Positions 1-64,000 of a stretch of 64,000 nucleotides of DNA are shown here, in pieces. The translations under genes were made by a program, and so were the position numbers. Where the stretch lies: NCBI GenBank assembly GCA_022822365.1, contig JAJEBV010000008.1, forward strand, positions 169,524-233,523, written 5' to 3'. Source of the DNA: Thermoanaerobaculia bacterium (lineage in GTDB: Bacteria > Acidobacteriota > Thermoanaerobaculia > Multivoradales > Multivoraceae). Under the pieces are notes generated by a model. It was not told the DNA's origin, did no database searches, and saw only the letters and a list, made by a program, of their open reading frames with translations. Position 1 is the first letter of the stretch. Each line of letters begins with the position of its first letter.

Positions 1-855
1 GAGAATGTCGGTCGAGACGAGGGGGTCTTCCGAGTACTGGAGGATGCCAGCCAGATTCGACTCCGCCGCCGCCTCTGCCGCCGCGTTGACGGCCTCGGGA
101 GTCGGAGCGCCGCGCAGCCGGCAGGTCAGGTCGACGATCGAGCCGTCCGCCACCGGCACCCGCATCGCCATGCCGTCGAGCTTGCCGTTCAGGTGCGGAA
201 GCACCTTGCCGACGGCGCGCGCGGCGCCGGTCGTCGTCGGGATGATGTTGGCGGTCGCGGAGCGGCTGCGGCGCGGATCGCTGTGCGGCGAATCGACCAG
301 GCGCTGGCCATTCGTGTACGCGTGGACCGTCGTGATGAAGCCCTCCTCGAAACCGAAGGCGTCGTCCAGCGTCTTGGCGAGGGGCGCCAGGCAGTTCGTC
401 GTGCAGGAGGCGTTCGAGACGACCCGATGCTCCGGCCCGAGATCCCCGTCGTTGACTCCGAGCACGATCATGGCGTCGATCTCGTCCTTGGCGGGAACCG
501 TGAGGACCACGCGCGGAGCGCCCGCTTCGAGATGTAGCGCCACCTGGGCGCGCGTCCGGAACACGCCGGTCGATTCGACCGCGACATCGACGCCGAGGTC
601 GTTCCAGGGCAACCTGGACGGGTCCCGCTCCGCCGAGAGCCGGATTTCCCGGCCGCCGACCCGAAAGCCGTTCCCGGCAACCTCGACCGGTTGATCGAAG
701 ACGCCCTGCACCGTGTCGTAGCGCAGCAGATAGGCGAGGCGGTCCGCGTCGAACAGGTCGTTGATGCCGACGACCTCGACGTTCGGCCGGCCGGCGAGAA
801 TACGGAAGACGCTGCGGCCGATACGACCGAAGCCGTTGATCCCGACTCTGATCAT
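1..855 (-). CDS. gap: glyceraldehyde-3-phosphate dehydrogenase (type I); 3' end lies beyond the window start
   Basis: Minus-strand translation from ATG (revcomp of cat at 853-855) gives MIRVGINGFGRIGRSVFRILAGRPNVEVVGINDL. Revcomp of 361-420 gives VSNASCTTNCLAPLAKTLDD (catalytic Cys motif) and revcomp of 301-360 gives AFGFEEGFITTVHAYTNGQR (catalytic His motif). The start overlaps the stop of the upstream paralog (ATGA). The gene is absent from the ORF track because it runs off the window edge. Confidence 0.8.
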   Translation of the reverse strand, partial: MIRVGINGFGRIGRSVFRILAGRPNVEVVGINDLFDADRLAYLLRYDTVQGVFDQPVEVAGNGFRVGGREIRLSAERDPSRLPWNDLGVDVAVESTGVFRTRAQVALHLEAGAPRVVLTVPAKDEIDAMIVLGVNDGDLGPEHRVVSNASCTTNCLAPLAKTLDDAFGFEEGFITTVHAYTNGQRLVDSPHSDPRRSRSATANIIPTTTGAARAVGKVLPHLNGKLDGMAMRVPVADGSIVDLTCRLRGAPTPEAVNAAAEAAAESNLAGILQYSEDPLVSTDIL

Positions 856-1883
856 CAGGCCGCCCCCTTCGCGTCCGCCGCGCTATCGAGCACGGCCAGC
901 AGCTCCACGAGCCGGTGCAGGTAGCCCCAGCCGTTGTCGAACCAGGCGATCGTCTTGGACACGCGATCACCCAGAGTCATCGTCGCCTGGGAGTCGAAGA
1001 TGCAGGTCGCCCGGCTGCCCACGGTATCGGCGGAGACGATCGCCTCGCGCTCGAAGCGCAACCGACCGTTCCATTCGCCGTCGGCGGCAGCCGCCACCGC
1101 GTCGTTGACCGAGTCGACCGTCACCGGATCGCGGTGCCAGCAGACCAGGTCGACGACCGAACCGTTCGACACCGGCACGTCCATCGCCGACGCCGAGAGC
1201 TTGCCGTTCAACTCGGGCAGCACGGTCGCGAGTTCTTCGGCCGCTCCCGTCGCGGCGGGAATGATGTTCTCGCCCGCGGCCCGGCCCTTGCGAAGTTCCG
1301 GCGCCGGCACGTCGGCCAGCCTCGAACCCGCCCCATAGGCGCGAACCGAGCTGATGAACGCCTGTTCGACGCCAAAGGCCCCATCGAGGATGCGCAGCAA
1401 CGGCCCCGCGCAGTGCGCGGTGAACGAGCCGGCAGAGACGATGCGGTCCGACGGTTCGAGTTGATCCTCGTTCAGGCCGACGACGACCGTCCGGTCCAGT
1501 TCGCCGCCCGGCGGAGCGCAGAGCACGACACGCTCGGCGCCCGCCGCGAGATGCCCCTCGAGTTCGCTCCGCGTCGGCTGGCTGTCCCGGAAATCGACGA
1601 CCGTCGTGACACCCAGGTCGCCCCAGGGAGCCTCGCCCGCGCCCCCCGCAGGAACCACAGGCGCGCTGCAGCCGTTGATGCTCAGGCTGCCGTCGTCCAG
1701 AGCAACTTCGCCGTCGAAGCGCCACGGCAGGATCGAGAACTGCAGGAGATAGCGGAGCATCTCCGGGTCGGCGGTCTCGGCCACGGCCCCTATCTCGACT
1801 TCGGGCCGGTCCAGGGAAAGGCGAAACAGGCTCCGGCCAAGAAGTCCGAAGCCCTGGAGTCCAATGCGAGTCGTTGTCGTCAT
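855..1883 (-). CDS. divergent GAPDH-family dehydrogenase paralog; the GAPDH catalytic Cys is present but the catalytic His is replaced by Arg
   Basis: 342 aa. N-terminus RIGLQGFGLLGRSL corresponds to NGFGRIGR. SFTAHCAGPL corresponds to SCTTNCLAPL (Cys kept). SSVRAYG stands in place of TTVHAYT (His to Arg). The overall architecture is GAPDH-like and the gene sits in tandem with a canonical gap. Confidence 0.65.
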   Translation of the reverse strand: MTTTTRIGLQGFGLLGRSLFRLSLDRPEVEIGAVAETADPEMLRYLLQFSILPWRFDGEVALDDGSLSINGCSAPVVPAGGAGEAPWGDLGVTTVVDFRDSQPTRSELEGHLAAGAERVVLCAPPGGELDRTVVVGLNEDQLEPSDRIVSAGSFTAHCAGPLLRILDGAFGVEQAFISSVRAYGAGSRLADVPAPELRKGRAAGENIIPAATGAAEELATVLPELNGKLSASAMDVPVSNGSVVDLVCWHRDPVTVDSVNDAVAAAADGEWNGRLRFEREAIVSADTVGSRATCIFDSQATMTLGDRVSKTIAWFDNGWGYLHRLVELLAVLDSAADAKGAA

Positions 1884-1958
1884 TCGGGTCTGAGAGTAGT
1901 GAACGGGTGGGAAGAAGCGGTCAACAGGCGGGCGCAGGATAACCGACCAGGAGAGGCC

Positions 1959-3257
1959 TCAACTCACCCCCTGTGCGGAGGCCAGGATCTCCATCGTGTG
2001 GCGGACCGGAACCCCGCTGCCGAGGCGCCGCAGGTGACTCTCGATCTGGGTCAGGCAGCCGATGTTGCCGGTAGCGATCACGTCCGGTTCGCCTTCCAGC
2101 AACGTCTCCGCCTTGCGTCGTCCCAACCGGGCCGCGAGTTCGGGTTCCTCCAGGTTGTAGATCCCCGCCGAACCGCAGCAGATCTGCCAGTCGCGGGACT
2201 CGACCAGGGTCAGGTTGGGCACGCCGGCCAGCAGTCGCCGCGGCGCCGTCCGCTCTCGCTGGGCGTGAGCGAGGTGGCAGGCATCGTGGTAGACGACGCG
2301 CAGCGGCTCCGGTAGCGGCCGCGGTGCCCCGGTTTCGAGGGCGGCCAGGAAGGTGGACACGTCGCGCACCTTGGCGGCCAGGGCACGGGCGGCTTTCTCC
2401 TCGGACCGTCCCGCGAACAGGAGGCCGTACTCCTTCAGGCCCGAGCCGCAGCCCGCCGCGTTGGTCAGCACCGCGTCGACGTCCGCCAGCAAACCATCTG
2501 GACGGAAAATCCGGACCAGGGCGCCGGCCGATGCCCGGGCGCGCCGGGCATCGCCGGCGTGAAAGGCCAGGGAGCCGCAGCACGCTTCCTCCCCGGGAAC
2601 GACGACCTCGACGCCGCGACGGGTGAGCACCTCGATCGTCGCCTGGTGGATGCGCGGCGCCAGGACCTGCTGCGCGCAGCCGGCCAGGAGCGCAACCCGG
2701 GCGCGCCGCTCGCCCACCGCCGGAAACGTCCCGAACTGGACCTCGGCCCGGTCCGCGGACCGAGGCAGCAGGTCGAGCGGGGCGGTGAGCCGGGCTGGCA
2801 ACAGTGCGCGCAGCAACCCGCGGAGTGGCGTAGCCATGCGGCCCAGGCGCAGCATCCAGCGCAACCGGGAGGGGCTCGCCAGACTGTCCAGCATCAGACC
2901 ACGCCAGAAGCGGTCGAATCCCGAACGGCGACGGCTGCGCTCGGCGAGTTCGCGGAAGGGCATCAGCAGCTCGCCGTACTCGACGCCGGAAGGACAGGCG
3001 GTCACGCAGGACATGCAGCCGAGGCAGGGATCGATGTGCCCCAGCGCCTCTTCCAGGTCGAGGTTGCCCTCGAGCACCTCCTTCATCAGCACGATGCGGC
3101 CGCGCGGCGAGTCCATCTCCTCGCCGAGTTCGACGTAGGTCGGGCAGGCCGGCAGGCAGAAACCGCAGTGGACGCAGGCCGAAACCGCTTCCGCCATCGG
3201 TGCGGCCGCGGCGCCGATCTCCGTTCGCAGCGCGTCCAACTCGATCGCGTGCTGCAT
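1959..3257 (-). CDS. glcF: glycolate oxidase iron-sulfur subunit GlcF-like (Fe-S oxidoreductase with CCG domains)
   Basis: 432 aa. Two 4Fe-4S ferredoxin motifs (CVHCGFCLPACP, CLGCMSCVTACP) and cysteine-rich CCG motifs (CCGSLAFHAG, CCGSAGIYNL). Confidence 0.75.
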   Translation of the reverse strand: MQHAIELDALRTEIGAAAAPMAEAVSACVHCGFCLPACPTYVELGEEMDSPRGRIVLMKEVLEGNLDLEEALGHIDPCLGCMSCVTACPSGVEYGELLMPFRELAERSRRRSGFDRFWRGLMLDSLASPSRLRWMLRLGRMATPLRGLLRALLPARLTAPLDLLPRSADRAEVQFGTFPAVGERRARVALLAGCAQQVLAPRIHQATIEVLTRRGVEVVVPGEEACCGSLAFHAGDARRARASAGALVRIFRPDGLLADVDAVLTNAAGCGSGLKEYGLLFAGRSEEKAARALAAKVRDVSTFLAALETGAPRPLPEPLRVVYHDACHLAHAQRERTAPRRLLAGVPNLTLVESRDWQICCGSAGIYNLEEPELAARLGRRKAETLLEGEPDVIATGNIGCLTQIESHLRRLGSGVPVRHTMEILASAQGVS

Positions 3258-3295
3258 TGGCCGGAGCGTAGCGCAGCAGTGGAGTGCGGAATCAC

Positions 3296-3338
3296 GCCGC
3301 CTGCGGCGGCAGCGGGTCAGAGGACCCGCGCACCCAGA
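3296..3338. repeat. 43-nt double-hairpin repeat, copy A (variant)
   Basis: cgccgccTGcggcggcagcgggtcagaGgacccgcgcacccag. Two stem-loops (GCCGCC/GGCGGC and GCGGGTC/GACCCGC). Lies intergenic between aceB and glcF. Confidence 0.7.
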
Positions 3339-3364
3339 GGACGGCCCCGGTGGAGGGGAGCGCT

Positions 3365-4936
3365 CTAGATGTGCTGGTACGCCTGCAGGGTCAGGAACTC
3401 CTGGAACTCGGAGCCAAGCACCAGGTCGTCGAGCAGTTCCACCGCGAGGCCGTAGCGGCTGGCTTCGCGGCCGCCGAGCTGGCTCAGCTCTTCGTCACGC
3501 ACCTGCTCGTAGAGCTCCGCCGTGACCTGTTCGCCGTTGTCCATCCGCGCGTTGCGATGGACCCACTGCCAGAGCTGGGCGCGGGCGATCTCGGCGGTCG
3601 CCGCGTCCTCCATCAGGTTGTTGATTGCCGCCGCGCCGTTGCCGTTGAGCCAGGAGTTCATGTACTGAAGCCCCACCGAGACGTTGTTGCGCAGCCCCTG
3701 CTCGGTCAGCGAACCGCCGGGCACGTTCAGGTCGATCAGGCTGCGGGGCTCGATGGAGACGTCCTCGCGCAGCCGCTCCTTCTGGTTGGGGCGGCCTTCC
3801 ATCTTCGTGGAGAACACTTCCAGGGCGATCGGCACCAGGTCCGGATGGGCCACCCAACTGCCGTCGAAACCGTCGCCGGCCTCGCGCTCCTTGTCGGCGC
3901 GGACCGCCTTGAGCGCCGTCGCGTTGACTTCCGGGTCGCGCCGGCTGGGGATGAAGGCCGCCATGCCGCCGATCGCGTGCGCACCGCGACTGTGGCAGGT
4001 GCGGACCAGGAGCTCGGTGTAGGAGCGCATGAAGGGAACGGTCATCGTGATCTGGCCGCGGTCGGGCAGCACCAGGTCCTCGCGGAACGCGAACTTCTTG
4101 ATCGCGCTGAAGATGTAGTCCCAGCGGCCGGCGTTGAGCCCCGCCGAGTGGTCGCGCAGCTCGTAGAGGATCTCCTCCATCTCGAAGGCGGCCAGAATCG
4201 TCTCGATCAGCACCGTGGCGCGGACGCTGCCCTGCGGCACGCCGAGCGCATCCTGGGCGGCAACGAAGATGTCGTTCCAGAGCCGCGCCTCGTGACGGTT
4301 CTCCAGCTTCGGCAGATAGAAGTAGGGACCGCTGCCGCGGCCCAGCGCTTCCTTCGCGCTGTGGAAGAAGTAGAGGCCGAAGTCGAAGATGCCGGCCGAG
4401 ACAGGGCGGCCGTCGATCAGCGCGTTCTTCTCGATCAGGTGCCAGCCGCGCGGGCGCACCAGCAGGGTCGCGATCTCGTCCTTGAGGCGGTACTCCTTGC
4501 CGTTGCCGGGGTTCGTGAACTCCAACTGGCGCCGCACGGCGTCGTAGAGGTTCTGCTGGCCCTCGATCACGTTGCGCCAACTCGGACTGAGCGCGTCCTC
4601 GATGTCGGCCATGAAGACCTTCGCGCCGGAGTTCAGCGCGTTGATCATCATCTTGCGGTCGACGGGGCCGGTGATCTCGGCCCAGCGGCAGTTCAGATCC
4701 GCCGGCGTGGGCGCGACCTTCCAGTCGCCGTCCCGGACTTCCTGCGTCTCGGACGGGAACGTCGGATCCTCGCCGGCCTGGATGCGGGCGTGACGGTCGA
4801 CCCGGTCCTGGAGCAACTGAACCCGGCGTTCTTCGAACTGCCTGCAAAGGTCGCCCGCGAACTCGAGCGCCTCCGGGGTCAGAATGTGCTCCGCCGCCTC
4901 GAAGTCCCGCGGTCCGGTGATCTCGATCCCACTCAT
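3365..4936 (-). CDS. aceB: malate synthase A
   Basis: 523 aa. Full-length malate synthase A architecture; the ~523 aa length and conserved blocks (for example [12 protein letters not shown]) are consistent with AceB. Co-oriented with glcF in a glyoxylate-related context. Confidence 0.9.
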
Positions 4937-5156
4937 GCTGCCGTCTCCCCTAAGGGCCGGCCTGTCGCCGGCGTCTCGTTTCCCTTAACTGCTGCAACCT
5001 GCCCAACCAGGACGCGTAGACCTGTCTGGCGAAGCGGCGGCAGCTTAGCGGAAGCGCCGGCGCCTCCCTCGAATGCCGCCCGGCCAACCGGTGAACGTGA
5101 GACAATGCCGCGGCGCTGCTCGCCCCGGAGCGAGGCGCCCCGACCGGAGGTTCCCA

Positions 5157-8100
5157 ATGATCGTCACCCGTCAGTTCCAGCGCGCGACGCGATGCGGCGT
5201 CGCTCTGCTTGCGCTCGCGACCATTCCGACGGCGACCCTCGCCCAGGCCGGCGAGCCCACCAGACTCCTGCGATTCCCCGACCTCTCGGGCGATCGGGTC
5301 GCGTTCACGTACGCGGGCGACATCTGGCTCGCGCCTGCAGCCGGTGGCACGGCGACCCGCCTCACCTCGCACCCGGGTCTGGAGCTGTTCGCCAAGTTCT
5401 CGCCGGACGGCCAGTGGATCGCCTTCACCGGCCAGTACGACGGCGACGAACAGGTGTACGTCGTGCCGACCGCCGGCGGCGCGCCGCGACAACTGACCTA
5501 CTACCCGGCCGCCGGACCGCTGGCGCCGCGCTGGGGCTACGACTACCAGGTCTACGGCTGGTCCCCCGACGGCAAGTCCGTGCTGTTCCGGTCTCTCCGC
5601 GACGGCTGGGACCTCGGCGACACGAAGCTGTTCCTGGTCGACGTCTCCGGCGGCCTGCCGCGGGCGCTGCCGATGCCCGAGTCGGGCGGCGGCGATCTCT
5701 CGCCGGACGGCAAGCGCGTCGTCTACTCGCCGGTGACCCGGGACTTCCGGCACTGGAAGCGCTACGAGGGCGGCTGGGCGCAGGACCTCTGGATCCTCGA
5801 CATCGAGAGCCTGGAGTCGATCCAGGTCACGAACCACAAGCGCTCCGACCGCGACCCGATGTGGATCGGCGACACGATCTACTTCTCGTCCGACCGTGAC
5901 GGCACACTGAACCTCTACGCCTACGACACGGCCTCGGGCGACATCGAGCAGCTCACCGAAGAGGACCGCTGGGACGTCCGCTGGCCCAGCGCGGACAAGG
6001 TGAACGGGCGGATCGTCTACGAGAAAGCCGGCTCGCTCGAGATCTTCGACACCGCCTCCGGCAGCGCGAGCGCCGTCCCCGTGCACGTGCCGACGGACCA
6101 GCTCGCCCGCCGGCCGAGCCGGGTCTCGGCGTCGAACCGGGTCTCCGGCTACTCCCTCAGCCCGAAAGCCAAGCGCGCGGCCTTCTCCGCCCGCGGCGAC
6201 ATCTTCAGCGTGCCGGTCGAGCACGGACCGACCCGCAACCTGACCCACAGCTCGGGCGCCAACGACCGCGGCCCCGCCTGGTCGCCCGACGGCCGGCGGA
6301 TCGCCTTCACCTCCGATCGCAGCGGAGAAACCGAGATCTGGGTGGTGGACCAGGACGGCAGCGGCGAACCGGTGCAACTCACCGAGGGCAGCGTCGGCCG
6401 CCACTACAACAACCTGCTCTGGGCGCCAGACAGCGACCGCATCGCCTTCATCGACCAGCAGGGACGGCTGGGCATCGTCGACGCGAGCGATCGGAGCGGC
6501 GACGGCGCCGCGACCGGCCCGCGGGAGGTCATCGAGGTCGCCGACGACTCCCGGCCCTTCGGCACCAGCTACGACTGGTCGCCGAAAGGGGACTACCTGG
6601 CGGTCGAACTCGGCGACCCGAACGAGTTCGGCTCGATCCACCTGTTCGAGGTCGAGAGCCGGACGCTCACCCGCGTGACGTCCGAGATGTGGAATGACTT
6701 CTTCCCCGTCTTCGGCGCGGGCGGGGACTATCTCTTCTTCCTCTCCGACCGGCAGTTCCAGCCGCAGATCGGCAGCTTCGAGTACAACTACGCCGCGGAT
6801 CGCGAGACGTACATCTACGCGCTCGCCCTGCGCGAGGACACGGCGCATCCTTTCCCGCCGCGAAGCGACGAGGTCGAGATCGAGGAAGAAGAGGAAGACG
6901 GCGACGCGGAAGGCGAGGAGAACGGCGACGGCGGCAAGGAGCACGACAGCGACGACGACAGTGAAGACGACGAGGACGGGAAGGACGGCGACCGGATCGA
7001 CCTCGACGGCATCGCGGCGCGCGTGGCCCGCGTTCCGGTCGACGCCGACAACTACTTCGGCCTCGGCGCGGCCGAAGGCAAGCTGCTCTACGTGCGTGGC
7101 GGCGCCGGCTACCTGGGCCGCTCCTCCGACGTCCAGACCGAGGTCTTCTCCTACGACCTCGACAAGCGCGAGAGCAAGAGCCTGGCCAAGGGCATCGGCG
7201 GCCTGGTCCTCTCCGGCGACCGCAGGAAACTGCTGGTCAGCGAGCGCGGCAGCTACCGGCTCCTCGACGTTGGCGGCGGCGAGGCGAAGACCATCTCCCT
7301 CGCCGGCCTGACCGTCGACCGCGTGCCGGACGAGGAATGGGCCCAGATCTTCGACGAGGTCTGGCGGCGTTTCCGGGACTTCTTCTACGCCCCGAACATG
7401 CACGGCTACGATTGGGAGGCGCTGCGCGAGCAGTACCGCCCCCTGCTCGCGCACGTCGGCCATCGCAGCGACCTGAACTACCTGATGAGCGAGATGGTCG
7501 CCGAGCTGAACGTGTCCCACGCCTACGTCAGCGGCGGCGACTGGGAGGCGCCCGACCGGCCGCGCGCCGCCCTGCTCGGCGCCCGTTTCGAACTCGACGA
7601 GGATGCCGGCCGCTACCGGATCGCCCGCATCTTCGAGGGCCAGAACGAGGAGCCCCGCTACCGCTCGCCGCTGACCGAGATCGGCGTCGGCATCGACGCG
7701 GGCGACTACCTGTTCGCGATCCAGGGCCGCGAGCTGACGCCGGACACGAACCCCTTCCAGCTCCTGCGCGAGGCCGGGCGGGGACCCCTGGAGCTGACCG
7801 TCGGTTCGACCGCCGACCGCGGCGAGGCGAGGAACGTCCTCGTCGATCCAATCGCGAACGAGGACGCGCTGATCTATCTCGCCTGGACCGAACGCGCCCG
7901 CGGCATCGTCGAGGAGCTCGGCGGCGGCCGGATCGGCTACCTCCACATCCCCGACATGTCGGCGAGCGGCATCCGGGAGTGGATCAAGTGGTACTACGGC
8001 CAGGTCCGCAAGGACGCCATGGTCGTCGACGTCCGCTCGAACGGCGGTGGCAACGTGTCGCCGATGATCATCGAGCGGCTGCGGCGCGAGACGCTGATGC

Positions 8101-8534
8101 TCGACTTCGAGCGCAACCGCGACTCCGTCGACACCTCGCCCGGCGGCGTCTTCCACGGCCACCTCGTCTGCGTGATCGACGAGGACACCGCCTCGGACGG
8201 CGACCAGTTCGCGTACCAGTTCCGCCGAGCCGGGCTGGGACCGATCGTCGGCAAGCGGAGCTGGGGCGGCGTCGTCGGCATCTACGGCCGGGCGCCGCTC
8301 ATCGACGGCGGTTCCGTCAACGTGCCCGAGGCCGGCTCCGCCGACCCGGAGGGCAACTGGGTGATCGAGGGGTACGGCGTCGACCCGGACATCGAGGTCA
8401 CGAACCTGCCCCGGGACATTCTCGAAGGACGGGACCCGCAACTCGCGAAAGCCGTCGAGCTCCTGCTCGAGAAGCTCGACGAAGATCCTCGGACGCTTCC
8501 GGGAAGACCCGCCGACCCGATCAAGACCCCGTAA
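5157..8534 (+). CDS. tricorn protease homolog (beta-propeller plus S41 peptidase) with an internal acidic low-complexity insertion
   Basis: The track ORF 5073..8534 has an internal ATG at 5157 (MIVTRQFQ...). The signal peptide LLALATIPTATLAQA is followed by repeated PDG-x-IAF propeller blocks and a C-terminal S41 core (VVDVRSNGGGN). A Glu/Asp-rich insert lies at about 6865-7000. Confidence 0.85.
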   Translation: MIVTRQFQRATRCGVALLALATIPTATLAQAGEPTRLLRFPDLSGDRVAFTYAGDIWLAPAAGGTATRLTSHPGLELFAKFSPDGQWIAFTGQYDGDEQVYVVPTAGGAPRQLTYYPAAGPLAPRWGYDYQVYGWSPDGKSVLFRSLRDGWDLGDTKLFLVDVSGGLPRALPMPESGGGDLSPDGKRVVYSPVTRDFRHWKRYEGGWAQDLWILDIESLESIQVTNHKRSDRDPMWIGDTIYFSSDRDGTLNLYAYDTASGDIEQLTEEDRWDVRWPSADKVNGRIVYEKAGSLEIFDTASGSASAVPVHVPTDQLARRPSRVSASNRVSGYSLSPKAKRAAFSARGDIFSVPVEHGPTRNLTHSSGANDRGPAWSPDGRRIAFTSDRSGETEIWVVDQDGSGEPVQLTEGSVGRHYNNLLWAPDSDRIAFIDQQGRLGIVDASDRSGDGAATGPREVIEVADDSRPFGTSYDWSPKGDYLAVELGDPNEFGSIHLFEVESRTLTRVTSEMWNDFFPVFGAGGDYLFFLSDRQFQPQIGSFEYNYAADRETYIYALALREDTAHPFPPRSDEVEIEEEEEDGDAEGEENGDGGKEHDSDDDSEDDEDGKDGDRIDLDGIAARVARVPVDADNYFGLGAAEGKLLYVRGGAGYLGRSSDVQTEVFSYDLDKRESKSLAKGIGGLVLSGDRRKLLVSERGSYRLLDVGGGEAKTISLAGLTVDRVPDEEWAQIFDEVWRRFRDFFYAPNMHGYDWEALREQYRPLLAHVGHRSDLNYLMSEMVAELNVSHAYVSGGDWEAPDRPRAALLGARFELDEDAGRYRIARIFEGQNEEPRYRSPLTEIGVGIDAGDYLFAIQGRELTPDTNPFQLLREAGRGPLELTVGSTADRGEARNVLVDPIANEDALIYLAWTERARGIVEELGGGRIGYLHIPDMSASGIREWIKWYYGQVRKDAMVVDVRSNGGGNVSPMIIERLRRETLMLDFERNRDSVDTSPGGVFHGHLVCVIDEDTASDGDQFAYQFRRAGLGPIVGKRSWGGVVGIYGRAPLIDGGSVNVPEAGSADPEGNWVIEGYGVDPDIEVTNLPRDILEGRDPQLAKAVELLLEKLDEDPRTLPGRPADPIKTP

Positions 8535-8554
8535 CATCCACGAACGAAACGCCT

Positions 8555-8618
8555 CCGCCACTGGGTGCGCCGGCGCCCCCGCCGGCACCAGGCGCGATGC
8601 CGCGAAGCGGCGAGCCCG
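8555..8618. repeat. ~65-nt GC-rich repeat, intergenic copy
   Basis: ccactgggtgcgccggcgcccccgccggcaccaggcgcgatgccgcgaagcggcgagcccga. Lies between the tricorn stop and the PQQ-protein start. Contains the hairpin GCCGGCG-CCC-CGCCGGC. A second copy lies at 18825-18888 inside the MTase CDS. Confidence 0.7.
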
Positions 8619-8643
8619 AGCCAATCCCATTCAGGAGAATCCC

Positions 8644-10029
8644 GTGTCGAAAAGCCTCGAATACCTCCTCGCCGCGACCCTTGCAGCAGCGCCCGTAGCT
8701 GCCGCCGACTCGAACGAAGCCAACGACTGGCCCGGCTTCCGTGGCGCCGACGGCAGCGGCATCGCCCGTTCCGGTCCCGGCCCGGCGGCCGACCTCGACC
8801 TCGATCGCAACCTGCTCTGGAAGGCGAAGGTCGAGGGCCGCGGCCACTCCTCGCCCGTGGTCGCGGACGGCAGAGTGTTCCTGACTACGGCGATCGTGGG
8901 CGACGTCATTCCGGGCGCGGGACCGCCCGAGCACACCTTCGCGGGTCAGCCGTTCACGCATCCCCAGTCCGTCGACGGAAACCGCCATCACACGATGAGG
9001 GTGATCGCCCTGGACGCCGACCAGGGCGACCTGCTCTGGTCCCACACGGCCTACGCGGGCCGCGTCTTCGACGACCGCCACTCCGAATCGTCCTACGCCT
9101 CGCCCACGCCGGTCACCGACGGCGAGCGGGTCTACGCCTACTTCGGTTCCGAGGGCGTCTACGCCTACACGGTCGACGGGGAGCCGGTCTGGGAGCGCGA
9201 CATCGGCGACATCAAGACGGTCGGCCTCGGCGTCGGCACCTCGCCCGTGCTCCACGACGGCCTGCTGATCATCCTGGCCGACGAGGACAGCGGCGACGAC
9301 TCCTTCATCGTCGCGCTCGACGCGGCGACCGGCGAAGAGGTCTGGAAGCGCGACCGGCCGGTGCAGGCGAGCTGGGCGACACCCGTCCTCGCCGAACACG
9401 ATGGCCAGCAGCAACTGCTCACCAGCGGCAACGAACTGGTCATCGCCTACGACCCCGCCGACGGAAGCGAGCTCTGGCGTGCGAAAGGCCTGGAGAACAA
9501 CGCGATCCACATCCCGATGATCGTTGACGATCTGGCCGTCTTCACTTCCGGCTACCCGGCCAAGATCTCGTTCGCGATCCGGCTCGACAGTCGCGGAGAC
9601 CTGACAGGCAGCGACGACGCGCGGGTCTGGACCTACCGCAAGGGCACCGGCTACGTGCCCTCGAACCTCCTCTACGACGGCCTCCTCTACCTGACCAACG
9701 ACGGCGGCGTGATCACGTGCCTCGACGCGCGCACCGGCGAAGTCGTCTACGAGGGCGGCCGGCTGCCGATCCGCGGACGCTACTCCGCTTCCATGGTCGG
9801 CGGCGGCGGCCGCATCCTGATGGTCAACACCGACGGCGACGCGGCGCTCTTCCGCGCCGGCCGCGAGCACGAGGTGCTCGGTAGCTTCTCGGTCGGCGAG
9901 TCGGTCTGGGCGACTCCCGCCATCGCCGGGGACCGGCTCTACATCCGTGGACGGGAGCACCTGTTCGCGTTCGGACCCGCCTCTGGAGAGGGCGCCACGG
10001 CAACGGGGAGCGGCAGCGACGCGCTATGA
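8644..10029 (+). CDS. secreted PQQ-repeat beta-propeller protein (BamB-like fold)
   Basis: 461 aa, GTG start. Signal peptide LLAATLAAAPVAAA. Repeated propeller blades of the form GS-ELWR / D-G--LW. Confidence 0.6.
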   Translation: MSKSLEYLLAATLAAAPVAAADSNEANDWPGFRGADGSGIARSGPGPAADLDLDRNLLWKAKVEGRGHSSPVVADGRVFLTTAIVGDVIPGAGPPEHTFAGQPFTHPQSVDGNRHHTMRVIALDADQGDLLWSHTAYAGRVFDDRHSESSYASPTPVTDGERVYAYFGSEGVYAYTVDGEPVWERDIGDIKTVGLGVGTSPVLHDGLLIILADEDSGDDSFIVALDAATGEEVWKRDRPVQASWATPVLAEHDGQQQLLTSGNELVIAYDPADGSELWRAKGLENNAIHIPMIVDDLAVFTSGYPAKISFAIRLDSRGDLTGSDDARVWTYRKGTGYVPSNLLYDGLLYLTNDGGVITCLDARTGEVVYEGGRLPIRGRYSASMVGGGGRILMVNTDGDAALFRAGREHEVLGSFSVGESVWATPAIAGDRLYIRGREHLFAFGPASGEGATATGSGSDAL

Positions 10030-10043
10030 TCTGACGGCGCGAT

Positions 10044-12233
10044 GTGAGCCCTCCGCATCCCAGCACGGAGCCACGGTCGACGAGAAGCGCCGGGCGCGTC
10101 GCGGTCCTCCTGCCCTGCCTCAACGAGGAGGCGACGATCGGCAGCGTCGTGGGGCAGTTTCAGACGGCCCTGCCCGAAGCCTCCATCTACGTCTGCGATA
10201 ACGGTTCGGAGGACGGCACCGCCGAAGCCGCCCGCAGGGCCGGCGCCGAGGTCATCGTCGAGGAAGGGCGCGGCAAGGGCCGGGCCGTGCGCCGCCTGTT
10301 CCAGGAAGTCGACGCCGATGTCTACCTGATCGCCGACGGCGACGGCACCTACCACGCCGCCAGCGCCGAGCGTCTCGTTTCCACGCTGGCCGGCCGCTAC
10401 CTGGACATGGTCGTCGCGGTTCGCCGGAGCACGGAGCCCGGCGCCTACACGCCGATCCGCCGCCTCGGCAACCGCCTCTTCAGCCTGCTCGCCCGGTGGC
10501 GCTGCCACCGAGCCGTCCGGGACCTGCTCTCCGGTTACCGCGCTTTCTCCCGCCGGTATGTCGACGCCTTCCCGGCCCGCTCCGACGGCTTCGAGGTCGA
10601 GACCGAGATGACCCTGTTCGCCGCGTCGGCGGGAATGGCCTGGGACGAGATCGAGTGCCCCTACTTCGCGCGCCCGCCAGGGTCGCGAAGCAAACTGCAC
10701 GCCTTCCGGGACGGTCTCCGGATCCTCCAGACGCTCCTCTGGGCGCCCGCTGCGGCCGCGGGTGAGCAGCGCCTCGGCGCCTTGCGGGCCGCCGTCCTGG
10801 TGGCCGCGGTAACGGCCGTCGCCACGGCCTCCTTCCTCGGCCTCAACTGGCTCGCGGCGACCGCCGATCCGGAGCCCGTTGCCGACGCTCTCCGGGCCTC
10901 GTACGAGCACCCGGAACGCACTCTCGAGGACTCCGCCGAGCGCTTCAACGACTGCCTGCTGAGCCTGATGGCGCTCGACCGCGGCGGCACGCTCGTCGAA
11001 CGTACCGTCTCGCCCCGGCGCGTCTACCGCTACACCCGGCCCCAGCGCCCCTGCGACGCCCTCGAGCAGCGGCTGAGCCAGGGGGCGGTCGACGACTCCG
11101 ACTACCTGACCGTCTTCTACCACCAGTACTGGGCCGGCCAGCGGGTGATGCTGCAGGGGCTGCTGCCGCCGCTCGGCGTCGACGGCCTGAGGCGAACGCT
11201 GCGGGTGCTGACGTTCGGCCTGCTCGGGCTCGGGTTCTTCGGCGCGCTGGGACGCATCGTCCTTCTCTTCATCGGCCGCGAGCCCGAAAGCAAGGCGGCC
11301 GGAGGCCGGCCGGAAGGCCGGCGCACCGACAGGGCGGCGCCGCGCCAGAGCGCCGGCAACTCGAGGCGCTGGCGCGAGCACTTCTTCCAGGCGACTGCCC
11401 TCGCCGCCCTCTTCCTCAGCCTGTTCCTGTTCCTCGACCTGGACCGTCGCGCGGGGAGCTTCACCACCGGCGCCTCCAACGTCCTGACTCTCGCCCTGCT
11501 CGTGGCGGTGCCGGCGTTCGGGATCGCCAACTGGAAACCGGGACGCCAGGTCCTCCTCTTCGCCGGTTTCGGCGCCGCGATCGCCTACCACGAACTCCTC
11601 TTCGGCAGCGCCCTGATCGGCCTGGTCTGCGTGCTCCTCGCCCTCTCCACGGCGCCGCCCCCCGTCCACGCCACGGTCGCGGTCGCCCGGCACTGGTGGC
11701 CCGCCCTCTACCTGCGCTGCGGCGGCGCCTACGTCGGTTGCCTCTCCGCCGTCTTCCTGCTCCGCGTCGTCATCGCCGAGTTCGTGTTCAGGGAACCGGT
11801 GCTGTTCAAGTTCTGGGATCAGCTCACGCACCGGCTCTACGGAGCGCCCCGCAGTTCGATCCATCCCGATATCGACGTCTTCTACGCCTCCCGGCCGACC
11901 TTGGAGAGGTTCCTCGAACGGCTCGGAAACAACCTGGGCACCGTCGGCTTCGGCTCGACCGCGGTCGCCCTCATCCTGATCGGCGGCGCGGCACTGATCC
12001 TGATCGCCGCGACCGTCTTCGTCCTGAAGCAACGGCCTTCCCTGGAAGAACCCTGGCGCTGGCTCGGCGTTCTCGCCGCCGGCTGGTGCGTTCCCGCGTG
12101 GTACGTCGTCTTCTCTGCTCACTCGATGGCGCACGTACCGGTGGCGATCCGCCTGCTGGCGCTGCCCTACGCGGCGGCGGCGGTGCTCATCGTGGGCGTT
12201 GCGGTGTTCGGCCGGCGGACCGAGGTTGTTTGA
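10044..12233 (+). CDS. family-2 glycosyltransferase fused to a large polytopic membrane domain
   Basis: The N-terminus (VAVLLPCLNEE...YVCDNGSEDGT...IADGDGTY) is a GT-A/GT2 fold with a DXD motif. The C-terminal ~450 aa has many hydrophobic helices. Confidence 0.75.
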   Translation: MSPPHPSTEPRSTRSAGRVAVLLPCLNEEATIGSVVGQFQTALPEASIYVCDNGSEDGTAEAARRAGAEVIVEEGRGKGRAVRRLFQEVDADVYLIADGDGTYHAASAERLVSTLAGRYLDMVVAVRRSTEPGAYTPIRRLGNRLFSLLARWRCHRAVRDLLSGYRAFSRRYVDAFPARSDGFEVETEMTLFAASAGMAWDEIECPYFARPPGSRSKLHAFRDGLRILQTLLWAPAAAAGEQRLGALRAAVLVAAVTAVATASFLGLNWLAATADPEPVADALRASYEHPERTLEDSAERFNDCLLSLMALDRGGTLVERTVSPRRVYRYTRPQRPCDALEQRLSQGAVDDSDYLTVFYHQYWAGQRVMLQGLLPPLGVDGLRRTLRVLTFGLLGLGFFGALGRIVLLFIGREPESKAAGGRPEGRRTDRAAPRQSAGNSRRWREHFFQATALAALFLSLFLFLDLDRRAGSFTTGASNVLTLALLVAVPAFGIANWKPGRQVLLFAGFGAAIAYHELLFGSALIGLVCVLLALSTAPPPVHATVAVARHWWPALYLRCGGAYVGCLSAVFLLRVVIAEFVFREPVLFKFWDQLTHRLYGAPRSSIHPDIDVFYASRPTLERFLERLGNNLGTVGFGSTAVALILIGGAALILIAATVFVLKQRPSLEEPWRWLGVLAAGWCVPAWYVVFSAHSMAHVPVAIRLLALPYAAAAVLIVGVAVFGRRTEVV

Positions 12234-12350
12234 AATCTCGGAGCTACTCATCATGAGATTGCGGACTGGAGATTCAGAAATCTCGGAGCTAGTGATCTTG
12301 AAATCTCGGAGTACACTAACCGGAAATCTCGGAGTACAACTGAGACTTCG
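12231..12350. repeat. AT-rich cluster of four direct 12-mer repeats GAAATCTCGGAG, with degenerate and inverted partial copies, upstream of the ATPase gene
   Basis: Exact copies at 12232, 12277, 12300 and 12323 (spacings 45, 23, 23). Partial inverted copies occur (gagatt at about 12255 and 12270). Local GC about 45% against a ~70% background. The 11-mer CTTGAAATCTC (12297-12307) recurs inverted at 33913-33923. Confidence 0.7.
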
Positions 12351-12365
12351 GTTAGAGTCGTCGAG

Positions 12366-13520
12366 ATGATCGACCGGGCCGAGTACCTCAGGCGAATGGC
12401 AACCGCCACGAAGCGATCGCCGGTCACGTCCCTGCTCGGACCGCGCCAGTGCGGCAAGACCACCCTGGCCCGTGAGTTCGCTTCGACCCGCGCGGCAACC
12501 CTGTTCGACCTGGGATCGGAGGCGGACGTCCGCCGGCTCAGCAACCCCGAGCTGGTCCTGGGCGAGCTCGAAGGACTCGTCGTCCTGGACGAGATCCAGA
12601 TCATGCCCCGCCTCTTCCGCGTCCTCCGCGTCCTTGCCGACCGGCCGGACTCCCACACGCGTTTCCTGATCCTCGGCAGTGCGTCCCCGGAAATCGTGGG
12701 CGGCGCCGCGGAGTCGCTGGCCGGCCGGGTCGAGTTCATCGACATGACCGGCTTCGACCTGGCCGAGACCGGCGCAGCCGATCTGCGGAAACTCTGGCGG
12801 CGCGGCGGCTTTCCCCGCTCCTACCTTGCCTCTTCCGAAGCCGACAGCTCGCGTTGGCGCAGCGGGTTCCTCCGGACCTTCCTGCGAAGGGATCTCCCGC
12901 AACTCGGTATCGCGATTCCTCCCACAGCAATGCGGCGCTTCTGGACCACCCTGGCGCACTACCACGGCCAGATCTGGAACGCGGCCAAACTCGGCCGATC
13001 GATCGGCGTCTCGGACAAGACGGCTCGCCACTACCTCGACCTGCTGACCGGCGCCTTCATGGTCCGCCAACTCCAGCCCTGGTTCGAGAACACGGCCAAG
13101 CGCCAGGTCAAAGCGCCCAAGACCTACATCCGCGACACCGGCCTCCTGCATTCGCTACTCGGCATCGGCAAGGACCAAGAACTCCTGGGTCACGCCCGCG
13201 TCGGCGCGTCCTGGGAGGGCTTCGCCATCGAGCAGGTCTTGAGCGCCCTCGGCCAACCCGACGCCTGGTTCTGGGCCACCCACGGCGGCGGCGAAGTCGA
13301 CCTGATGGTCCTTGCGCGCGGCCTCCGCATCGGCTTCGAGATGAAGTTCAGCGAAGCGCCCAAGGTCACCACGTCGATACGCAACGCAGCCGAAACGCTG
13401 GCGCTCGACCACCTCTTCGTCGTCTGCCCCACGCGGCACACCTATCCGGTGACCGAGAAGATCACTGTGCTGTCGGCAGGCGACATTCCCGGCTTGCGCG
13501 ACCGGATCGAGGCTCTCTAA
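12366..13520 (+). CDS. AAA-superfamily ATPase, DUF4143/COG1373 family
   Basis: 384 aa. Walker A GPRQCGKTT, Walker B VVLDEIQ. The C-terminal region is typical of the 'ATPase (AAA+ superfamily)' DUF4143 proteins. Confidence 0.8.
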   Translation: MIDRAEYLRRMATATKRSPVTSLLGPRQCGKTTLAREFASTRAATLFDLGSEADVRRLSNPELVLGELEGLVVLDEIQIMPRLFRVLRVLADRPDSHTRFLILGSASPEIVGGAAESLAGRVEFIDMTGFDLAETGAADLRKLWRRGGFPRSYLASSEADSSRWRSGFLRTFLRRDLPQLGIAIPPTAMRRFWTTLAHYHGQIWNAAKLGRSIGVSDKTARHYLDLLTGAFMVRQLQPWFENTAKRQVKAPKTYIRDTGLLHSLLGIGKDQELLGHARVGASWEGFAIEQVLSALGQPDAWFWATHGGGEVDLMVLARGLRIGFEMKFSEAPKVTTSIRNAAETLALDHLFVVCPTRHTYPVTEKITVLSAGDIPGLRDRIEAL

Positions 13521-13596
13521 CAACGCACCTGCGCACACCGACTTCCCCACAGAGCAACGCGGCCACCTTGCGGGCTAGAATCGCGCCGATTAGACG

Positions 13597-13881
13597 ATGA
13601 CTCGACCAATCGAAGTCAAACCCCGCAACGGATTCAAGCTCTGGCTCCGCTTCTCGGACGGTGCCGAAGGCGTCGTTGACCTCTCCCGCCTTGCCGGCAG
13701 GGGCGTCTTCCGATACTGGGCCAACGCGGACGCCTTTGACACAGTTCGGGTGGCCGAGCACGGCGCCGTCGTGTGGGGCGATGACGTGGAGCTATGCCCC
13801 GACGCGTTGTACCTCAAGGTCACCGGCAAGGCCGTTGACGAAGTGATGCCCGGGGCCGCTCAGCTCCTGTGCAATGCATGA
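13597..13881 (+). CDS. DUF2442-family small protein
   Basis: 94 aa. The pattern IEVKPRNGFKLWLRFSDGAEGVVDLS matches the DUF2442 N-terminal signature. Confidence 0.55.
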   Translation: MTRPIEVKPRNGFKLWLRFSDGAEGVVDLSRLAGRGVFRYWANADAFDTVRVAEHGAVVWGDDVELCPDALYLKVTGKAVDEVMPGAAQLLCNA

Positions 13882-13945
13882 ACTTTGCCGCTCCTGAAGG
13901 CAGGCCCTGAGCCACGGCTGCGGAGCCAGTAGCGACAAACCGGTC

Positions 13946-16900
13946 ATGCAGCCGTCAGCACCGCCGTCCATCCCCCGGGTGGGCATGCTCGCCCGGGTCC
14001 GCAACCGCCGCGGCATCGTCGCTTCCGTCGAGCCATTCGACAACCCACACGGCGCTGACGCCGGCCGGCTGCATCTGGTCCAGGTCGAGTACAAGGACCA
14101 CGACTCTCCGCACAGCGAGCGTCTCCTCTGGGAACTCGAACCGGGGCGCAAGCTGCTCCCACCAAGCCAGCTGCCGCGGGTCCACGACACCTCGCCGATG
14201 CCGGCCGAGGACTTCGACGCCCTGGTCCGCGCCGCACGCTGGACAGCCCTCATGCCGTACCTCGATCCCGACGGCGCCGGCCCGCTCGACCGCCAGCCGG
14301 TGTCGAGCCCGCTGCACAGCGGCATCCGGGTAGAGGACTACCAGCTCGTCCCCCTGCTGCGCGCGCTGCAGATGCCGCGAGTGAACCTCCTCATCGCCGA
14401 CGATGTCGGACTCGGCAAGACCGTCGAAGCCGGGCTCATCCTCAAGGAGCTCCTGCTGCGCCGACGCATCCGCCGAGTGCTCGTCCTGGCGCCCGCGGCA
14501 CTGCGCATGCAGTGGCGCGAGGAGCTCGACACCAAGTTCGCCCTGCCGTTCGAGGTCGTCGACCGCGACCGGACCGAGCGCTTGCGCCGCGAACTCGGCA
14601 TCGACGCAAACCCCTGGCGCTCGTTCAGCCGCATCGTCGCCTCCTACCACTACCTGCGCCAGCCGGACATCCAGGAGCAGTTCCTGGCCGCCAGCCAGAC
14701 GCACGACGGGTCGCCCCGGCTTGCCTGGGACCTCCTGATCGTCGACGAATGCCACAACCTGATGCCCTCGCCCTTCGGCGACGACAGCGAGCTGTGCCAG
14801 ATGCTGCGGCGGATCGCACCCTGCTTCGAACACCGGCTGTTCCTCTCCGCCACGCCGCACAACGGCCACACCCGGTCGTTCACCGGTCTGCTGGAGATCC
14901 TCGACCCGGTGCGCGTCAGCCAGACCGACGAACTGACCAACCGCGCCCGGGCCCGCGTCGGCCAGTTGGTGGTCCGCCGCCTGAAACGCGAGCTGAACCA
15001 GGAGTCCGCCGCGCCCCGGTTCTGCACTCGCAACCCACCGGAACCTCTCCTTCTCCACCGGAGCCGGCGCGAACAAACCCTGTCCGAGGCCTTCCACGCC
15101 TTCCGCACGGCCGTCCGCGGCGCCATCGCGGCCGGCCAGGCCCGCGAACGGGCGGGGACCTTCGCGATCGAGATCCTGGGCAAGCGCCTCCTGTCCTGCC
15201 CGACCGCCTTCGCCGACTCCTGGTACCGCGCGCGCGACGGCTACGCCCGAGCCGAACGGGCCGCAAGAGCCGCGACCGACGCCGACGTGACGGCGGCGCA
15301 ACGCTCAGTCGAGCGCGAAACCTCGGACGACCGGGAGACCGAAGAGCGCACGGGAACCGCTGCCGGCGTCGTCGGCGCCTGGCTGCTCAACGTGGCGGAC
15401 TCGGTCGCCGCCGAGATGACGGCCATCGACAACGTCCTCGAAGCCCTCGGCTTCACGCCGGACGGTCCGCCGGCCATCGAGCAGACTCCCAGGGTCGACG
15501 CCCGCTTCGACGCCCTGTCGGACCTGATCGACCGGCTCCTGCTTCTCCCGGCCGCCACTGACTCGACGCCTGCCTTCCACGACGACGAACGCCTCGTCGT
15601 CTTCACCGAGTACAAGACGACCCTCGACTACCTCGAACGGCGCCTGCGAGAGCGCTACGACTCCCGCGTGCTGACTCTCTTCGGGTCCGGCGGCGCCGGC
15701 GGCATGGACGACACCGACCGCAACCGGGTCCGGGAGGCCTTCAACGACCAGGACTCCGAGGTGCGCATCCTGATCGCTACCGACGCCGCCTCCGAAGGCC
15801 TGAACCTGCACCGCAGCGCGCGCTACCTGTTGCACTACGACTGCCCCTGGAACCCCTCTCGCTTGGAGCAACGCAACGGCCGGCTCGACCGCTACGGCCA
15901 GGCTCGCGACGTGACGGTGCATCACTTCCTGAGCAACGACGACCCGGACCTCCGGTTCCTCGACCACGTGATCAAGAAGGCCGACGAGATCCGCGAAGAC
16001 CTGGGATCGGTGAACGAACTCTTCGATGTCGCCGCTCACCGCCGGCTGATCGAGGGCGAGGACCTGCGAAGGGTCCAGTTCGACCTGAACCACGGACTCG
16101 AACATGAAGTCGAACGGCTACGAAGCCAGGGAATCCCAGGCCTGACCGCTTTTTCCTCGCAGGAGCAACTCGGCGAGGCGGAACTGCTCCGCGTTCGCGG
16201 CGGCCGGGCACTGGCCGACGAGGATCCGGCCAAGCGCCTGGCCGCGCTGGCCACCGAGATCGACTTCGATGCCGCCGCGCTCCGGCTCACGCTCGAAGCT
16301 GCCATGGCCGCCACCGGCGGAGGCCGGCCGCAACTTCGCCACGCTCCGGCCGAAGACGACTTCTGGCGTCTCCTCCGCCCGGATCTCCCGGGCTGGCGCG
16401 ACACGATCGACGAGTCGGTACGGCAGCCGACCAAAGACGGTGTTCACGGCGGGACCCGGTCACTCGCCTTCGACCCCGACTCCCTGCTACGCCGGGTGGG
16501 CGGCCGCGGCGTGTTCTCCCCACGGCAAGAGGTCGCGCTGCTCCACCTGGCGCATCCGATGATCGAGCGCACGCTGCGCGTGCTCACGCAACACCGCCTG
16601 CCGGGCCCAAACGAAAAGGCGCGTTGGACAGTGCGGCGCGGCGGCGTACCCCACGGCGTCGACGCCCTGATCCTGCTCAGCCTGGAGGAACTCGCCGTCA
16701 ACGAACTCCGCGAGACCTTCCACCACTGGGTGCGGACAATCGCCTTTCCCGTTCAGGGAGGCGTTCTAGGCGAACGCGAGCGCCACGTCCCCGCCCGCAA
16801 CCTGGCCGCTTCCGCGCGTGCGGCCCGCACAGACGCCGGCAACGGATCACTTCCCGGCGACTTGTCCGCACCGACGCAAGCCGAGGAGGACCTTGCAAGA

Positions 16901-17347
16901 ACGATCTTCCTCGATGTCGAAGCCGACCTGGAAGCCGTCGTGACCCGCCACGCCGAAGGCCTGACCGAGTCGCTGCGCGAGCAGTTGCAAGTCGACGGCC
17001 AGGAAGCCCTGAAACGCGAAGACGAGCGCTACCGCAGCCGCCAGGGCGAAGTCTCCGAACTGATCGAGCAAACCCGCATCCAACGGCTGGAACGAGAGAT
17101 CGAGAAACTCCGCCGCGAGCAGCAGCAACGCCTCCTCTTCGATCAACGCCGCGACCTGGAGCGCATCGCCGGCTCCATCCAGGAGAAGCAACGCGAGATC
17201 GAGCATCGCCGGCGCCACTACGAAGACGCACGCGAGCAACTGGAACTCGAGCGCCGGCGGATCGTCGACCGACTCCTGCCGAGGCGCCACGCGCTCGCCG
17301 GGAAGGCGCAGGCCTTCCCCGTCGCCGTCGAGGTGCGGCTACCTTGA
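13946..17347 (+). CDS. SNF2-family helicase (DISARM DrmD-like)
   Basis: 1133 aa. SNF2 N-domain motifs (LIADDVGLGKT, DLLIVDECHNL, LFLSATPHNG) and a helicase C-domain (LIATDAASEGLNL, CPWNPSRLEQRNGRLDRYGQ). Coiled-coil C-terminus. Immediately upstream of an N6-adenine MTase. Confidence 0.8.
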   Translation: MQPSAPPSIPRVGMLARVRNRRGIVASVEPFDNPHGADAGRLHLVQVEYKDHDSPHSERLLWELEPGRKLLPPSQLPRVHDTSPMPAEDFDALVRAARWTALMPYLDPDGAGPLDRQPVSSPLHSGIRVEDYQLVPLLRALQMPRVNLLIADDVGLGKTVEAGLILKELLLRRRIRRVLVLAPAALRMQWREELDTKFALPFEVVDRDRTERLRRELGIDANPWRSFSRIVASYHYLRQPDIQEQFLAASQTHDGSPRLAWDLLIVDECHNLMPSPFGDDSELCQMLRRIAPCFEHRLFLSATPHNGHTRSFTGLLEILDPVRVSQTDELTNRARARVGQLVVRRLKRELNQESAAPRFCTRNPPEPLLLHRSRREQTLSEAFHAFRTAVRGAIAAGQARERAGTFAIEILGKRLLSCPTAFADSWYRARDGYARAERAARAATDADVTAAQRSVERETSDDRETEERTGTAAGVVGAWLLNVADSVAAEMTAIDNVLEALGFTPDGPPAIEQTPRVDARFDALSDLIDRLLLLPAATDSTPAFHDDERLVVFTEYKTTLDYLERRLRERYDSRVLTLFGSGGAGGMDDTDRNRVREAFNDQDSEVRILIATDAASEGLNLHRSARYLLHYDCPWNPSRLEQRNGRLDRYGQARDVTVHHFLSNDDPDLRFLDHVIKKADEIREDLGSVNELFDVAAHRRLIEGEDLRRVQFDLNHGLEHEVERLRSQGIPGLTAFSSQEQLGEAELLRVRGGRALADEDPAKRLAALATEIDFDAAALRLTLEAAMAATGGGRPQLRHAPAEDDFWRLLRPDLPGWRDTIDESVRQPTKDGVHGGTRSLAFDPDSLLRRVGGRGVFSPRQEVALLHLAHPMIERTLRVLTQHRLPGPNEKARWTVRRGGVPHGVDALILLSLEELAVNELRETFHHWVRTIAFPVQGGVLGERERHVPARNLAASARAARTDAGNGSLPGDLSAPTQAEEDLARTIFLDVEADLEAVVTRHAEGLTESLREQLQVDGQEALKREDERYRSRQGEVSELIEQTRIQRLEREIEKLRREQQQRLLFDQRRDLERIAGSIQEKQREIEHRRRHYEDAREQLELERRRIVDRLLPRRHALAGKAQAFPVAVEVRLP

Positions 17348-20300
17348 GCCTCCAGGGCTGGAACGATCTGCGCCACGGCGGCCTGCTGCTCGACGCGCAA
17401 CGCCAAAGCGAAATCGCCGCCTCCACCCGTGCCCGCGTCCTCGATCCGTGGCTGGAGAGCGAGGCCCGCCGGCGGGCCGACCTGCTCCGCGACCCTGGCG
17501 CCGCCAACGCCGGCGAACGCACCGAGTTCGTCAGCTTCGTGCTGGAGAGCCTGTGCGGCTTCGAACCGGACGACCTGGGCAGCCGCTGGCTGCGCGGCAG
17601 CCGCATCCCAGCGGAATGGAGCCGTCGCGCCCTGACCGGCGAAAGCGTCCGCCCAAACCACCTATGGCTGGGGCCGAAGGGAGCCGTCCTCCCCGTCTTC
17701 GTCACCGGCGACAGGCAGGTCGGCATCGGCCGCGGCCGGCGCGAAACGAGCCGCGCCCTCGGTTGGCTGCGCGCCGGCAACGAACGGCTCGCCCTGCTCA
17801 CCAACGGCCGCCAGTGGCGGCTTCTCTTCGCCGGCCTCGACTTCGACGCCTGGTGCCAGTGGGACGCCGACCTCTGGTTCGCCGAGGGGGCTCCCACGCC
17901 GGCCCTGAACGCGCTGCTCACGCTGATCCAACCGGAGCTCTGGACACCCGAGGAAGAAGGCGCCGACCCGCCCCTGCTGCGCGCGGTCCGCGACAGCCGC
18001 AAGGGCCAGTCCGAACTCTCCGAGGCACTCGGCGAACGTGTGCGCGAGGCGGTCGAACGCCTGATCCAGGGCCACGGCGAAGCCCTGAAGCAAGAGTGCG
18101 CGACCGTGGACAAGGCCGACATCTACCGCGCCGCCTGCCGCGTCGTCATGCGCCTGGTGGTCATCCTCTTCGCCGAAGCGCGGGGACTGCTGCCGCGGAA
18201 CGACGCCGTCTACCACGACAGCTACGGCCTGGGCGGCCTGCACGAATCGCTGCGGCGCCGGGCGGCGGCCGGACGCTCGCAAACCCAGAGCTACGGGGCC
18301 TGGCCGCGGCTGCTGGCGCTGTTCAAGCTGGTCCGCAAGGGCTCACACCACCCCGACCTTGCCGTTCCCGCCTACGGCGGCGACCTGTTCGCACCCGGAT
18401 CGCCTACAGCCGACGACCGCCTTTCGCGCGCTCTGGCCGTCTTCGAGACCGCGTGTCTCGACGGCGAACTCCTCTCCGACGCCGAAGTCCACGAGATGCT
18501 GGAGCGTCTCACCCGGACCCGCATCCGCATCCGCCAGGGCAAGACCAGCCGCCTCGTAGCGGCGTCCGTCGACTTCTCCGATCTCTCGACCGAGTACATC
18601 GGCGTCCTCTACGAGGGTCTGCTCGACTACGAACTCAAGACGGCGCCGAGCGACGACTCGATCATCTTCCTTGCCGTCGGCGAGCAGCCGGCGCTGCCCC
18701 TGTCACGACTGGAAGAAATGGACGACAAGGCCCTCCGCAGCCTCTTCGCCGCGATGAAGAAGGCGTCCAGCCCCGACGCCGACGAGGATTCAGCGCCCAC
18801 CGACTCCGCATCCGACGACGCTCCCCCACTGGGTGCGCCGGCGCCCCCGCCGGCATCGGGCGCGACGCCGCGAAGCGGCGAGCCCGAACCCACCGAAGAC
18901 CCCCGCCAGACCATCCGCACCCACGCCGAAGCCTGGGCCCGCCACGCCGCCCTCACTGCCGGCCTCGTGAAGAAACCACCGAAGTCCCAAGCAACCCTCC
19001 TCTCCTCCCACGAAGACGAACTCCGCAAACGCGCCGCCCAACTCGTCAACCGCGTCGTCCTGCCCAACGAGTGGTACCTCGTGCGCTGGGGCGGCACCCG
19101 CAAGGGCTCCGGCAGCTTCTACACACGGCCCGGCCTCACCGTGCCCACCGTGCAACGCACTCTTCGCCCGCTGGCCTACGACCCGCCGCTCGATGACGAC
19201 GGCAAACCCGACCGCGATGCCCCACCCGCGGACTGGACTCCTAGGCGTCCCGAGGACATCCTGAGCCTGAAGGTCTGCGACCCGGCCTGCGGCTCCGGCA
19301 GCTTCCCGCTGGCCGCACTCCGCTTCCTCACCGACGCGCTCTACGCCTCCGTCCGGCACCACCGCCGCATCGAAGACCGGGACGACCGCTCCCTCGTCCG
19401 CCTGCTCGGCCTGGACGACTCCGGGGAGACCGAGGCCGATGCCGTCGAGCGACCGGGCGACGAACTCATCCCCTGCCCACCCGACGCCGACGACTTCGAG
19501 CCGCGGCTGCGCGCCGTTCTGCGGCGCTACGTAGTCGAACGCTGCATCTACGGTGTCGACGTCGACCCGCTGGCCGTTTCCCTCTGCCAGCTCTCCCTGT
19601 GGATCGAGACGATGGACCGGGACCTCCCCTTCTCCTTCCTCGACCACAAGATCCGCTGCGGCAACTCGCTCATCGGCGCCTGGTTCGACCAGTTCCAGCA
19701 CTACCCCGCGATGGCCTGGAAGAACCGCGAAGCCGGCGACAAGAACCATTCCAACGGCGTCCACTACGAGAAGGGCGCCCAGACCAAGGCGATAAAGGAG
19801 TGGGTCAAGAACGAACTGACCCCCGACCTGCGGCACACCCTGGAGGGCCGCACCCTCTTCCACGAAGACCTGCTCGAACAGGCGGCCGCCGCCCACGGCG
19901 CCGCCCTCGAAGGCCTGGAACGCATGCACCGGCTCCCCATCCGGGACTCCGCCGCCCGTGCCCGCCTCTACCGCGAGGAACTGACCGGTTCCGACGAGTG
20001 GCGCTCGCTCAAGAACGCGATGGACCTCTGGTGCGCCTGCTGGTTCTGGCCCGCCGACGAACTGGACCGCGCTCCCCTGCCCACCACGTTCACCGACCCC
20101 GGGCCCGAGACGCGCGCCGTAGCCGAACGCATCGCAGCCGCGATGCGCTTCTTCCACTGGGAACTGGAGTTCCCGGATGTGTTCCGGGAAGAGGGAGCGG
20201 GCTTCGACGCGATGCTGGGCAACCCACCATGGGACATCGCCAAACCGAAGTCGCAGGAGTTCTTCTCCAGCATCGATCCGCTCTACCGCTCCTACGGCAA

Positions 20301-22683
20301 GCAGGAAGCCCTGCGCCGGCAGAACGGCTACTTCGACGAGGACCAGGAGATCGAGCGCGACTGGCTCGCCTACAACGCCCGCTTCCGCGCCCAATCGAAC
20401 TTCGCAGCTCGTGCGGCCTCTCCCTTCGGCGATCCCGCGGAGAACGACCAGAGCGAACGGCGCTTTTACCTTGGCAAGGGCAATCTCAGTCTGCACGACA
20501 GTTGGCGCGAGACACGAGGTCGCTCACGCTGCTACGCCGACACCGACCACTCTTTCAGACACCAGGGGTCGGCTGACCTGAACCTGTACAAGCTGTTCCT
20601 AGAGCAGGCTCATGCGCTGCTCGCCATCGGAGGGCGGCTCGGCTTCCTCGTCCCGTCGGGCCTGTACTCCGACAAGGGCACCGGCCCTCTGCGGGACCTG
20701 TTCCTAGAACGGTGCCGATGGGAGTGGCTCTTCGGCTTCGAGAACCGAGCCAAGCTGTTCCCTATCGACAGCAGGTTCAAGTTCAACTCGGTGATCGTCC
20801 AGAAAGACAGCCAGACCCACGTCATCCGTACCGTCTTCATGCGCCGCGACCTGACCGATTGGGAAGAGGCCGAGGAGTTCGCCGTCCCCTACAGCCTCGA
20901 TCAGGTCAACCGATTCAGCCCGAAGAGCCGCGCGATCTTGGAGATCGAGTCACAACGTGACCTCGAAGTCCTCGAGAAGATCTACGCCAACTCGGTACTC
21001 CTCGGCGACGGCGGCCCCAACGGCTGGGGCATCGGCTACGCCACCGAGTTTCATATGACGAACGATTCGAAGCTCTTCCCGCCCCGCCCCCGGTGGGAAG
21101 CGAAGGGTTACCGCCCCGACGAGTACAGCCGCTGGCTCCTCGGCAACTGGCATCCGATCGACGAACTGTGGTCCGAACTCGGCGTCGGTCCCGATAATCC
21201 CGAGCCCGCTGCGATCGAAGTCGAAGACTGGCTGTACGAGCCCGACGCCAGCCCGGAGCGCCGCCAAGCTGAGCGCAGCTTCATCCATGGCCATTTCCTC
21301 GCACCCGGCGATGTCGAAGCCACCGGGTGGGAACTGCGGTGCGCCCAACCGCCCTACGACCGCCTGCCCGTGCCAAGAGTCGCCATTCCCGAGGGCATCG
21401 TCCTGTCGAGAGAAACCGACGCATGGATCCACGAGACCGAGATCGAGGACACGGCCCTTCCGCTGTACGAAGGCCGGATGATCGGCCAGTTCGACTTCAG
21501 CGAGAAGGGCTGGGTCAGCGGTAAGGGAAGAAGTGCCGTCTGGCGCGAGATTCCGTGGGAGCAGAAGCAGATCGAACCCCAGTACCTGATGGCGCAGAGC
21601 GCGTACGTCTCATCCGGGAAGTCGGTTTTGCGACCAAAGATCGCCTACATGCGAGTCAGTTCCTCGACAAACTCCAGGTCCACGATCGCTACGTATCTCG
21701 GCAGCCACCCCGCCGGGGACAGCGTCTTCTACTTCGTGCCCTGTGACGATGACCCGGAGGTTGCCACAGTCATCGCCTCTATCTTCTCGACGCTGGCGTT
21801 CGACTTCGTCATTCGCGCACGCCTCAGCGGCTTGAACATGAGCGAGTTCGTCATGGTGGACGCGGCCCTTCCGCCACGTCTCGGAAGCCTCACGCAAGCC
21901 ATGCTAGGGCCCGCCATAGCCCTTTGCCTCACCGGCCCCTCGTCAGCCGTGGAGCGCCTCCGCCTAGCGGCAGCCGACGGGTCTTCCCGTGCTTCCCGGC
22001 TCAAATCGCTGGCGGCCCTCACGCCGGCCGCACGGCTCGAGAGGATCTCGGCACTAGACGCGATAGTCGCAGCTTCCTTTGGCCTACGAACAGGCGACCT
22101 GAACTACGTGCTCAGGGGCTGCGACGAGATAGAGCCGGAGGGTCTGGCGCCGAAGGGCTTCTGGCGAGTCGACAAGGACAAACCGCCGGAACTCCGCCAC
22201 ACGGTCCTGGCCCAGATCGCCTTCACCGACCTTCAGCGCCACATCGAGTCCGCCGCCGGCGACCGCGAAGCCGGAATTCTGGCTTTCATGTCACAGAACC
22301 AGGGCGAAGGCTGGCACCTCCCCGAGACCCTCCGCCTCGCCGACTACAACCTCGGCCACGACGACCGCGCCCAAGAGCACCAGCGGGTAGCCACCGAACT
22401 CGGTCCTCGCTTCTACGATTGGCAGCTCGCCCAGACGCCTGAAGAAGCCTGGGCCGAAACCCACCTCCACGCCCGCAACCTCTTGGGCGAACACGCCTAC
22501 CGCAGACTTCGAGCCGAAATCGAGCAAAGGCCTCCAGAGCACACTCCCGCCACCACCGCCCCGACCTTCTCCGAGATCGCCGAAGAGCGCCACCGTTGGG
22601 ACTACTGGGTCAACCGGACGGCAGAGCCCACCTCGAAGCCCTCGAAATCAGTAAACACGGACCAGACTGACCTCTTCGACTGA
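17344..22683 (+). CDS. large N6-adenine DNA methyltransferase (PglX/DrmMI-like, gamma-class)
   Basis: TTG start overlapping the drmD-like stop (cTTGA). About 1779 aa. SAM motif I LKVCDPACGSGSFPLAAL (about 19272-19305) and catalytic motif IV GNPPWD (about 20221-20232). The track ORF 16624.. is extended upstream by read-through of the previous gene in another frame. Contains an in-frame copy of a ~65-nt repeat at 18825-18888. Confidence 0.8.
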   Translation: MSLQGWNDLRHGGLLLDAQRQSEIAASTRARVLDPWLESEARRRADLLRDPGAANAGERTEFVSFVLESLCGFEPDDLGSRWLRGSRIPAEWSRRALTGESVRPNHLWLGPKGAVLPVFVTGDRQVGIGRGRRETSRALGWLRAGNERLALLTNGRQWRLLFAGLDFDAWCQWDADLWFAEGAPTPALNALLTLIQPELWTPEEEGADPPLLRAVRDSRKGQSELSEALGERVREAVERLIQGHGEALKQECATVDKADIYRAACRVVMRLVVILFAEARGLLPRNDAVYHDSYGLGGLHESLRRRAAAGRSQTQSYGAWPRLLALFKLVRKGSHHPDLAVPAYGGDLFAPGSPTADDRLSRALAVFETACLDGELLSDAEVHEMLERLTRTRIRIRQGKTSRLVAASVDFSDLSTEYIGVLYEGLLDYELKTAPSDDSIIFLAVGEQPALPLSRLEEMDDKALRSLFAAMKKASSPDADEDSAPTDSASDDAPPLGAPAPPPASGATPRSGEPEPTEDPRQTIRTHAEAWARHAALTAGLVKKPPKSQATLLSSHEDELRKRAAQLVNRVVLPNEWYLVRWGGTRKGSGSFYTRPGLTVPTVQRTLRPLAYDPPLDDDGKPDRDAPPADWTPRRPEDILSLKVCDPACGSGSFPLAALRFLTDALYASVRHHRRIEDRDDRSLVRLLGLDDSGETEADAVERPGDELIPCPPDADDFEPRLRAVLRRYVVERCIYGVDVDPLAVSLCQLSLWIETMDRDLPFSFLDHKIRCGNSLIGAWFDQFQHYPAMAWKNREAGDKNHSNGVHYEKGAQTKAIKEWVKNELTPDLRHTLEGRTLFHEDLLEQAAAAHGAALEGLERMHRLPIRDSAARARLYREELTGSDEWRSLKNAMDLWCACWFWPADELDRAPLPTTFTDPGPETRAVAERIAAAMRFFHWELEFPDVFREEGAGFDAMLGNPPWDIAKPKSQEFFSSIDPLYRSYGKQEALRRQNGYFDEDQEIERDWLAYNARFRAQSNFAARAASPFGDPAENDQSERRFYLGKGNLSLHDSWRETRGRSRCYADTDHSFRHQGSADLNLYKLFLEQAHALLAIGGRLGFLVPSGLYSDKGTGPLRDLFLERCRWEWLFGFENRAKLFPIDSRFKFNSVIVQKDSQTHVIRTVFMRRDLTDWEEAEEFAVPYSLDQVNRFSPKSRAILEIESQRDLEVLEKIYANSVLLGDGGPNGWGIGYATEFHMTNDSKLFPPRPRWEAKGYRPDEYSRWLLGNWHPIDELWSELGVGPDNPEPAAIEVEDWLYEPDASPERRQAERSFIHGHFLAPGDVEATGWELRCAQPPYDRLPVPRVAIPEGIVLSRETDAWIHETEIEDTALPLYEGRMIGQFDFSEKGWVSGKGRSAVWREIPWEQKQIEPQYLMAQSAYVSSGKSVLRPKIAYMRVSSSTNSRSTIATYLGSHPAGDSVFYFVPCDDDPEVATVIASIFSTLAFDFVIRARLSGLNMSEFVMVDAALPPRLGSLTQAMLGPAIALCLTGPSSAVERLRLAAADGSSRASRLKSLAALTPAARLERISALDAIVAASFGLRTGDLNYVLRGCDEIEPEGLAPKGFWRVDKDKPPELRHTVLAQIAFTDLQRHIESAAGDREAGILAFMSQNQGEGWHLPETLRLADYNLGHDDRAQEHQRVATELGPRFYDWQLAQTPEEAWAETHLHARNLLGEHAYRRLRAEIEQRPPEHTPATTAPTFSEIAEERHRWDYWVNRTAEPTSKPSKSVNTDQTDLFD

Positions 22684-22799
22684 CAATCGGCCCCGAGGTC
22701 CAATCGAGTCGGCCCAATGTGCGCCGAAGACTCGCCCCCCGACGACCACCATCCTCCACGCCCCAACCCACACTAACTAGCAGCTAGAACCACCGAAGA

Positions 22800-23846
22800 A
22801 TGGCCGGACTCCCGCGAATCGTCAAGGACCAGCTAGAGCAGGCGAAAGGCGCGTGCCTCGCCGCCGTCGAGACCTACAACAGGCCCGGCGTGGCCTTTCG
22901 GACACGGACATTCACCGTTCTCATGGCGATTGCGTGGACGTCGCTGTTCCATGCGATCTTCTACCGTCGCGCCCGAAAGCCCTGGTACGTGCGAAGCGGC
23001 GCCGGCCGCGGCATCCGGTATGAGAAGGTAGACGGGGAACCGAAGCACTGGGAGCTGAGCGAATGCACGCGCCAGTTCTATGGCGGCCACAACCCTCCAC
23101 AACGCAAGAACCTCGAGTTCATGGTGCTTCTCCGGAACAAGATCGAGCACCGCCACCACCCCGAACTCGATCTCGCGCTGTACGGTGAATGCCAAGCGTG
23201 GCTGATGAATTTCGAGGAACTTCTCGTAGCCGAGTTTGGGGCCGCCCAAGCACTCGCCGGACATCTTGATCTCGCCCTGCAGTTCTCGGCCTTTCGGCCC
23301 GAAGGACAGCAAGAGGCGATCCGGCGCCTGAACTCATCCGCAGCCAAAGACCTCCTAAGCTTCATTCAGAGCTACCGCGCCGGTCTCCCGGCAGATGTTC
23401 TAGAGAGTTCCTCGTACTCCGTCAGAGTCTTCCTGCTCCCCAAGCTCGCCGTCCGGGACAACGCAGCCGACCTCGCCGTGGAGTTCGTGCCGTACGACCC
23501 CACGAACCCCGAAGAGATGAAGCGGTTGAAGCGAGTCACAGCGATGATCAAGGAGAAGCTGACACCCGTTGCAAGTGCCGGCCTCATGAGACCGTCAGAA
23601 GTCGTCGCTCGCATTCAGGAACACCTACCCGACTTCTCCATCCACACGCACACGCAAGCCTGGAGGACCTACAACGTCCGGCCGCCGACCGGTGCCAACA
23701 GCCCAGCTTCGACTCGGCCCGAGTTCTGCATCTACGACGAGTTAGCTCAAGGTTATGGCTACACGGAAGCTTGGGTGAAGTTCCTCCTCCGGAAACTCAG
23801 TGACACGGCTGAGTTCGACCGAGTGATGAGCTGGAAGCCCAGCTAG
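22800..23846 (+). CDS. hypothetical protein (defence-island accessory; no motif recognised)
   Basis: 348 aa ORF with an ATG start and a protein-like, non-Arg-biased composition. Positioned immediately after the MTase. Confidence 0.5.
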   Translation: MAGLPRIVKDQLEQAKGACLAAVETYNRPGVAFRTRTFTVLMAIAWTSLFHAIFYRRARKPWYVRSGAGRGIRYEKVDGEPKHWELSECTRQFYGGHNPPQRKNLEFMVLLRNKIEHRHHPELDLALYGECQAWLMNFEELLVAEFGAAQALAGHLDLALQFSAFRPEGQQEAIRRLNSSAAKDLLSFIQSYRAGLPADVLESSSYSVRVFLLPKLAVRDNAADLAVEFVPYDPTNPEEMKRLKRVTAMIKEKLTPVASAGLMRPSEVVARIQEHLPDFSIHTHTQAWRTYNVRPPTGANSPASTRPEFCIYDELAQGYGYTEAWVKFLLRKLSDTAEFDRVMSWKPS

Positions 23847-23972
23847 CTAACCACGCGACGGAGGACAGGAGATGGCGAAAATGCACTGTGGCGGTGGGAG
23901 CAGGGGAGGAGGACGGAAGACGGTATCCGCGACGCCGAGACGCAGGCACGCAGATTCCACCGCGCTCCCGGC

Positions 23973-24830
23973 TCAAGGTCTCGGCATTCGCCACCCGAAC
24001 AGCTCTCGCCACGTCTCAACCGCCGCCCTCAGCTTGCCCTCGTACTCGAGCTGCAGCGCCTCTTCACTGATCGCCAACCACCCGCGCGCGATGTCGGCGA
24101 GTTCTCTGCGACGTCCTTGTCCTATCCCAGCGTTCACACTTGGGCCTAAGCCCACCGGATCGGGCCAGTCGTCTGTTATCCGGTCCGCGATCGAAGCCAT
24201 GTAGAACCGGATCTCATGGCGGTACTCGCCAAACGGCTCCGTCACAAGGTCCAGGGCCATGACCTCGAGGAGAAACGCGGGCTCGATGGGGTCTCCTGCC
24301 TCGCGGTTGATTCCCTTCACCATCTTCACGAAGGGCACGAACTTCTCGTCGCACTCCTTATTCTTCGCGGTCACGAGCGCGTGCTGCTCCCGCGGATCCG
24401 TGGCCATCCACGCCGACCCGCTAGGCATCCAGTAGCCTCCTCCGCGTCGCGGGAACACCGGAGCGACCTCGTAAGACGCAACGTCTTCCTCGCCATAGTT
24501 GATCGTGACGACGTTGTCGTCGGCGGCCAGGTCCGGCCACCGCGTCGCCAGCAGGTCGCGCAACGCGAGCACCGCCGCCGTGCCCGTACCTTCGGCCAAG
24601 TCCGCCTGCGGTCCCTCCGGGTCAACGACGACAAAGATGTCCACGTCCTTCAACCTCTTCGTTTTCGTGTGCCGCCTGTAGCTGCCGGTCAGGAAGTCGT
24701 CCACTAGTTGCCACGATGCCCCGATGTGGTCACGCACCAACTCGTGCCGGGTTTGGGCCTGTCGACTCTCGGTCCTGGTGATCTCAAGATTCGACTTCAG
24801 GTTGTCGAAAGCGTCATCGACGTAGCTCAT
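23973..24830 (-). CDS. cGAS/DncV-like nucleotidyltransferase (CD-NTase, SMODS domain)
   Basis: An ATG at 24830 gives MSYVDD (the track starts at GTG 24839). Pol-beta NTase motif GSYRRHTKTKRLKDVDIFVVV (GS...DxD) and a third acidic residue in SYEVAPVF. Last gene of a four-gene coupled operon with a Trip13-like ATPase. Confidence 0.7.
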   Translation of the reverse strand: MSYVDDAFDNLKSNLEITRTESRQAQTRHELVRDHIGASWQLVDDFLTGSYRRHTKTKRLKDVDIFVVVDPEGPQADLAEGTGTAAVLALRDLLATRWPDLAADDNVVTINYGEEDVASYEVAPVFPRRGGGYWMPSGSAWMATDPREQHALVTAKNKECDEKFVPFVKMVKGINREAGDPIEPAFLLEVMALDLVTEPFGEYRHEIRFYMASIADRITDDWPDPVGLGPSVNAGIGQGRRRELADIARGWLAISEEALQLEYEGKLRAAVETWRELFGWRMPRP

Positions 24831-24839
24831 TCTCTTCAC

Positions 24840-25349
24840 CTACTTTCGGTAGTAGGTCATTCCGGCGCTTGCGTGTGGTCCGGCCGCTAGTGTGCCGAAG
24901 CTCACCGAGCGCATGCCGGCAACGGAGGTTCTCGTTCCCGGCGACCATCCTGGCTGGGGCGAATGGGGTCCGTTGAAGCTGCAGAAGAGGCGGTACGTGG
25001 TTCCACCGGGAACTCGCTCGAACTTCGCCATGAACTGCGCCAGCGCGGCGCGGTCCGCCGTGAATTTCCGATCTCCCACCCCGGTGAAGGTGTATGACAC
25101 GGGGAATTCGAAGATCGGGCTCACCGTTCCGCTTGGTTGGTGGCATTCGAGTGCGACGCGCTCAAGCGAACCTTCTTCGATCCAGTTTGAGATGGCCGCT
25201 TGATCCCTTGGCCAGTACGCGAACAGGCGCGTGGGGTCGATTCCCAGCGTCCCCAGAATGTCGGCTATCGAGCCCATGATGACGTCCGCCAAGTGAGTAG
25301 CCGTATGGGTACGCGTGTAGGTGGTGACCGAGGTCCTGGACGACGTCAT
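24840..25349 (-). CDS. small protein (169 aa), candidate HORMA-domain partner (by size and context only)
   Basis: Internal ATG at 25349 (MTSSRTSVTTY...) overlaps the stop of the upstream gene (ATGA). Lies between the Trip13-like and CD-NTase genes. Confidence 0.45.
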   Translation of the reverse strand: MTSSRTSVTTYTRTHTATHLADVIMGSIADILGTLGIDPTRLFAYWPRDQAAISNWIEEGSLERVALECHQPSGTVSPIFEFPVSYTFTGVGDRKFTADRAALAQFMAKFERVPGGTTYRLFCSFNGPHSPQPGWSPGTRTSVAGMRSVSFGTLAAGPHASAGMTYYRK

Positions 25350-25837
25350 GACTTCATTCTCAGCCTGCGGAGGGCGTCCATGTCGATGGCTGAACGGGAA
25401 GCTCGTTCCGTCTTGGCCGTGGGTGCCGTCTTCGGCGGCGCGTCGACAGATAGGTGCGCCGAGCGCTTGGCCGCGCTGGACACACTGTTGTCGAGCGCTC
25501 CGGGCAAAGGCACATGAAGTACCCACGCGGGCGTGGCACTCCCGCCGCCGGGCACAGGGTTGAGATTCTCCTTGACGGCGAGCGCCGCATCCGCAGTGAC
25601 GACTCTAATCGTCAGATGCAGCCCGACGTCGCAAAGAACCAAGCCGTCCGACTCCAGGTGTCCGCCCGCGATGAGGGCGGGGCCCAGACCCTCTAGCGCT
25701 GTCAGCTCGCGCTCTACGCTTCCGGCCGCAACGTTGGGGCTCCGCTCAAGCGTCGTAGCGATGAGCGTCGTGACCACGTTCCACGCTTCGGCGGCGCTTC
25801 GAACGGGGGAAGCGGCGATTGTCCTTTGTCGCTCCAT
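25346..25837 (-). CDS. small protein (163 aa), candidate HORMA-domain partner (by size and context only)
   Basis: ATG at 25837 (MERQRTIAAS...) lies 1 nt after the Trip13-like stop. Its stop overlaps the next start. Confidence 0.45.
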   Translation of the reverse strand: MERQRTIAASPVRSAAEAWNVVTTLIATTLERSPNVAAGSVERELTALEGLGPALIAGGHLESDGLVLCDVGLHLTIRVVTADAALAVKENLNPVPGGGSATPAWVLHVPLPGALDNSVSSAAKRSAHLSVDAPPKTAPTAKTERASRSAIDMDALRRLRMKS

Positions 25838-25838
25838 T

Positions 25839-26759
25839 TCAGCCCTCCGAACCTCCCTGACTGATACCGCCGTCCTCCATGACCCGCGAGGCCGCCGCGA
25901 GCAGGTCGTCGATCGTCGTACTTCCCGGGTCGAGCACCGTCTCGTCCCGGCCGAGCATCGCCTCCAGAATCGTCTTCCGGACCCGCCGGCCGTCCGCTCC
26001 CGCCAAGCGTCCCGCGACCTCTTCGAGCTGCTCGTCGCAAGCAAGTTCGCCGAGACACGCGTAAGCCGGCGCCATCGACCGAAGAGCGGACCTCAGGATC
26101 GCGACGATTCCCGCAGAATCCGGCACCGGGACGTGAATTTGCACGTCCACCCGCGACAAGAAGGCCTCGTCCAGGACGCCGACGAAGTTGCTCGTTGCCA
26201 CGAAGACCAGATTGGGGAACGCCGTCGTATTCGCGTCGAGCGCCGCCAACACGGCGTCCGTCGCTCGGTGCACGTCTGCCGGATTCGCCGCCAGCGACGC
26301 CTCGCTCCTCGCGACGGCCATCGACTCGATCTCGTCAAGGAGAACGACCGTAGGCACACCGTCGTCGGCAAGGCTCGGCACGTACTCCGCGAGCAACTGC
26401 GTTACAGCGCTCTGGCTCTCCCCATGCTCGGCGCTCATGAGACCGTGGGGATTGACCTCGACCAGCCGCGCTTGACGCTTCGGGGTGATCTTCGCCAGTT
26501 CATGGGCCAGACCACGTGCCAATGTCGTCTTACCTGTTCCCGGGGGGCCGTGTAGCAGGACGAGCCCATGCAGCGCCGTCGTCTCGAAGGGCAGTTCGCG
26601 ACGTAGGCGGAGATTCAACGCCGTGGCTCGGAGCAGACGGTCCTTCACCGAAGCATCAACTACAATCGAGTCCCACAGGCCCGCGTAGGCTGGATCCGGC
26701 ATCTCGCGAACAGCGCGCACGGACTCGGCCGCTTGACTGGGTGCGTTTTCGCTTCGCAT
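25839..26759 (-). CDS. Trip13/Pch2-like AAA+ ATPase
   Basis: ATG at 26759 (MRSENAPS...). Matches Trip13 blocks: LWDSIVVDASVKDRLL, LLHGPPGTGKTTLARGLA, EVNPHGLMSAEHGESQSAV, VLLDEIESMAVAR, NLVFVATSNFVGVLDEAFLSRVD. Confidence 0.85.
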   Translation of the reverse strand: MRSENAPSQAAESVRAVREMPDPAYAGLWDSIVVDASVKDRLLRATALNLRLRRELPFETTALHGLVLLHGPPGTGKTTLARGLAHELAKITPKRQARLVEVNPHGLMSAEHGESQSAVTQLLAEYVPSLADDGVPTVVLLDEIESMAVARSEASLAANPADVHRATDAVLAALDANTTAFPNLVFVATSNFVGVLDEAFLSRVDVQIHVPVPDSAGIVAILRSALRSMAPAYACLGELACDEQLEEVAGRLAGADGRRVRKTILEAMLGRDETVLDPGSTTIDDLLAAASRVMEDGGISQGGSEG

Positions 26760-26831
26760 GACTGCAACTCTACTTCGCAACAGGCGCGACCGCAACCCTC
26801 GAATCCGGCGACTCGAACATTCCCGTGCGGC

Positions 26832-27263
26832 ATGACCATGGTCGATCCCGGTTCCCCTAAGCCAACCGCGGCCCGGCCCTCGGCGAGACCCGCTCCCAAC
26901 CGCCGACGAGATCGCCCTCAGGTGGGCAGCGTTCTCCGCCGAGCCCGCCTGCACCACGACCTCTCGCTACGCGAGGTGGAACGCCGCATCGGCCGGTCCA
27001 ACGCGTATTTGTCCCAGGTGGAGCGCGGCCTGATCAAGCAGCCCGACCCGATCGTTCTCCTGGAACTGGCCGAACTCTACGGCCTGAACTTCGAGACCCT
27101 CGCGGCCTGGGCGAACTGGGTTTCCGCCGACCCGAACCCTTCGGGCGCGCAACCGCGTGACTCAACCGCCGTTCTCGTCCGGCAGGTCATGGAACTCGAC
27201 GCCGCCGAAAGGGCGACGGTTCTCCGCTTCGTCGACTCCATCCTGCGCAAGCGGCGGACGTAG
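26832..27263 (+). CDS. XRE-family helix-turn-helix transcriptional regulator
   Basis: ATG at 26832 (MTMVDPGS...). HTH LSLREVERRIGRSNAYLSQVERG. Divergent from the Trip13-like operon with a 72-bp intergenic region. Confidence 0.7.
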   Translation: MTMVDPGSPKPTAARPSARPAPNRRRDRPQVGSVLRRARLHHDLSLREVERRIGRSNAYLSQVERGLIKQPDPIVLLELAELYGLNFETLAAWANWVSADPNPSGAQPRDSTAVLVRQVMELDAAERATVLRFVDSILRKRRT

Positions 27264-27400
27264 GCACCCCTTCCCTCATGCCTGCACGCGCCAGACCGCT
27301 CCAAGGTCTGCACTCGCAACGCTGCTAGCCGCGCGCCCTCTCCCTCTAGCTTGACCGCGGCCCCCACGCTCGCACCTGTCCAGACACGATCCCCTCCGGT

Positions 27401-28246
27401 TCAACCTCGCTCTGCGGCCTCGTACACCGGCTTCCTCAACTTGAAGAACCACTCCGGCACCATCGGGCTAAGCCGCCGATGTTCGAAGAGGCGGGCCTGC
27501 ACGAGCCGGACGTCGCAAAGTGTCTGACTACCAGACTGCGCCCCAGCCCGTGACAGGAAGCGATGCAGCTTCTCCATGCGGATCCTTGCCGCAGATTGAG
27601 CAGTAACCGCCAATACCACCCACGCGACAAGCCTGAGACACGCCGCCACCAAGAGAACCACGTCCAGCAGTGAAGCCTCTGCAAGCACCGCCCCCAGAAG
27701 GACCGTCACCACCGACGCACCTACCAACGACTTGACGACCCAGATCCACTCCCTGCGTAATCGCTCCTCCCAGCGACAGCTAGCCCTCTGGCAGTGCAAC
27801 TGCGCCGCCACCGGCTCCGCGGGAATGGCTTCCGCTCGATACCAGTCAACCAGATCCTCCGGCGAGTCCCTTCGCGCGCTCCCTTTTCTCGCCAGCTCCT
27901 TCACTCTGTCATCCGTGGGCTGCTCCACACCGCTGTGAGCCGACCAAGGTAGGTCAAGGACGAAACAGTCAAACGCCTCCTGGATCGTCGCAGCTTCCTC
28001 CTTCATCCGGTCCCCCCACCGAGCCAGAAGCGGCTGGTCCACGAACCAAAGCAAGACAACGATGACGGTCGCTGCGTGACTGTCCGACCCCGCCTCCCTG
28101 GTCAAGCCCCAGAGCGCTACAACCGCAACGGCCACCACGCCCCCGAGCCGCACGCCCTCTACCTTCTTGACCTGCCGGTACAGCCAACGCAGCGCCGCCA
28201 GCCTTTCCAGTGACCGCTGGCTGTTCTGCCGCTCCCGAATGCTCAC
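27401..28246 (-). CDS. predicted multi-pass membrane protein (candidate effector)
   Basis: 281 aa, GTG start. Hydrophobic helices (GVVAVAVVALWGL, ATVIVVLLWFV, LVGASVVTVLLGAVLAEASLLDVVLLVAACLRLVAWVVLAV). No enzymatic motif recognised. Confidence 0.5.
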   Translation of the reverse strand: MSIRERQNSQRSLERLAALRWLYRQVKKVEGVRLGGVVAVAVVALWGLTREAGSDSHAATVIVVLLWFVDQPLLARWGDRMKEEAATIQEAFDCFVLDLPWSAHSGVEQPTDDRVKELARKGSARRDSPEDLVDWYRAEAIPAEPVAAQLHCQRASCRWEERLRREWIWVVKSLVGASVVTVLLGAVLAEASLLDVVLLVAACLRLVAWVVLAVTAQSAARIRMEKLHRFLSRAGAQSGSQTLCDVRLVQARLFEHRRLSPMVPEWFFKLRKPVYEAAERG

Positions 28247-28836
28247 CCGCTTCTACCCTCCTCCATCGAATCCTACTCAGCGGGCCTATAGACGAAGTGC
28301 TTAACCGGCGTTCAACGCTCGGGATCCCCGATCTTCTCAGCCGCCGGCACCATCGCATGCTCCACGAAGGCGGTTCCGGCGTCAGAATAGGCGATCAGCA
28401 CGCCGTCCTGTACCACCATCCCCACGGTCGGCATCTGCACGAGAGCCCGCCGCCGTCAATCGGCCCCACCTCCGCCCGTGAGCTCGTCAAAGGCCTGGAG
28501 GACGCGGGCATCCTGATCACCGGCAAGTAGTTCGCTTTCCGGCGTGGGACGGCCGGCCTATGGAGCCGCCCTACGTCCTGGTGTGCCTGTAACGACCGCC
28601 GCCGCACTTGGAGGAGGCAGTGCCGCGGGAGAACGGACCGTTCACACGCGGCTTAGCTCGAACCGCTACGTGGGTACCGCCTGGGCGCTCGAGAGATCTG
28701 CTGGTCCGCGAGTGCGGCACCCGGCCCAAGCCCCGTGTTCATGCCGACTCCGCTCCGTGCGTAGCGCACCAGCGGCACGCCGACGGCCGAAGCTCGTACA
28801 CTGAGCAGCCCCTAGACTGGGCCGGCGCTTCCTCTC

Positions 28837-29349
28837 ATGCTGAAACACTCCACGACCATACGCGACGTGAGCCGTGCGCTTCCAACGCTCGTGCCCTCGG
28901 ACCCCGGTCTTGCCGTGCCTCTCTCGGCCGACCGGCTTGATGCCCACACGAAAGAGCTACGCCACCACTACGACGACCTCTTCCCGGTTATCGATCGCGC
29001 AGGCCACACGCTCGCGGGGGCGATCAAGATGCTCGACCCCGGGGAGAGCCCCGATCCCGGTGGTGAAGGCGTCGCTGCTCTCGAACAGAGCGAGGCCTAC
29101 TTCAAGCACCGTCGAGAGCAGCTCCTGCACCTGCGCAACGCCTTCGTTGAGATCGGCGCTTCGCCTTCGCACGAGATCTTCGAAGCGCTCGACCGCCTCG
29201 ACGAGCTGTACATGTGGATCGTCGTGACGATGCAGGAGGCACGCTGGGACGTCTTGATCTTCAAGGGACTCAAGGCCGGGGCCGCATCCCCAAGGGAGCG
29301 CTCCTTCACGTCCTCAGCCGCGTGGCTGGCGTCGCTTCCCGGCCGTTGA
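28837..29349 (+). CDS. hypothetical protein
   Basis: 170 aa ORF with an ATG start, non-repetitive composition and no recognised motif. Confidence 0.35.
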   Translation: MLKHSTTIRDVSRALPTLVPSDPGLAVPLSADRLDAHTKELRHHYDDLFPVIDRAGHTLAGAIKMLDPGESPDPGGEGVAALEQSEAYFKHRREQLLHLRNAFVEIGASPSHEIFEALDRLDELYMWIVVTMQEARWDVLIFKGLKAGAASPRERSFTSSAAWLASLPGR

Positions 29350-29389
29350 CCTACGCCGTCACGCAGGCAAGGGGATCGGGTCGGGCCAG

Positions 29390-29725
29390 CTACCTGATCA
29401 GCGCGCGGCGCGCGCCGAACGCCTCTTTCGCCCTTGCAGCCCGGTGTTCTTCGTACAGCGCAGGATCAGGGTCGACCTCCACCATCTCGCCGTTCTCGAC
29501 GACCAGTACCTTCGTGCCGTGCACATGCGCGTCCCAGTGCGCGCGGCGCACCGCCCGCTCCATCGCCGCGGGCGCTGCCTGCATGTCGGGATCGTCGAGC
29601 TTCGACACGGGAAGTCGTTCGGACTCGTCCGCCACCGGGGTTTCTACCTCCTCGTGAGAGTCTACGAGATCCGGGTTCACCCGGCCGGCGTTATAGTCGA
29701 GAAGCTGAGGCTGGGAGCCGGTCAT
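29390..29725 (-). CDS. hypothetical small acidic protein
   Basis: Internal ATG of the track ORF 29390..29968 gives a ~111 aa acidic product. Divergent from the multiubiquitin gene with a 55-bp gap. Confidence 0.3.
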   Translation of the reverse strand: MTGSQPQLLDYNAGRVNPDLVDSHEEVETPVADESERLPVSKLDDPDMQAAPAAMERAVRRAHWDAHVHGTKVLVVENGEMVEVDPDPALYEEHRAARAKEAFGARRALIR

Positions 29726-29780
29726 CTGACCACCGCCTGGCCTCTCGGCGAGAGGAACTGGAGGTCTCCTGAGGGGCAGC

Positions 29781-30236
29781 ATGATCCACTTCACCATCAA
29801 CGGACAGGAGTTCGAGTCTCCGCAGAAACGCGTCTCCGTCGAGTGGCTCCTGAAGTTGATCGGCTGGAGCCCGAAGGACGCCCAGCTCGTGCGTGAGGTC
29901 ACGGGCGAGACGTGGTCCGACCCGTCCGCTGAGGTCGAGTTGCGCGAGGGGGACAAGTTCGAGGCCAAGCCGCGTCGGGGCCCGCTGCCTCCGGAGTCAA
30001 AGATCCACTACAAGGTGAACGGAGAGCCGCAGGTCACAACGAAGACGCCGATGATCCTCGAGGAAATCCTGCGCCGCGCGGGCGCCGACGCCGCCATCGA
30101 CCTCAACCAACTGGGGAGCTACTACCTCGACAACGTGGGTACGGGCGCCAGGTACGAGAACCTCGACGACGAAGTGCCGATCGTCGACGGCGACGAATTC
30201 GTGGCCCTCTACGCCGGACCGACGCCCGTCGCCTGA
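29781..30236 (+). CDS. multiubiquitin-like protein (two tandem beta-grasp/Ubl repeats)
   Basis: 151 aa. Two ~70-aa repeats each start with IH(F/Y)x(I/V)NG and end with (D/E)GDxF (IHFTINGQEF...EGDKFE; IHYKVNGEPQ...DGDEFVALYAG). First gene of an E2/E1/JAB operon. Confidence 0.6.
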   Translation: MIHFTINGQEFESPQKRVSVEWLLKLIGWSPKDAQLVREVTGETWSDPSAEVELREGDKFEAKPRRGPLPPESKIHYKVNGEPQVTTKTPMILEEILRRAGADAAIDLNQLGSYYLDNVGTGARYENLDDEVPIVDGDEFVALYAGPTPVA

Positions 30237-30240
30237 CGCA

Positions 30241-30621
30241 GTGCTCGAGACCATCGCCCGAGAGTTGCGGGAACTCGATGTCGAGGCCCGCGTCGTGCAT
30301 TCGTGGAACGGAATGGGGGGCGGCGGCGTCGTTTTCCCGCTCCGTGCGCCAAGCGGCCGCTTCAAGGGGAAGACACTGCAGCTTGGCCTGAGCTTTCAGG
30401 AGGATGCCTACCCTGAGTACCCGCCGCACTTCGTCCACTTTCGGCAAGCGGAGATCGAGGGCACGCACTTCACGATGCACTCGAAGCACGAGTTCGAAGG
30501 CGCCGAATGGTGGGCCTTCAGCTTCCCTCCGAGCGACTTCTGGGACCGTCTGGCGCCATCGGAGAAGAACATGCGGACCTACGTCCGGCGCCATCTCTAT
30601 CGCGTCCTGGAGCAATTGTGA
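30241..30621 (+). CDS. E2/UEV-like protein (UBC fold without a catalytic Cys)
   Basis: 126 aa, GTG start 5 nt after the previous stop. GKTLQLGLSFQEDAYPEYPPHFVHF mirrors the E2 core (FPxDYPFKPPKVxF), but the protein contains no cysteine. Confidence 0.5.
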   Translation: MLETIARELRELDVEARVVHSWNGMGGGGVVFPLRAPSGRFKGKTLQLGLSFQEDAYPEYPPHFVHFRQAEIEGTHFTMHSKHEFEGAEWWAFSFPPSDFWDRLAPSEKNMRTYVRRHLYRVLEQL

Positions 30622-32075
30622 CCTTCGAGGCGGCGTTCGTCGAGTCCACTCACGATGCAGCTTGCCGCCACCTGCTGGCGCATCTGCGCTCGGGCAGACG
30701 GCAGGAAGATCTCTGCTTCGCGCTGTGGCGGCCAAGTACCGGCGCCAGTCGGACGACCGCCCTGATTTCGGAGCTCGTCTTGCCGGAGGAAGGCGAGCGC
30801 ACCCTGCACGGCGGCGCGAGCTTCCAGCCGAACTTCCTGTCACGCGCCCTTCGCCTCGCCTGCGACCAGAACGCAGGTCTGGCCTTCCTGCACAGCCATC
30901 CGGTACCCGGCTGGCAGGGCATGAGTAGTGCGGATGTGAAGGCCGAACGGGACCGCATCGGCGGGCCGGCCCGAGCCACTGGTCTTCCGCTCGTAGGCCT
31001 CACGCTCGGAACGGACGAATCGTGGAGCGCCCGTTTCTGGAACTGGGAAGGCGGCGAGCTCGAGCGAACGTGGTGCCCGAAGGTGAGGGTCATCGGTCGT
31101 CGCCTGCGTCTGACCTGGAACGACGAACTGGTGCCGCCGCCCCGGCGGCGAGCGGTCCTCCGGCGCACGACAGACACTTGGGGCTGCGCGCGCCAATCAG
31201 ACCTGGCTCGGCTGCGGATAGGAGTCGTGGGTCTCGGGAGCGTCGGGTGCCTCGTTGCGGAGACACTCGCCCGCATCGGCGTCGAGAACATCGTTCTCGT
31301 GGACGCGGACCAAGTGAAGCGCCACAACCTGGACCGTCTCCTGTACGCTGGCGAGGACGACATCGGCCGCCTCAAAGTCGAACTCGCAGCCGAGAATCTG
31401 CGCCGGTCGGCGACGGCCGCGAACTTCACCGTCGAGTCCCACGTCGGCTGGCTCCAGCAGAGCGACTGCTATCGCGCCGCGCTGGACTGCGACGTCCTGT
31501 TCTCCTGTGTGGACCGACCTCTTCCAAAGGACCTTGTGAACCACATCGCCTACGCCCACTGCGTCCCCGTCGTGTTCGGCGGCGTCTTCGTCGACACGAA
31601 GCGGGACAGCACACTCGGCCAAGCGACCTGGAGCGTGGTCCGTGCCGGGCCCGAGCGCCGCTGCCTGCGATGCGACGGGCAGTACACGACCTCGGACGTC
31701 GCCATGGAGCGCGACGGCTCCCTGGACGACCCGAACTACATCGCCAGACTCACCGGCGGCAGACCTACGAACCAGAACGTGTTCCCGTTCAGCGCCAACC
31801 TCGCCAGTCTCATGACGCTCGAGATGATTCGAATGGTCGTGGGCGACACATGGTGGCCCCAGAATGCCGGCAAGCTGGACTACAGCTTCGTGCCGAACGT
31901 GCTTCGCACGGAAGACAGCCGCTGCCGCGAGTACTGTGAGGTGGCGAACCGGACGGCGCTGGGAGATCACATCGCCTATCCGTTCCTCGAAGCGGCGGCG
32001 CCCTCCGCCAACCTCGGGCGGATGGCTCGACTGCGAAGCTGGCTTCGGAAACTGGTAGGCGGGAGGGCCCCATGA
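30618..32075 (+). CDS. JAB/JAMM deubiquitinase-like domain fused to an E1-like (ThiF/MoeB) adenylyltransferase
   Basis: GTG start overlapping the E2-like stop (GTGA). JAMM motif LAFLHSHPVPGWQGMSSAD (HxHx7Sx2D). E1 Rossmann IGVVGLGSVGCLVAETLARIGV...VDADQVKRHNLDRLL. Cys-rich region CLRCDG. Confidence 0.8.
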   Translation: MTFEAAFVESTHDAACRHLLAHLRSGRRQEDLCFALWRPSTGASRTTALISELVLPEEGERTLHGGASFQPNFLSRALRLACDQNAGLAFLHSHPVPGWQGMSSADVKAERDRIGGPARATGLPLVGLTLGTDESWSARFWNWEGGELERTWCPKVRVIGRRLRLTWNDELVPPPRRRAVLRRTTDTWGCARQSDLARLRIGVVGLGSVGCLVAETLARIGVENIVLVDADQVKRHNLDRLLYAGEDDIGRLKVELAAENLRRSATAANFTVESHVGWLQQSDCYRAALDCDVLFSCVDRPLPKDLVNHIAYAHCVPVVFGGVFVDTKRDSTLGQATWSVVRAGPERRCLRCDGQYTTSDVAMERDGSLDDPNYIARLTGGRPTNQNVFPFSANLASLMTLEMIRMVVGDTWWPQNAGKLDYSFVPNVLRTEDSRCREYCEVANRTALGDHIAYPFLEAAAPSANLGRMARLRSWLRKLVGGRAP

Positions 32076-33340
32076 GCGCCATCACGAGTCTCGCTCTGAC
32101 GGACGTGCGCTGCTTCGAGGGTACTCAGCGTGTCGGACTGCCCCGCATCGCGGTGGTGGTGGGAGAGAACAGCGCAGGGAAGTCGACCTTCCTGGGCTGC
32201 CTTCGCGGCATGGCCAAACTGGCGAGTCTCGACGACCTGGACGACGAGAACCACTTCGATCAGCCGCCGTTCAACATGGGGCCGTTCAGCACGATCGCCC
32301 GCTCCGGCGCGGTAACCTTCGCGCTGGAAGCGACATTCGAGGGCCACAGCTACGAACGCGTGCGCGTCGTCTACGACGAAGGTCCCGACGGCGAACCCCG
32401 CGAGCGGGAGCTGGAATTCGTGCTCAGTACGAAGGGGCCCGACGCACTTGCCTTCGGCATCACGCGGATCGACCCGTCAGACGATGAACACAGGGAGACG
32501 TGGCGAGTCGCCGGACCGGGTTTCGAGTTCGACTTCGAACAGTCGTCGGTTTCCTACCGGCAGTTCAGCACTTGGCTCTCGCGCTCCGTCCGTCGGGGCA
32601 ACCTCCCGCACGACGGCGATCCGACCTTGAGGCGAAAGCGAACCGGCGACGTGACGCCGGAAGCGGATCGGGCGTTCACCCGCTTCGTGAACTTCTTCCG
32701 GGAAAGCCCTCGCGTTCCGCCGCCCGACCAGAAGCTCCTGGTTGTCGCCAACAACCCGGTCGGTTGGCCGCGCGACCGCTCGTTCGCCACAAACCCGTTC
32801 GGCCGGGCGATGGACGAGCCGAGGCTCTCCGAGATTCGGAAACTGGGTAGTGAACTCGGCCTCTTCGGCGACTTGGAGATTCGGCGCGGACCCGCTGGCG
32901 AGTACGAGGTGTGGGCCGACGCCTCCGGCGAGAGCCGCAACCTCGTCGACGTCGGCTTCGGCATTCAGAGCGCGCTGCCAATGCTCCATGCCATCGTTTC
33001 TGCGACGAAGGGGGCCACGCTCCTCCTGCAACAGCCCGAGGCTCATCTGCACCCAAGAACGCAGGCTGCGCTGGTGCGCGTGATCGTGTCGCGCGGTAGT
33101 CGGCTCCTGGTCGAGACGCATAGCGACCACGTTCCGGACTGGTTCCGTATCGCCGCGATGTCGGGGCAGGTGGATCCGCAAGACGTGGGGATCGCCTACT
33201 TCCACCGCAGTGACAACGGCGCCTCCACGACCCTGCACGACATTCGGCTTGACGATCAAGCGAATCTGGACGATCCACCGCGCGGTTTCCGGGACTTCTT
33301 CGTCGACGAGACCGAGCGACTTCTCGGCTTCCGCCGGTAG
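32072..33340 (+). CDS. ABC-type (AAA_15/AAA_21, OLD/SMC-like) ATPase
   Basis: ATG overlapping the previous stop (ATGA). Walker A GENSAGKST, Walker B/D-loop LLLQQPEAHLHP. Confidence 0.75.
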   Translation: MSAITSLALTDVRCFEGTQRVGLPRIAVVVGENSAGKSTFLGCLRGMAKLASLDDLDDENHFDQPPFNMGPFSTIARSGAVTFALEATFEGHSYERVRVVYDEGPDGEPRERELEFVLSTKGPDALAFGITRIDPSDDEHRETWRVAGPGFEFDFEQSSVSYRQFSTWLSRSVRRGNLPHDGDPTLRRKRTGDVTPEADRAFTRFVNFFRESPRVPPPDQKLLVVANNPVGWPRDRSFATNPFGRAMDEPRLSEIRKLGSELGLFGDLEIRRGPAGEYEVWADASGESRNLVDVGFGIQSALPMLHAIVSATKGATLLLQQPEAHLHPRTQAALVRVIVSRGSRLLVETHSDHVPDWFRIAAMSGQVDPQDVGIAYFHRSDNGASTTLHDIRLDDQANLDDPPRGFRDFFVDETERLLGFRR

Positions 33341-33349
33341 GGCTGGGAC

Positions 33350-33844
33350 GTGTGTACTCGGGTAGTGCTGGACGCAAGTGCGTTCGACGTCGTCAACGAG
33401 GAATCGCCGGCGTCGGCCGGCGTGCAGCTCCGACATTGGATAGCCGAAGGGCATGGGCGGGTTGCGTACTCCACCTACGATCGTTGCGGGAAGCAACTCA
33501 AGTGGGACGACAAGGTCTGGGCACTCGTTCGCCGCTACAGCCAGAGCGGCCTGGCGAATCGAGTAGCTGACCAAGATGTTCAACGGGAAGAAGAACGGCT
33601 GCGACCCGTCGTGACACGCTCCGGGGAGAACGACAGGCAAATGCTCGCCCTCGCGGCCGCCTCTGATGCGAGGGTGATGGTCGTCAAAGATGGGAACCTG
33701 ACGAAGGACTTTGAGGACGTGGCGATCCTGCCGAAGGTGCCGGGCTATCGGCGTCGGGCCTTCCCGAAGGAGCTTCCGAGCCCGGCACGCAACGACTTCC
33801 TCCACAGGCGTCGCTGCTCACGGCGGCTGTCCTCACGTTCCTGA
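33350..33844 (+). CDS. small protein with a PIN-like signature (tentative)
   Basis: GTG start 10 nt after the ATPase stop. The N-terminal VVLDASAF and the later SGENDRQMLALAAASDARVMVVKDG resemble PIN acidic-residue blocks. Weak call. Confidence 0.35.
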   Translation: MCTRVVLDASAFDVVNEESPASAGVQLRHWIAEGHGRVAYSTYDRCGKQLKWDDKVWALVRRYSQSGLANRVADQDVQREEERLRPVVTRSGENDRQMLALAAASDARVMVVKDGNLTKDFEDVAILPKVPGYRRRAFPKELPSPARNDFLHRRRCSRRLSSRS

Positions 33845-33888
33845 GGCGACGGTGGACGGATCGACCAGCGTCCGGGAGTGCCACTACG

Positions 33889-33923
33889 CTTGAAAATCCA
33901 GCAGTCACCGCCGAGATTTCAAG
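33889..33923. promoter_or_regulatory. inverted repeat CTTGAAAATCC-N13-GAGATTTCAAG upstream of the giant helicase gene
   Basis: The half-site matches the 11-mer CTTGAAATCTC found in the 12.2-kb direct-repeat cluster. Located about 80 bp upstream of the 34004 start. Confidence 0.55.
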
Positions 33924-34003
33924 CGCGATGACCCGCGCCTCGGCGTCGCTTAGAACGCACGCCTCAAGGCTCAGAGCCCACAAGCGTTAGCCTTGCCGGC
34001 TCC

Positions 34004-37000
34004 ATGGCCCTGAACCCGGTCGTCTTCACGGAGAAGGTCCTCCAGAGCTTTCTCCGCTACCAGTTGCGGGCCTATCCGTTCGCGGATCCGCGCCTGCACG
34101 GGCAGATGCGGGAACTGCTTTCGCTCGACGAAGCGCGGCAGTCGCCGCTGCTGCAGGGACCGTTCGTCAGCCTCTCGCGGCCCTTCCGCGGCGGCGCGGC
34201 TGTGGCGGATCTGGCGGATGAGGGCCTGCTCCACCCTCACCTGGAGCAACGGATCCCGAACGACATCAAGGAGCTCTACCGGCACCAGGAGAAGGCGATC
34301 CGCGCGATCGTCGGGGGGCGCTCGACGCTCGTTTCGACCGGCACCGGCTCCGGCAAGACGGAGTGCTTCCTCTACCCGATCGTCAGTCGCTGCCTGCGGC
34401 TGCGGGACGAGGGTGCGGCGGCCGGCATCAGCGCCGTGATCGTCTATCCGATGAACGCGCTGGCCGAGGATCAGTTGATGCGGCTGCGCTCGCTGCTGGC
34501 GGGCACGGGCGTTTCGTTCGGGATGTACGTCGGCAAGACGCCGGAGAGAGAAGGCGACGTGGTCGGCGTCAGGCTTCCTCCGGGATCTTCCCAGGCGGAC
34601 TACGAGGCGCAGCTAGAAGCGACGAGGAAGGCCAAGAGCGGCGAGAGCGTGTTCCCGGCCGAGGAGGCCTGCTCGCGGGAGGCGATGCGTTCGGCCGGCG
34701 AGCAACCGCGCATCCTGCTCACGAACGTGAAGCAACTGGAACTGCTTCTCACCCGCCAGCGGGACGCCGAGCTGTTCCACGGCGCCCGGCTCGACTACCT
34801 CGTGTTCGACGAGGCTCACACGTTCACCGGAGCGATGGGCGCCGAGACCGCGTGCCTCGTCCGCCGTTTACGGGCCTTCTGCGGGCGACAGGCCGCGGAC
34901 ACGGTCTGCGTCGCCACCTCGGCGACGATCGTCGACCGCGAGCGGCCGGAGGCGGCTCGCGCCTTCGCGTCACGGTTCTTCGGCGTGCCGGAGGAGTCCG
35001 TCGAGACGGTCGCGGAGGACTACGAGGAAGAGGTCTGGAGCGACGAGAGATGGCTGCCAGCGGCAGCGCCGCACGGAGACACCGCCGAGATCCTGGCTGA
35101 CTGCGTGGCGGCGGTCGAGGATGACGTGGAAGGGCCGGGAGACGCTGTCCGCCGCTCTTACCGGGCGCTTGCCGGCCGGGATCTGGACGGTGACAGTGAG
35201 CCCTGGCCCGAAGCGCTCTACGGAGCCCTGGCGCGGAGCGAGATCGTCTATCGCCTGAACGAGGCGCTACACGAGCCGCGGCCGCTCCACGAACTGCCGC
35301 CGAAGCTCGCGGAAGCCATCGGCCGGGGGATCACTGAAGCCGAGATCCTGGCCTGGCTGACCCTGGCCGCCGCGGCTCGAAGGGATGGCCGGCCTCTACT
35401 GCGGCCGGTGGTCCACGGCTTCGTGCGCGGGATTCCCGGCGCGGTCGTCTCCTTTCCGGGCGAGACGGACCAGCCTCGGCTCTGGCTGGCCGCGGAGGAC
35501 GAGATCGAGCACGGCGGGACGGCGCCGGCCGAGGGGACCGAACCGTCAGGCGAAGCGCGGTCGGCGCGTCTGCCCGTGCTCACCTGCACGACCTGCGGCC
35601 AGCACTACTATGAGGCCCATCTCGAGGACTTCTCGTTCACCGGCAAACGCCCGGGTGGCGGCGAGCCGCATGGGGACGGCGTCGTCTGGCGAAAGCTCGA
35701 CGAGGCCCGGGAGGGCAAGCGAGTGCTCCTGGTGGATCGCCTGATCGGCGGCGACGAGCACGACGCAGAGGACGAAGGCGGCCCGGCCCAGGAACGACGC
35801 AACGGCAACAGTGAGGCCGCGAGCGTCCTCGAACGGCGAACCGCTCCGGTTCACCTCTGCCGGTACTGCGGCGCGGCGCATGAACGACCGGGCGGGAACT
35901 GCCTCGCCTGCGGCGCGCCCGGCCCGAGAATCCGCCTTCACGCCGTCCGCCAGAAGAAGGACAGGCCCGGCGTCCTGACGAGCTGCCTCTCGTGCAACGC
36001 GCTGGGCGGCCGGGGCGGAGGCGGCCACTACCGCGAACCGGCGCGGCCCGTCCGCGCCAGCAACGCCGCCGACGTGCACGTTCTGGCTCAGGACATGGTC
36101 CAACAATCGGAGCGGAGGCGGCTGCTCGTGTTCTGCGACAACCGGCAAGACGCTGCGTTCCAGGCCGGCTGGATGAAGGACCACGCCCGCCGGTTCCGGC
36201 TGCGGTCGTTGATGGCCGACGGGCTCAAGGATGGGCACAGGTCGGTGGGCGACCTGACGTGGTTCCTGGAAGACGCGCTGGAGGAGGACGAGGCGCTCTC
36301 TCGCGCGTTGATCCCGGAGGTCTGGGTCGTGGCCCGCAAGGAGGCTGTCGGCCAACGCCACCGCGAGGAACGGCGGAAGTTCCTGCGCATGCAGGTGCTG
36401 CGCGAGATCTCGGAGTCCGCCCGGCAACCCCTGGGGCTCGAACCCTGGGGCCGGATGAAGGTCGACTACGCCGGTCTGGACGCCTCGCTGCCGTGGATCC
36501 AGGATCAGGCGAACCGGCTCGGCCTGCCGCCGGAATCGATGCGCGAAGGGGTCGCCGCAGCACTCGACTACGTTAGGCGGCAGAAGGTCCTCCACGACGC
36601 GGAGTACAAGACGTTCACCAAGAACTGGCTCGCCGGCGACCTGGAGATCCAGCAGGGCTATCTCCGGCGGACTGGCGGGCCAAAGGGCGTCAAGTTGAAA
36701 CGCGGCCCCGGCGACGATCGCGGCCGCGTCCTGCAATGGTTGAGTGAGGGCGGCCAGACCACGATGAGGCAGATGGCCGTGAAGTGGGGCGCCGAGCCGG
36801 AACAGGCGGAGGAGCTGCTGCGGAGCCTGTTCGAGATGTTGGTAGAGCGCGGCCTGCTGCAATCGGTGCAACTCCTGGGCGCACACAGAAACCCGATGCC
36901 GAACGCCAGCGGCGTGTACCAGGTCGACGCCGACCGAATCGAGCTGTCGCCCCACCGCGGCGTCTACCGCTGCCGCAGTTGCCGCGCCCGCACGGTCCGC

Positions 37001-40000
37001 CGGACGCCGCACGACCGCTGCCCGGCCTGGCGGTGCAACGGCACGCTGGAGTGGCTGCGCGAAGACCCGGACGACTACGACCTGCAGCTCCTGGACGGCG
37101 GCTACTCCATGCTGCGCCCGGAGGAGCACACCGCGATGGTTCCGAACCGGGAGCGGGAACGGCTGGAGAACCTGTTCAAGAGCCAGAGCGACGCGGTGAA
37201 CTGCTTCGTCTGCACCGCCACGCTTGAGCTCGGGGTCGACATCGGCGCTCTCGACGCCGTGCTGATGCGCAACGTACCGCCCCTGCCCGCCAACTACTGG
37301 CAGCGAGCCGGCCGCGCCGGCCGACGCCATCGGATGGCCGTTGATCTGACGTACTGCCGGCCCGTGTCTCACGACCGCGCCTACTTCGCCCAGCCCGAGA
37401 AGCTGCTGGCCGGGCGGGTCGACCCGCCGGCCTTCAACCTGAGCAACGACGTGATGGTCCGCAAGCACGTCAACGCTTCCGTTCTGACCGGGTTGCAGCG
37501 GCTCAGTCGGGAGAACGGTGCCGCGCCGGGCAGACTTCCCGCGGCTGAACGGGAGGAGATCGGAGCGGCGCTCGAACGCTGCCTGCCGCGCCGCGTGTCG
37601 GCCTGGCTGTTCGAGGGCGACACCGTGCGTACCGCGCCGTTCGATTTCGGGCCCCTCGCCGAGGTGATCCGGCGGCACCGGCGTACGCTTCTCGCCGAAG
37701 CCGAAGACGCCTTCGCCCAGGGTTGGCCGGCAGCGGACGCCGAGGCGGCTACGCGCGACGTGCTGGGCCGCTGCGTCGACTCCTTCACCGCCGGCCTGAA
37801 AGAAGCCGAACGCTCTCTGCGGCGCCGGCTGGAGTGGGCGCTCGCCCAGATGGAGAGGCTGAACGCGACCCGCCGACCGCGCGGCACGCTCGACCCGGAG
37901 GACAAGGCTCTGTTCCGCCGTTGCGAACAGCTCGTAGAGCGGCTCAAGGGACTTGCGCGCACGAACCGCCGCGACGCCCAGGGGCACTACGACGCGAACA
38001 CGTTCAACGTGTTGGCGGCGCAGGGCTTTCTTCCCGGCTACGGGCTCGAGACCGGGTCCGTCCAGGCGATCGCGGAAGTGCCGGTCTGGCACTCCGGGGC
38101 GCTCGCCTTCAACCTGCCCCGGCCGACCGGCATCGCGCTGCGCGAGTACGTCCCGGGCAACCTGATCTACGCCAACGGGCACCGTTTCGTGGCCAGGAGG
38201 TTCCTGCGCGGTACAGGCGAAGACCGGGAGGAGATGCCCGCGTTCGAGGTCTCGACCGAGCACCAGGCGGTGCGGCAGTGCGACGCCGGCGCTCCGGCAT
38301 CGACGATCGGCGGCGGAACGCTCAGCACGCTCGCGGTCTGCGACGTGGACCTGGCCCATCGGTCCCAGATCTCGGACGACGAGGACTACCGCTTTCAGAT
38401 GGCGGTTGCCGTCCACGGCGTCGAACGCGACGGGCACCGCGGCGGCCGCGCCTTCCAATGGGGCGAGCAGGATGCGTTGCTACGTCACGGCGTCGAACTG
38501 CGACTGGTCAATGTGGGTTCGTCGTCCGCGATCGGCGACGGTTCCGGGCTCGGCTACCCGGTATGTACGGTCTGCGGCCAGAGTGTCTCGCCGCTGTCCT
38601 CCGAGCGCCAGCAGACCGAGTTCACCAAGAGCCACCTGGAGCGGTGCGGGCGCCCGGTGGATCGGATCGGCTTCCACGCTGACGTCACTGCCGATGTCCT
38701 CTCCCTGCCGAGCCTGCCGGAGCCAGCGACCGCCTACAGCGTGCTGGAGGCACTGCGGTTCGGTGCCGCCGGGGTGCTGGACATGCACCTGGACGATTTA
38801 CAGGTCCTGGTCGTGGGCCAGGTCGACCGTCCCGAAGTAAACGCGCTGCTGTGGGACCCGATGCCCGGCGGTTCGGGCCTGCTCGATCAACTCGTCGAGC
38901 GCTTCGACGAAGTCGCCGAGGCCGCGGAAGCCACTGTCGGCGGTTGCGCGTCCGGCTGCGACCACTCGTGCATCGACTGCCTCCAGACCTTCCGAAACGG
39001 CTACTACCACAGCCATCTCAGCCGAAAGACAGCGCTGGAGTGCCTGCGCCAATGGGGGCGCGAACTGGCGCTTTCGCACCCCATTCCCGCTGCCACGCCA
39101 GCCGGTGGCGAGCCCACCGCGCAGCCCGTGAACGAGGCCGAACGCCGCCTCAGGCACCTGCTGACAGCAGCGGGCTTCGCCGAAGGCGTGCGGGGAGAAC
39201 AGATCAACCTCGGCCCGGGCCTGGGCACGACGACGCCCGACGTCATCTACCCGGGCCATGGCGGCATGCCCGATGTCTGCGTCTACCTCGACGGCCTGAG
39301 CGAGCACCTGCACGGGAATCCCCGGACCGCCGAGCGGGACCGGGAGATCCGGTACTGGTTGCGACAGCAGGGCTACGAGGTGGTCGAGATCACCGTGACG
39401 GACCTTGATGACGCCGGAGCGATGGCACGCCACTTCGTGCGGCTCGCGATGTACCTGGGCGCCGAGGAGGTGCGGAAGGCTGTCAGCGTCGGCGGTGCGT
39501 GGTTTGAAGAGGCGGCACCGGCAGGGCCAGCCGCTGCGGCTCCGCCGCCGGAGGAAACTCAGCCAAGCCGGGCCGCCGTACTCCGATTCGTCGAGCCGAC
39601 CCCGGAGAACCGCTACCGAAGCTGCGTGCCGTTTCTGGAAGACCTCGAAGCCGCAGCGGGCAACTTCGGCGACCCTCACGGCGCCTTAGGCGAGATTGGG
39701 GATTCCGGAACCCCTTGGATCGAGGTCGACTTCGGGCGCCAGCCAACGCCCGACATGTTCGCGGCCAGAGTGGCTGGAAGGTCGATGGAGCCACGTATCC
39801 CAGACGGTTCCGTCTGCCTGTTCCGCAGAGGCGTCGCCGGGAGCCGAACTGGCCGCATCGTGTTGGCCCGGCTACGGGACGCCGTCGACCCGGAAACCGG
39901 CGAGCGCTTCACCGTGAAGCGCTATCGAAGCGAGAAGCGGACGGCAGCCGATGGGCCTTGGCGCCATGTCCGGATCACGTTAGAACCGCTGAACCCCGAG

Positions 40001-40117
40001 TTCGCACCCATCGAGCTAGTCGCAGAAAACGACCAAGGTTCGGATGCGATCAACATCCTGGCCGAGTTCGTCGACGTGCTTCACACGGACACTCGGCGCG
40101 AGTCGATGAGGAGCTGA
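34004..40117 (+). CDS. giant multidomain protein: DEAH-box helicase (DrmA-like), Zn ribbons, DUF1998 (DrmB-like), DUF559-like endonuclease and a C-terminal LexA-type S24 peptidase
   Basis: 2037 aa. Walker A TGTGSGKTE (about 34340), DEAH LVFDEAHTF (about 34805), motif VI QRAGRAGRR (about 37300). CxxC pairs CTTCGQ and CRYCGA...CLACGA. DUF1998-like Cys cluster CTVCGQ...CASGCDHSCIDCLQTF (about 38540-39010). DUF559-like AERRLRHLL...VCVYLDGLSEH...YEVVEI (about 39138-39415). S24 domain RVAGRSMEP...GRIVLARL...FTVKRY...LEPLNPEFAPIELV (about 39700-40114) preceded by AAAG (about 39650). Confidence 0.85.
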   Translation: MALNPVVFTEKVLQSFLRYQLRAYPFADPRLHGQMRELLSLDEARQSPLLQGPFVSLSRPFRGGAAVADLADEGLLHPHLEQRIPNDIKELYRHQEKAIRAIVGGRSTLVSTGTGSGKTECFLYPIVSRCLRLRDEGAAAGISAVIVYPMNALAEDQLMRLRSLLAGTGVSFGMYVGKTPEREGDVVGVRLPPGSSQADYEAQLEATRKAKSGESVFPAEEACSREAMRSAGEQPRILLTNVKQLELLLTRQRDAELFHGARLDYLVFDEAHTFTGAMGAETACLVRRLRAFCGRQAADTVCVATSATIVDRERPEAARAFASRFFGVPEESVETVAEDYEEEVWSDERWLPAAAPHGDTAEILADCVAAVEDDVEGPGDAVRRSYRALAGRDLDGDSEPWPEALYGALARSEIVYRLNEALHEPRPLHELPPKLAEAIGRGITEAEILAWLTLAAAARRDGRPLLRPVVHGFVRGIPGAVVSFPGETDQPRLWLAAEDEIEHGGTAPAEGTEPSGEARSARLPVLTCTTCGQHYYEAHLEDFSFTGKRPGGGEPHGDGVVWRKLDEAREGKRVLLVDRLIGGDEHDAEDEGGPAQERRNGNSEAASVLERRTAPVHLCRYCGAAHERPGGNCLACGAPGPRIRLHAVRQKKDRPGVLTSCLSCNALGGRGGGGHYREPARPVRASNAADVHVLAQDMVQQSERRRLLVFCDNRQDAAFQAGWMKDHARRFRLRSLMADGLKDGHRSVGDLTWFLEDALEEDEALSRALIPEVWVVARKEAVGQRHREERRKFLRMQVLREISESARQPLGLEPWGRMKVDYAGLDASLPWIQDQANRLGLPPESMREGVAAALDYVRRQKVLHDAEYKTFTKNWLAGDLEIQQGYLRRTGGPKGVKLKRGPGDDRGRVLQWLSEGGQTTMRQMAVKWGAEPEQAEELLRSLFEMLVERGLLQSVQLLGAHRNPMPNASGVYQVDADRIELSPHRGVYRCRSCRARTVRRTPHDRCPAWRCNGTLEWLREDPDDYDLQLLDGGYSMLRPEEHTAMVPNRERERLENLFKSQSDAVNCFVCTATLELGVDIGALDAVLMRNVPPLPANYWQRAGRAGRRHRMAVDLTYCRPVSHDRAYFAQPEKLLAGRVDPPAFNLSNDVMVRKHVNASVLTGLQRLSRENGAAPGRLPAAEREEIGAALERCLPRRVSAWLFEGDTVRTAPFDFGPLAEVIRRHRRTLLAEAEDAFAQGWPAADAEAATRDVLGRCVDSFTAGLKEAERSLRRRLEWALAQMERLNATRRPRGTLDPEDKALFRRCEQLVERLKGLARTNRRDAQGHYDANTFNVLAAQGFLPGYGLETGSVQAIAEVPVWHSGALAFNLPRPTGIALREYVPGNLIYANGHRFVARRFLRGTGEDREEMPAFEVSTEHQAVRQCDAGAPASTIGGGTLSTLAVCDVDLAHRSQISDDEDYRFQMAVAVHGVERDGHRGGRAFQWGEQDALLRHGVELRLVNVGSSSAIGDGSGLGYPVCTVCGQSVSPLSSERQQTEFTKSHLERCGRPVDRIGFHADVTADVLSLPSLPEPATAYSVLEALRFGAAGVLDMHLDDLQVLVVGQVDRPEVNALLWDPMPGGSGLLDQLVERFDEVAEAAEATVGGCASGCDHSCIDCLQTFRNGYYHSHLSRKTALECLRQWGRELALSHPIPAATPAGGEPTAQPVNEAERRLRHLLTAAGFAEGVRGEQINLGPGLGTTTPDVIYPGHGGMPDVCVYLDGLSEHLHGNPRTAERDREIRYWLRQQGYEVVEITVTDLDDAGAMARHFVRLAMYLGAEEVRKAVSVGGAWFEEAAPAGPAAAAPPPEETQPSRAAVLRFVEPTPENRYRSCVPFLEDLEAAAGNFGDPHGALGEIGDSGTPWIEVDFGRQPTPDMFAARVAGRSMEPRIPDGSVCLFRRGVAGSRTGRIVLARLRDAVDPETGERFTVKRYRSEKRTAADGPWRHVRITLEPLNPEFAPIELVAENDQGSDAINILAEFVDVLHTDTRRESMRS

Positions 40118-40119
40118 GA

Positions 40120-41007
40120 ATGACCTCAGAGTTGGGAGAACTCGTAACGGCGGACCTGCGAAAGGCGTGGTCGCACGAAGCACACGACTTCACGCCCTGG
40201 CTCGCCGAGAACCTGGACCGCCTGTCGGCCGTGATCGGCCTTGATCTGGACCTTGAGGGATGCGAAGTCCAGGTGGGACCGTACCGTGCGGACATCGTGG
40301 CCAATGATCCATCGGATGGCACTCGGGTGCTCATCGAGAACCAACTCGAGGACGCGAACCTCCAGCATCTAGGCCAGGTCCTGGCCTATCTGGCCGGCTT
40401 GGAGGCGAAGGTGGTTGTCTGGATCGCCAAGGAGTTCGACCAACAGCACCGGTCAGCCATCCGGTGGCTGAACGACCACACCGATGATCCGTTCGCCTTC
40501 TTCGCAGTGCGCGTCCGTGTCGTCCAGATTGGGGAGTCACCACTAGCGCCTGTGTTCGAGGTGCTGGAACGCCCGAACGAGTGGGACCGGAGAGTGCACG
40601 ACGACGTCCGGACCGGGGAACTCAGCGAACTCGGCCAGTTCAGGCGTGACTTCTGGAACCACGTCGCCTCGAAGCACCCCACTGAGGTTCGACCGAACTA
40701 CGCCGCTAGTTCCGTTCGTCACGACGTTGAGGCAACCGACCTGGCGGTCACACAGTTCGTTGCTCGCCACGAAGTCGGCGTCTTCCTGGTCGGCAAGCGT
40801 GGGGAACGCGACAAGGAGGTACTAGCAAGAGTCAAGCCCTACCGAAAGGCCCTTCAGGAGAAGCTCGGCGCCAAGCCGACGGACAAGTGGGGAACGAGCG
40901 TTCTGGCGATGGACACGCGCGATCCAACTAACTGGGATCGAGCCGCAGAGTGGCTCCACGATCAGCGGAAGAAGTACGAGAAGGTGCTACGCGACGTCAG
41001 TGATTGA
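40120..41007 (+). CDS. PD-(D/E)xK nuclease-like protein (NucS/RecB-like fold)
   Basis: ATG 3 nt after the giant gene's stop. 295 aa. YRADIVANDPSDGTRVLIENQLE resembles a D...E-x-K/Q restriction-endonuclease-like core. Lower local GC. Confidence 0.5.
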   Translation: MTSELGELVTADLRKAWSHEAHDFTPWLAENLDRLSAVIGLDLDLEGCEVQVGPYRADIVANDPSDGTRVLIENQLEDANLQHLGQVLAYLAGLEAKVVVWIAKEFDQQHRSAIRWLNDHTDDPFAFFAVRVRVVQIGESPLAPVFEVLERPNEWDRRVHDDVRTGELSELGQFRRDFWNHVASKHPTEVRPNYAASSVRHDVEATDLAVTQFVARHEVGVFLVGKRGERDKEVLARVKPYRKALQEKLGAKPTDKWGTSVLAMDTRDPTNWDRAAEWLHDQRKKYEKVLRDVSD

Positions 41008-41028
41008 GCAACCAGTCTCTCGGACGGT

Positions 41029-41394
41029 TCAAGACGCTCCTGACGAAGATGGCCAGGACACCCGAACGCGCTCTCCTCGTATCGTGATCATCGCTCGCGC
41101 CTCCAGAGCTGGGCGTTGCCGCTCAAGCACCTCACTCATCAAGGCGATACGCCTCTCCGCCGGTGTGTCCGGAAGGCGCACTAGGCCCGCATGAGGCACT
41201 GCCTGTACGAAGACGAGTTCACCGAAGTCGGTATCGATCGTAACCAGAATTCGATCGTCTTCAGCGGCAAGCTCCAGCAGCGCACGGTCGCCTGGGTCGG
41301 TCCCAAGCTCCCGTGACTCGACCACATCGTGTCCTTCCTGCCGCAGCCAATCGGCCAACCGGCGACCGGCGCACCGGTCGATGAGGAACCGCAC
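41029..41394 (-). CDS. DUF5615-family PIN-like toxin candidate
   Basis: 121 aa. MRFLIDRCAG...ILVTIDTDFGELV is typical of DUF5615. The start overlaps the stop of an upstream DUF433 gene. Confidence 0.55.
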   Translation of the reverse strand: MRFLIDRCAGRRLADWLRQEGHDVVESRELGTDPGDRALLELAAEDDRILVTIDTDFGELVFVQAVPHAGLVRLPDTPAERRIALMSEVLERQRPALEARAMITIRGERVRVSWPSSSGAS

Positions 41395-41639
41395 TATTCG
41401 CCAACAGTCACGGCGGACAGCGTGTCGCGGGCGATGACCGCGTGGGCGTATGCGGCGCAGGCCCGAACATCGTCCGCTTCCAGACCGGGGTAGTCCTCCA
41501 GGATGGCTTCTTCGGTCACACCCTGCGCCAGCAGGCCGAGGATGAGTTCGACGGAGATCCGCATGTCACGGATGATCGGCTTGCCTCCGAAGACGTCCGG
41601 GCGGGCAGTGATGCGGGCGAGGAGTTCTGTGTTCGTCAT
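41394..41639 (-). CDS. DUF433-family antitoxin candidate
   Basis: Internal ATG at 41639 (MTNTELLARITARPDVFGGKPIIRDMRISVELILGLLAQGVTEEAILEDYPGLEADDV) matches the DUF433 signature. Confidence 0.6.
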   Translation of the reverse strand: MTNTELLARITARPDVFGGKPIIRDMRISVELILGLLAQGVTEEAILEDYPGLEADDVRACAAYAHAVIARDTLSAVTVGE

Positions 41640-41718
41640 GCTCGGGCTCCTCAGGTGGGCAGACTCGTAGCCTACGCTCCGGCCCCCCGGTCGTCCAACT
41701 CCAGAGGCGACTGGTAAC

Positions 41719-44382
41719 TTGGCTCCTATGCCACCAAACCGACGCGCGTTCGCTGTGCTGAGCGGTCTCGCTCTGCTTCTCCTCTCAGCGGGCGCCACGG
41801 TCGCCCAGACACCGTCGAAGCCCAACATCATCGTCATCCTCGCCGACGACCTCGGCGTCGAGACCCTGGGCGTCTACGGCGGCACGTCCTACGAGACGCC
41901 GGAGCTCGACCGGGTCGCCGCGGAGGGGATGCGGTTCGAGAACGGGCACTCGCAGCCGCTGTGCACGCCGACCCGGGTCAAGCTGATGACGGGGCTGCAC
42001 AACCACCGGAACTACCGGGAGTTCATGGAACTTGATCCGGCCGACGTCACGTTCGCCCACGTGCTGGCGCAGGCCGGCTACCGGACGGTGATCTCGGGCA
42101 AGTGGCAGTTGACGAACAACCTCTACGTGGTCCACGAGGGGGCCTCGCCGCAGCAGGCGGGCTTCGACGAGCACCGGCTCTGGCAACTCCGGCGGGAGGG
42201 TCGCGGATCGCGCTACTGGGGACCGACCCTGGTCACGAACGACCGGAAGGAGACCTGGGGTGAAGACATCTTCGGGCCCGATCTGACGAACGACTTCGTG
42301 CTCGAGGCGATCGACGAACACGCTGCGGCGGATCCGGCGACCCGCAAGCCGCTCTTCGTCTACTACCCGATGGCGCTTCCCCACGATCCGTTCGTGACGA
42401 CGCCGCACCATCCGGACGCGGAGTCGAACCAGGAGCGGTTCGCGGCGATGGTGGCCTACATGGACCACCTGGTGGGGCGGGTGCGGGCGAAGCTCGTCGA
42501 GCACGAGCTGGACCGAGACACGCTGCTCCTGTTCATCGGCGACAACGGCACCTCGACCCGGATCACGTCGGTCCGCGACGGCCGGGAGGTCCCCGGAGGC
42601 AAGGGGCGGTCGCTCCAGACCGGCAGCCACGTGCCCTACCTCGCCTGGTGGCCGGGGACGATCCCCGGCGGCCAGGTGAACGAGACCCTGGTCGATGTCG
42701 GCGACGTGTTTCCAACCCTGGTCGAGGCGGCCGGCGCCGGCCTGCCTCCGGGCCTCGACCTGGACGGCGAGAGCCTGCTGCCGATGCTGAAGGGCGGTGC
42801 GCCGCTGGAACGGGACGCCCTGTTCATCCACTACGAGTCACGCTGGTACGCCGGCCCTCCGGCGCGCTATGCCTTCGACGAGCGCTTCAAGCGCTACGAC
42901 GACGGTCGGCTGTTCGACCTCCTCGCCGACCCGAACGAGCAATCGCCGCTCGGCGCCGCGAGCCTCGCGCCGGAAGACGCCGCCCGCGTCGACGCGATCG
43001 ACGCCCTGCTCGCCTCCAAGCCCGGAGCGATCCGCACCGCCGGCGCCTGGAGGCCCCCGACACCCGCCGTCAACCGCTGGACGCCGCCCGCCCACCGGCC
43101 GAACATCCTCCTCTTCATCGCCGACGACATGACGTACAGCGACGCCGGCGCCCTGGGCAACCCCCAAGTCCACACCCCGAACCTCGACCGCCTGGCCGAG
43201 CAGGGAACGACCTTCACCCACATGTACACCGCCACCGCGATGTGCTCGCCCACCCGGCACATGCTCTACACCGGCCAGTACCCGGTGCGAAGCGGCGCCT
43301 ACCCGAACCACGCCAAGGCGAATCCCGGCACGAAGAGCGTCGTCCACTACCTGAGCGGCCTCGGCTACCGGGTCGGCCTGGCCGGCAAGTCCCACGTGGC
43401 GCCCGAGGAGGTCTACCCGTTCGAGAAGGTCGCGGGACGCGACCTCGACCCGGGCCGGATCGGCGAGTTCGTCGGCCGCGATCCGGAGCAGCCCTTCGCG
43501 CTGATCGTCGCCTCGACCGAGCCCCACCAGCCCTGGAGCAAGGGCGATCCGTCACGCTACGACGCGGCGTCGCTCAAGCTGCCGCCCTACTTCGTCGACA
43601 CGCCGGAGACGCGCGAGGCGTTGACCCGCTACTACGCCGAGATCACCTTCATGGACGGCCAACTCGGCCAAGTCCTCGACCTGCTCCGGGAGCACGCCGC
43701 GCACGAGAACACGCTGACCATGTTCTACAGCGAGCAGGGGATCAGCGGCCCCTTGGCCAAATGGACGCTGTACGAAGCGGGCATCCGCACCTCGCTCGTG
43801 GCCCGCTGGTCCCGCAGGATTCCGGCCGGGCGGACGTCAGCCGCGCTGCTCCAGATCAACGACCTTCTGCCGACCTGGATCGAGGCCGCCGGTGGCGCCG
43901 TGCCGCCCGAGATCGAGGGCGAGAGCATGCTCGACCTGCTGCTCGAGCCCGGCCCGAAGCACCGCGACGTCGTCTACGGCATTCAGACGACGACCGGCAT
44001 CATCGCGAACCTGGCGCCCTATCCGATCCGGTCGATCCGCGACGAGCGCTACAAGCTGATCTGGAACATCGCCCACGAGAACCGCTTCACGAACCTGGTC
44101 ACGCAGGAGAACCGCGACGGCTTCTACTTCTCGTGGCGCGACGCCGGGGAAACGGATCCGGCTGCCCAGGCGCTCTACGAGCGCTACCAGCATCGGCCGG
44201 AGTTCGAGTTCTTCGATCTGGAGGCGGATCCGCATGAGATGACGAACCTGGCGGACACACCGCAGCACCAGGAGCGGCTCGCTTCGCTGCACAAGCAGTT
44301 GCGCGCATGGATGGAAGATCAGGGCGATCTCGGGCTGGAAACCGAGATCGAAGCCCCGGAGCACCAGTCGCGGCCGCGCTAG
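41719..44382 (+). CDS. tandem-domain arylsulfatase (two complete sulfatase domains)
   Basis: 887 aa with a signal peptide. Domain 1 has PNIIVILADDLG and the formylglycine motif CTPTR. Domain 2 has PNILLFIADDMT and CSPTR. Confidence 0.85.
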   Translation: MAPMPPNRRAFAVLSGLALLLLSAGATVAQTPSKPNIIVILADDLGVETLGVYGGTSYETPELDRVAAEGMRFENGHSQPLCTPTRVKLMTGLHNHRNYREFMELDPADVTFAHVLAQAGYRTVISGKWQLTNNLYVVHEGASPQQAGFDEHRLWQLRREGRGSRYWGPTLVTNDRKETWGEDIFGPDLTNDFVLEAIDEHAAADPATRKPLFVYYPMALPHDPFVTTPHHPDAESNQERFAAMVAYMDHLVGRVRAKLVEHELDRDTLLLFIGDNGTSTRITSVRDGREVPGGKGRSLQTGSHVPYLAWWPGTIPGGQVNETLVDVGDVFPTLVEAAGAGLPPGLDLDGESLLPMLKGGAPLERDALFIHYESRWYAGPPARYAFDERFKRYDDGRLFDLLADPNEQSPLGAASLAPEDAARVDAIDALLASKPGAIRTAGAWRPPTPAVNRWTPPAHRPNILLFIADDMTYSDAGALGNPQVHTPNLDRLAEQGTTFTHMYTATAMCSPTRHMLYTGQYPVRSGAYPNHAKANPGTKSVVHYLSGLGYRVGLAGKSHVAPEEVYPFEKVAGRDLDPGRIGEFVGRDPEQPFALIVASTEPHQPWSKGDPSRYDAASLKLPPYFVDTPETREALTRYYAEITFMDGQLGQVLDLLREHAAHENTLTMFYSEQGISGPLAKWTLYEAGIRTSLVARWSRRIPAGRTSAALLQINDLLPTWIEAAGGAVPPEIEGESMLDLLLEPGPKHRDVVYGIQTTTGIIANLAPYPIRSIRDERYKLIWNIAHENRFTNLVTQENRDGFYFSWRDAGETDPAAQALYERYQHRPEFEFFDLEADPHEMTNLADTPQHQERLASLHKQLRAWMEDQGDLGLETEIEAPEHQSRPR

Positions 44383-45368
44383 CGGTCGCCCCCCGCAGGC
44401 GGCGGATAGTACGTCTCCCCAACCGTGCGGCCACCGTTGCCGTTCGGTCGCTCCAGTCGACCTGACAGTGCCTGCCGCGCCAGCTGGTTCGCAGCGATCA
44501 GTGAAACGACCGCCAGGCCGCCGATGTAGTCGGCCAGCGCCTTCAGGTCGCCGCCATCGGCCAGTTCCAGCGCGTTGATGTAAGCCGTCTTCTCCTGCGC
44601 CGTGATCACCGGCGGCGGCAACGAGCGCTTCAGGTACGCCCAGGCCATCAGGAGCCGGGACACCCTGCCGTTGCCGTCCTGAAACGGATGACAGCACACG
44701 AAGCGGTGGTGTAGCCAGGCGGCCTCCGCGTTGACGGGATAGCCGCCTGTGCCCACAAGCTCATACTCGGCAAAGAAACGGTCCATCTCGGGTTGCACCT
44801 GCTCGGGCGGGCAGTACTCGTGAACCCGGCCGTCGGCGCGTCTTGGGTTGTTGGGCTGGATCTTCCACTGGCCCCTGGTCCTGAACGGAACGGCCACCCG
44901 GCGGCCCTCCAGGTCCACGCCGGCAACCGTCTCCTGGTGGCGGGTCAACAGTTGATGCCAGCTCTTGACCATGTGCTCCGAAAGCGCGCGTCCGCTCGCG
45001 ACATCTTCGAACACCATGTCGTAGGCGGCTTCCTGGTCCTCGAGCAAGCCGCGGATCGTGTCGTCGCCAAGCGCCTCGACCGTGTGTGCGCCTGCCACGC
45101 CCGCAAAGCCCTCCGCCACCAACTGCTCGGTGACCCCGTGACGCATCGTGTAGAGACCCTCGATCTGCCCGGTCTCGACAGCGAATGCCCGAACGCGCTC
45201 CCGGAGCCAGGCCTGCATGAAGCGCTCCTTGGCGGCATCACGCTTGAGCTCAGCCAGGTGCCGTGCCCAGGCCGTCTCCTGTTCCACCTGTCCGGGCAAC
45301 GCCCACGACTCGGCACCTTCGGGCATTCCCTCGAGGGGCGTCCAGCGCCACGGCTCATCGGCGGTCAT
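44379..45368 (-). CDS. Fic/DOC family protein
   Basis: 329 aa. Fic motif HPFQDGNGRVSRLLM. Confidence 0.85.
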   Translation of the reverse strand: MTADEPWRWTPLEGMPEGAESWALPGQVEQETAWARHLAELKRDAAKERFMQAWLRERVRAFAVETGQIEGLYTMRHGVTEQLVAEGFAGVAGAHTVEALGDDTIRGLLEDQEAAYDMVFEDVASGRALSEHMVKSWHQLLTRHQETVAGVDLEGRRVAVPFRTRGQWKIQPNNPRRADGRVHEYCPPEQVQPEMDRFFAEYELVGTGGYPVNAEAAWLHHRFVCCHPFQDGNGRVSRLLMAWAYLKRSLPPPVITAQEKTAYINALELADGGDLKALADYIGGLAVVSLIAANQLARQALSGRLERPNGNGGRTVGETYYPPPAGGDR

Positions 45369-45392
45369 CGCCTGATTGTAGTGACGCTCCCG

Positions 45393-47266
45393 CTACGCTG
45401 CCGTCTCCTGTTGCGCGTACTGCAACTGGTACAGGCGCCAGTAGACGCCGCGGAGCTCCAGGAGTTCGTCGTGGGTGCCGTGCTCGCAGATGGCGCCGTG
45501 GTGAAAGACGTAGATGCGGTCGACGTCCTTGATCGTCGACAGGCGGTGGGCGACGACGATCGAGGTCTTGCCTTCCATCAGGTGGCGGAGGGCGTCCTGG
45601 ATCAGGGCCTCGGTTTCGGTGTCGACGCTGGAGGTCGCTTCGTCGAGCAGCAGGAGCTGCGGTTCGCGGGCCAGGGCGCGGGCGAAGGAGAGCAACTGCC
45701 GCTGGCCGGTCGAGAAGTTCACGCCGCGCTCGCTGACCTTGTGCGCCCAGCCGTTCGGCAGGCGCTCGATCAGGTCGTCGACGTGGGTGGCGCGCGCCGC
45801 CTCGTCCACTACCTCCTCGGCGACGTCGCGGCCCAGGACGATGTTGTAGCGGAGGTCCCCGTCGAACAGGAAGACGTCCTGGAGCACGAACGCCATCCGC
45901 CGGCGCAACTCCGGTTTCGGGATGTCCCGGATGTCCCTGCCGTCGACCCGGATCGATCCTTCCTGCAGCTCGTAGAGGCGCGCCAGCAGCTTGAGCGTCG
46001 TCGTCTTCCCGGAGCCCGTGTGGCCGACGATCGCGACCCGTTCGCCGGGTCTGACCCGGAACGAGACGTCGCGCAGCACCGTCTCCGCGCCGTAGGCGAA
46101 GGTCACGCCCTCGAACTCCACCTCGCAGCCAGCCGCCGGCACTCCCGACTCCGCCGCGGCGACCGCTGCTGCGGCCGCCGATTCGACCCTGCCCTCCGGT
46201 TCCCGCGGCTCGTCCAGCAACTGGAACACGCGCTCGGCACTCGCCATGGACGACTGCATCACGGAGTACTTCGCCGACAGGTCCATCAGCGGCCGGAAGA
46301 ACCGGCTCATGTAGTCGGAGAACACGTAGATCGTGCCCAGCGTGATGCCGCCCAGTCCCATCATCTGCGCGCCGTACCAGAAGATGAGCGCCCGGGTCAG
46401 GTTCGTCGCCAGATCGACGGTCGAGAACAGCAGCGCGTCGTAGCGGATCGAGCGCAGCCAGGAATCCCGGTGAGAGGCGTTCTCCCGACTGAAGTCCTCG
46501 AAGTTGCGCCGTTCGCGGGCGAACAACTGGACCACCTTCATGCCGGAGATCGTCTCCTGCAGGTGGGCGTTGAGTCGCGCGATCTTGACCCGCACCTCCC
46601 GGTAGGCCTCCCGCACCTTGTAGCGGAAGATCGCCGCCGCGATGCCCAGGACCGGCACCAGGGCCAGGGCCGCCAGCGCCAGCCGCGGGTCGATCGCGAA
46701 CAGCATGGTGAGAATGACGACCATGACGAACACGTCCGCCACCATCGCGATGACACCCGCCGAGAACATCTCGGCAAGGTGCTCCAGGTCGTTCGTGAGC
46801 CGCGTCACGAGGCGGCCGACCGGGTAGCGGTCGAAGAAGCGCATCGGCAGCCGCTGGACGTGATCGAACAGCGTCCTGCGGACGTCCCGGACCGTGCGCT
46901 GGCCGAGCGAGATCATCGTGAAGGCCCGCAGCCAGTCCATGATCAACGTGACGATCGAGATGGCGAACACCAGCCCGAACATCCAGGCCAGGGACCCGAG
47001 TCCCAGGCGGGGCGCGACGAAGGGCGCCATCCACCCCACCTCCGTCGTCGCCTCTCCCTCGGTCAGGTAGTTCAGCGCGGCGCCGACGACCAGGGCCGGC
47101 ATGAGTTCGAGGACGGCGCGCGGCGGAATCAGGGCGAAGTTCAGCCCGATCCAGCCGCGATACGGCCGCATGAACGGCCAGAGCCGCTTGATCAAGTCCG
47201 TGTCGTAGACCTTGCCGAGGTCACGCTCGCGGCCGAGCTGGGCAGCCTCGCTCCGCTCCTCGCTCA
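45393..47266 (-). CDS. ABC exporter, fused permease/ATPase (MsbA-like), heterodimer half
   Basis: GTG start at about 47266 (VSEERSEA...). TM domain followed by an NBD with GHTGSGKTT, LSGGQRQ and LLLDEATS. Confidence 0.85.
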
Positions 47267-49201
47267 CGACGGCTCCCCCAGGGGCAACCGCTGCTGACCC
47301 GCAACGGCCGGGGCAGGGACGCCGGCGGCCGGCTCCGGCACCGCCGCACCGCCGTCGCCAAGGTCGAGTTCCGACAACAGCTCCTGGCGATGGTGCAGGC
47401 GGGCATAGAAGCCGCCCAGCTCGACGAGCTCGCGGTGGGTCCCACGCTCGCTGATCCGGCCGTTCTCGAGCACGACGATCTGGTCCGCGTGCCGCACGGC
47501 CGAGATCCGGTGCGCCACGATGAAGCACGTGCGGCCGCGCCGCCGACCCTCGAGGTCGCCCAGGATCGCCTCTTCGGTGCCGTGGTCGACGCTCGAGAGA
47601 GAGTCGTCCAGGATGAGGATCGACGGGCGCAGGATCATCGCCCGCGCCAGGGCGACGCGCTGGCGCTGGCCACCCGACAGGGTGACCCCCCGCTCGCCGA
47701 CGACGGTGTCGAAGCCGTCCTCGAACTCCTCGATCTCCCGCTCGACCTGGGCCCGGGCGGCCGCCCGCCTCACCTCCTCGAGGTGAACGTCCGGCACGCC
47801 GTAGCGGATGTTCTCGGCCACCGAAATGGAGAACAGGAAGCTGTCCTGCGGCACCATCGCGATGCTCGAGCGGAGCAGATGGACCGGCATCCGGTTGAGA
47901 TCCACGCCGTCGATCAGGATCGCGTCGTCGTCGACCTCAAGGAGTCGCGGCACCAGGCTGACGAGGGTCGTCTTGCCGGAGCCGACCGGTCCCACGATGC
48001 CGACCGTGCTGCCGGCCTCCACGGTCAGATCGACGCCCTTGAGCGCCGGCACGTAGCTGCCCGGATAGGTGAACGTGAGGTTGCGGAACTCGACGCGCCC
48101 CCTGATCTCCGAAACCGCGGCGACATCCTCGCGATCGCGGATCGACGGCACGATGTCCAGAACGGATCCCAGCCGCTCCAGCGCCGCGAGGCCGCGCTGG
48201 GTGATCGACACGACGAAGCCCAGCATCATCGTCGGGAACGTGAGCATGCCGATCAGGCCCCAGAACAGCCACAGGTCCTCGGTGCCGAGCTGACCCGCCT
48301 GCACCCGCTGCCCGCCCAACCACAGCACGACGGCAGCCGACAGGGCCGGCACCAGGCCGACGCTGGCGAACATCGTCGTCTGCATGACCCCGACCCTCAT
48401 CATCCGCCGGAAGAGCTCCTGGTTCTGGTCCTCGAAGCGGTCCCGCTCCAGGTCGGACAGGTCGTAGGCCTTCACGACCAGCGCGCCCGACGCGTTCTCC
48501 TGCACGACCGTGGAGACCTTGCCCAGCTGCTCCTGGCCGGCCAGATTGGCCTGGAACATGTAGCGGCTGTAGTGGCGCGTGATCAGGACGAAGAGCGGGA
48601 AGGGCCCCAGCGCCCAGAGAGTCAGCGTCGCGTCCACCGGCAGCAGAACGATCAGCGCGCCCGCGAACAGCACCGGCGTCTGCAGCAGGTTCAGGAGTCC
48701 CATCCCCAGGAACATCCGGATGCTGTTGATGTCGTTCACGGCCCGCGACATGAGGTCGCCGGTGCGGTGAGCGAGGTAGAAGGACTGCGGCAGGCTCTGG
48801 AGATGGACGAAGTAGTCGTTGCGGATCCGGTACTCGATCTGCCGGCCGATGTTGAACATGACGATGCGCGAGAAGAGCCGCGCCAGAGCCAGGCAGACCG
48901 AGGCGACGACCAGCCAGAGGATCGCCCGCCCGACCACGTCCGGGGCGTTCTCGAAGGCGGCGACGATGTCCCGGATGGATAGCGGGATGAGCTGAAAGAA
49001 GGCCGCGTAGAGGAGCGTGAGTATCCCGCCCAGGACGTAGGCGCCGGGGGCGAGCCGCATGTACGCGAACAGGCGGGCAAGCGGCTTCTGGCTTCCTGCC
49101 GACCCACCGTCCATGGCGGGGGGACCATAACAACGCACCTCCCCCGATCGCCTCGCGGCTGGGGTAGGCTGCCGCAGCTTTCCCCAAGCTCCGTACGCCA
49201 T
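47264..49201 (-). CDS. ABC exporter, fused permease/ATPase, heterodimer half
   Basis: 645 aa. TM domain followed by an NBD with GPVGSGKTT, LSGGQRQRV and LILDDSLS. Confidence 0.85.
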   Translation of the reverse strand: MAYGAWGKLRQPTPAARRSGEVRCYGPPAMDGGSAGSQKPLARLFAYMRLAPGAYVLGGILTLLYAAFFQLIPLSIRDIVAAFENAPDVVGRAILWLVVASVCLALARLFSRIVMFNIGRQIEYRIRNDYFVHLQSLPQSFYLAHRTGDLMSRAVNDINSIRMFLGMGLLNLLQTPVLFAGALIVLLPVDATLTLWALGPFPLFVLITRHYSRYMFQANLAGQEQLGKVSTVVQENASGALVVKAYDLSDLERDRFEDQNQELFRRMMRVGVMQTTMFASVGLVPALSAAVVLWLGGQRVQAGQLGTEDLWLFWGLIGMLTFPTMMLGFVVSITQRGLAALERLGSVLDIVPSIRDREDVAAVSEIRGRVEFRNLTFTYPGSYVPALKGVDLTVEAGSTVGIVGPVGSGKTTLVSLVPRLLEVDDDAILIDGVDLNRMPVHLLRSSIAMVPQDSFLFSISVAENIRYGVPDVHLEEVRRAAARAQVEREIEEFEDGFDTVVGERGVTLSGGQRQRVALARAMILRPSILILDDSLSSVDHGTEEAILGDLEGRRRGRTCFIVAHRISAVRHADQIVVLENGRISERGTHRELVELGGFYARLHHRQELLSELDLGDGGAAVPEPAAGVPAPAVAGQQRLPLGEPS

Positions 49202-49203
49202 TC

Positions 49204-49812
49204 ATGAAGCTCCACTGGTTCGTCTTCCTCACGCTGATCGGCATGTGCTTGGCGGTCGGCGCGGCGTTCGTCGCGCCAACGGAGGTCGTCGTACAGGACG
49301 GCGCGACCGAGCAGGTCGTGAGCAGCAGCGGCTTTCAGCACGACCGCTTCTCCACGATGCGCCAGGGCGGTCCTGGCGCCGAGCGCCACGCCACGACGCT
49401 CTGGATCGGCTGGGCCTTCGTCATCTTCCAGGTGCTCTTCTTCGGCGGCTGCCTGGCGATGGGCATGGAGCGCCGGGGCGCCGAAGGCCCGTCACTGGGG
49501 CCCGCCCGCGGTCCGCTCCTCTACGCCACGTTGATTCTGGCGGCGATCTTCACCGCGCTCGTCTTCTCGTACCAGCGCTACGCCACCGCGGACACGCACA
49601 CCCTGTTCCTCGGCTTCCCCAGGCCGACGGCGTGGGTCTTCTACGCGGTCTGGCCCTTCCCGGTGTACCTCATGTTCGTCTACATGCGGATCTTCGACCG
49701 CTGGTTCTTCACCGAAGAGGACGAACGCAAGGTCGCGGAGCTCGCCGCGGCCCAGCGGCAGCGGGAGCTTGAAGCCGGCGGCAGCGACGCGGCCCGGGCG
49801 GGAGGCGGCTGA
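49204..49812 (+). CDS. DUF4212-family small membrane subunit of a sodium:solute symporter
   Basis: 202 aa hydrophobic protein immediately upstream of, and overlapping, an SSS-family transporter. This pairing is known. Confidence 0.55.
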   Translation: MKLHWFVFLTLIGMCLAVGAAFVAPTEVVVQDGATEQVVSSSGFQHDRFSTMRQGGPGAERHATTLWIGWAFVIFQVLFFGGCLAMGMERRGAEGPSLGPARGPLLYATLILAAIFTALVFSYQRYATADTHTLFLGFPRPTAWVFYAVWPFPVYLMFVYMRIFDRWFFTEEDERKVAELAAAQRQRELEAGGSDAARAGGG

Positions 49813-51299
49813 TGGAGGAGAGTCGCAACGCGGTCGTCCTGACCTGCCTGCTCATCTACTTCGCGCTGTGCATCGGCGTCGGCGTCTGGGCGCTCAGGCG
49901 CACGAAGTCGTCCCAGGACTTCTTCATGGCTGGCCGCGAACTCGGCATCATCGTCACCGCGTTCGCCCTCTTCTCGAGCACGCTCTCCGGGTTCGGCTTC
50001 GTCGGCGGCCCCGGACTCGTCTACAGCCAGGGCATGACGTCGGTGTGGATGATCGTCTGCGGCACGGTGGCGAGCTGCTTCACGTTCTTCCTCGTGGCGA
50101 AGCGGCTGCGCATCTTCTCCGAGGTCTACCAGACGGTCTCGCTGCCCGACACGGTGGCGCTCCGCTACCAGAGCGAGGTCACCCGCTTCCTCACAGCGGT
50201 GGCGATCATCCTCGGCGTCGTCGGCTACCTGGCGGCGCAGATCATGGCGATGGCGGTCGTGCTGCAGGAGATCCTGAACAGCGTCGACGGCATGCCCCAT
50301 GTGAGCCTGGGCGCCTCGATGGCGATCTCCGTCGCCGTCCTCGTCTTCTACTGCGTGACCGGCGGCATCATCGCCGGCGTCTACACCGACGTCGTCCAGG
50401 GCGCCGTGATGGCGGTGGCCGGTGTGCTGGTCGTGATCGCGGCCGTCAACGCGGTCGACGGCGGCCTCGCCGGCGGCGCAATGACCCTGGTGAACGACGA
50501 TCCGGAGGCGATCGGCCCCTGGGGCACCCTGGGCATCATGGGGGCGCTGTCGTACTACTTCCTGTTCGTGGCCGGCGCCTGCGGACAGCCGCACATCGTC
50601 ACGAAGTTGATGATGAACAAGAAGATCCGCCAGTTCAAGCAGATCTTCCTCGTCAGCGCGATCGCCGGCGTTCTCGCGGCGCTGCTGTGGATCGCGATCG
50701 GTTTCGCGATGCGGGCTCTGGTCGTGGCGGGCGACCACCCCGAACTCGGCCAGCCTGACGACGCGGCCTACGCCTTCCTGCAGGCGTACGCGCATCCGAT
50801 CCTGGCCGGCATCGTCTTCGCCGCCCTCTTCGCGGCGATCATGTCGACCGCCGACGGTTTCCTGAACATCGGCGCGGCGGCGATCATCCATGACATTCCC
50901 AAGGCGATCACCGGCAAGCCGCTCAAGAAGGAGCTGTTCTGGGCGCGCACGGCGACGCTCGCCCTGGCCGTTGGCGCGGCGCTCTTCGTGAGTCTCTCCA
51001 AGGAGGACCTGGTCGCCCTGCTCGGCACCTTCGGCTGGGGGACGTTCGCAGCGGCGCTCGTGCCCACCGTGGCGATCGGCTTCAACTGGAAACGGGCGAC
51101 CGCGCTCGCGGCGAACGTCGCGATCATCTCCAGCCTGGCGGTCAACTTCTTCATCGAGATCAGGGAGATCCAGGTACCCCACGGCATCCACGGCGGCGCC
51201 ATCTCGCTGCTGCTGTCGCTGACGCTCTTCTTCGGCATCTCCCTGCTGTCGAAACCGAAACCGCTGCCAGACGAGATCGACGCGATCATCGACCTGTAG
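49812..51299 (+). CDS. sodium:solute symporter family transporter
   Basis: 495 aa with about 13 TM helices. SSF N-terminal region (QDFFMAGRELG). Confidence 0.8.
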   Translation: MEESRNAVVLTCLLIYFALCIGVGVWALRRTKSSQDFFMAGRELGIIVTAFALFSSTLSGFGFVGGPGLVYSQGMTSVWMIVCGTVASCFTFFLVAKRLRIFSEVYQTVSLPDTVALRYQSEVTRFLTAVAIILGVVGYLAAQIMAMAVVLQEILNSVDGMPHVSLGASMAISVAVLVFYCVTGGIIAGVYTDVVQGAVMAVAGVLVVIAAVNAVDGGLAGGAMTLVNDDPEAIGPWGTLGIMGALSYYFLFVAGACGQPHIVTKLMMNKKIRQFKQIFLVSAIAGVLAALLWIAIGFAMRALVVAGDHPELGQPDDAAYAFLQAYAHPILAGIVFAALFAAIMSTADGFLNIGAAAIIHDIPKAITGKPLKKELFWARTATLALAVGAALFVSLSKEDLVALLGTFGWGTFAAALVPTVAIGFNWKRATALAANVAIISSLAVNFFIEIREIQVPHGIHGGAISLLLSLTLFFGISLLSKPKPLPDEIDAIIDL

Positions 51300-52243
51300 T
51301 GACCGTCTCCCCCGATTTCCAACGCCCCGACGCCGCCGTAGAACCCCGCTTCCCGGACGTCGACGCGGTCATCGCCGCACTCCGCGCCGAGGACTACATC
51401 GCGGAGCGCGACCTCGCCACCGCGATCTACCTGTCGCTGCGCATGGGCAAGCCGATCTTCCTGGAGGGCGAGCCCGGCGTCGGCAAGACGGAGGTCGCCA
51501 AGGCCCTCTCACGCTGCCTGGGCTCCGAGCTGATCCGGCTCCAGTGCTACGAGGGCCTCGACGTCTCGACCGCCGTCTACGAGTGGAACTACCGCCGGCA
51601 ACTGCTCCACCTGCGCGGGCTCGAGGCGACGGGCGGCGGCGACGCCCGCACCGCGGTCGACGACGTGTTCTCCGCCGACTTCCTGCTCGAGCGGCCCCTG
51701 CTGCGAGCGGTCCGCCAGAGCCGCAGGGGCGAGGCCCCGCCCGTGCTGCTGATCGACGAACTGGACCGGGCCGACGAGGAGTTCGAGGCCTACCTGCTCG
51801 AAATCCTGGCCGACTTCCAGATCACGATCCCGGAGATCGGCACCGTCGCCGCCGAGACGCCGCCGGTCGCCGTCGTGACGTCCAACCGCACCCGCGAAGT
51901 CCACGACGCGCTGAAGCGCCGCTGCCTCTACCACTGGATCGACTTCCCGGACTACGAGAAGGAAGTCCAGATCGTCCTCCGCCGCGTCCCCGAGGCGCCC
52001 GAGCACTTCGCCGCCGAGATCGTCCGCCTGGTCCAGGCGCTCCGCGAGGAGGATCTCTTCAAGCATCCAGGCGTCGCCGAGACCCTCGACTGGACGAACG
52101 CCCTGATCGCCCTCGACCAGGAAACGCTCTCCGACGCCATCCTGCGCGACACGCTGGGCGTGCTACTCAAGTACCAGGACGACCTCGACAAGATCGACGA
52201 CGAGGCGGTGCGCCGGCTGTTGCGGAAGAGCCAGTCAGAGTAG
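51299..52243 (+). CDS. MoxR-family AAA+ ATPase
   Basis: 314 aa. FLEGEPGVGKTEVAKAL, LLIDELDRA. MoxR/CoxD-like. Confidence 0.85.
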   Translation: MTVSPDFQRPDAAVEPRFPDVDAVIAALRAEDYIAERDLATAIYLSLRMGKPIFLEGEPGVGKTEVAKALSRCLGSELIRLQCYEGLDVSTAVYEWNYRRQLLHLRGLEATGGGDARTAVDDVFSADFLLERPLLRAVRQSRRGEAPPVLLIDELDRADEEFEAYLLEILADFQITIPEIGTVAAETPPVAVVTSNRTREVHDALKRRCLYHWIDFPDYEKEVQIVLRRVPEAPEHFAAEIVRLVQALREEDLFKHPGVAETLDWTNALIALDQETLSDAILRDTLGVLLKYQDDLDKIDDEAVRRLLRKSQSE

Positions 52244-52266
52244 CGGGCACGCCAGAGAGCAAGGAC

Positions 52267-53169
52267 TCAAGGAGTGAGCGTCCGGGCTACTCGGATACCG
52301 TTGTTGCGGAAACGGTTGCCGGCGCTGTACCTGTAGCGGTTCGCGGAGCGGAGGAACCTCGGATAGCCGTACCAGGAACTGCCGCGCAAGACGCGACGGG
52401 AACAATCGCCCGACTGCCAGGCGCTCCCGTCCGAGGGCGCACCCCCGTAGCTACCATTCCAGCAGTCCTGCACCCACTCGAACACGTTCCCGTGCATGTC
52501 GTGAAGACCCAACCCGTTCGCGTCAAACGAACCCACGGGAGCCGTCCCTTCCCAATCCCACCGGCTCCCGCAACCACTGCAGTTCGCGCGACCCGAACCG
52601 ATCTCGTTCCCCCAACTGTAAGCCGTCGACGTACCAGCGCGAGCCGCATACTCCCACTCCGATTCGCTCAGCAAACGGTACTCCGCTCCCGTCTCGGTAG
52701 ACAACCAACTCACGTACTCCTGAGCGTCATCCCAGGACACGTTCACCACCGGACGATTGCCGCGACCCCAGCCCTCATCGTCCGGACGATGACTGCAACC
52801 GCCGGCCGACACGCAAGCCTCCCACTGCGCGAACGTCACCTCGTGCTTCGACACCGCGAAAGCCTGCGGGATCGTCACCTCGTGCACCGGCAGCTCGGCG
52901 TCCCCGCAGCGCACACCCGACACGCAACCCATACGAAAACCGCCCGCCGGAATCACCACCATCTCCGGACCGTTCCCACCCGAACGCAGCGCGTCATGGA
53001 ACGTCTCGCCCGATACGCCCCGACCGCTGCCGGCGGAAGCCGCCGCAGCCCCGGTTTCCGCCGCATCGATCTGCCTGTCCGGGGGCAACTGCGCGGCGGC
53101 GGGAGTCGACGTACACAACACAGCGAATGCCAGGGCGGCAGTCGGAAGTCGCAGGGGCCTCTCGGTCAT
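52267..53169 (-). CDS. formylglycine-generating enzyme (SUMF1/FGE-sulfatase) family protein, secreted
   Basis: 300 aa with a signal peptide. FGE-sulfatase blocks (RGGSW..., RSANRYRYSAGNRFRNNGIRVARTL). Confidence 0.8.
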   Translation of the reverse strand: MTERPLRLPTAALAFAVLCTSTPAAAQLPPDRQIDAAETGAAAASAGSGRGVSGETFHDALRSGGNGPEMVVIPAGGFRMGCVSGVRCGDAELPVHEVTIPQAFAVSKHEVTFAQWEACVSAGGCSHRPDDEGWGRGNRPVVNVSWDDAQEYVSWLSTETGAEYRLLSESEWEYAARAGTSTAYSWGNEIGSGRANCSGCGSRWDWEGTAPVGSFDANGLGLHDMHGNVFEWVQDCWNGSYGGAPSDGSAWQSGDCSRRVLRGSSWYGYPRFLRSANRYRYSAGNRFRNNGIRVARTLTP

Positions 53170-53224
53170 CTCGCTCTCCTTGGGATGGCGGGTGGCGCGA
53201 CTCTACTAGCCACCCCCTCGGCGC

Positions 53225-54430
53225 TTGGACCGGCCCTCGGCGACGATGACTGAGACGGCCGCGGCTGTGACGCGCGGCCACCTGCTGCGCAACATCGTCC
53301 TCTTCGGCCGCCTGCTGCGGGTCGGCAGCCTCGACGTCACGCCGACCCAGCTCCGCGACTGGGTGGCCGCGCTCGAACTGGTCGACCTCGCCCGCAAGCG
53401 GGACGTGAAGGCGGCGGCCCAAGCCGTCCTCGTCAGCCGGCGCCGCGACCTGCCCTGGTTCAACAAGGCGTTCGAGCTGTTCTGGCAGGCCCGCGACCCG
53501 CGGGAGCTCGAACAACTCGAACTCGGACTGATGATCCAGCGCCGGACCGAGCGGACAAAGCGAGCGGCGATCCAGAAGCTGGCGCTGAACGACAGCGACG
53601 GGGGCGATGAGCGCGAGGACGACCGGGACCGTACCGCCCGCGCCCAGCTCTACAGCGCCCGCGAAGCGTTGCGCCAGAAGGACTTCGCCGAACTCGAAGG
53701 CGACGAACTGGACGACATCAAGCGCCTGATGGCCACGATGCGTTGGGAGCTCGAGACCCGCCGTACCCGGCGGCTCCGGCCGGACCGCCACGGCCACCGC
53801 CTCGACCTGCGCCGGACGCTGCGCCGCAGCCTGACCCAGGGCGGGGAAATGGTCGACCTGGTCCACCGGGGCCGCAAGCACCGGCGGCGACCGCTGGTCC
53901 TGCTCTGCGACATCTCGGGCTCCATGGAGCCCTACTCGCGGCTGCTGCTCCACTTCATCTACGCCGTCTCACACCCACGGTCCGCCGACCCGGGCGTGTC
54001 GCGAGTCGAGGCATTCGCGTTCGGCACCCGGCTGACCCGTCTGACCCAGGAGCTGGCCGAACGCGACGTCGACCGGGCGCTACAGGCAGCCGCCCATCGC
54101 ATCGAGGACTGGGGCGGCGGCACCCGCACCGGCGACGCCCTGCGCGAGTTCAACTTCACCTGGAGCCGCCGCCTGCTCGGTCAGGGCGCCGCCGTCCTGA
54201 TCATCAGCGACGGCTGGGACCGCGGCGACATCGGCCTGCTCGGCCACGAGATGGAACGCATCCACCGGAGTTGTCATCGCCTGATCTGGCTCAATCCACT
54301 GCTGGGTTCGCCGGACTACCAGCCGCTGACCCGCGGCATCGTGGCCGCGCTCCCGCATGTCGACGACTTTCTGCCGGTCCACAACCTGGCGAGCCTGGAG
54401 CAGTTGGGGGACTTGCTGGCCGCGATGTAG
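53225..54430 (+). CDS. VWA-domain protein (CoxE-like) partner of MoxR
   Basis: 401 aa. VWA MIDAS region LVLLCDISGSM. Confidence 0.8.
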   Translation: MDRPSATMTETAAAVTRGHLLRNIVLFGRLLRVGSLDVTPTQLRDWVAALELVDLARKRDVKAAAQAVLVSRRRDLPWFNKAFELFWQARDPRELEQLELGLMIQRRTERTKRAAIQKLALNDSDGGDEREDDRDRTARAQLYSAREALRQKDFAELEGDELDDIKRLMATMRWELETRRTRRLRPDRHGHRLDLRRTLRRSLTQGGEMVDLVHRGRKHRRRPLVLLCDISGSMEPYSRLLLHFIYAVSHPRSADPGVSRVEAFAFGTRLTRLTQELAERDVDRALQAAAHRIEDWGGGTRTGDALREFNFTWSRRLLGQGAAVLIISDGWDRGDIGLLGHEMERIHRSCHRLIWLNPLLGSPDYQPLTRGIVAALPHVDDFLPVHNLASLEQLGDLLAAM

Positions 54431-54473
54431 CGCCGCCTTCGGCGGCAGCGGGTCAGAAGACCCGCGCACCCAG
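54431..54473. repeat. 43-nt double-hairpin repeat, copy B
   Basis: cgccgccttcggcggcagcgggtcagaagacccgcgcacccag. Lies between convergent VWA and nucleoside hydrolase genes. Identical to copy C. Confidence 0.75.
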
Positions 54474-54486
54474 CGGATCCAGCGGA

Positions 54487-55610
54487 CTACCGCCGGAGGT
54501 TCTGCTCCAGAAAGCGCGTCATCATCCGCTCGATGAACGCGGCGTCGTCGATCTCCAGCGCGACCGTCGACGCCGGCTCGGCCCCGGGTTCGAACAGGGT
54601 CATGCTGCGCTCGTCGACGGTGACGCGGCCATGTTCGAGGCCGAACAGGTCGGGCCACAGCAGGTAGCCGACGGCGACGGCGTCGAAGAGGCGCGGCGTG
54701 GTCTGGTTCCGCCCCTCGTTCCGCCACAGGGAGTAGAGCGCGGTGACCGCGTCGGTCAGCGGCGTGCCGCGCATGTGCAGGTGGAGTCGCCGGTCGGCGT
54801 CGAGGCGGACGTGATCCGTCACGTCGAGCGGGATGTAGACCACGTCCGTGCCTCCGGCCTGCACCGCAGCGTCGAAGATGCGCGACGAGGCGGCGTCCGC
54901 GAGGACGTTCCACTCGCGCTGCGGGTCGCCGCCGTCGTAGCCCGAGCGGATGGAGCCGTACATCGAGACGACCCGCTTCGCGTTCTTCAGCACGTCCGGG
55001 TCGAGTTCCAGCGCGTCGGCGATGTTCGTCACCGGGCCGACGGTGAGCAGCGTGATCTCGCCTGGACTGGCTGCCAGGGTCTCGACGATGAACTCGGCCG
55101 CCGGCTGCGCCCGCGGCTGCACCTCGTCGAAACCGCGCGCCCAGTGGAACTGCCGGTTGTACGGCGCCTCGGCGAACTGCTCGTGGGGGTTGCCGTCACG
55201 CAGCGTGACCAGGGGCGTCTCTCGGCCGACGTGGACGGGGACGTCATCGAACCCCGTCTCCCAGAGCATGCGGAGCGCCAGGGGCGCGCGGTCCGGCGTG
55301 CGCGCATGACCGACGGTGATGCCGACAAGCTCGATCTCGGGGCTCGCGAGAAGCAGAGCCAGAGCGTAGGCGTCGTCGATGTCCGAGCCGATGTCGCAGT
55401 CGAAGAGGACCTTCTGGGGCTCGGCTGGGGTGGGTTGCGCGGCAGCGGGCGCCATGGAAACGAGGAGGGCGAGGAGGAGAAGAGCCGGAGCCGGCCAGAG
55501 GCCGGCGCGTTCTTGACGCCGCCTTCGGCGGCAGCGGGTCAGAAGACCCGCGCACCCAGTGGCCAACGCCGCAACAAGTTGCCTCCCGAGACCGTCCGTT
55601 TCCTTCGTCA
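54487..55610 (-). CDS. inosine-uridine-preferring nucleoside hydrolase family protein, secreted
   Basis: Start ATG at 55610 (MVMTKET...) with the SD GGAGAGGAG upstream. Signal h-region LLLLALLVSMAPAAA. IUNH aspartate cluster DCDIGSDIDDAYAL. The N-region encodes a copy of the 43-nt double-hairpin repeat. Confidence 0.75.
55517..55559. repeat. 43-nt double-hairpin repeat, copy C (inside the 5' coding region of the nucleoside hydrolase gene)
   Basis: Identical to copy B. Its reverse complement is in frame with the hydrolase ORF and encodes GCAGLLTRCRRRRRQERAG in the signal-peptide n-region. Confidence 0.7.
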
Positions 55611-55672
55611 TCACCATGCTCCTCTCCTCGCTTCCATGCCTTTCGACGCCGAGGGCGTAGTATTCCGCGTTC

Positions 55673-56596
55673 ATGCCCGACTCGCGACTCCGACGGTTCG
55701 TTCGCGATCCCCTGTTCGTGTTCCTGGTGATCGGGGTCGGGGTGTTCGCGCTCGACCGCATGGCCGGCGGGGTCTTCGACGCGGAAGGCCGAACGATCGT
55801 CGTCAACCGGGCGCAGGTGATCCGTCTGGCCGATCTCTGGAGCGCGCAGATCGGCCGGCTGCCGACCGTGGCGGAACTCGACTCCCTGGTTGACGACCAC
55901 GTCCGGGAGGAGATCCTGGTGCGAGAGGCGGCCCGCATGGGTCTCGACCAGGACGACACGATCGTCCGCCGGCGCCTGGCCCAGAAGATGTCCTTCCTGA
56001 TCGAGGACACGGCGGTCGCGGACGCGGTGCCGGACGCCGAGCTTGAGCAGTACTTCGAGGAGAACGCGGAGCGCTACGGGGAACCGCGGCGCTTCACGCT
56101 CCGCCACGTCTACGTCAGCCCCGATCGCCGCGGCAGCGACGAGGAAGCGGCCAGGGCGGCTTCCGACATTCTCGATCAGCTCCGCGCCGAGGGCAACGAC
56201 GCCGCCCCCGAGAACACGCTCTGGCGGCGACTCGGTGATCCCTTCATGCTGCGCCGCGAGTACGGACGCCGCACCGCCGAGGACCTGGCCGAACTGTTCG
56301 GCGGCGCCTTCGTCGACGGACTGGAGACACTGCCGATCGGCGAGTGGGCGGGACCGGTCGAGTCCGCCTACGGCTACCACGTCGTTCGGCTCTCCGTCCG
56401 CACGGAAGCGCAGCCGGCGGTGCTCGAGGACGTGCGCCGGCGCGTGCTGGACGACGCCCAGCGCGACGCTCGCGACGCCGCGAACCGGGCCGCGCACGAG
56501 CAACTGCGCGAGCGCTACCGGATCGTGGTCGAGGAGATCGACTTCCTCTCCGAACTGGAAGGCGGCGGCGTGGGCGAGGCCGGAGCCGAGCCCTGA
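55673..56596 (+). CDS. parvulin-type peptidyl-prolyl cis-trans isomerase (SurA/PpiD-like), membrane-anchored
   Basis: 307 aa. N-terminal TM. Parvulin core FGGAFVDGLETLPIGEWAGPVESAYGYHVVRL. Confidence 0.6.
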   Translation: MPDSRLRRFVRDPLFVFLVIGVGVFALDRMAGGVFDAEGRTIVVNRAQVIRLADLWSAQIGRLPTVAELDSLVDDHVREEILVREAARMGLDQDDTIVRRRLAQKMSFLIEDTAVADAVPDAELEQYFEENAERYGEPRRFTLRHVYVSPDRRGSDEEAARAASDILDQLRAEGNDAAPENTLWRRLGDPFMLRREYGRRTAEDLAELFGGAFVDGLETLPIGEWAGPVESAYGYHVVRLSVRTEAQPAVLEDVRRRVLDDAQRDARDAANRAAHEQLRERYRIVVEEIDFLSELEGGGVGEAGAEP

Positions 56597-56599
56597 GCC

Positions 56600-57618
56600 G
56601 CCCCCTCGGCCACCTGCTCCCGGCGGTAGCGACTCTCGCCGGGTTGTTCGTAGCGGCGATCCCCGCGGAGGCCCACGAGGTCCGCCCCGGCTACTTCGAA
56701 CTGAACGAGTCGGAGCCCGGAACCTTCGAGGTCTTCTGGAAGCAGCCGCGCCGCGGCGCGCTCCTGCTCGTGCTCGATCCGTTACTGCCCGAACACTGCA
56801 CCGAGACCGCCCGGCACCCGCCTGAGCACCTGGCCGGCGCCCTGGTCGAACGCTGGACCGTGGAGTGCGAGGCGGCGGACGGCGACCCGGACCGCATGTT
56901 CCACGGCGAGACCTTCGGCATCGACGGTCTGGAACGCACCCTGACGGACGTCCTGCTCCGGATCAGCTTCGCCAACGGCGACAGCCTCACCCAGTTGCTC
57001 CGGCCGGAAGAGCCCTCGGTCACCGTGGACCGGGAGGCCGCCGGCAACGCCTGGCCCTACTTCCGACTCGGCGTCGAGCACCTGGTGTTCGGCTTCGACC
57101 ACATCCTGTTCGTCATCGGCCTGCTCTTCTACGTCCGCGACCCCTGGCGCCTGGTCGGCGTGATCACGTCGTTCACTCTCGCCCACAGCATCACGCTGGC
57201 TCTTTCGTCCCTGGACGTGGTCAAGCTCTCACCCGCGCCGGTCGAGGCGGTGATCGCCCTGTCCATCCTGTTCCTGGCGGTCGAACTGCTGCGTCCCGAG
57301 GATCAGCGATCGCCGATCACGACGAAGAGCCCGTGGCTCATCGCCTTCGCCTTCGGCCTGCTGCACGGCTTCGGCTTCGCCGGCGCCCTGGCCGAGATCG
57401 GCCTGCCGCAACGGGCGATCGCGATGGCGCTCTTCCTGTTCAACGTGGGCGTCGAGGTCGGGCAGCTCCTCGTCGTCGCGGTGGTGCTTTCCCTGCTGGC
57501 CCTGGTCAAGCGAGTCGGCATCGTCGTGCCGGAGCTCATCGTGCGGGCGCCGATCTACGCCACCGGGATCATCGCGGCGTTCTGGTTCGTGGAGCGGATG
57601 GGCCGGATCGTCGTCTAG
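56600..57618 (+). CDS. HupE/UreJ-family metal-transport membrane protein
   Basis: The start codon is uncertain (no ATG near; possible TTG). Predicted mature N-terminal His after AEA. HupE motifs VFGFDHILFVIG and GLLHGFGFAGAL. Six TM helices. Confidence 0.6.
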
Positions 57619-57675
57619 AACCGGGCGCTAAGATGACGCTTCCGTCAACACCGCAGCGACAGTGAAGGGAGCCCC

Positions 57676-59247
57676 ATGGCGAAGGCAGGCGACGACGACC
57701 GGAAGGGCGACAACGGCAAGCCGAAGGGCCTCATCAACCGCTTCCTGACCGCCATCGAGGTCGTCGGCAACAAGCTGCCGGACCCGGCGATCCTGTTCCT
57801 GCTGCTGCTGTTCCTGACCTGGATCGCTTCGGCGCTGCTGGCGCCGGTCCAGCTCGCGGACATCCACCCGGTCACCGGCGAACCGGTCCGCATCCAGAAC
57901 CAGCTCACCGGCGAGGCACTGGCGACGTTCATGGCGCGGCTGGTGACGACGTTCACCGGGTTCGCTCCGCTGGGCGTGGTGCTCGTCGCGCTGCTCGGCG
58001 TCGGCGTGGCGGAGAAGACGGGATTCATCAACACGGGCCTGCGGCTGATCCTCGGCTTCACGCCGAAGAGTCTGCTGACCCCGATGCTGATCCTCGCGTC
58101 GATCGTCAGCCACACGGCGGCGGACGCCGGTTACGTCCTCGTCATCCCGCTAGGCGGGGTCATCTTCTATGCCGCCGGACGGCATCCGCTCGCGGGCATC
58201 GCGGCCGCCTTCGCCGGCGTGTCGGGCGGCTTCTCGGCCAACTTCATCCCCTCGGGCATCGATCCGCTACTGCAGGGCTTCACCCAGTCCGCGGCCCAGA
58301 TCCTCGATCCCGAAGTCCTGGTCAACCCGCTCTGCAACTGGCTCTTCACGAGTCTGTCCTCGGTCCTCATCGTCGGCGTCGGCTGGTACCTGACGGATCG
58401 CGTCATCGAACCACGGCTGCGCAGCACGGAGATCGACGGCGATCCGGAGGACATGCCGACGATGGAGCAACCGAGCCGCCGAGACCGCCTCGGCTTCCTC
58501 GCCGGCACGGGTTCCATCGTCCTCGGCCTGGTCGTCCTCTTCGCCTGGGCGTGGCCGGCGTCGTCGGCACTGCGCAGCCCGGACGGAGAGCTCACCGCCT
58601 TCACGGCGCCGCTGATGCAGATGATGGTGCCGCTCATCTTCGTCTTCTTCCTGATCCCGGGCGTCGTCCACGGCTACGTCGCCGGCACAGTGAAGACGCA
58701 CCGGGACATCGTCGACGGCATGAGCGACGCGATGCGCACGATGGCCTACTACCTGGTGATGGCCTTCTTCGCCGCCCAGTTCATCGCCGCCTTCAGCAGC
58801 TCGAACGTCGGCCTGCTGATCGCGTTGAAGGGCGCGAACTTCCTCCGCGACCTCGGGCTGCCGGCGCAGGCGACCGTGGTCGGCATCATCCTGCTGTCGG
58901 CGGTCGTCAACCTGTTCGTCGGCTCGGCCTCCGCCAAGTGGGCGGTGCTCTCCGTCATCTTCGTGCCGATGTTGATGGACCTCGGCATCTCGCCCGAACT
59001 GACGCAGGCCGCCTACCGCGTCGGCGACAGCGTGACGAACATCGTCACGCCGCTCATGCCCTACTTCCCGCTGGTCGTCGTGTTCTGCCAGCGCTACACG
59101 AAGAACGCCGGCATCGGCACCGTCCTGTCGCTGATGATCCCGTACGCCGTCACGCTGCTCATCACCTGGACGATCTTCCTGATCGGCTACTGGCTGCTGG
59201 GCATCCCGCTCGGCCTCCAGGCGGGCTACACGTATCCCGCGGCCTGA
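57676..59247 (+). CDS. AbgT-family transporter (p-aminobenzoyl-glutamate/MtrF-like)
   Basis: 523 aa polytopic protein. AbgT N-terminal region INRFLTAIEVVGNKLPDP. Confidence 0.85.
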   Translation: MAKAGDDDRKGDNGKPKGLINRFLTAIEVVGNKLPDPAILFLLLLFLTWIASALLAPVQLADIHPVTGEPVRIQNQLTGEALATFMARLVTTFTGFAPLGVVLVALLGVGVAEKTGFINTGLRLILGFTPKSLLTPMLILASIVSHTAADAGYVLVIPLGGVIFYAAGRHPLAGIAAAFAGVSGGFSANFIPSGIDPLLQGFTQSAAQILDPEVLVNPLCNWLFTSLSSVLIVGVGWYLTDRVIEPRLRSTEIDGDPEDMPTMEQPSRRDRLGFLAGTGSIVLGLVVLFAWAWPASSALRSPDGELTAFTAPLMQMMVPLIFVFFLIPGVVHGYVAGTVKTHRDIVDGMSDAMRTMAYYLVMAFFAAQFIAAFSSSNVGLLIALKGANFLRDLGLPAQATVVGIILLSAVVNLFVGSASAKWAVLSVIFVPMLMDLGISPELTQAAYRVGDSVTNIVTPLMPYFPLVVVFCQRYTKNAGIGTVLSLMIPYAVTLLITWTIFLIGYWLLGIPLGLQAGYTYPAA

Positions 59248-59254
59248 TCGCGCA

Positions 59255-59752
59255 ATGAAGACACCGTCGACACTCCCGGCGCTGGCCCTGTTTCTCCTGC
59301 TGGCCACCGCGTTCGCGCCGGCCGCCGGAGCGCAGCCGACCCGGCCCGTCTACCCGGTCTACGAGGGCTACGTGCCGAACGACGACGGCACCGCGGTCCT
59401 CGTCTTCGGCTACTTCAACCACAACTCGGTCGCGGTCGAGATCCCTGCGGGAGAAGAGAACGGCTTCGATCCCGGACCGGCCGATCGCGGCCAGCCGACC
59501 GTTTTCGAACCGGGCCGCCAGCGCAACGTCTGCCTGATCGTCCTGCCGGCCGACCACGAGGGCAACCTGCGCTGGTCGGTTACGGTGGCCGGGAACACGC
59601 AGAGGACGACGGAACGGGGCGGAATCGATACGCTCTACCTGATCGAGAACATCTCCATGGCCTACCGTCTGGCAAGGCGCGTCGACACCGCCACCGCCGA
59701 GCGCGGCGTCTGCGTCGAGCCGGAGCCGGCCACGACCGGGAGCGAACGATGA
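59255..59752 (+). CDS. secreted hypothetical protein
   Basis: 165 aa with a signal peptide LALFLLLATAFAPAAGA. Overlaps the next gene's start. Confidence 0.45.
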   Translation: MKTPSTLPALALFLLLATAFAPAAGAQPTRPVYPVYEGYVPNDDGTAVLVFGYFNHNSVAVEIPAGEENGFDPGPADRGQPTVFEPGRQRNVCLIVLPADHEGNLRWSVTVAGNTQRTTERGGIDTLYLIENISMAYRLARRVDTATAERGVCVEPEPATTGSER

Positions 59753-61119
59753 AGAACGCACTCCCCCTGTTGACTCCGGCAGCGATCCTGGCACTCGCGT
59801 TCCTTGCCGCTCCGGCTGCCCCGCCGGCCGCAGCGGCCGACGCGGACACGCCGACGTTCAGCCGCGACATCGCGCCGATCTTCCAGCGCTCGTGCCAGCG
59901 CTGCCACCGGCCCGAGACCGCCGCGCCGATGTCTCTGATCACCTACGAGCAGATCCGGCCCTGGGCACGGTCCATCCAGCGCCGCGTCGAGTCCCGGCAG
60001 ATGCCGCCCTGGCACATCGACCGGACGATCGGCGTCTACGAGCCGGACCCGAGCCTCAGCGACGAGGAGATCGCCCTGGTGACGGCCTGGGTCGATGGCG
60101 GCGCTCCGCGCGGCAACCCCGCCGACCTGCCGCCGTCGATCGAGTGGCCGGACGGCGACGCCTGGGAGTACGGCGAGCCCGACCTCGTTGTCGAGATGCA
60201 GGAGGACATGGTGGTGCCGGCCGAGGGCCCCGACCTGTTCGTCAACTTCATCGCGGACACGGGTCTCACCGAAGATCGCTACATCCGCTGGATCGAGGTC
60301 AAGCCGAGCAAGGCCGGCAGGCCGACCGTCCACCACACGATGGTCTATGCCATCCAGGACGACGCGGAGTACGTCGGCGAGGACTTCTTCGAGCGCGACG
60401 ACGACCCGAACCGTCGCGACGCCGACGGCAACCCGGTCGGCTCGCTCCTCATCGAGTACGCGGTCGGCAACACCGGCGACATCTACGCCGAGAACACCGG
60501 CAAGCTGCTGATGGCCGGCGCCAAAATCCGTTTCAGCGGCCACTACCACTCGCTCGGCGAGGAGATCCGCGACCGCCAGCGGGTCGGCTTCGGCTTCTAC
60601 CCCAAGGGCGTCGTGCCGAAGCACCGGATCGTCTCCACCCGGCTCTTCGCCGGCCTGCCAAGCAACCGCGGCTGGCGCAACAACGAGCTCTCCATCCCGC
60701 CCGGCGCCGACAACGTCCGCCACGACGGCTACCGCGTCCTCGACCGGCCGATCCAGTTGATCAGCTTCCAGGCCCACATGCACTACCGCGGCAAGGGGAT
60801 GGAACTCGAGGCGATCCATCCCGACGGCCGCCGCGAACTGCTGACCCGGATTCAGAACTACGACTTCAACTGGCAGATCGCCTATCCCTACAAGCACCCG
60901 CCGGTTTTCCCCGCCGGCACTGTCCTGCACGTGACCTCCTACCACGACAACTCGGAGAACAACCCCTACAACCCCGACCCGACCGCCTGGGTCGGCTGGG
61001 GCAACCGCACCGTCGACGACATGGCGATCGGCTGGACGAACTTCGTGTTCCTGTCGGAAGAGGACTACGAGGAGCACACGGCGGCCGGCGCCGCGACGGG
61101 GGCCGGCGCGGGCGACTAG
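59749..61119 (+). CDS. c-type cytochrome domain protein (PSCyt1/planctomycete cytochrome C-like N-terminus)
   Basis: Signal peptide. FSRDIAPIFQRSCQRCH contains a CxxCH haem-binding motif in the PSCyt1 arrangement. Confidence 0.55.
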   Translation: MKNALPLLTPAAILALAFLAAPAAPPAAAADADTPTFSRDIAPIFQRSCQRCHRPETAAPMSLITYEQIRPWARSIQRRVESRQMPPWHIDRTIGVYEPDPSLSDEEIALVTAWVDGGAPRGNPADLPPSIEWPDGDAWEYGEPDLVVEMQEDMVVPAEGPDLFVNFIADTGLTEDRYIRWIEVKPSKAGRPTVHHTMVYAIQDDAEYVGEDFFERDDDPNRRDADGNPVGSLLIEYAVGNTGDIYAENTGKLLMAGAKIRFSGHYHSLGEEIRDRQRVGFGFYPKGVVPKHRIVSTRLFAGLPSNRGWRNNELSIPPGADNVRHDGYRVLDRPIQLISFQAHMHYRGKGMELEAIHPDGRRELLTRIQNYDFNWQIAYPYKHPPVFPAGTVLHVTSYHDNSENNPYNPDPTAWVGWGNRTVDDMAIGWTNFVFLSEEDYEEHTAAGAATGAGAGD

Positions 61120-61223
61120 GCAAGGCCACCCGAGCCGCTACCCTGAACCCGCACGCCCGGTATCCGGCCCGCTTATCTCTCACCAAGAGACGCTGAACTG
61201 CCGCCGTCTCGCTGCCGCCGGCG

Positions 61224-61988
61224 CTACTTCCAGGTCACCGCCATGGCGAAGAAGTGGTCGAAGACTTCCCGGTTGGGGTGGTTCGCGTCGTTGTTCTCGG
61301 GACTGCGGATGTAGAAGTCGAGTTGCTGGGCAGCGGGGTTCACTGCTCCCGCGGGGCCTTCGGCCGGCTCGAGCTGCACCTGGAGCGTTTCTCGGTCGCG
61401 CATTCCCTGCGTCACCATGAAGTGGATCTGATACTCGCTGTACAGCTCCTCGCCGTCCAGCGTGGCGCGGCCGTAGCCCCAGCCGGCGATGTACAGCAAG
61501 CTCTTGGGCCAGTTCGAGTCGCCGCAGCCGGCATCGCCGTGTTCGAACAGGTAGGCCGCGATGCCGCCGTCCTGGCACGGCGAGAACTCGTGGAAGCGGT
61601 CGAGTTCGACGACGTAGTCGCCTTCCGAAAGCTGCAACTCGGCCCGGAAGGTCCCCGTGTTCGCGATCTCGTCGACGTCGATCAGGATCTCCCCTGCGAC
61701 CGGCGCCACGTTGCTCGCGTCGTCGCCCATGTGGTCCCAGGGCGACTCGTCGTCCAGCCGGCCGACCTGGTGCACGTCGCTGCCCACGATGACGAAGCGG
61801 CCGTCGTACAACTCGTGCTGCTCCGGCTCGTAGAGGCCCATGCCGGTGCCCGGCTGGTTGCGGGCGGTGACCGGCGCCGGCTCGGGCTCGGACTCGGCGG
61901 TCCCGTCGCCGATGCGTACGGCACAGCCGGCCAGCAGCAGAAGCATGGCCACGGACAACGTCATGCTCGATCGGTACACCCTCATCAC
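61224..61988 (-). CDS. putative lipoprotein, hypothetical
   Basis: 254 aa. Lipobox LLLLAGC near the N-terminus. Confidence 0.5.
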   Translation of the reverse strand: MMRVYRSSMTLSVAMLLLLAGCAVRIGDGTAESEPEPAPVTARNQPGTGMGLYEPEQHELYDGRFVIVGSDVHQVGRLDDESPWDHMGDDASNVAPVAGEILIDVDEIANTGTFRAELQLSEGDYVVELDRFHEFSPCQDGGIAAYLFEHGDAGCGDSNWPKSLLYIAGWGYGRATLDGEELYSEYQIHFMVTQGMRDRETLQVQLEPAEGPAGAVNPAAQQLDFYIRSPENNDANHPNREVFDHFFAMAVTWK

Positions 61989-62060
61989 TCCACCTCCTCC
62001 GAACCACTATAGCCACGCGACAAGGCGTGGGAAGTCGTCGGCGGGGGCTAGAATGCCCTC

Positions 62061-62375
62061 GTGCTGGACATCCTCTCCGACGTGGACCGCTGGCGCGCGG
62101 ACGGCCAACGCGTGGCCGTCGCCACCGTGATTCGCACCGTCGGCTCATCGCCCCGGCCCCTCGGCTCGAAGATGGCCGTGTCCGGCGACGGCGGCATCGC
62201 CGGTTCGGTCAGCGGCGGCTGCATCGAGGGCGCGGTGATCGAGGAGGCGCAGTCGGTGCTCGAGGACGGTCGCCCCAAGCGGCTCAGCTACGGCATCTCG
62301 GACGAGCTTGCGTGGTCCGTCGGCCTGACCTGCGGCGGCGAGGTCGAGGTGCTGGTCGAACGCATCGACGGCTGA
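62061..62375 (+). CDS. XdhC/CoxI-family N-terminal domain protein
   Basis: 104 aa. WRADGQRVAVATVIRTVGSSPR...GSVSGGCIEG matches the XdhC_CoxI domain. Confidence 0.6.
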   Translation: MLDILSDVDRWRADGQRVAVATVIRTVGSSPRPLGSKMAVSGDGGIAGSVSGGCIEGAVIEEAQSVLEDGRPKRLSYGISDELAWSVGLTCGGEVEVLVERIDG

Positions 62376-62391
62376 GGTCGGGGACCTGCCC

Positions 62392-63115
62392 GATGGGTTT
62401 CGATTCCCTCCGCCGGTCCCTGCTCGCGGGCGAGCGGGTGGTCGCCTTCACCCGCGCCGACGGTGACGAACTCGGGGCGCGCATGCTCGTGTGGCCGGAC
62501 GGCCGAACAGAAGGCACCCTCCGCGAGCAGGAACTCGACGGAACGGCCCTGGCCATCGCCTCGGCGGAGACCCTGCCGGCCACGGGTCTGCGCGAGATCG
62601 AGGGCGTCGAGGTGTTCGTCGAGACCTTCGAGCCGCTGCCCCAGTTGTTCGTCGTCGGCGCCGTCCACGTCGCGATCCACCTCGTCCACTTCGCGCGGCA
62701 GCTCGGCTTTCGCACCGTCGTCGTCGACGCCCGCTCGGCCTTTGCCACCGCCGAGCGCTTCCCCCACGCCGACGAGCTCGTCGTCGAGTGGCCGGCGGAC
62801 TACCTGGCCCGCGTGCCGCTCCACGCCAACACCTACTGCGTCTTCCTCACGCACGACGAGAAGCTGGACAACCCGGCGCTCCAGGTCGCTCTCGAGGCCG
62901 GGGTCCGCTACGTCGGCGCCCTGGGCTCCTCGCGAACGCACGCGAAGCGGGTCGCGGCGCTTCGCGAAGGCGGCCTGGGGCAGGAGCTGATTGACCGGAT
63001 CCACGCGCCGATCGGCCTCGACCTCGGCGGCCGCAGGCCCGAGGAGATCGCGATGGCGATCGCCGCCGAACTCGTCGCGGTGCGCAACGGCAGGCAGGCT
63101 GCCGGCAAGGGATGA
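62392..63115 (+). CDS. XdhC Rossmann-like C-terminal domain protein
   Basis: ATG 17 nt after the previous stop but in a different frame. VGAVHVAIHLVHFARQLGFRTVVVD...HDEKLDNPALQVAL...ALGSSRT matches the XdhC C-domain. Confidence 0.7.
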
Positions 63116-63723
63116 CCGGCCCCGTCTCCGGCGTCGTCCTCGCCGCCGGGCTCTCGACCCGGTTCGAAACCAGCCCGGACAAGCCGAAGCAGCTCTACCG
63201 GATCGGCGGCGAGAGCCTGGTCCGCCGAACCTGCCGGGCGGCGCTTGCGTCCGCTCTCGGGGAGGTGATTCTCGTCACCGGCCACGCGGCCGAGAGTGTG
63301 CGGTCGGAGGTCGCCGACCTCGACCTGCGGGCGGTCCACAACCCGTCCTACGCCGACGGCCAGAGCGCATCGGTGCGTTGCGGCCTGGCCGCCGTCGGGG
63401 ACGACGTCGAGGGCACCATGTTCCTGCCGATCGACCAACCCGGTCTCGACGCGGCCGTCATCGACCGGCTGCTCGGTGCGTTCGACGGCCCCGACTCGAT
63501 CGTCGTGCCGACGTTCCGGGGGCGCCGCGGCGCCCCGGTCACCTTCGGCCGCGCCTGGTTTGCCCACCTGGACGGCCTCCGAGGCGACGAGGGCGCGCGT
63601 CCCCTGCTCCGCGAACTGGCCGCTCACGTCGAGGAACTGGAACTCGACTCGGAACTGCCGCTGGTCGACATCGACACGGAGCCCGAGGCCCGGTCGTGGA
63701 ACGAAAGGCACGGCACGCCGTGA
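63112..63723 (+). CDS. mocA: molybdenum cofactor cytidylyltransferase (MocA-like NTP transferase)
   Basis: 203 aa. GVVLAAGLSTRF N-terminal nucleotide-binding motif. Downstream of xdhC. Confidence 0.7.
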   Translation: MTGPVSGVVLAAGLSTRFETSPDKPKQLYRIGGESLVRRTCRAALASALGEVILVTGHAAESVRSEVADLDLRAVHNPSYADGQSASVRCGLAAVGDDVEGTMFLPIDQPGLDAAVIDRLLGAFDGPDSIVVPTFRGRRGAPVTFGRAWFAHLDGLRGDEGARPLLRELAAHVEELELDSELPLVDIDTEPEARSWNERHGTP

Positions 63724-64000
63724 CGCCGCTCGACCGACCCCTGCGGCTGGTGCCGCGCGTCCGGAACTACGACTGGGGCACGCTCGACTTCATCCCCTGT
63801 CTCTGCGGCCGCGAACCCACCGGCAGTCCGGAAGCCGAGCTCTGGTTCGGGGGCCACCCGGACGCACCGGCCGATGTCGTCCTCGGGTCCGGCGAAGCCG
63901 GCTCGATTCCTCTTGACCGATTGATCGCGGAGCGGCGGGTCGACGTGCTCGGCCGCGGCGCCGACCTCCCCTTCCTGACCAAGATCCTCTCCGCCGGCAG
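63720..64000 (+). CDS. manA: mannose-6-phosphate isomerase class I, 5' portion (runs off the window)
   Basis: N-terminus VRNYDWGT...ELWFGGHPDAP matches the ManA N-terminal signature (NYAWG...ELWMGAHP). Confidence 0.6.
   Translation, partial: MTPLDRPLRLVPRVRNYDWGTLDFIPCLCGREPTGSPEAELWFGGHPDAPADVVLGSGEAGSIPLDRLIAERRVDVLGRGADLPFLTKILSAG

Follow-up and report, generated by a model that had tools for sequence, protein, structure and literature searches.

In the window, by which we mean the whole stretch of 64,000 nucleotides that was analysed, a gap of 132 nt with 47% GC separates a GT2 gene from a gene encoding an AAA_14 + DUF4143 ATPase-nuclease. This gap holds all four exact copies of a 12-mer, GAAATCTCGGAG, which lie on the + strand at 12232, 12277, 12300 and 12323 (spacings 45, 23 and 23). 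The first-pass annotation had given these positions and spacings correctly, and it had also rightly described the region from the GT2 stop to the ATPase start as AT-rich (GC is 45.8% at 12231-12350 vs 67.8% in the whole window). The GT2 stop codon TGA (12231-12233) overlaps repeat 1, the GA of the codon being the first bases of the repeat. The features of the gap and of the gene downstream are as follows.

12232-12243, + strand: repeat 1, GAAATCTCGGAG, farthest from the ATPase start codon (distal site, at -134)
12255-12266, + strand: degenerate direct copy, GAGATTGCGGAC (8/12), keeping the 22-23 nt phase between repeats 1 and 2
12277-12288, + strand: repeat 2, at -89
12300-12311, + strand: repeat 3, at -66
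12323-12334, + strand: repeat 4, the proximal site, at -43 to -32, over the expected position of the -35 hexamer
12338-12349, - strand: putative degenerate remnant of the right arm of an ancestral palindrome, AACTGAGACTTC vs CTCCGAGATTTC (8/12), in the -35/-10 spacer
12353-12358, + strand: -10-like hexamer TAGAGT, 7 nt before the ATG
12366-13520, + strand: gene for the AAA_14 + DUF4143 ATPase-nuclease (384 aa), a defence candidate listed in PADLOC as PDC-S01

A fifth exact copy of the 12-mer was not found anywhere else in the 64 kb. With one mismatch or fewer allowed, the window has 6 sites, compared with 0.36 ± 0.56 in 100 dinucleotide-preserving shuffles, none of which reached 6, and Tandem Repeats Finder reports a 23-nt period over 12230-12311. 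Since the degenerate copy falls within the 45-nt gap, the array comprises five phased units; in a relative whose protein is 99% identical (L081), the position of this copy reads GAGATTTCGGAG, with 2 mismatches. The first-pass annotation had also listed inverted partial copies, among which only that at 12338-12349 is meaningful, the others being weak. It lies where relatives carry the right arm of a palindrome, as judged by eye against the arrangement in L010, GAAATCTCGGAG-TTCAG-CTCCGAGATTTC. A generic promoter scan of 12000-12600 returned no sigma-70 promoter and a single weak terminator-like site. There is no Shine-Dalgarno sequence between TAGAGT and the ATG of the ATPase gene, and the transcript of this gene is predicted to be leaderless.

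The ATPase matches Pfam AAA_14 (4.5e-20) and DUF4143 (2e-40), together with the PADLOC model PDLC04790 (1.3e-77) and six more PDC-S01 models, and both the profile HMMs and the AAA_14/DUF4143 architecture place it in PDC-S01; an exact-protein look-up returned no record. The gene stands in a defence island, being followed by DrmD and then DrmMI, and PDC-S19, CBASS (SMODS, S_4TM) and a DrmA/B-like helicase lie within 28 kb. PDC-S01 ATPase-nucleases are very common candidate anti-phage proteins: a 2026 survey of prokaryotes, which detected tens of thousands of copies, places PDC-S01 fourth in frequency among the defence candidates; abundant as PDC-S01 is, most PDCs still await experimental validation (PMC12988326). 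One paper includes a Thermus AAA_14/DUF4143 gene, TT_P0211, in its list of genes showing an expression change of about 6.6-fold when plasmid DNA was present (PMC4406477). A search of the literature on DUF4143, AAA_14, COG1373 and PDC-S01 yielded no description of an operator.

Nine close relatives of the ATPase, all from Acidobacteriota and 75-99% identical in amino acid sequence, are preceded by 4-7 head-to-tail copies of the motif spaced 22-23 nt apart, with diverged spacers. We compared 49 sites in ten arrays, namely those of the window, of L081-L084 and of L001-L005. All of the sites agree (100%) at motif positions 4, 5 and 8-11, and 40/49 have T at position 13, whereas spacer positions 14-22 look random. 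The intervals are 22 nt in 23 cases and 23 nt in 12, that is, in 35 of the 39 in total, and L082 carries six perfect copies. The proximal site lies at -43 to -45 in most of the ten arrays, the values for L002 and L084 hinging on the start-codon call. The first-pass suggestion of a regulator that binds cooperatively across the repeats agrees with these comparisons, in that the motif is kept upstream of homologous ATPases while the spacers drift and the phase holds, and the coverage of the -35 region by the proximal site fits it as well. Neither outcome that the first-pass annotation had named as refuting its proposal was seen: outside the gap the window has few sites of this kind, and homologous genes do carry the motif upstream. 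The junction between stop codon and repeat is as in the window in L081, L082, L083, L002 and both L001 copies. In L003-L005 the array and the ATPase gene sit in a context unrelated to that of the window; at the DNA level their homology to the window sets in at about repeat 1, at the protein level it stops at the stop codon, and Pfam scans of the ORFs flanking the L003 cassette, which may be spurious in high-GC DNA, gave no match. The motif travels with the ATPase gene and not with the island. Arrays that have no adjacent ATPase gene occur in L001 and L167.

The half-site has a different arrangement in the rest of the family. We examined 154 loci that are more distant and represent many phyla. 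At least 111 of them, these being the loci that meet strict palindrome criteria, have it once, as a 15+15 bp inverted repeat that encloses a TTGACA -35 box, fills the -35/-10 spacer and overlaps the core promoter. TTGAC is central to the palindrome in 58 of the 111 loci. The palindrome is maintained by two-sided changes across the family: over 58 of the 111 loci, 88.5% of cells are paired, with two-sided changes in 14 of the 15 pairs, compared with at most 52% pairing in slid controls. The spacer from TTGAC to TANNNT is mostly 16-17 nt in the 111 loci, and TANNNT lies 3-10 nt before the start codon in 87 of them (mode 6 nt). In 60/111 loci only 6-7 nt separate the end of the -10 box from the ATG, which implies a leaderless mRNA. 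A metagenome scan doubled the palindrome data set; the scan returned no close relatives, and as its hits are only 52-65% identical it added nothing on the direct-repeat clade. Repeat 4 of the window is the homologue of the left arm in this family-wide palindrome, and the window clade has lost the -35 consensus and the right arm, with four of its five sites upstream of the promoter.

The constraint on these sites is at the level of DNA rather than of a single strand, because the direct repeats are unable to pair with each other, G.T is not dominant among the non-Watson-Crick cells of the palindrome (63 G.T, 37 A.C and 185 other), and Rfam searches with the window region and five perfect-palindrome loci returned sub-threshold chance matches only. 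The most likely reader of the sites is the central part of the ATPase itself, where the model predicts the following two features.

12921-13133, + strand: predicted winged-helix domain, residues 186-256, from the secondary structure of model m87073dcfca75
13014-13052, + strand: predicted recognition helix H3, residues 217-229, starting with D217-K218

Sequence profiles found no helix-turn-helix beyond a weak HTH_11 match over residues 199-230 (E 0.2), and PDB sequence searches with the protein, a full-length profile and a profile of residues 178-272 gave nothing informative. A first AF2 model built from 60 close homologues had a pLDDT below 50 over residues 140-282 and was unusable there; the replacement, from a 114-sequence alignment, is confident. 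The top structural matches are the AAA+/winged-helix ATPases 2qen and 2fna, with Cdc6/Orc1 lower in the list, while the next relatives after 2qen and 2fna (STAND NB-ARC and CED-4) have winged helices that are not DNA readers.

D217 and K218 of the predicted winged helix co-vary with the inner bases of the half-site. Across all 384 residues, mutual information with half-site positions 13-14 is highest at residue 218, and that with position 11 at residue 217. The inner triplet is GGA in 98 of 114 arms whose ATPase has K218 vs 0 of 108 arms with other residues, and N218 pairs with TCA in 21 of 32 arms. Phylogeny confounds covariation of this kind, a risk that is reduced by the occurrence of K218 in six separate clades of a tree built without residues 195-245, on which GGA is found in 56 of 57 K218 tips vs 0 of 54 non-K tips.

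We therefore come to the reading that we hold to be probable from comparative sequence data, namely that the 12-mers are half-sites of an autoregulatory operator read by the PDC-S01 ATPase itself, in a derived, direct-repeat form. The protein, an AAA+ ATPase with a PD-(D/E)XK nuclease, would contact the half-sites with the winged helix in its central part. The palindrome seen in most of the family is made up of two half-sites, which surround a consensus -35 box and fill the -35/-10 spacer of a strong promoter predicted to give a leaderless mRNA. Because the palindrome embraces the -35 box and fills the spacer, a dimer bound to it would occlude RNA polymerase and so keep a potentially toxic protein low and self-limited. 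With its own operator-promoter, the gene would constitute a self-contained, horizontally portable cassette. In the window clade, the palindrome would have been rebuilt as 4-7 head-to-tail left half-sites at 22-23 bp, about two helical turns, with the proximal copy on the -35 region and several protomers probably cooperating on roughly one face of the DNA. In the palindromic form, binding would more likely repress the gene than activate it. In the direct-repeat form it may activate, since the placement of four of five sites upstream of the promoter is a more activator-like layout and simple autorepression may fail for the window clade. Points that count against the reading as a whole are the winged helices of the STAND NB-ARC and CED-4 proteins, the weakness of the HTH match in sequence profiles, the generic scan that returned no sigma-70 promoter, and the arrays of L001 and L167 that lack a neighbouring ATPase gene.

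It has to be considered that the repeats may serve, instead of or besides an operator, as an assembly or parking platform: AAA+ protomers would load head-to-tail on the phased sites, and the chromosomal nucleoprotein complex so formed would, as a part of defence, keep the nuclease inactive or prime it as a sensor. AAA+ oligomers have about as many subunits as the arrays have copies (4-7, with six perfect ones in L082), and a spiral assembly would go well with the strict head-to-tail order and the phase of 22-23 nt. Simple occlusion would not need most of the sites, which are upstream of the promoter, and the structural relatives include the DNA-bound AAA+ assemblies Orc1/Cdc6, MuB, TnsC and DnaA. 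We nevertheless regard a platform as unlikely, because the single dyad-symmetric site of at least 111 of 154 relatives lies exactly on the core promoter, which is classical operator geometry. A bolder proposal, to which we give slightly less credence still, is that the ATPase-nuclease assembles head-to-tail on the array and, beyond expression, keeps the nuclease inactive until infection, or moves or rearranges the cassette and segments of the island. If this were true, the duplicated units made of the GT2 3' end and the array, described below, and an orphan palindrome upstream of the DISARM helicase would be footprints of the ATPase.

This orphan palindrome is the only canonical-type inverted repeat in the window.

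33890-33922, no strand assigned: inverted repeat TTGAAAATCCAGC-AGTCACC-GCCGAGATTTCAA

Its right arm corresponds to the cognate half-site with 1 mismatch (CGCCGAGATTTC at 33909-33920), and about 80 nt lie between its end and the DrmA/B-like helicase gene downstream. The first-pass annotation had reported a distant inverted copy near the helicase, which is real, with coordinates that were 2-3 nt off. The repeat is partly kept in L165 and absent in L166-L168, and tblastn near 33.9 kb found no second copy or remnant of the ATPase. The repeat is perhaps a relic promoter, or else a second target.

The first-pass annotation had offered, as its other reading, recombination or attachment-site repeats at the island boundary. 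We consider it improbable that the repeats are sites of this type and mark where a mobile defence island or cassette ends on the left. Several observations can be cited for it: homology between unrelated contexts starts at about repeat 1; the unit of GT2 3' end and array is present twice in L001 and in the L083/L167 contig, where the two units, about 82% identical, are direct repeats bracketing a ~42-kb island, so that the whole island is flanked in one of these two relatives; and the array differs in length (132, 155 and 222 nt) among relatives that are 93-99% identical. However, ordinary duplication and deletion could also explain the duplicated units, and the window itself carries a single array, whereas the L083/L167 contig and L001 carry a second unit. 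Scans of the island ORFs between 12.3 and 40.7 kb, which covered all but some small ones, turned up no domain of an integrase, recombinase or transposase. Moreover, the orientation of the array and its distance are fixed relative to the start codon of the ATPase, even in unrelated contexts, and not relative to a variable junction; the six syntenic relatives share the GT2/array junction but differ in what follows the ATPase gene; and in most of the family the element is a palindrome embedded in a promoter.

Binding of the sites by a different transcription factor in place of the ATPase, whether the XRE protein encoded at 26832-27263 or a factor of the host, is quite improbable. The island does encode this XRE-type HTH protein, which the first-pass annotation had put forward as the regulator, and the DNA-binding role of the ATPase winged helix is a prediction. 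Yet the XRE protein has no homologue in any of the related loci compared, array-bearing ones included, and the first 80 loci, drawn from many phyla, share no neighbour gene (the biggest cluster of neighbours spans 4 loci). It is implausible that a host factor common to organisms from Bacteroidales to Acidobacteriota has shifted its specificity along with ATPase residue 218, and the covariation of residues 217 and 218 with the half-site likewise speaks against the XRE protein. Least probable of all, to the point of being scarcely credible, is a nucleic-acid hairpin (RNA or DNA cruciform) or a functionless by-product of replication slippage: compensatory changes do maintain the family palindrome as they would a stem, and a tandem 23-nt period is a typical slippage product, but the direct repeats stay exact while their spacers, which slippage would have copied as well, diverge, and the palindrome lies upstream of the inferred transcription start, in addition to the pairing and Rfam results given above.

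An operator read by the ATPase itself would give the PDC-S01 family its first testable molecular handle, consisting of a defined half-site, a predicted reading head and a portable consensus promoter with a leaderless start. These three together would explain how a single gene can work after transfer between phyla. The relation between residue and base takes the form of a simple rule, K218 with GGA and N218 with TCA. The switch in one clade from a single palindrome to phased direct repeats would amount to a natural experiment in the rewiring of one protein-site pair.

Several known classes of repeat were compared with the array, and three of them, transposon ends, CRISPR arrays and iteron origins, were set aside. 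A transposon end of the Tn7/Mu type does not match, as all copies have one orientation, a second, inverted cluster is absent from the window, and a transposase was not found. The array is not a CRISPR array, in which repeats of 23 nt or more would alternate with unique spacers of similar length, its conserved core being 12-13 nt and its spacers 10-11 nt, with cas genes absent. As regards an att site with arm-type repeats, the island ORFs scanned contain no tyrosine or serine recombinase. As for plasmid iterons, the phase of ~22 bp agrees (35/39 intervals are 22 or 23 nt), but the context is chromosomal; the genes flanking the array contain no Rep domain, and there is no replication origin and there are no DnaA boxes here. 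The iteron plasmids pSC101, F, R6K and pPS10 are nevertheless instructive, in that their winged-helix readers recognize a half-site both as direct repeats of ~22 bp and as an autorepressing inverted repeat. The PDC-S01 family resembles them in having one half-site in two architectures and a predicted winged-helix reader, and differs in that the two architectures are split among lineages and do not stand side by side in one replicon.

Activators of the OmpR/PhoB type are winged-helix response regulators whose half-sites have a phase of 10-11 bp. Their tandem sites are like the array of the window clade in being phased head-to-tail from about -40 upstream, with a proximal site that replaces a poor -35 box; the phase here is 22-23 nt. 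Compared with Orc1/Cdc6 and the archaeal 'Arch_ATPase' proteins (2qby, 2qen and 2fna), the window protein adds a C-terminal PD-(D/E)XK domain, has no link to a replication origin, and has its sites on its own promoter.

Two further comparisons concern other defence loci. Regulators of the BrxR/CapW type, which are WYL-wHTH proteins of defence islands, are encoded first in their defence systems and recognize inverted repeats within the promoter of their own gene. The ATPase gene likewise stands at the head of defence systems with inverted repeats on its own promoter, where binding by the ATPase is predicted; unlike them, the ATPase has no WYL domain and is tied to no particular downstream system. 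In restriction-modification cassettes, the C-boxes of C.PvuII, C.AhdI and C.Esp1396I form a palindromic operator on the promoter of the cassette itself. The transcripts of C-protein systems are often leaderless, and autoregulation in these systems presumably serves to adjust expression once the genes have been transferred horizontally. The C proteins themselves are small HTH proteins of the Xre type, with regulation as their sole role. The PDC-S01 gene would share with them the plan of a defence cassette with a palindromic operator of its own, placed on the cassette's promoter, and with a leaderless transcript, but its reader would be a 384-aa AAA+ ATPase-nuclease, and in the window clade 4-7 direct repeats take the place of the two dyads.

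The 132-nt gap from the GT2 glycosyltransferase gene to the ATPase gene is wholly occupied by a repeat array, and the GT2 stop codon (TGA) overlaps its first repeat. Exact copies of GAAATCTCGGAG lie on the + strand at 12232, 12277, 12300 and 12323 and nowhere else in the window; a motif search returned the same positions, with spacings of 45, 23 and 23, that the first-pass annotation had placed between the two genes. Six window sites have at most one mismatch to the 12-mer, against 0.36 expected from shuffles, a number reached in none of 100 shuffles. Tandem Repeats Finder gave a 23-nt period, and because a degenerate copy (8/12) at 12255 fills the 45-nt gap, the array consists of five phased units. 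The block had been described as AT-rich, at about 45% GC, and we measured 46-47%, compared with 68% for the window. Just before repeat 1, at the extreme end of the GT2 gene (12207-12224), there is a weak terminator-like hairpin and then GTTGTTTGAA.

The ATPase downstream matches the PADLOC candidate defence family PDC-S01 (1.3e-77), and DUF4143 has been placed in the PD-(D/E)XK nuclease superfamily (PMC3424549). The protein is unusually well conserved, with at least 8000 proteins at E<=1e-30, the best 120 of these matches being 66-99% identical. The genes around it are a defence island:

12366-13520, AAA_14 + DUF4143 ATPase gene, 384 aa (domain search)
13597-13881, DUF2442 gene, between the ATPase and DrmD
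13946-22683, DrmD (SNF2 helicase) and DrmMI (methylase)
22800-23846, PDC-S19 (DUF3644)
23973-24839, 25839-26957 and 27401-28246, CBASS set: SMODS, AAA and S_4TM, respectively
30507-32075, ThiF
32072-33340, AAA_21
34004-40117, DEAD/MZB/S24 helicase, 2037 aa, resembling a DrmA-DrmB fusion

The DISARM-like system appears split in the window. Besides DEAD/Helicase_C, the 2037-aa helicase has an MrfA Zn-binding (DUF1998-type) domain and, at its C-terminus, a LexA-like S24 peptidase domain, an architecture kept among the matches listed (at least 60% identical). About 11 kb, holding PDC-S19, the CBASS set, ThiF and AAA_21, separates DrmD/DrmMI from this helicase. DUF2442 likewise lies between the ATPase and DrmD in the related loci L082 and L083 (the latter also with DUF4160) and is missing after the ATPase in L002, L081 and L084, so that the slot directly after the ATPase is variable.

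The question raised earlier, whether the motif stands upstream of homologous genes in related genomes, has a positive answer. Among 164 related loci gathered for comparison, nine relatives (75-99% amino acid identity; Thermoanaerobaculia, including Ca. Multivorans, and Holophagales) all carry head-to-tail copies immediately 5' of the ATPase start, as the variants GAAATC[T/C]CGGAG and GATATCTCGGAG. The window and these nine give ten arrays with 49 sites, in which the motif never varies at positions 4, 5 and 8-11 and has T at position 13 in 40 sites; spacer positions 14-22 look random. Sites are spaced 22 nt (n=23) or 23 nt (n=12) apart, or multiples of these, and in most arrays the proximal one is found at -43 to -45 relative to the start codon. 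Among relatives with ATPases 93-99% identical to that of the window, array length and copy number differ, indicating that units are gained and lost fast (six copies are perfect in L082, at 93%):

L081 (99% identical) 3126-3347, array of 222 nt
L082 2536-2690, array of 155 nt
window 12234-12365, array of 132 nt

Exact cores, free spacers and shifting copy number argue for selection on the cores rather than simple slippage. In L003-L005 the array and ATPase gene have different genomic surroundings: DNA homologous to the window sets in near repeat 1, and at the protein level the homology runs no further than the stop codon, so the moving unit is the array plus the ATPase gene.

In relatives at 52-68% identity, from Proteobacteria, Desulfobacterota, Planctomycetota, Verrucomicrobiota, Bacteroidales, Chloroflexota and others, the half-site is present once, as an inverted repeat with the consensus CCTTGAAAAT(y)CGGA - TTGACAT - TCCG(r)ATTTTCAAGG, centred 31-34 nt 5' of the ATG. 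Strict criteria find this palindrome in 111 of 154 loci, and about 15 more have it at a shifted offset. Across 58 aligned loci, 88.5% of palindrome cells pair, compared with at most 52% in controls slid by 1-3 columns, and 14 of 15 pairs show two-sided changes. The palindrome is centred on the -35 hexamer (TTGAC in 58/111 loci); its right arm makes up the 16-17-nt spacer, TANNNT comes next, and the start codon follows it by 6-7 nt in 60/111 loci. This layout suggests a near-consensus sigma-70 promoter within the dyad and a leaderless mRNA. One locus, L010, has the window's exact half-site as a palindrome, GAAATCTCGGAG-TTCAG-CTCCGAGATTTC-ATGT-TAGAAT, and the proximal region in the window can be aligned with it: there the right arm (12338-12349) has decayed, the -10 box reads TAGAGT and the ATG comes 7 nt on. 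A 46%-identical homologue on a RepABC plasmid of Roseobacter also keeps a palindrome, nearer the ATG. On such plasmids of Roseobacters the homologue lies directly 3' of repC; in Dinoroseobacter shibae plasmid pDSHI06 (NZ_CP097546.1; L169 2440-2503) the palindrome, CCTTGCAAATCTTCCAC-GAG-GTGGAATAAATGCAAGG, ends just before the ATG. ATPase homologues occur in 143 plasmid records.

With regard to what reads the sites, no neighbour gene is common to more than four of the first 80 loci, which leaves the ATPase as the one protein that always accompanies the element. The XRE protein (26832-27263), which the first-pass annotation named for binding tests, lacks a homologue in any related locus compared. 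The broader proposal, a regulator that would bind cooperatively across phased repeats, fits the phased cores conserved in ten arrays. The ATPase model, built from a 114-sequence alignment, is confident (pLDDT 89.4, pTM 0.90) and predicts, in order:

residues 1-135, AAA+ core
helical lid
winged helix: helix 186-198, beta 202-203, helices 206-213 and 217-229, beta 233-238 and 252-255
C-terminal alpha/beta domain with D312, E325 and K327

The first residues of the recognition helix, S-D-K-T in the window, track the inner half-site bases across relatives: xDKT and xEKT go with inner ...GGA, SENT with ...TCA, SEHT with ...TGnA, and NEST and GEST with C/G-rich inner triplets. GGA accompanies K218 in 98 of 114 arms and other residues in 0 of 108 arms. 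When residues 195-245 were left out of a neighbour-joining tree, proteins with K218 were spread over six separate clades, and GGA is found in 56/57 K218 tips versus 0/54 others. Among all 384 residues, mutual information is highest for 218 with half-site positions 13 and 14 and for 217 with position 11. The window's own S-D-K-T protein and half-site ending CGGA are consistent with this correspondence, and reading of the sites by the winged helix of the ATPase itself would produce such a pattern.

The inverted copy reported upstream of the giant helicase is present, as the right arm of a longer element: 33890-33922 (TTGAAAATCCAGC-AGTCACC-GCCGAGATTTCAA) is the window's only canonical PDC-S01-type palindrome. 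Its end and the start of the DrmA/B-like helicase gene downstream are about 80 nt apart, and its right arm differs by one mismatch from the half-site cognate to the ATPase. L165, whose helicase is 92% identical, retains part of this element, L166-L168 lack it, and there is no remnant of an ATPase gene nearby. The element may be the relic of a PDC-S01 promoter or else a second target of the ATPase.

Other readings of the repeats were considered. The data would fit an AAA+ oligomer that is parked on DNA and has a part in the defence function. The repeats may also be att sites, as first suggested, but the island genes scanned include no recombinase and the window has no second array. Two relatives do have a second unit of GT2 3' end plus array, with no ATPase there:

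L001 4593-4953 and 8172-8573, duplicated units
L083 3580-3921 and L167 12786-13126, duplicated units on the same contig

In L001 the ATPase, with a GT2 fragment of about 190 nt and array 1, lies upstream of a full GT2 gene with its own array 2; on the L083/L167 contig the units, about 82% identical, form direct repeats around the whole defence island of about 42 kb. No recombinase was seen, and the second units may reflect duplication plus deletion or site-directed events. A hairpin element is unlikely, in that direct repeats cannot pair mutually, the palindrome lies upstream of the predicted transcription start, the mismatches show no preference for G.T (63 G.T, 37 A.C, 185 other), and neither the window region nor five perfect-palindrome loci matched Rfam.

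Binding, cooperativity, transcription start and sign of regulation are here predictions from sequence comparison. The palindromic form has repressor-operator geometry, and from the arms flanking the -35 box, one of them filling the spacer, we infer that a strong, portable promoter of a leaderless mRNA is under negative autoregulation. Such control would cap the level of a potentially toxic ATPase-nuclease, and a self-regulated promoter would let a single-gene cassette function across many hosts. The clade of the window has, in place of the dyad, 4-7 head-to-tail left half-sites about two helical turns apart, with the proximal site on the -35 region and the -35 consensus and right arm gone; this phased layout predicts cooperative, same-face binding of several protomers.

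Autoregulatory protein-binding repeats are a familiar kind of element. As far as the literature searched shows, what is new is that an operator-like element belongs to PDC-S01, for which our search gave no earlier description, that its probable reader is an AAA+ ATPase-nuclease, that recognition-helix residues correspond to half-site bases, and that one clade has exchanged the palindrome for a phased array of direct repeats. The element, inferred from comparative data, concerns a very abundant gene of uncharacterised role and is directly testable. For the direct-repeat form the sequence would allow either repression or activation, the latter because OmpR/PhoB-type winged-helix activators share the layout of the array in the window's clade.

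Follow-up and report, generated by a model that had tools for sequence, protein, structure and literature searches.

Defence islands are usually attributed to mobile elements that integrated one after another at tRNA genes. The locus described here raises the question of how an island of similar richness can persist at one chromosomal junction across a whole clade of uncultured Acidobacteriota, with no recombinase present. The window analysed was a stretch of 64,000 nucleotides from a Thermoanaerobaculia bacterium (contig JAJEBV010000008.1), in which an earlier note, made from the sequence alone, had placed a multi-system defence island of about 29 kb at positions 12232-41837. The answer that we consider probable is that the island is an integrase-free hotspot in which an ARMADA-type backbone (ArmA, ArmB, and ArmC) is split by independent immune cargo, with recombination and deletion accounting for the turnover of its content.

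Boundaries and composition of the island

Boundaries were determined by blastn comparison with the near-empty site of a related genome (L028), whose GT2 glycosyltransferase is 97% identical to that of the window. Homology to this site ended at position 12243 and resumed at 41707, which gives an island of 29.46 kb at 12244-41706 and bears out the extent proposed earlier. Scans with Pfam, PADLOC, ARAGORN, and Rfam detected neither mobility genes (zero integrase or transposase domains among the ORFs) nor any tRNA or Rfam RNA within the island, and no direct repeats bounding it were found. As the earlier note had held, this is a defence island of the chromosome that has no integrase, and the hallmarks of a single integrative element (integrase, att repeats, tRNA target) are all missing from it. 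The single tRNA called by ARAGORN (5638-5715) falls within the ORF of the tricorn protease in the left flank and lacked Rfam support.

Pfam and PADLOC profile matches confirmed the multi-system gene content, and the claim that every gene is defence-like proved too strong for orf170, whose function is not assignable, and for orf112, a homologue of zeta-toxin partner genes. Third-position GC (GC3) was 0.79 in island genes and 0.91 in flank genes; a lower GC3 is also expected for an old integrated element. The GC dips proposed at several junctions were reproduced in part: the dip at 12.24 kb was strong, those at 22.7, 28.3, and 40.1-41.0 kb were mild (0.59-0.62), and those at 27.3 and 28.8 kb were absent (0.69).

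The left edge is marked by a tandem array on the plus strand (12232-12334), which begins at the GT2 stop codon in a spacer of GC 0.47 and consists of four copies of GAAATCTCGGAG(C/T) with a period of 22-23 nt and 45 nt between the first two. Six matches to GAAATCTCGGAG at no more than one mismatch were found against 0.36 expected, and 0 of 100 shuffles reached six, so the repeat cluster noted at 12.2 kb is real. The same array (2-6 copies) was found at this position in about 30 of the 40 related loci, among them L028 with its near-empty site, and in 7 metagenome loci. One inverted copy of the motif lies in an internal hairpin-like element (33884-33932, no strand assigned), 70-120 nt upstream of ArmC. 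This element is kept in the reduced sites L028 and L021, with 88% identity over 49 nt to L028.

Several genes would form outer modules. On the left are an AAA_14/DUF4143 ATPase, PADLOC candidate PDC-S01 (12366-13520, plus strand; Pfam DUF4143 2e-40, AAA_14 4.5e-20; PADLOC 1.3e-77), and a small DUF2442 protein (13597-13881, plus; Pfam 1.3e-11), often paired with DUF4160 in relatives (L003, L015, L019, and L037). On the right, the 295-aa PADLOC candidate PDC-S11 protein (40120-41007, plus; PADLOC 1.3e-86), which the earlier note had too firmly called a PD-(D/E)xK protein, had no Pfam match, and its gene follows ArmC also in L055 (homologue 85%). Beyond it lies a toxin-antitoxin pair on the minus strand, comprising a DUF5615 PIN-like putative toxin (41029-41394; Pfam 1.2e-18) and a DUF433 putative antitoxin (41394-41651; Pfam 7.3e-23); the DUF433 ORF reaches 41837, with its domain starting from aa 76 and flank homology resuming at 41707.

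Conservation and turnover at the hotspot

The comparison covered 40 loci from genomes and 7 from metagenomes, all of Ca. Multivorans/Thermoanaerobaculia. The left flank (malate synthase malS, tricorn, BamB, GT2) and the right flank (sulfatase, in some cases Fic, ABC exporters) were conserved in all of them, the 47 loci sharing the same junction over GT2 identities of 60-98%. Both flanks consist of housekeeping genes, as the earlier note had described them, and are syntenic in the 40 related loci. Between the flanks, the sulfatase was reached within 0.14-2.6 kb in 13 of the 40 genome loci, an SNF2 gene was found in 19 (nearly all with the methyltransferase, the leading genes differing), other cargo occupied 5, and 3 were cut too short to classify. 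Alternative cargo included GmrSD, a different SMODS cyclase, a reverse-transcriptase-like protein of 1270-1300 aa, a DEAD helicase, PIN/MazE and zeta toxin-antitoxin pairs, and IS elements. The 7 metagenome contigs had the same junction with still other content. These data support a lineage-wide hotspot between the GT2 glycosyltransferase and sulfatase genes of Candidatus Multivorans-like Thermoanaerobaculia (Acidobacteriota). The earlier preference for a hotspot over a recent mobile element is supported by the same flanks, the differing content of relatives, and the lack of mobility genes.

The locus is not purely variable, since an ArmA-ArmB(-ArmC) backbone recurs at the hotspot in about half of the relatives. 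The presence of ArmA and ArmB in 19 of 37 informative loci, together with a partial correlation between ArmA identity and flank identity (Spearman 0.57, p=0.02), would suit an ancestral, vertically inherited cluster. This explanation is largely refuted and we give it almost no credence: the synteny check proposed in the earlier note was run, and relatives did not have identical content in identical order. Content differed even at 95-98% flank identity, L028 being near-empty, L021 reduced, and L014 without the DUF4143 and DUF2442 genes. Moreover, two ArmA allele classes (~74% and 86-95%) did not track the flanks, as in L004 (93.8% flank, 73.8% ArmA) and L024 (89.1% flank, 86.6% ArmA), and the cargo between ArmB and ArmC was different in every genome inspected, differing for example among L059, L060, L075, and L076.

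Three relics collinear with window positions 12244-13685, 29448-29614, and 33884-33932 are kept in L021, and only the last of these in L028; deletion is therefore part of the turnover. Transposases of the IS110, ISL3, and IS256 types occur at the hotspot of other genomes, and no integrases were found among the relatives' proteins scanned. Such IS elements, the GC3 contrast, and the report by Bell et al. (2025, bioRxiv 10.1101/2025.09.15.676423) that ARMADA islands are mostly found within elements bearing an integrase, many of them immobilised, would fit an immobilised integrative element (a satellite or ICE remnant, for instance) whose integrase has been lost. An origin of this kind would parallel the tRNA-targeting elements that carry ARMADA in E. 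coli; the same preprint argues for successive mobile-element integration at tRNA genes in its islands. We regard this as very unlikely for the window, where no integrase fragment, tRNA, or flanking direct repeats were found. The constancy of the junction over the 47 loci also speaks against it, as does variation that is modular within the island rather than whole-element presence or absence, and the L021 and L028 relics point to internal deletions. Under the hotspot reading, content would change by homologous recombination at shared flanks or modules, by occasional IS activity, and by deletion, rather than by site-specific integration.

The ARMADA-like backbone

ARMADA is used here as defined by Bell et al. 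(2025), with the armABCD genes of E. coli EDL933 (PMC13463889) as reference. The ArmA-like protein (1133 aa; 13946-17347, plus strand) is an SNF2/RapA-type helicase of the DrmD/BrxHII kind with Pfam SNF2-rel_dom and Helicase_C domains (PADLOC DrmD 1.1e-190, BrxHII 3e-72), and matched EDL933 ArmA with 27.5% identity over 592 aa (BLASTP, E=4e-50). The ArmB gene (17344-22683, plus) starts in overlap with the ArmA stop and encodes a 1779-aa N6-adenine DNA methyltransferase of the Eco57I/PglX-like type (Pfam Eco57I 1.9e-18; PADLOC REase_MTase_IIG 1353 bits, DrmMI 418 bits; EDL933 ArmB, BLASTP E=5e-25). Its NPPW motif at aa 960 and GSGSF motif at aa 588 are at positions matching N971 and G605 of E. 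coli ArmB. The ArmC-like protein (2037 aa; 34004-40117, plus) combines a YprA-family helicase (Pfam DEAD 1.6e-21, Helicase_C 7e-11, DUF1998/MZB 2.3e-7) with a Vsr-type nuclease and a C-terminal LexA-like S24 domain. It matched EDL933 ArmC in two segments (BLASTP 7e-37 and 3e-33, 142+131 bits), scoring slightly above DruE in BLASTP, and its best PADLOC model was DruE. The C-terminal region has both a Vsr-type fold, the PD-(D/E)xK nuclease type expected in ARMADA, and a LexA-type fold; the S24 domain has the invariant Ala-Gly site, the Ser/Lys dyad, and the S24 fold that characterise LexA/S24 peptidases. Identity of the three proteins to the validated E. coli ARMADA proteins was only 23-36%; with ArmD absent and DruE the best PADLOC model of the helicase, any assignment to an ARMADA subtype is tentative. 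About 2,900 database clusters matched the helicase at E<=1e-30, the best 120 being 60-92% identical.

The order ArmA-ArmB-ArmC is retained in the window, but ArmB and ArmC lie 11.3 kb apart, and the contiguous three-gene operon strictly ordered in Type II ARMADA was not found. This separation and the minus-strand CBASS operon in between mean that ArmA-ArmB and ArmC cannot share one transcript. In each of the contexts inspected, only eight in number and four of them from unrelated genomes, ArmB was separated from ArmC by foreign defence or toxin-antitoxin genes; the two were never adjacent, and the gap was 1.4-14.8 kb in the 7 other contexts. Three relatives share the split layout at the hotspot with differing cargo (6-15 kb). 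Four distant ArmC-S24 homologues (61-63% identity, one labelled an Actinomycetota MAG) were chosen regardless of context, and in 4 of 4 a homologous ArmB (56-68%) lay upstream on the same strand with foreign genes between; ArmA was visible in the fetched stretch in 2 of the 4. ArmA, ArmB, and ArmC diverge in parallel (47-68% identity).

The earlier note had listed the SNF2, methyltransferase, and helicase-S24 genes as separate items; they most likely form one ARMADA-type system, all three being homologous to the validated E. coli proteins. That they are independent neighbours, the first two a DISARM-class-1 remnant or Type IIG-like restriction-modification system, the third a solitary Druantia-like protein, and their co-occurrence an effect of general clustering, appears unlikely. 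The top PADLOC assignments, REase_MTase_IIG for the methyltransferase and DruE for the helicase, agree with independence, as do the 11.3 kb and the opposite-strand genes between them. Two relatives can be read likewise: in L055 the Bub-like block, ArmC-S24, and PDC-S11 occur with neither ArmA nor ArmB in the 13 kb upstream, and in L019 ArmA is followed by Bub-like genes with no ArmB match. Against it stand the same-strand upstream ArmB in all four distant homologues, the parallel divergence, the match of all three proteins to validated E. coli ArmA, ArmB, and ArmC, the ARMADA-typical Vsr-type nuclease on ArmC, and the absence of DruH, DrmA, DrmB, and DrmC from the island.

By analogy with E. 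coli ARMADA, the one-system reading implies that ArmB would mark self DNA, whereas incoming DNA that is unmodified would be attacked by ArmA and ArmC, with the host surviving. The S24 domain may be self-cleaving, possibly upon stimulation by RecA-ssDNA filaments, which would tie the nuclease to DNA damage or infection. The island type itself is known. The S24-ArmC form is a new variant and offers a testable hypothesis, that DNA-damage signals could gate a restriction-like helicase-nuclease. The nested layout, with cargo inside an ARMADA-like system, is likewise a new variant. The ArmB-ArmC gap would act as a landing pad for independent modules, namely the DUF3644/PDC-S19 gene, a type III CBASS, a zeta-partner-like orphan, and a Bub-like module. 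If the gap is such a preferred landing pad, it could serve as a genomic marker for new immune genes in uncultured phyla, and one defence system would seed, organise, and scaffold others within an integrase-free island.

Cargo of the ArmB-ArmC gap

The first cargo gene encodes a DUF3644 protein, PADLOC candidate PDC-S19 (22800-23846, plus strand; Pfam 2e-48; PADLOC 2.6e-120), which also follows ArmB in L059, L020, and L025. It is followed by a predicted type III CBASS that is complete on profile matches, with a CD-NTase, two HORMA proteins, TRIP13, and a 4TM effector. The minus-strand genes comprise the SMODS CD-NTase (23973-24839; Pfam SMODS 1.5e-13; PADLOC Cyclase 4.3e-86), a bacHORMA_2 protein (24840-25349; Pfam 1.4e-24; PADLOC HORMA 6.9e-78), a second HORMA protein (25346-25838; PADLOC HORMA PDLC00885 2.6e-32), a TRIP13/Pch2-like AAA+ ATPase (25839-26957; Pfam AAA 3.7e-23; PADLOC TRIP13 2.3e-110), and the S_4TM membrane effector (27401-28246; Pfam 4.8e-50; PADLOC Effector 4TM 8e-43). 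The two HORMA ORFs extend to 25526 and 26044, with model matches beginning near aa 60 and aa 70, respectively, and the actual start of TRIP13 is probably close to 26780. An XRE-type HTH regulator (26922-27263, plus; Pfam HTH_31 and HTH_3 ~4e-10; weak PADLOC capH 2.9e-4), whose ORF starts at 26733 with the domain at aa 64, is divergent from the TRIP13 operon. Sensing by the HORMA proteins would switch on the CD-NTase, whose nucleotide signal would in turn activate the 4TM membrane effector; resetting would fall to TRIP13.

Two small genes follow. The product of orf170 (28837-29349, plus) had no match in Pfam, NCBIfam, or PADLOC, and its gene recurs at the hotspot of relatives (homologues 56-72% in L003, L055, L065, L066, and L075). 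The orf112 gene (29390-29728, minus), recognised from its GC3 frame signal, is a homologue of the small gene that accompanies zeta toxins in relatives: tblastn gave 71-81% identity to genes of 68-72 aa beside Zeta_toxin (L059, L075) and to comparable small genes of L060 and L076. No toxin gene lies beside it in the window, and a relic of it survives in L021.

The last module, all on the plus strand, resembles the ubiquitin-like Bub pathway. It begins with a BubA-like Ubl (29781-30236), which has two apparent beta-grasp repeats (weak Pfam Multi_ubiq E=0.006, and alignment) and an invariant C-terminal G-x-TPVA. The BubB-like E2-fold protein (126 aa; 30241-30621) contains no cysteine, matching the E2-fold BubB without catalytic cysteine of Type I Bub; the two are separate genes in the window and fused in L056. 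The BubCD-like JAB peptidase-E1 fusion (485 aa; 30618-32075; Pfam ThiF 2.4e-32; homologues 485-493 aa) starts with a GTG codon overlapping the E2 stop, and its best PDB match was Citrobacter BubCD (5.4e-16 over both domains), as in Type I Bub. The JAB metal ligands, HSHP...S.AD, align with H91/H93/D104 of that protein. An AAA_21 (ABC/OLD-type) ATPase (32072-33340; Pfam AAA_21 2.8e-16; PADLOC NsnB 4.7e-39) starts in overlap with the E1 stop, and is found behind the E1 gene in L055-L060 and L076 as well. The fifth gene, orf164 (33350-33844), had zero database matches and has homologues (32-66%) after the ATPase in the same loci; from inspection of its motifs, with D8, D95, D114, and D120 invariant in the family, it is putatively PIN-like.

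The five genes stay together as a module in L055-L060 and L076, and the location of the module downstream of ArmC in L076 shows that it is independent of ArmC. All Bub operons are said to encode BubE (Ye et al. 2024, bioRxiv 10.1101/2024.11.21.623953). No Pfam match to BubE (DUF6527) was found among the island proteins scanned, unassigned ones to E 5, or in the precomputed Pfam annotations of neighbours in L055-L060 and L076. The ATPase and the 164-aa protein would occupy the place of BubE in the described operons, and the module would conjugate Ubl to targets via the oxyester route described for Bub. The BubE-less Bub-like module is a new variant. It extends the Bub pathway, and the pair of ATPase and putative nuclease may be its output. 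Somewhat doubtful, though worth considering, is a widespread and undescribed ARMADA subtype with the LexA-like S24 on ArmC and the ArmB-ArmC landing pad, in an island that also carries a BubE-less Bub-like pathway; in that pathway the AAA_21 ATPase and the ~165-aa putative nuclease would replace the serine protease, which would suggest an effector-coupled ubiquitin-like immune system.

Comparison with known systems

With ARMADA the locus shares a BrxHII/RapA-like SNF2 helicase and a PglX-like NPPW methyltransferase, both present in one locus as that definition asks, as well as a YprA-type helicase with DUF1998 and a C-terminal Vsr-type nuclease, and its ArmA-ArmB-ArmC order matches Type II and 'reversed' Type I. 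Unlike Type II, it has no ArmD (GajB-RelE), the downstream gene being the 295-aa PDC-S11, and no window query, PDC-S11 included, matched EDL933 ArmD. ArmC carries an extra LexA-like S24 domain, of which the preprint's main text and the supplements consulted make no mention. In E. coli, ARMADA lies in tRNA-integrated mobile elements (for example, the EDL933 region), whereas the window island is not in one.

Compared with DISARM class 1 and Druantia type III, the DrmD-like and DrmMI-like proteins score strongly, and the helicase, scoring as DruE, is similar to a fused DrmA-DrmB protein. However, the locus has neither separate DrmA and DrmB nor the PLD nuclease DrmC, and its nuclease is Vsr-type rather than PLD. 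No PLD protein of the DISARM core was found, and DrmA was matched on the helicase only at E=0.04-0.06 with NCBIfam and at 45 bits with PADLOC. Druantia type III differs by DruH, to which there was no match among the island proteins scanned, and by the PLD domains of DruE, which are replaced here by the Vsr-type nuclease. The CBASS has the same parts as known type III systems with nothing essential different, except that the divergent XRE gene lies between the effector gene and the remaining four. With Type I Bub ('6E/DUF6527'; Ye et al. 2024) the module shares the BubCD-like JAB-E1 fusion and the cysteine-free BubB-like E2. Its putative Ubl appears to have several beta-grasp domains and, in some family members (L056), is fused to the E2 as in BubAB; in the window, Ubl and E2 are separate, and a conserved AAA_21 ATPase and ~165-aa protein are found instead of BubE.

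The closest parallels for the island as a whole are core defence hotspots, such as cDHS1 and cDHS2 of Pseudomonas aeruginosa (Johnson et al. 2023, PMC10250203) and those of E. coli (Hochhauser et al. 2023, PMC10121019). Fixed core-gene flanks, variable size and content, and several systems side by side are common to both, as are a GC below that of the host and no clear membership in one mobile-element class, and the 29.5 kb of the window island compares with a median of 26 kb for cDHS1 (Johnson et al. 2023). The present hotspot differs in its lineage of uncultured, mostly host-associated Acidobacteriota, in having much of its variability inside one system, at the ArmB-ArmC gap, and in the conserved 22-nt tandem motif at its left junction and the collinear relics that its reduced sites keep.

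Gene calling and database searches

Genes in the window, which has a GC content of 68%, were called by third-position GC, and their products were scanned against Pfam, PADLOC, and NCBIfam. Relatives were found with a GT2 glycosyltransferase protein scan of species-representative genomes, which yielded 40 loci (L001-L040) from Candidatus Multivorans, Thermoanaerobaculia, and 'Holophagales' metagenome-assembled genomes (MAGs); the left flank was common to all 40. Several of the relatives appear to be assembled from long reads (OZ... chromosomes). Among the further homologue loci (L055-L076), four distant members of the helicase family (L061-L064) were chosen without regard to context. The validated armABCD genes of E. 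coli EDL933 were used as the comparison set for BLASTP.

Island boundaries and gene content

The left flank encodes malate synthase, a tricorn-type protease, a BamB/PQQ-like protein, and the 729-aa GT2 glycosyltransferase, and the right flank encodes a sulfatase, a Fic protein, and two ABC exporters. At the site of one relative (L028, GT2 97% identical), the GT2-to-sulfatase distance is 139 nt and the site is almost empty. Homology between the window and this site in blastn stops at 12243 and restarts at 41707, and the island was therefore delimited as 12244-41706. Between the flanks, the scans bore out the gene list of the earlier note, which had described a defence island of about 29 kb (12232-41837) lacking mobility genes. 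The island comprises a DUF4143/AAA_14 ATPase (PADLOC PDC-S01) with a DUF2442 gene; a 1133-aa SNF2 helicase (PADLOC DrmD, 1e-190), here called ArmA; a 1779-aa Eco57I-type methyltransferase (ArmB); a DUF3644 protein (PDC-S19); a CBASS set on the minus strand (CD-NTase, two HORMA proteins, and TRIP13), followed by a divergent XRE gene and then a 4TM effector; two ORFs (orf170 and orf112) between this effector and a Ubl-like gene; a Bub-like module of the Ubl-like protein, a 126-aa (E2-like) protein, a ThiF-type E1, an AAA_21 ATPase, and a 164-aa protein (orf164); a 2037-aa DEAD/Helicase_C/DUF1998/S24 protein (ArmC); and a PDC-S11 gene, then a DUF5615/DUF433 pair. Pfam and NCBIfam gave no useful match for the E2-like protein, orf164, orf170, orf112, or PDC-S11.

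No ORF of the window carried an integrase or transposase domain, in line with the earlier note's claim for the island, and an Rfam search of the whole window at gathering thresholds returned no matches. ARAGORN made one tRNA call, tRNA-Gly(GCC) at 5638-5715 inside the conserved tricorn-protease ORF (5073-8534), which is most likely a false positive since Rfam reported no tRNA there. Mean GC3 was 0.79 for island genes and 0.91 for flank genes (Mann-Whitney p=6e-7). Of the GC dips proposed at several junctions, that at 12.24 kb was strong (spacer GC 0.47) and the others were mild or absent. The Fic gene (44379-45368), directly right of the sulfatase, has a GC3 of 0.83, below that of its neighbours, and its homologue is missing at that position in many relatives (e.g. 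L023, L029, L030, and L040); the stretch from the sulfatase to the ABC exporters may be a further small site of variation.

Junction repeats and hairpin-like element

From the GT2 stop codon onward, GAAATCTCGGAG occurs four times at 12232-12334. The array unit, GAAATCTCGGAG(TC), is repeated in tandem with a 22-23-nt period, and the array begins at the GT2 stop whatever gene comes next. It is kept at the same place in about 30 of the 40 relatives, the near-empty site included, and it accompanies DUF4143 to the opposite side of GT2 in L020 and L032 (8608-8774), again lying ahead of that gene; Rfam gave no match for the array. A dispersed repeat and a general DUF4143-associated signal were both considered and rejected, as all occurrences of the motif in 840 kb of related loci fell at this junction or next to the translocated DUF4143 of L020 and L032, and in a metagenome-wide scan seven of ten matches were the same junction and the other three were unrelated simple repeats. 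The array is locus-specific and not dispersed.

One inverted copy of the motif lies in a hairpin-like 49-nt element at 33884-33932, upstream of ArmC. This element is common only to the reduced site L021 (14150-14196) and the near-empty site L028 (12257-12305), where it persists as a relic; in other relatives just the ~25 nt before the ArmC start are conserved.

Comparison of related loci

The sulfatase was reached within 0.14-2.6 kb of the GT2 side in 13 of the 40 loci, and 19 carried SNF2, in almost every case together with the methyltransferase; five held other cargo, and three were too short to classify. Alternative cargo comprised GmrSD, a different SMODS cyclase, a DEAD helicase, gene pairs of the PIN/MazE, zeta, and DUF4160/DUF2442 kinds, and IS110, ISL3, and IS256 transposases. 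Another occupant is a protein of 1270-1300 aa that matches reverse transcriptase weakly (RVT_1, E=2e-4), located at L006 13399-17205, L011 18687-22175, L033 13622-17515, and L060 2746-6603. A 906-907-aa protein without a Pfam match, which may be another defence candidate, follows a DUF2442/DUF4160 pair directly behind GT2 in three relatives (L003 12826-15546, L016 12828-15548, and L019 12849-15572). The metagenome scan with the left-edge motif added seven further instances of this junction, and their content varied as well. Because content differed among the 40 genome and seven metagenome loci, the relatives do not carry the same genes in the same order, and the variable hotspot proposed in the earlier note is supported.

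The locus is not purely variable. ArmA identity to the window was moderately correlated with flank identity (Spearman 0.57, p=0.02), and two ArmA allele classes cut across flank similarity, which suggests exchange of ArmA alleles inside the clade. Turnover of the hotspot also includes deletion: in L021, three stretches of the window island (12244-13685, 29448-29614, and 33884-33932) survive in collinear order with the sulfatase immediately behind them, and L028 retains the last of these. An alternative, in which an ancestral empty site received two separate insertions, had been proposed because the L028 spacer element recurs at 33884-33932. This idea was replaced by deletion from a fuller island, which fits better, at least for L021 with its three collinear relics; in addition, the Bub-like genes and ArmC of L055 form a contiguous block without the 33884-33932 element.

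In other genomes, IS transposases break into or border on ArmB or the cargo: L034 (IS110, 17195-18622, cutting ArmB into two pieces), L011 (ISL3/IS256, 13184-17799), and L062 (IS3, 3649-4856). In the genome of L010 and L059, a gene called on the minus strand immediately downstream of the island, from L059 21403 onward, would encode 9129 aa.

The ArmA-ArmB-ArmC backbone

The SNF2 helicase, methyltransferase, and DUF1998 helicase were first read as a split class-1 DISARM, a reading that was dropped on the grounds that DrmA, DrmB, and DrmC are all missing, the nuclease is Vsr-type, and ARMADA fits better. In ARMADA (Bell et al. 2025), ArmA is a BrxHII/RapA-like helicase, ArmB a PglX-like methyltransferase, and ArmC a YprA-like helicase with a C-terminal Vsr-type nuclease, and ArmD occurs in Type II only; unlike Type II, the window island has no ArmD. 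By BLASTP, window ArmA matched EDL933 ArmA at 27.5% over 592 aa (E=4e-50), and window ArmB matched its counterpart at 25% over 477 aa (E=5e-25), covering the GxG-to-NPPW region; the window helicase scored 142+131 bits to EDL933 ArmC versus 124+112 bits to DruE. Window ArmB has GSGSF at residue 588 and NPPW at residue 960. From these sequence comparisons, the trio is predicted to correspond to an ARMADA-like system.

The 2037-aa protein belongs to a large family of about 2,900 clusters whose members are well conserved and measure about 1975-2035 aa, with matches of at least 60% identity extending to an Actinomycetota MAG and a Deltaproteobacteria MAG. S24 is present in nearly all of the best 120 homologues, and an Ala-Gly site, the serine of GxSMxP, and the lysine of KR are invariant in 25 ArmC homologues; in window ArmC these positions are Ala1885-Gly1886, Ser1927, and Lys1972. 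The text of the Bell et al. 2025 preprint and the supplements examined make no mention of S24, LexA, or a peptidase. A phmmer search of the ArmC nuclease region against the PDB gave nothing useful. In L055 the 13 kb upstream of the helicase contain neither ArmA nor ArmB.

The C-terminal half of ArmB (window 19600-22683) is 68% identical to that of L001 (19663-22170), and whole ArmB is 73% identical to that of L014 (15771-21080), in contrast with 93-98% for the flanks and ArmA; this divergence fits a putative swap of the target-recognition region with altered methylation specificity. DUF4143/AAA_14 genes lie near ArmC-S24 in L061 (21055-21922), L064 (7960-9213), and L076 (8204-9331 and 24256-25434), two unrelated genomes being among these cases, which suggests a loose association of the PDC-S01 candidate with ARMADA-type loci.

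The gap between ArmB and ArmC was occupied in 8/8 contexts inspected. The L061-L064 proteins are all homologous to those of the window (SNF2 47-56%, methyltransferase 56-68%, and helicase 61-63% identity), and the gene orders are SNF2, methyltransferase, Fic, helicase (L061); methyltransferase, IS3, two ORFs, RelB/YafQ, helicase (L062); SNF2, methyltransferase, AAA_21, 163-aa ORF, helicase (L063); and methyltransferase, then DUF433, PIN, M78, DUF4143, HicB, and Phd genes, then helicase (L064). The L063 AAA_21 and 163-aa pair gave no tblastn match to the window ATPase and orf164 and was therefore regarded as analogous to them, not homologous. Three relatives at this hotspot have ArmA-ArmB, cargo, and helicase with different cargo in each: DUF3644, the Bub-like module, and a zeta pair (L059); AbiJ-, ApeA-, and nSTAND-domain genes with a zeta pair (L075); and about 14.8 kb including a Dcm/ATPase pair, DUF4143, and an IS256 fragment (L032 with L076).

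The Bub-like module

The best PDB relative of the window E1 is Citrobacter BubCD (5.4e-16), aligned over the JAB and E1 domains with the JAB metal ligands conserved. The Ubl protein has an invariant G-x-TPVA at its C-terminus, and in L056 a single protein combines Ubl with the E2-like domain, in the manner of BubAB. BubE is encoded by all Bub operons (Ye et al. 2024, bioRxiv 10.1101/2024.11.21.623953), whereas the Pfam scan found no DUF6527 (BubE) in the window module, its place being taken by the AAA_21 ATPase, which overlaps the E1 stop, and the ~165-aa protein. In all contexts inspected (L055-L060 and L076), E1 is followed by these two genes. The block is upstream of ArmC in the window (29781-33844), L055, and L059 and downstream of it in L076 (16354-20411), so that it relocates as a whole inside the hotspot; given the conserved pair and the L076 placement, the module was regarded as an independent five-gene unit. 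Judged by its sequences, the module is a BubE-less relative of Type I Bub. On its conserved acidic residues, orf164 is putatively PIN-like. Profile searches of PDB sequences with the E2-like, Ubl, and orf164 alignments gave nothing useful, and Foldseek of the E2-like model against the PDB gave weak mixed matches only.

Comparison with known hotspots

The observation of a defence island is confirmed, and its interpretation as a hotspot is supported; we infer every activity described here, as well as the working of the split ARMADA as one system. This kind of locus is already known: core defence hotspots, e.g. cDHS1 of P. aeruginosa, are likewise flanked by core genes, cannot be clearly assigned to a mobile element, and have lower GC. 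Three features set the window island apart from such hotspots: the ARMADA-like backbone with its occupied ArmB-ArmC gap, the LexA-like S24 module on ArmC, and the Bub-like module without BubE.

Follow-up and report, generated by a model that had tools for sequence, protein, structure and literature searches.

ARMADA is an anti-phage system related to DISARM that was named in 2025 (Bell et al., bioRxiv, PMC12458937). Its definition comprises an SNF2 protein like BrxHII/DrmD, a methyltransferase like PglX/DrmMI and a YprA helicase that resembles the Druantia one and has a Vsr nuclease fused to it; the clade is further marked by a helical BrxA-like insert behind RecA1, a Zn module of beta-barrel fold and, in RecA2, a MarR-like insert (PMC12458937). 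Type I genes usually stand in the order C-A-B, with A-B-C in 'many archaea and cyanobacteria' (PMC12458937). A defence phenotype has been shown experimentally only for the type II system of E. coli, which needs a fourth gene, ArmD, and in which the helicase Walker A/B and the methyltransferase NPPW motifs are all required (PMC12458937). Among the YprA branches only DISARM consistently separates the helicase from the OB-CON-DUF1998 part, and its nuclease is a PLD protein (PMC12458937).

Our analysis concerns a window of 64,000 nucleotides from a Thermoanaerobaculia bacterium (GCA_022822365.1 JAJEBV010000008.1:169524-233523), with positions counted from its first letter. The armA, armB and armC genes of this window very probably constitute an intact ARMADA type I system, whose armB-armC intergenic space is filled by 11.3 kb of unrelated defence modules. 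All three core genes are full length and lie on the plus strand in the order armA-armB-armC, and the genes that an earlier note on this DNA had named are all present where it had placed them. The principal features are as follows.

13946..17347, plus strand: armA, SNF2 (BrxHII/DrmD-like) translocase, 1133 aa (Pfam SNF2-rel_dom, Helicase_C; PADLOC)
17344..22683, plus strand: armB, N6-adenine DNA methyltransferase (PglX/DrmMI/type IIG-like), 1779 aa (Pfam Eco57I; PADLOC)
21604..22143, plus strand: hypervariable cassette within armB, residues about 1421-1600 (identity drop, DNA homology break)
22684..34003, no strand: cargo slot between armB and armC, 11,320 bp (G+C, comparison with relatives)
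34004..40117, plus strand: armC, YprA-family (DruE-like) helicase-nuclease, 2037 aa (Pfam DEAD, Helicase_C, MZB/DUF1998, Peptidase_S24; PADLOC)
39131..39490, plus strand: Vsr-type PD-(D/E)xK nuclease domain of armC, residues about 1710-1829
39623..40084, plus strand: C-terminal LexA/UmuD-like S24 domain of armC, residues about 1874-2027
40120..41007, plus strand: PDC-S11, NucS-like PD-(D/E)xK nuclease (D58, E73-N-Q75), a neighbour and not core ARMADA

ArmA carries the motifs GLGKT (residue 155) and DECH (residue 267) and matches DrmD over its full length in PADLOC (E 1.1e-190), with BrxHII following at E 3e-72. ArmB has CGSGSF at residue 649 and NPPW at residue 960; its best PADLOC model is REase_MTase_IIG (1354 bits), and DrmMI is matched at E 1.8e-125, PglX merely at E 1.5e-7. 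The two genes overlap by the four nucleotides TTGA (armB start 17344-46, armA TGA stop 17345-47), so that the start/stop coupling described earlier is real, with TTG and not ATG as the start codon. In 19 of 19 distinct relatives showing both genes armA adjoins armB, and a separation was never seen. In the cassette within armB, and only there, the protein is no more than 20-40% identical to its counterparts in five close relatives, against 80-90% elsewhere; DNA homology is lost at 21594 and returns at 22151-22153 in all five. It has no Pfam match, and no such feature was found in the ARMADA paper (PMC12458937). This hypervariable, swappable cassette is probably a target-recognition module.

The earlier note had taken the locus for class 1 DISARM (drmD-drmMI-drmA-drmB-drmC) with drmA and drmB fused, drmC lost and an island inserted. 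The DrmD and DrmMI matches suit such a reading (DrmD being the best profile of the SNF2 protein), and the domain set of SNF2, m6A methyltransferase, DEAH helicase, DUF1998 and nuclease is alike. The helicase, however, argues otherwise. ArmC (GSGKT at residue 115, DEAH at residue 269, DUF1998 at residues 1582-1660) finds its nearest profiles in DruE1-4, with DruE3 at E 1.4e-112 over several stretches; DrmA reaches only E 1e-12 in a match limited to Helicase_C, the DUF1998 region matches DruE models only, and the DrmB models of PADLOC give no match at E <= 0.01. A fusion of DrmA and DrmB by descent is thus not upheld. Moreover, the window's helicase is a single protein with a fused Vsr domain, whereas DISARM has a split helicase and a PLD nuclease (PMC12458937). 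Its four CxxC motifs, in clusters at residues 528-664, are compatible with the Zn module of ARMADA.

Published entries point the same way. The contigs of four relatives (L025, L035, L046 and L023) are among the 'ARMADA Type I helicase' entries listed in Table S1 of PMC12458937; their helicases share 51-53% identity with that of the window over 1834 residues, and they bracket the window's clade in our own NJ tree, which is built from our related loci. Hence a DISARM origin is highly improbable, and the class 1 DISARM label is replaced: the architecture is that of ARMADA, and the locus very probably belongs to its type I, with ArmA, ArmB and ArmC as in the preprint of Bell et al. (2025, PMC12458937).

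The C-terminus of ArmC holds two further domains. In the Vsr domain D1746, D1763, H1770 and E1795 are invariant, and the nuclease is predicted to be active. The S24 domain, present on ArmC in the window's subclade, has a Ser1927-Lys1972 dyad and a putative cleavage site at A1885-G1886, the cleavage-site and catalytic residues being almost invariant. The words S24, LexA, UmuD and peptidase are absent from the ARMADA paper PMC12458937 and its supplements as stored. Because no S24-bearing relative is found among the Table S1 entries listed (PMC12458937), it is our NJ tree and sequence identity that assign this subclade to type I.

Downstream of armC follow PDC-S11, DUF433, a PIN-like gene and a sulfatase. 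That a PD-(D/E)xK protein comes after the helicase was rightly noticed before; the nuclease role falls to the Vsr domain of ArmC rather than to this protein, and the PDC-S11 gene is missing from most relatives. No gene between 12.3 and 41.8 kb contains a PLD domain, in accordance with the reported lack of drmC.

The search with ArmC yielded 2898 homologues, and eight armC ORFs are interrupted among the relatives, most of which are MAGs. Given the distance of 11.3 kb between its parts, the window could in principle hold two unrelated systems in one defence island, i.e. an SNF2 and type IIG-like methyltransferase pair beside a solitary Druantia-like DruE helicase-nuclease. The best PADLOC models of the methyltransferase (the type IIG enzyme) and the helicase (DruE) fit this idea, and nine loci whose upstream flank is complete over 10 kb show no armB there; these nine may have larger gaps like that of the window, or they may be broken systems. 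Yet in 42 related loci, spread over at least 12 phyla, the same three genes stand on one strand with armB 5' of armC, and in 7 of the 42 the armB-armC distance is only 2-32 bp. Furthermore, the genes flanking armC show no PADLOC match to the Druantia partners (DruH, DruA-D, DruM/F/G), and type II ARMADA needs every gene for defence (PMC12458937). A chance meeting of two systems is accordingly hardly credible. The armA-armB-armC linkage is far beyond chance and recurs in 42 independent loci, which bears out the earlier proposal that the three big genes make up one system.

What separates armB from armC in this single ARMADA system is a slot with the following contents.

22800..23846, plus strand: DUF3644 protein, PADLOC candidate PDC-S19 (Pfam DUF3644 E 2e-48; PDC-S19 E 2.6e-120)
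23973..26957, minus strand: type III CBASS core (PADLOC; Pfam SMODS, bacHORMA_2, AAA)
23973-24839, minus strand: CBASS CD-NTase, the cyclase (PADLOC Cyclase E 4e-86)
24840-25526, minus strand: CBASS HORMA (PADLOC E 7e-78)
25839-26957, minus strand: CBASS TRIP13 (PADLOC E 2e-110)
26733..27263, plus strand: XRE-type HTH regulator, divergent from TRIP13 (Pfam HTH_31, HTH_3 E 4e-10; weak PADLOC capH E 3e-4)
27401..28246, minus strand: S_4TM membrane effector of CBASS (Pfam S_4TM E 4.8e-50; PADLOC 4TM Effector E 8e-43)
28837..29349, plus strand: 170-aa protein (blastn 75-81% identity to L069, L007, L001)
29781..33844, plus strand: operon-like block of four genes, common as a whole to L013 (72.6% DNA identity)
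29781-30236, plus strand: possible multi-ubiquitin gene (Pfam Multi_ubiq E 0.006, below cut-off)
30507-32075, plus strand: ThiF E1 (Pfam ThiF E 2.4e-32)
32072-33340, plus strand: AAA_15/21 ATPase (Pfam AAA_21, AAA_15), with a 4-nt overlap with the E1 gene
33350-33844, plus strand: 164-aa gene

The full type III CBASS set (CD-NTase, HORMA, TRIP13 and effector) is detected by PADLOC; the true starts of HORMA and TRIP13 probably lie inside the listed ORFs. The four-gene block matches E1-E2 (E 1e-19) and NsnB (E 5e-39) in PADLOC, and the 170-aa protein has no family match in Pfam or PADLOC. The contents listed in the earlier note largely stand: CBASS, the XRE regulator, the membrane protein (the S_4TM effector), the ThiF E1 and the ATPase are there, and only the ubiquitin gene has a sub-threshold match. 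G+C is 0.61-0.66 over 20-34 kb, the slot included, versus 0.69-0.71 in armA and armC. At this locus the cargo has neither an integrase nor an att repeat nor a tRNA at its borders.

Across the 42 loci the armB-armC gap measures 2-32 bp (n=7), 220 bp (n=1), 0.75-2.5 kb (n=18) or 3.3-9.2 kb (n=16). The compact three-gene operons with gaps of 2-32 bp carry no cargo; in most loci sampled the slot is occupied. Its 114 ORFs include Drt1a (three members), AbiEii (four), zeta/AAA_33 (five), Schlafen AlbA_2 (four), nSTAND3 (two), Fic (two), IetA (two), DarT, S_4TM, ThiF, JAB, ParE and IS genes. In the close relatives L087, L002, L001, L069 and L013 the chromosomal site is identical and the cargo different. 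A reverse-transcriptase-domain gene (RVT_1) and a zeta toxin are found in both L087 (ArmC identity 92%) and L002 (86%), and AbiJ, ApeA and nSTAND3 in L001 (87%); L069 (89%) carries CBASS and has only CBASS and the 170-aa gene in common with the window, and L013 (74%) carries the E1-ATPase block and shares only 29777-33844. The cargo of L087, L001, L002 and L007 is other than that of the window. The comparison of syntenic relatives proposed for 22.7-34 kb thus finds this interval replaced by other or partly shared cargo at the same site, and the variable gap contents bear out the suggestion that the system was split by nested defence genes. Judged from these sequences, splitting by cargo is general: the armB-armC gap is a slot filled with different defence modules in related bacteria, and its contents form a mosaic of separately exchanged modules. 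The text of the ARMADA paper makes no mention of variable defence cargo at this junction (PMC12458937).

A further question is whether the cargo belongs functionally to the system, as the note's other option, a larger composite, would have it: CBASS, the E1-ATPase operon and DUF3644 would cooperate with ARMADA as backup effectors or sensors and be kept for co-regulation. Several cargo genes lie on the armB/armC strand, so that read-through is possible. Conserved DNA 5' of armC begins only 20-28 bp before the ATG in L069, L007, L001, L002 and L013, and about 118 bp before it in L087, so that transcription of armC may have to come from within the cargo. In addition, type II ARMADA is described as synergizing with a neighbouring Druantia III (PMC12458937), and BREX and BREX-related loci are reported to contain auxiliary effectors (PMC12839542). 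However, the CBASS genes are on the opposite strand, and every cargo module is a recognized self-contained system or toxin-antitoxin pair. Because close relatives differ in cargo, completely so in some with 86-92% identical ArmC, and compact three-gene operons exist, the composite is disfavoured and we consider it very unlikely.

For an ARMADA system holding exchangeable cargo, we propose a mechanism by analogy with the ARMADA type II experiments (PMC12458937) and with DISARM and BREX logic. ArmB would label the host's DNA with N6-methyladenine, the variable cassette determining the motif, and the translocase ArmA together with ArmC, as helicase and Vsr nuclease, would attack unmarked invading DNA, self and non-self being assumed to be told apart by methylation; this defence would be direct, without cell killing. 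The cargo modules (CBASS, the E1-ATPase operon and DUF3644) would work independently, and recombination between two conserved stretches, the 3' end of armB and the 5' end of armC, may bring them in or remove them. The S24 domain may dimerize ArmC. Alternatively, and speculatively, RecA-ssDNA filaments could make it cleave itself at A1885/G1886 and so couple the nuclease activity to DNA damage caused by infection.

Among known systems, ARMADA type I shares with the window the BrxHII/DrmD-like SNF2 protein, the PglX/DrmMI-like NPPW methyltransferase, the YprA helicase made as one chain and nearest to DruE, with putatively Zn-binding CxxC clusters, DUF1998 and a fused Vsr domain predicted to be active, as well as the lack of ArmD and a wide phylum spread. 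The locus in the window differs from the published type I in its A-B-C order, which we see in many bacterial phyla, in the extra LexA-like S24 domain on ArmC, and in the variable cargo at the armB-armC junction. ARMADA type II, validated in E. coli (NCTC 12900 / ATCC 8739), shares the A-B-C order, the Vsr nuclease on ArmC, and the helicase Walker A/B and methyltransferase NPPW motifs, but has an essential armD (RelE-GajB helicase) directly 3' of armC and often extra inactive EEP/Vsr domains. The ArmD required there is absent from the window, where armC is followed by the NucS-like gene, a toxin-antitoxin pair and the sulfatase; neither after this armC nor after those of L001-L006 is there an ArmD or UvrD/GajB-like gene.

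Class 1 DISARM (DrmD, DrmMI, DrmA, DrmB, DrmC) has homologous SNF2 and methyltransferase proteins, by the DrmD and DrmMI profiles, and the same logic of helicase, DUF1998 and nuclease associated with restriction-modification; its DrmA and DrmB, however, are separate genes of a different YprA branch, and its PLD nuclease is separate, where the window has one ORF with a fused Vsr. Druantia, too, has a large helicase that includes DUF1998 and ends in a nuclease, and DruE1-4 are the profiles nearest to ArmC; in contrast, the window's helicase has SNF2 and methyltransferase partners, and its nuclease is Vsr versus PLD in Druantia type III. With LexA, UmuD and lambda cI, ArmC shares the S24 fold, the Ser-Lys dyad and a putative Ala/Cys-Gly cleavage site; in those proteins S24 is fused to a DNA-binding domain, whereas here it is joined C-terminally to a helicase-nuclease of 1,870 residues. 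Finally, genes such as prrC are lodged in type I R-M operons. Like these and the BREX auxiliary effectors, the cargo consists of unrelated, strain-variable defence or toxin genes between core genes of a modification-based system; unlike them, it occupies one defined place in a three-gene operon, the armB-armC junction, extends up to 11 kb and comprises several complete systems.

Three large genes form the core of the locus; genes were called from codon-position G+C and family searches, and the G+C of the window is about 69%.

13946-17347, + strand: armA, SNF2 protein of 1133 aa (Pfam SNF2-rel_dom and Helicase_C), with GLGKT at residue 155 and DECH at residue 267
17344-22683, + strand: armB, Eco57I-family N6-adenine methyltransferase of 1779 aa, with CGSGSF at residue 649 and NPPW at residue 960
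34004-40117, + strand: armC, helicase of 2037 aa (DEAD, Helicase_C, MZB/DUF1998 and Peptidase_S24)

The armA stop is overlapped by the TTG start of armB (TTGA). An exact-sequence look-up of the SNF2 protein gave no record. The earlier note described the genes of this region accurately, save that armB starts with TTG and that a supposed membrane protein is a CBASS effector. It regarded them as a class 1 DISARM-like set split by an 11.3-kb insertion of other defence modules. The profiles of the first two proteins recall such a system: DrmD is the top PADLOC profile for the armA protein (E 1.1e-190, full length), and the armB protein matches a type IIG model first (1354 bits), followed by DrmMI (E 1.8e-125). 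The armC protein, however, contradicts a fused, eroded class 1 DISARM in its profile scores, its single-chain architecture and its Vsr nuclease. Its best PADLOC models are DruE3 (E 1.4e-112) and DruE1 (E 1.7e-100), each over several stretches, and it reaches DrmA with E 1e-12 only, via the generic Helicase_C region. When residues 1150-1699 (the DUF1998 region) were scanned alone, the matches were to DruE models only, and DrmB models gave none. Hence, the DISARM label does not hold.

The anti-phage family ARMADA comprises ArmA (BrxHII-like SNF2 helicase), ArmB (PglX-like methyltransferase) and ArmC (YprA-family helicase). ArmC is closest to the helicases of Druantia and has a Vsr nuclease fused at its C-terminus; type II possesses in addition ArmD, a RelE-GajB helicase (Bell et al. 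2025, PMC12458937). In the window's ArmC, the putative catalytic Vsr residues D1746, D1763, H1770 and E1795 do not vary across 120 sequences, and Pfam and PADLOC searches of the genes downstream of armC gave no ArmD-like gene. Table S1 of PMC12458937 lists four contigs among our related loci (L025, L035, L046 and L023) as 'ARMADA Type I helicase'; their helicases are 51-53% identical to the window's ArmC over 1834 residues, and they bracket the window's clade in a neighbor-joining (NJ) tree. Based on the Vsr residues, the lack of ArmD, the Table S1 relatives and this bracketing, we conclude that the sequence places the locus in ARMADA type I, with A-B-C order. Other candidates, i.e. Hma, Dpd, type ISP and the MrfA/Lhr repair helicases, scored lower in PADLOC (HmaA E 9e-63, DpdE E 1e-47, DpdJ E 1e-25); a repair-helicase role of the MrfA/Lhr kind is disfavoured because the linkage to the methyltransferase is conserved.

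The ArmC helicase family yields 2898 matches at E <= 1e-20, the closest of which belong to Holophagales and Thermoanaerobaculia metagenome-assembled genomes (MAGs) and are 86-92% identical. We compared the gene contexts of six homologues and 80 genome loci, nearly all from MAGs, with the three genes placed by tblastn. An upstream armB on the strand of armC was located in 42 loci, which represent at least 12 phyla. The gap runs between the stop codon of armB and the start codon of armC; seven loci have 2-32 bp (L022, L049, L010, L011, L035, L025, L028), one has 220 bp, 18 have 0.75-2.5 kb and 16 have 3.3-9.2 kb. Another nine loci, in which the whole 10-kb flank was available, did not show armB; the window's own gap of 11.3 kb would score likewise. 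All 19 distinct loci showing both armA and armB have them contiguous. In L036 (1-3034), armB is present and no armA homologue was detected in the 3 kb upstream; the other loci with enough flank possess one. The view that two systems became adjacent by chance is contradicted by the conservation of this linkage and by the compact operons.

Gap length differs even between sisters in the tree, with 2.0 kb in L005 vs 9.2 kb in L012, and 0.8 kb in L066 vs 9.1 kb in L021. The 114 gap ORFs include Zeta/AAA_33 (five), AbiEii (four), Schlafen AlbA_2 (four), Drt1a (three), nSTAND3, Fic, AAA_15/21 and IetA (two each), as well as DarT, S_4TM, ThiF, JAB, ParE and a few IS genes. Splitting of the operon by insertion is thus real and a general pattern; the central idea of the earlier note, one system divided by nested defence cargo, was correct, and the pattern recurs in relatives.

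Two further observations concern the ArmC homologues. The armC frame is broken early in eight relatives (L050, L054, L085, L059, L065, L044, L047, L058); possible causes are a decaying system and frameshifts introduced by long-read MAG assembly. The helicases of L070-L086 (Fervidibacillus, Nostoc, Chloroflexi, Clostridia) are 25-38% identical to ArmC, have no SNF2 or methyltransferase neighbour, and presumably belong to other YprA branches, e.g. Druantia or TALON.

In the window, the interval between armB and armC (22684-34003; 11,320 bp) contains the following, assigned with Pfam and PADLOC where not stated otherwise. G+C falls to 0.61-0.66 over 20-34 kb, and is 0.69-0.71 in the flanking large genes.

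within the 11,320-bp interval: DUF3644/PDC-S19 gene
23973-28246: type III CBASS (CD-NTase, HORMA, TRIP13 and S_4TM effector)
XRE regulator gene
two small genes without family match, for proteins of 170 aa and 164 aa
gene with a sub-threshold multi-ubiquitin match (Pfam)
ThiF E1 gene
AAA_15/21 ATPase gene, its start overlapping the E1 stop (4 nt)

Within the CBASS, a divergent XRE gene with weak similarity to capH parts the 4TM effector from cyclase, HORMA and TRIP13, and likewise in L069. The weak multi-ubiquitin gene, the E1, the ATPase and the 164-aa gene form one tight block (29781-33844), which in L013 (5492-9610) is also directly upstream of armC; an ATPase and a small gene of ~163-183 aa also occur without the rest of the block, upstream of armC in L005 and downstream of it in L002. 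The N-terminal ~220 aa of the window's E1 are without family match, and Pfam searches on smaller pieces gave none for this region, the cargo proteins of 170 aa and 164 aa, the ORF at 29390-29968 (- strand) and the variable cassette of armB. A 170-bp segment at 29448-29620 is 80-84% conserved in all close relatives, where it is a minus-strand gene of 68-70 aa beside a zeta-like toxin (AAA_33/Zeta_toxin, 174 aa). Because the window has no zeta-like toxin gene, the segment looks like the remnant of a toxin-antitoxin pair.

The close relatives occupy one chromosomal site, as synteny of the sulfatase and of the genes downstream shows. L087 (ArmC 92% identical to that of the window) and L002 (86%) carry an RVT_1 reverse-transcriptase-domain protein (1264 aa and 1288 aa, respectively) and a zeta-like toxin, and L001 (87%) carries AbiJ, ApeA and nSTAND3. 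L069 (89%) has only the CBASS and the 170-aa gene in common with the window, and L013 (74%) only the E1-ATPase block (29777-33844). This turnover of cargo among near-identical systems contradicts an integrated composite system, save for regulation or synergy; the cargo modules, each a complete system, most likely act independently.

How could the nested cargo be exchanged? No integrase was found at the window's slot, no tRNA at the island, and no convincing direct or inverted repeats flanking or subdividing 22.4-34.3 kb. Homology to relatives ends near the armB stop and resumes 20-28 bp ahead of the armC ATG in L069, L007, L001, L002 and L013, and ~118 bp ahead of it in L087. The lack of integrase, tRNA and att-like repeats, together with these breaks at the armB stop and armC start, speaks for an exchange of cassettes through homologous recombination at conserved gene ends, in which the armB 3' end and the armC 5' end would act as homology arms. 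The single ARAGORN call (tRNA-Gly, 5638-5715) lies inside a well-supported tricorn-protease ORF (5049-8534) and is probably a false positive. In a scan of the slot, promoter-like sites were absent and terminator-like ones were fewer than in shuffled sequence, which is uninformative.

The edges of the island contain further small defence or toxin-antitoxin genes:

12366-13520, + strand: AAA_14/DUF4143 ATPase gene (PDC-S01)
13597-13881, + strand: DUF2442 gene
41029-41837, - strand: DUF433 and DUF5615/PIN_10 pair
44379-45368, - strand: Fic gene, beyond the sulfatase

Variation also occurs within armB:

21604-22143, + strand: hypervariable cassette (armB residues 1421-1600)

Its protein identity to five close relatives is 20-40%, with 80-90% on both sides and sharply conserved flanks. 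DNA homology is lost at 21594 and regained at 22151-22153 in all five (ArmC 86-92% identical). The cassette is probably a swapped target-recognition module, and suggests that target specificity is reprogrammable, as in PglX and type IIG enzymes.

At the end of the helicase-nuclease, ArmC carries a LexA/UmuD-like domain (Pfam E 1.4e-10):

39623-40084, + strand: S24 domain (armC residues 1874-2027)

The Ala-Gly site is kept (A1885 in 120 of 120 sequences, G1886 in 117), as are the serine S1927 and the lysine K1972 (119 of 120 each). About half of the ArmC relatives sampled possess the domain, and those without it end ~75-92 residues past the Vsr motif; in the tree it marks one large subclade with scattered losses. 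PDB sequence searches gave no match for the ArmC C-terminus, alone or as a 16-sequence profile, and chance matches only for PDC-S11; a fold comparison was needed instead. The words S24, LexA, UmuD and peptidase are absent from the ARMADA paper and the supplements searched, no S24-bearing relatives are among the Table S1 entries searched (PMC12458937), and a wider literature search returned nothing relevant on S24-fused defence helicases. That ArmC may cleave itself, possibly stimulated by RecA filaments, is a reasonable idea.

For type II, experiments revealed that defence requires all genes, the Walker motifs of both ArmA and ArmC, and the NPPW motif of ArmB, and that protection is direct and non-abortive (PMC12458937). 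For the window, what is shown is the anatomy and the comparative pattern; the type I mechanism is modelled on these experiments. By analogy, ArmB probably marks host DNA; unmarked DNA is probably the substrate along which ArmA and ArmC translocate, and which they unwind and cut via the Vsr domain. Self-cleavage in the S24 subclade would couple nuclease activity to infection-induced DNA damage, a simple link between a DNA-targeting defence system and RecA-filament sensing. The full proposal is put forward tentatively, at clearly less than even chances: the armB-armC junction would be a dedicated, recombination-driven cargo slot, a defence island within a defence operon, and ArmC of the S24 subclade would respond to RecA filaments and cleave itself like LexA at A1885/G1886. 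Should the slot prove general, loci of ARMADA type I could guide discovery, with genes between armB and armC as candidate defence genes, and would provide a clean natural case of defence-island growth by homologous exchange without mobile-element machinery.

Within the literature searched, the recurrent cargo slot, the LexA-like domain on ArmC and the variable cassette in ArmB appear to be new. The locus exemplifies mislabelling by pre-2025 tools: PADLOC-DB v2 reports DrmD, a type IIG enzyme or DrmMI, and DruE, so that such a locus would score as a partial DISARM and an orphan Druantia. The BREX-related 'BR' systems (PMC12839542) were rejected as a match because a DUF499 ATPase, on which they are centred, is absent from the window locus. 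The system itself is already named, as ARMADA type I, and hence is not a new kind.
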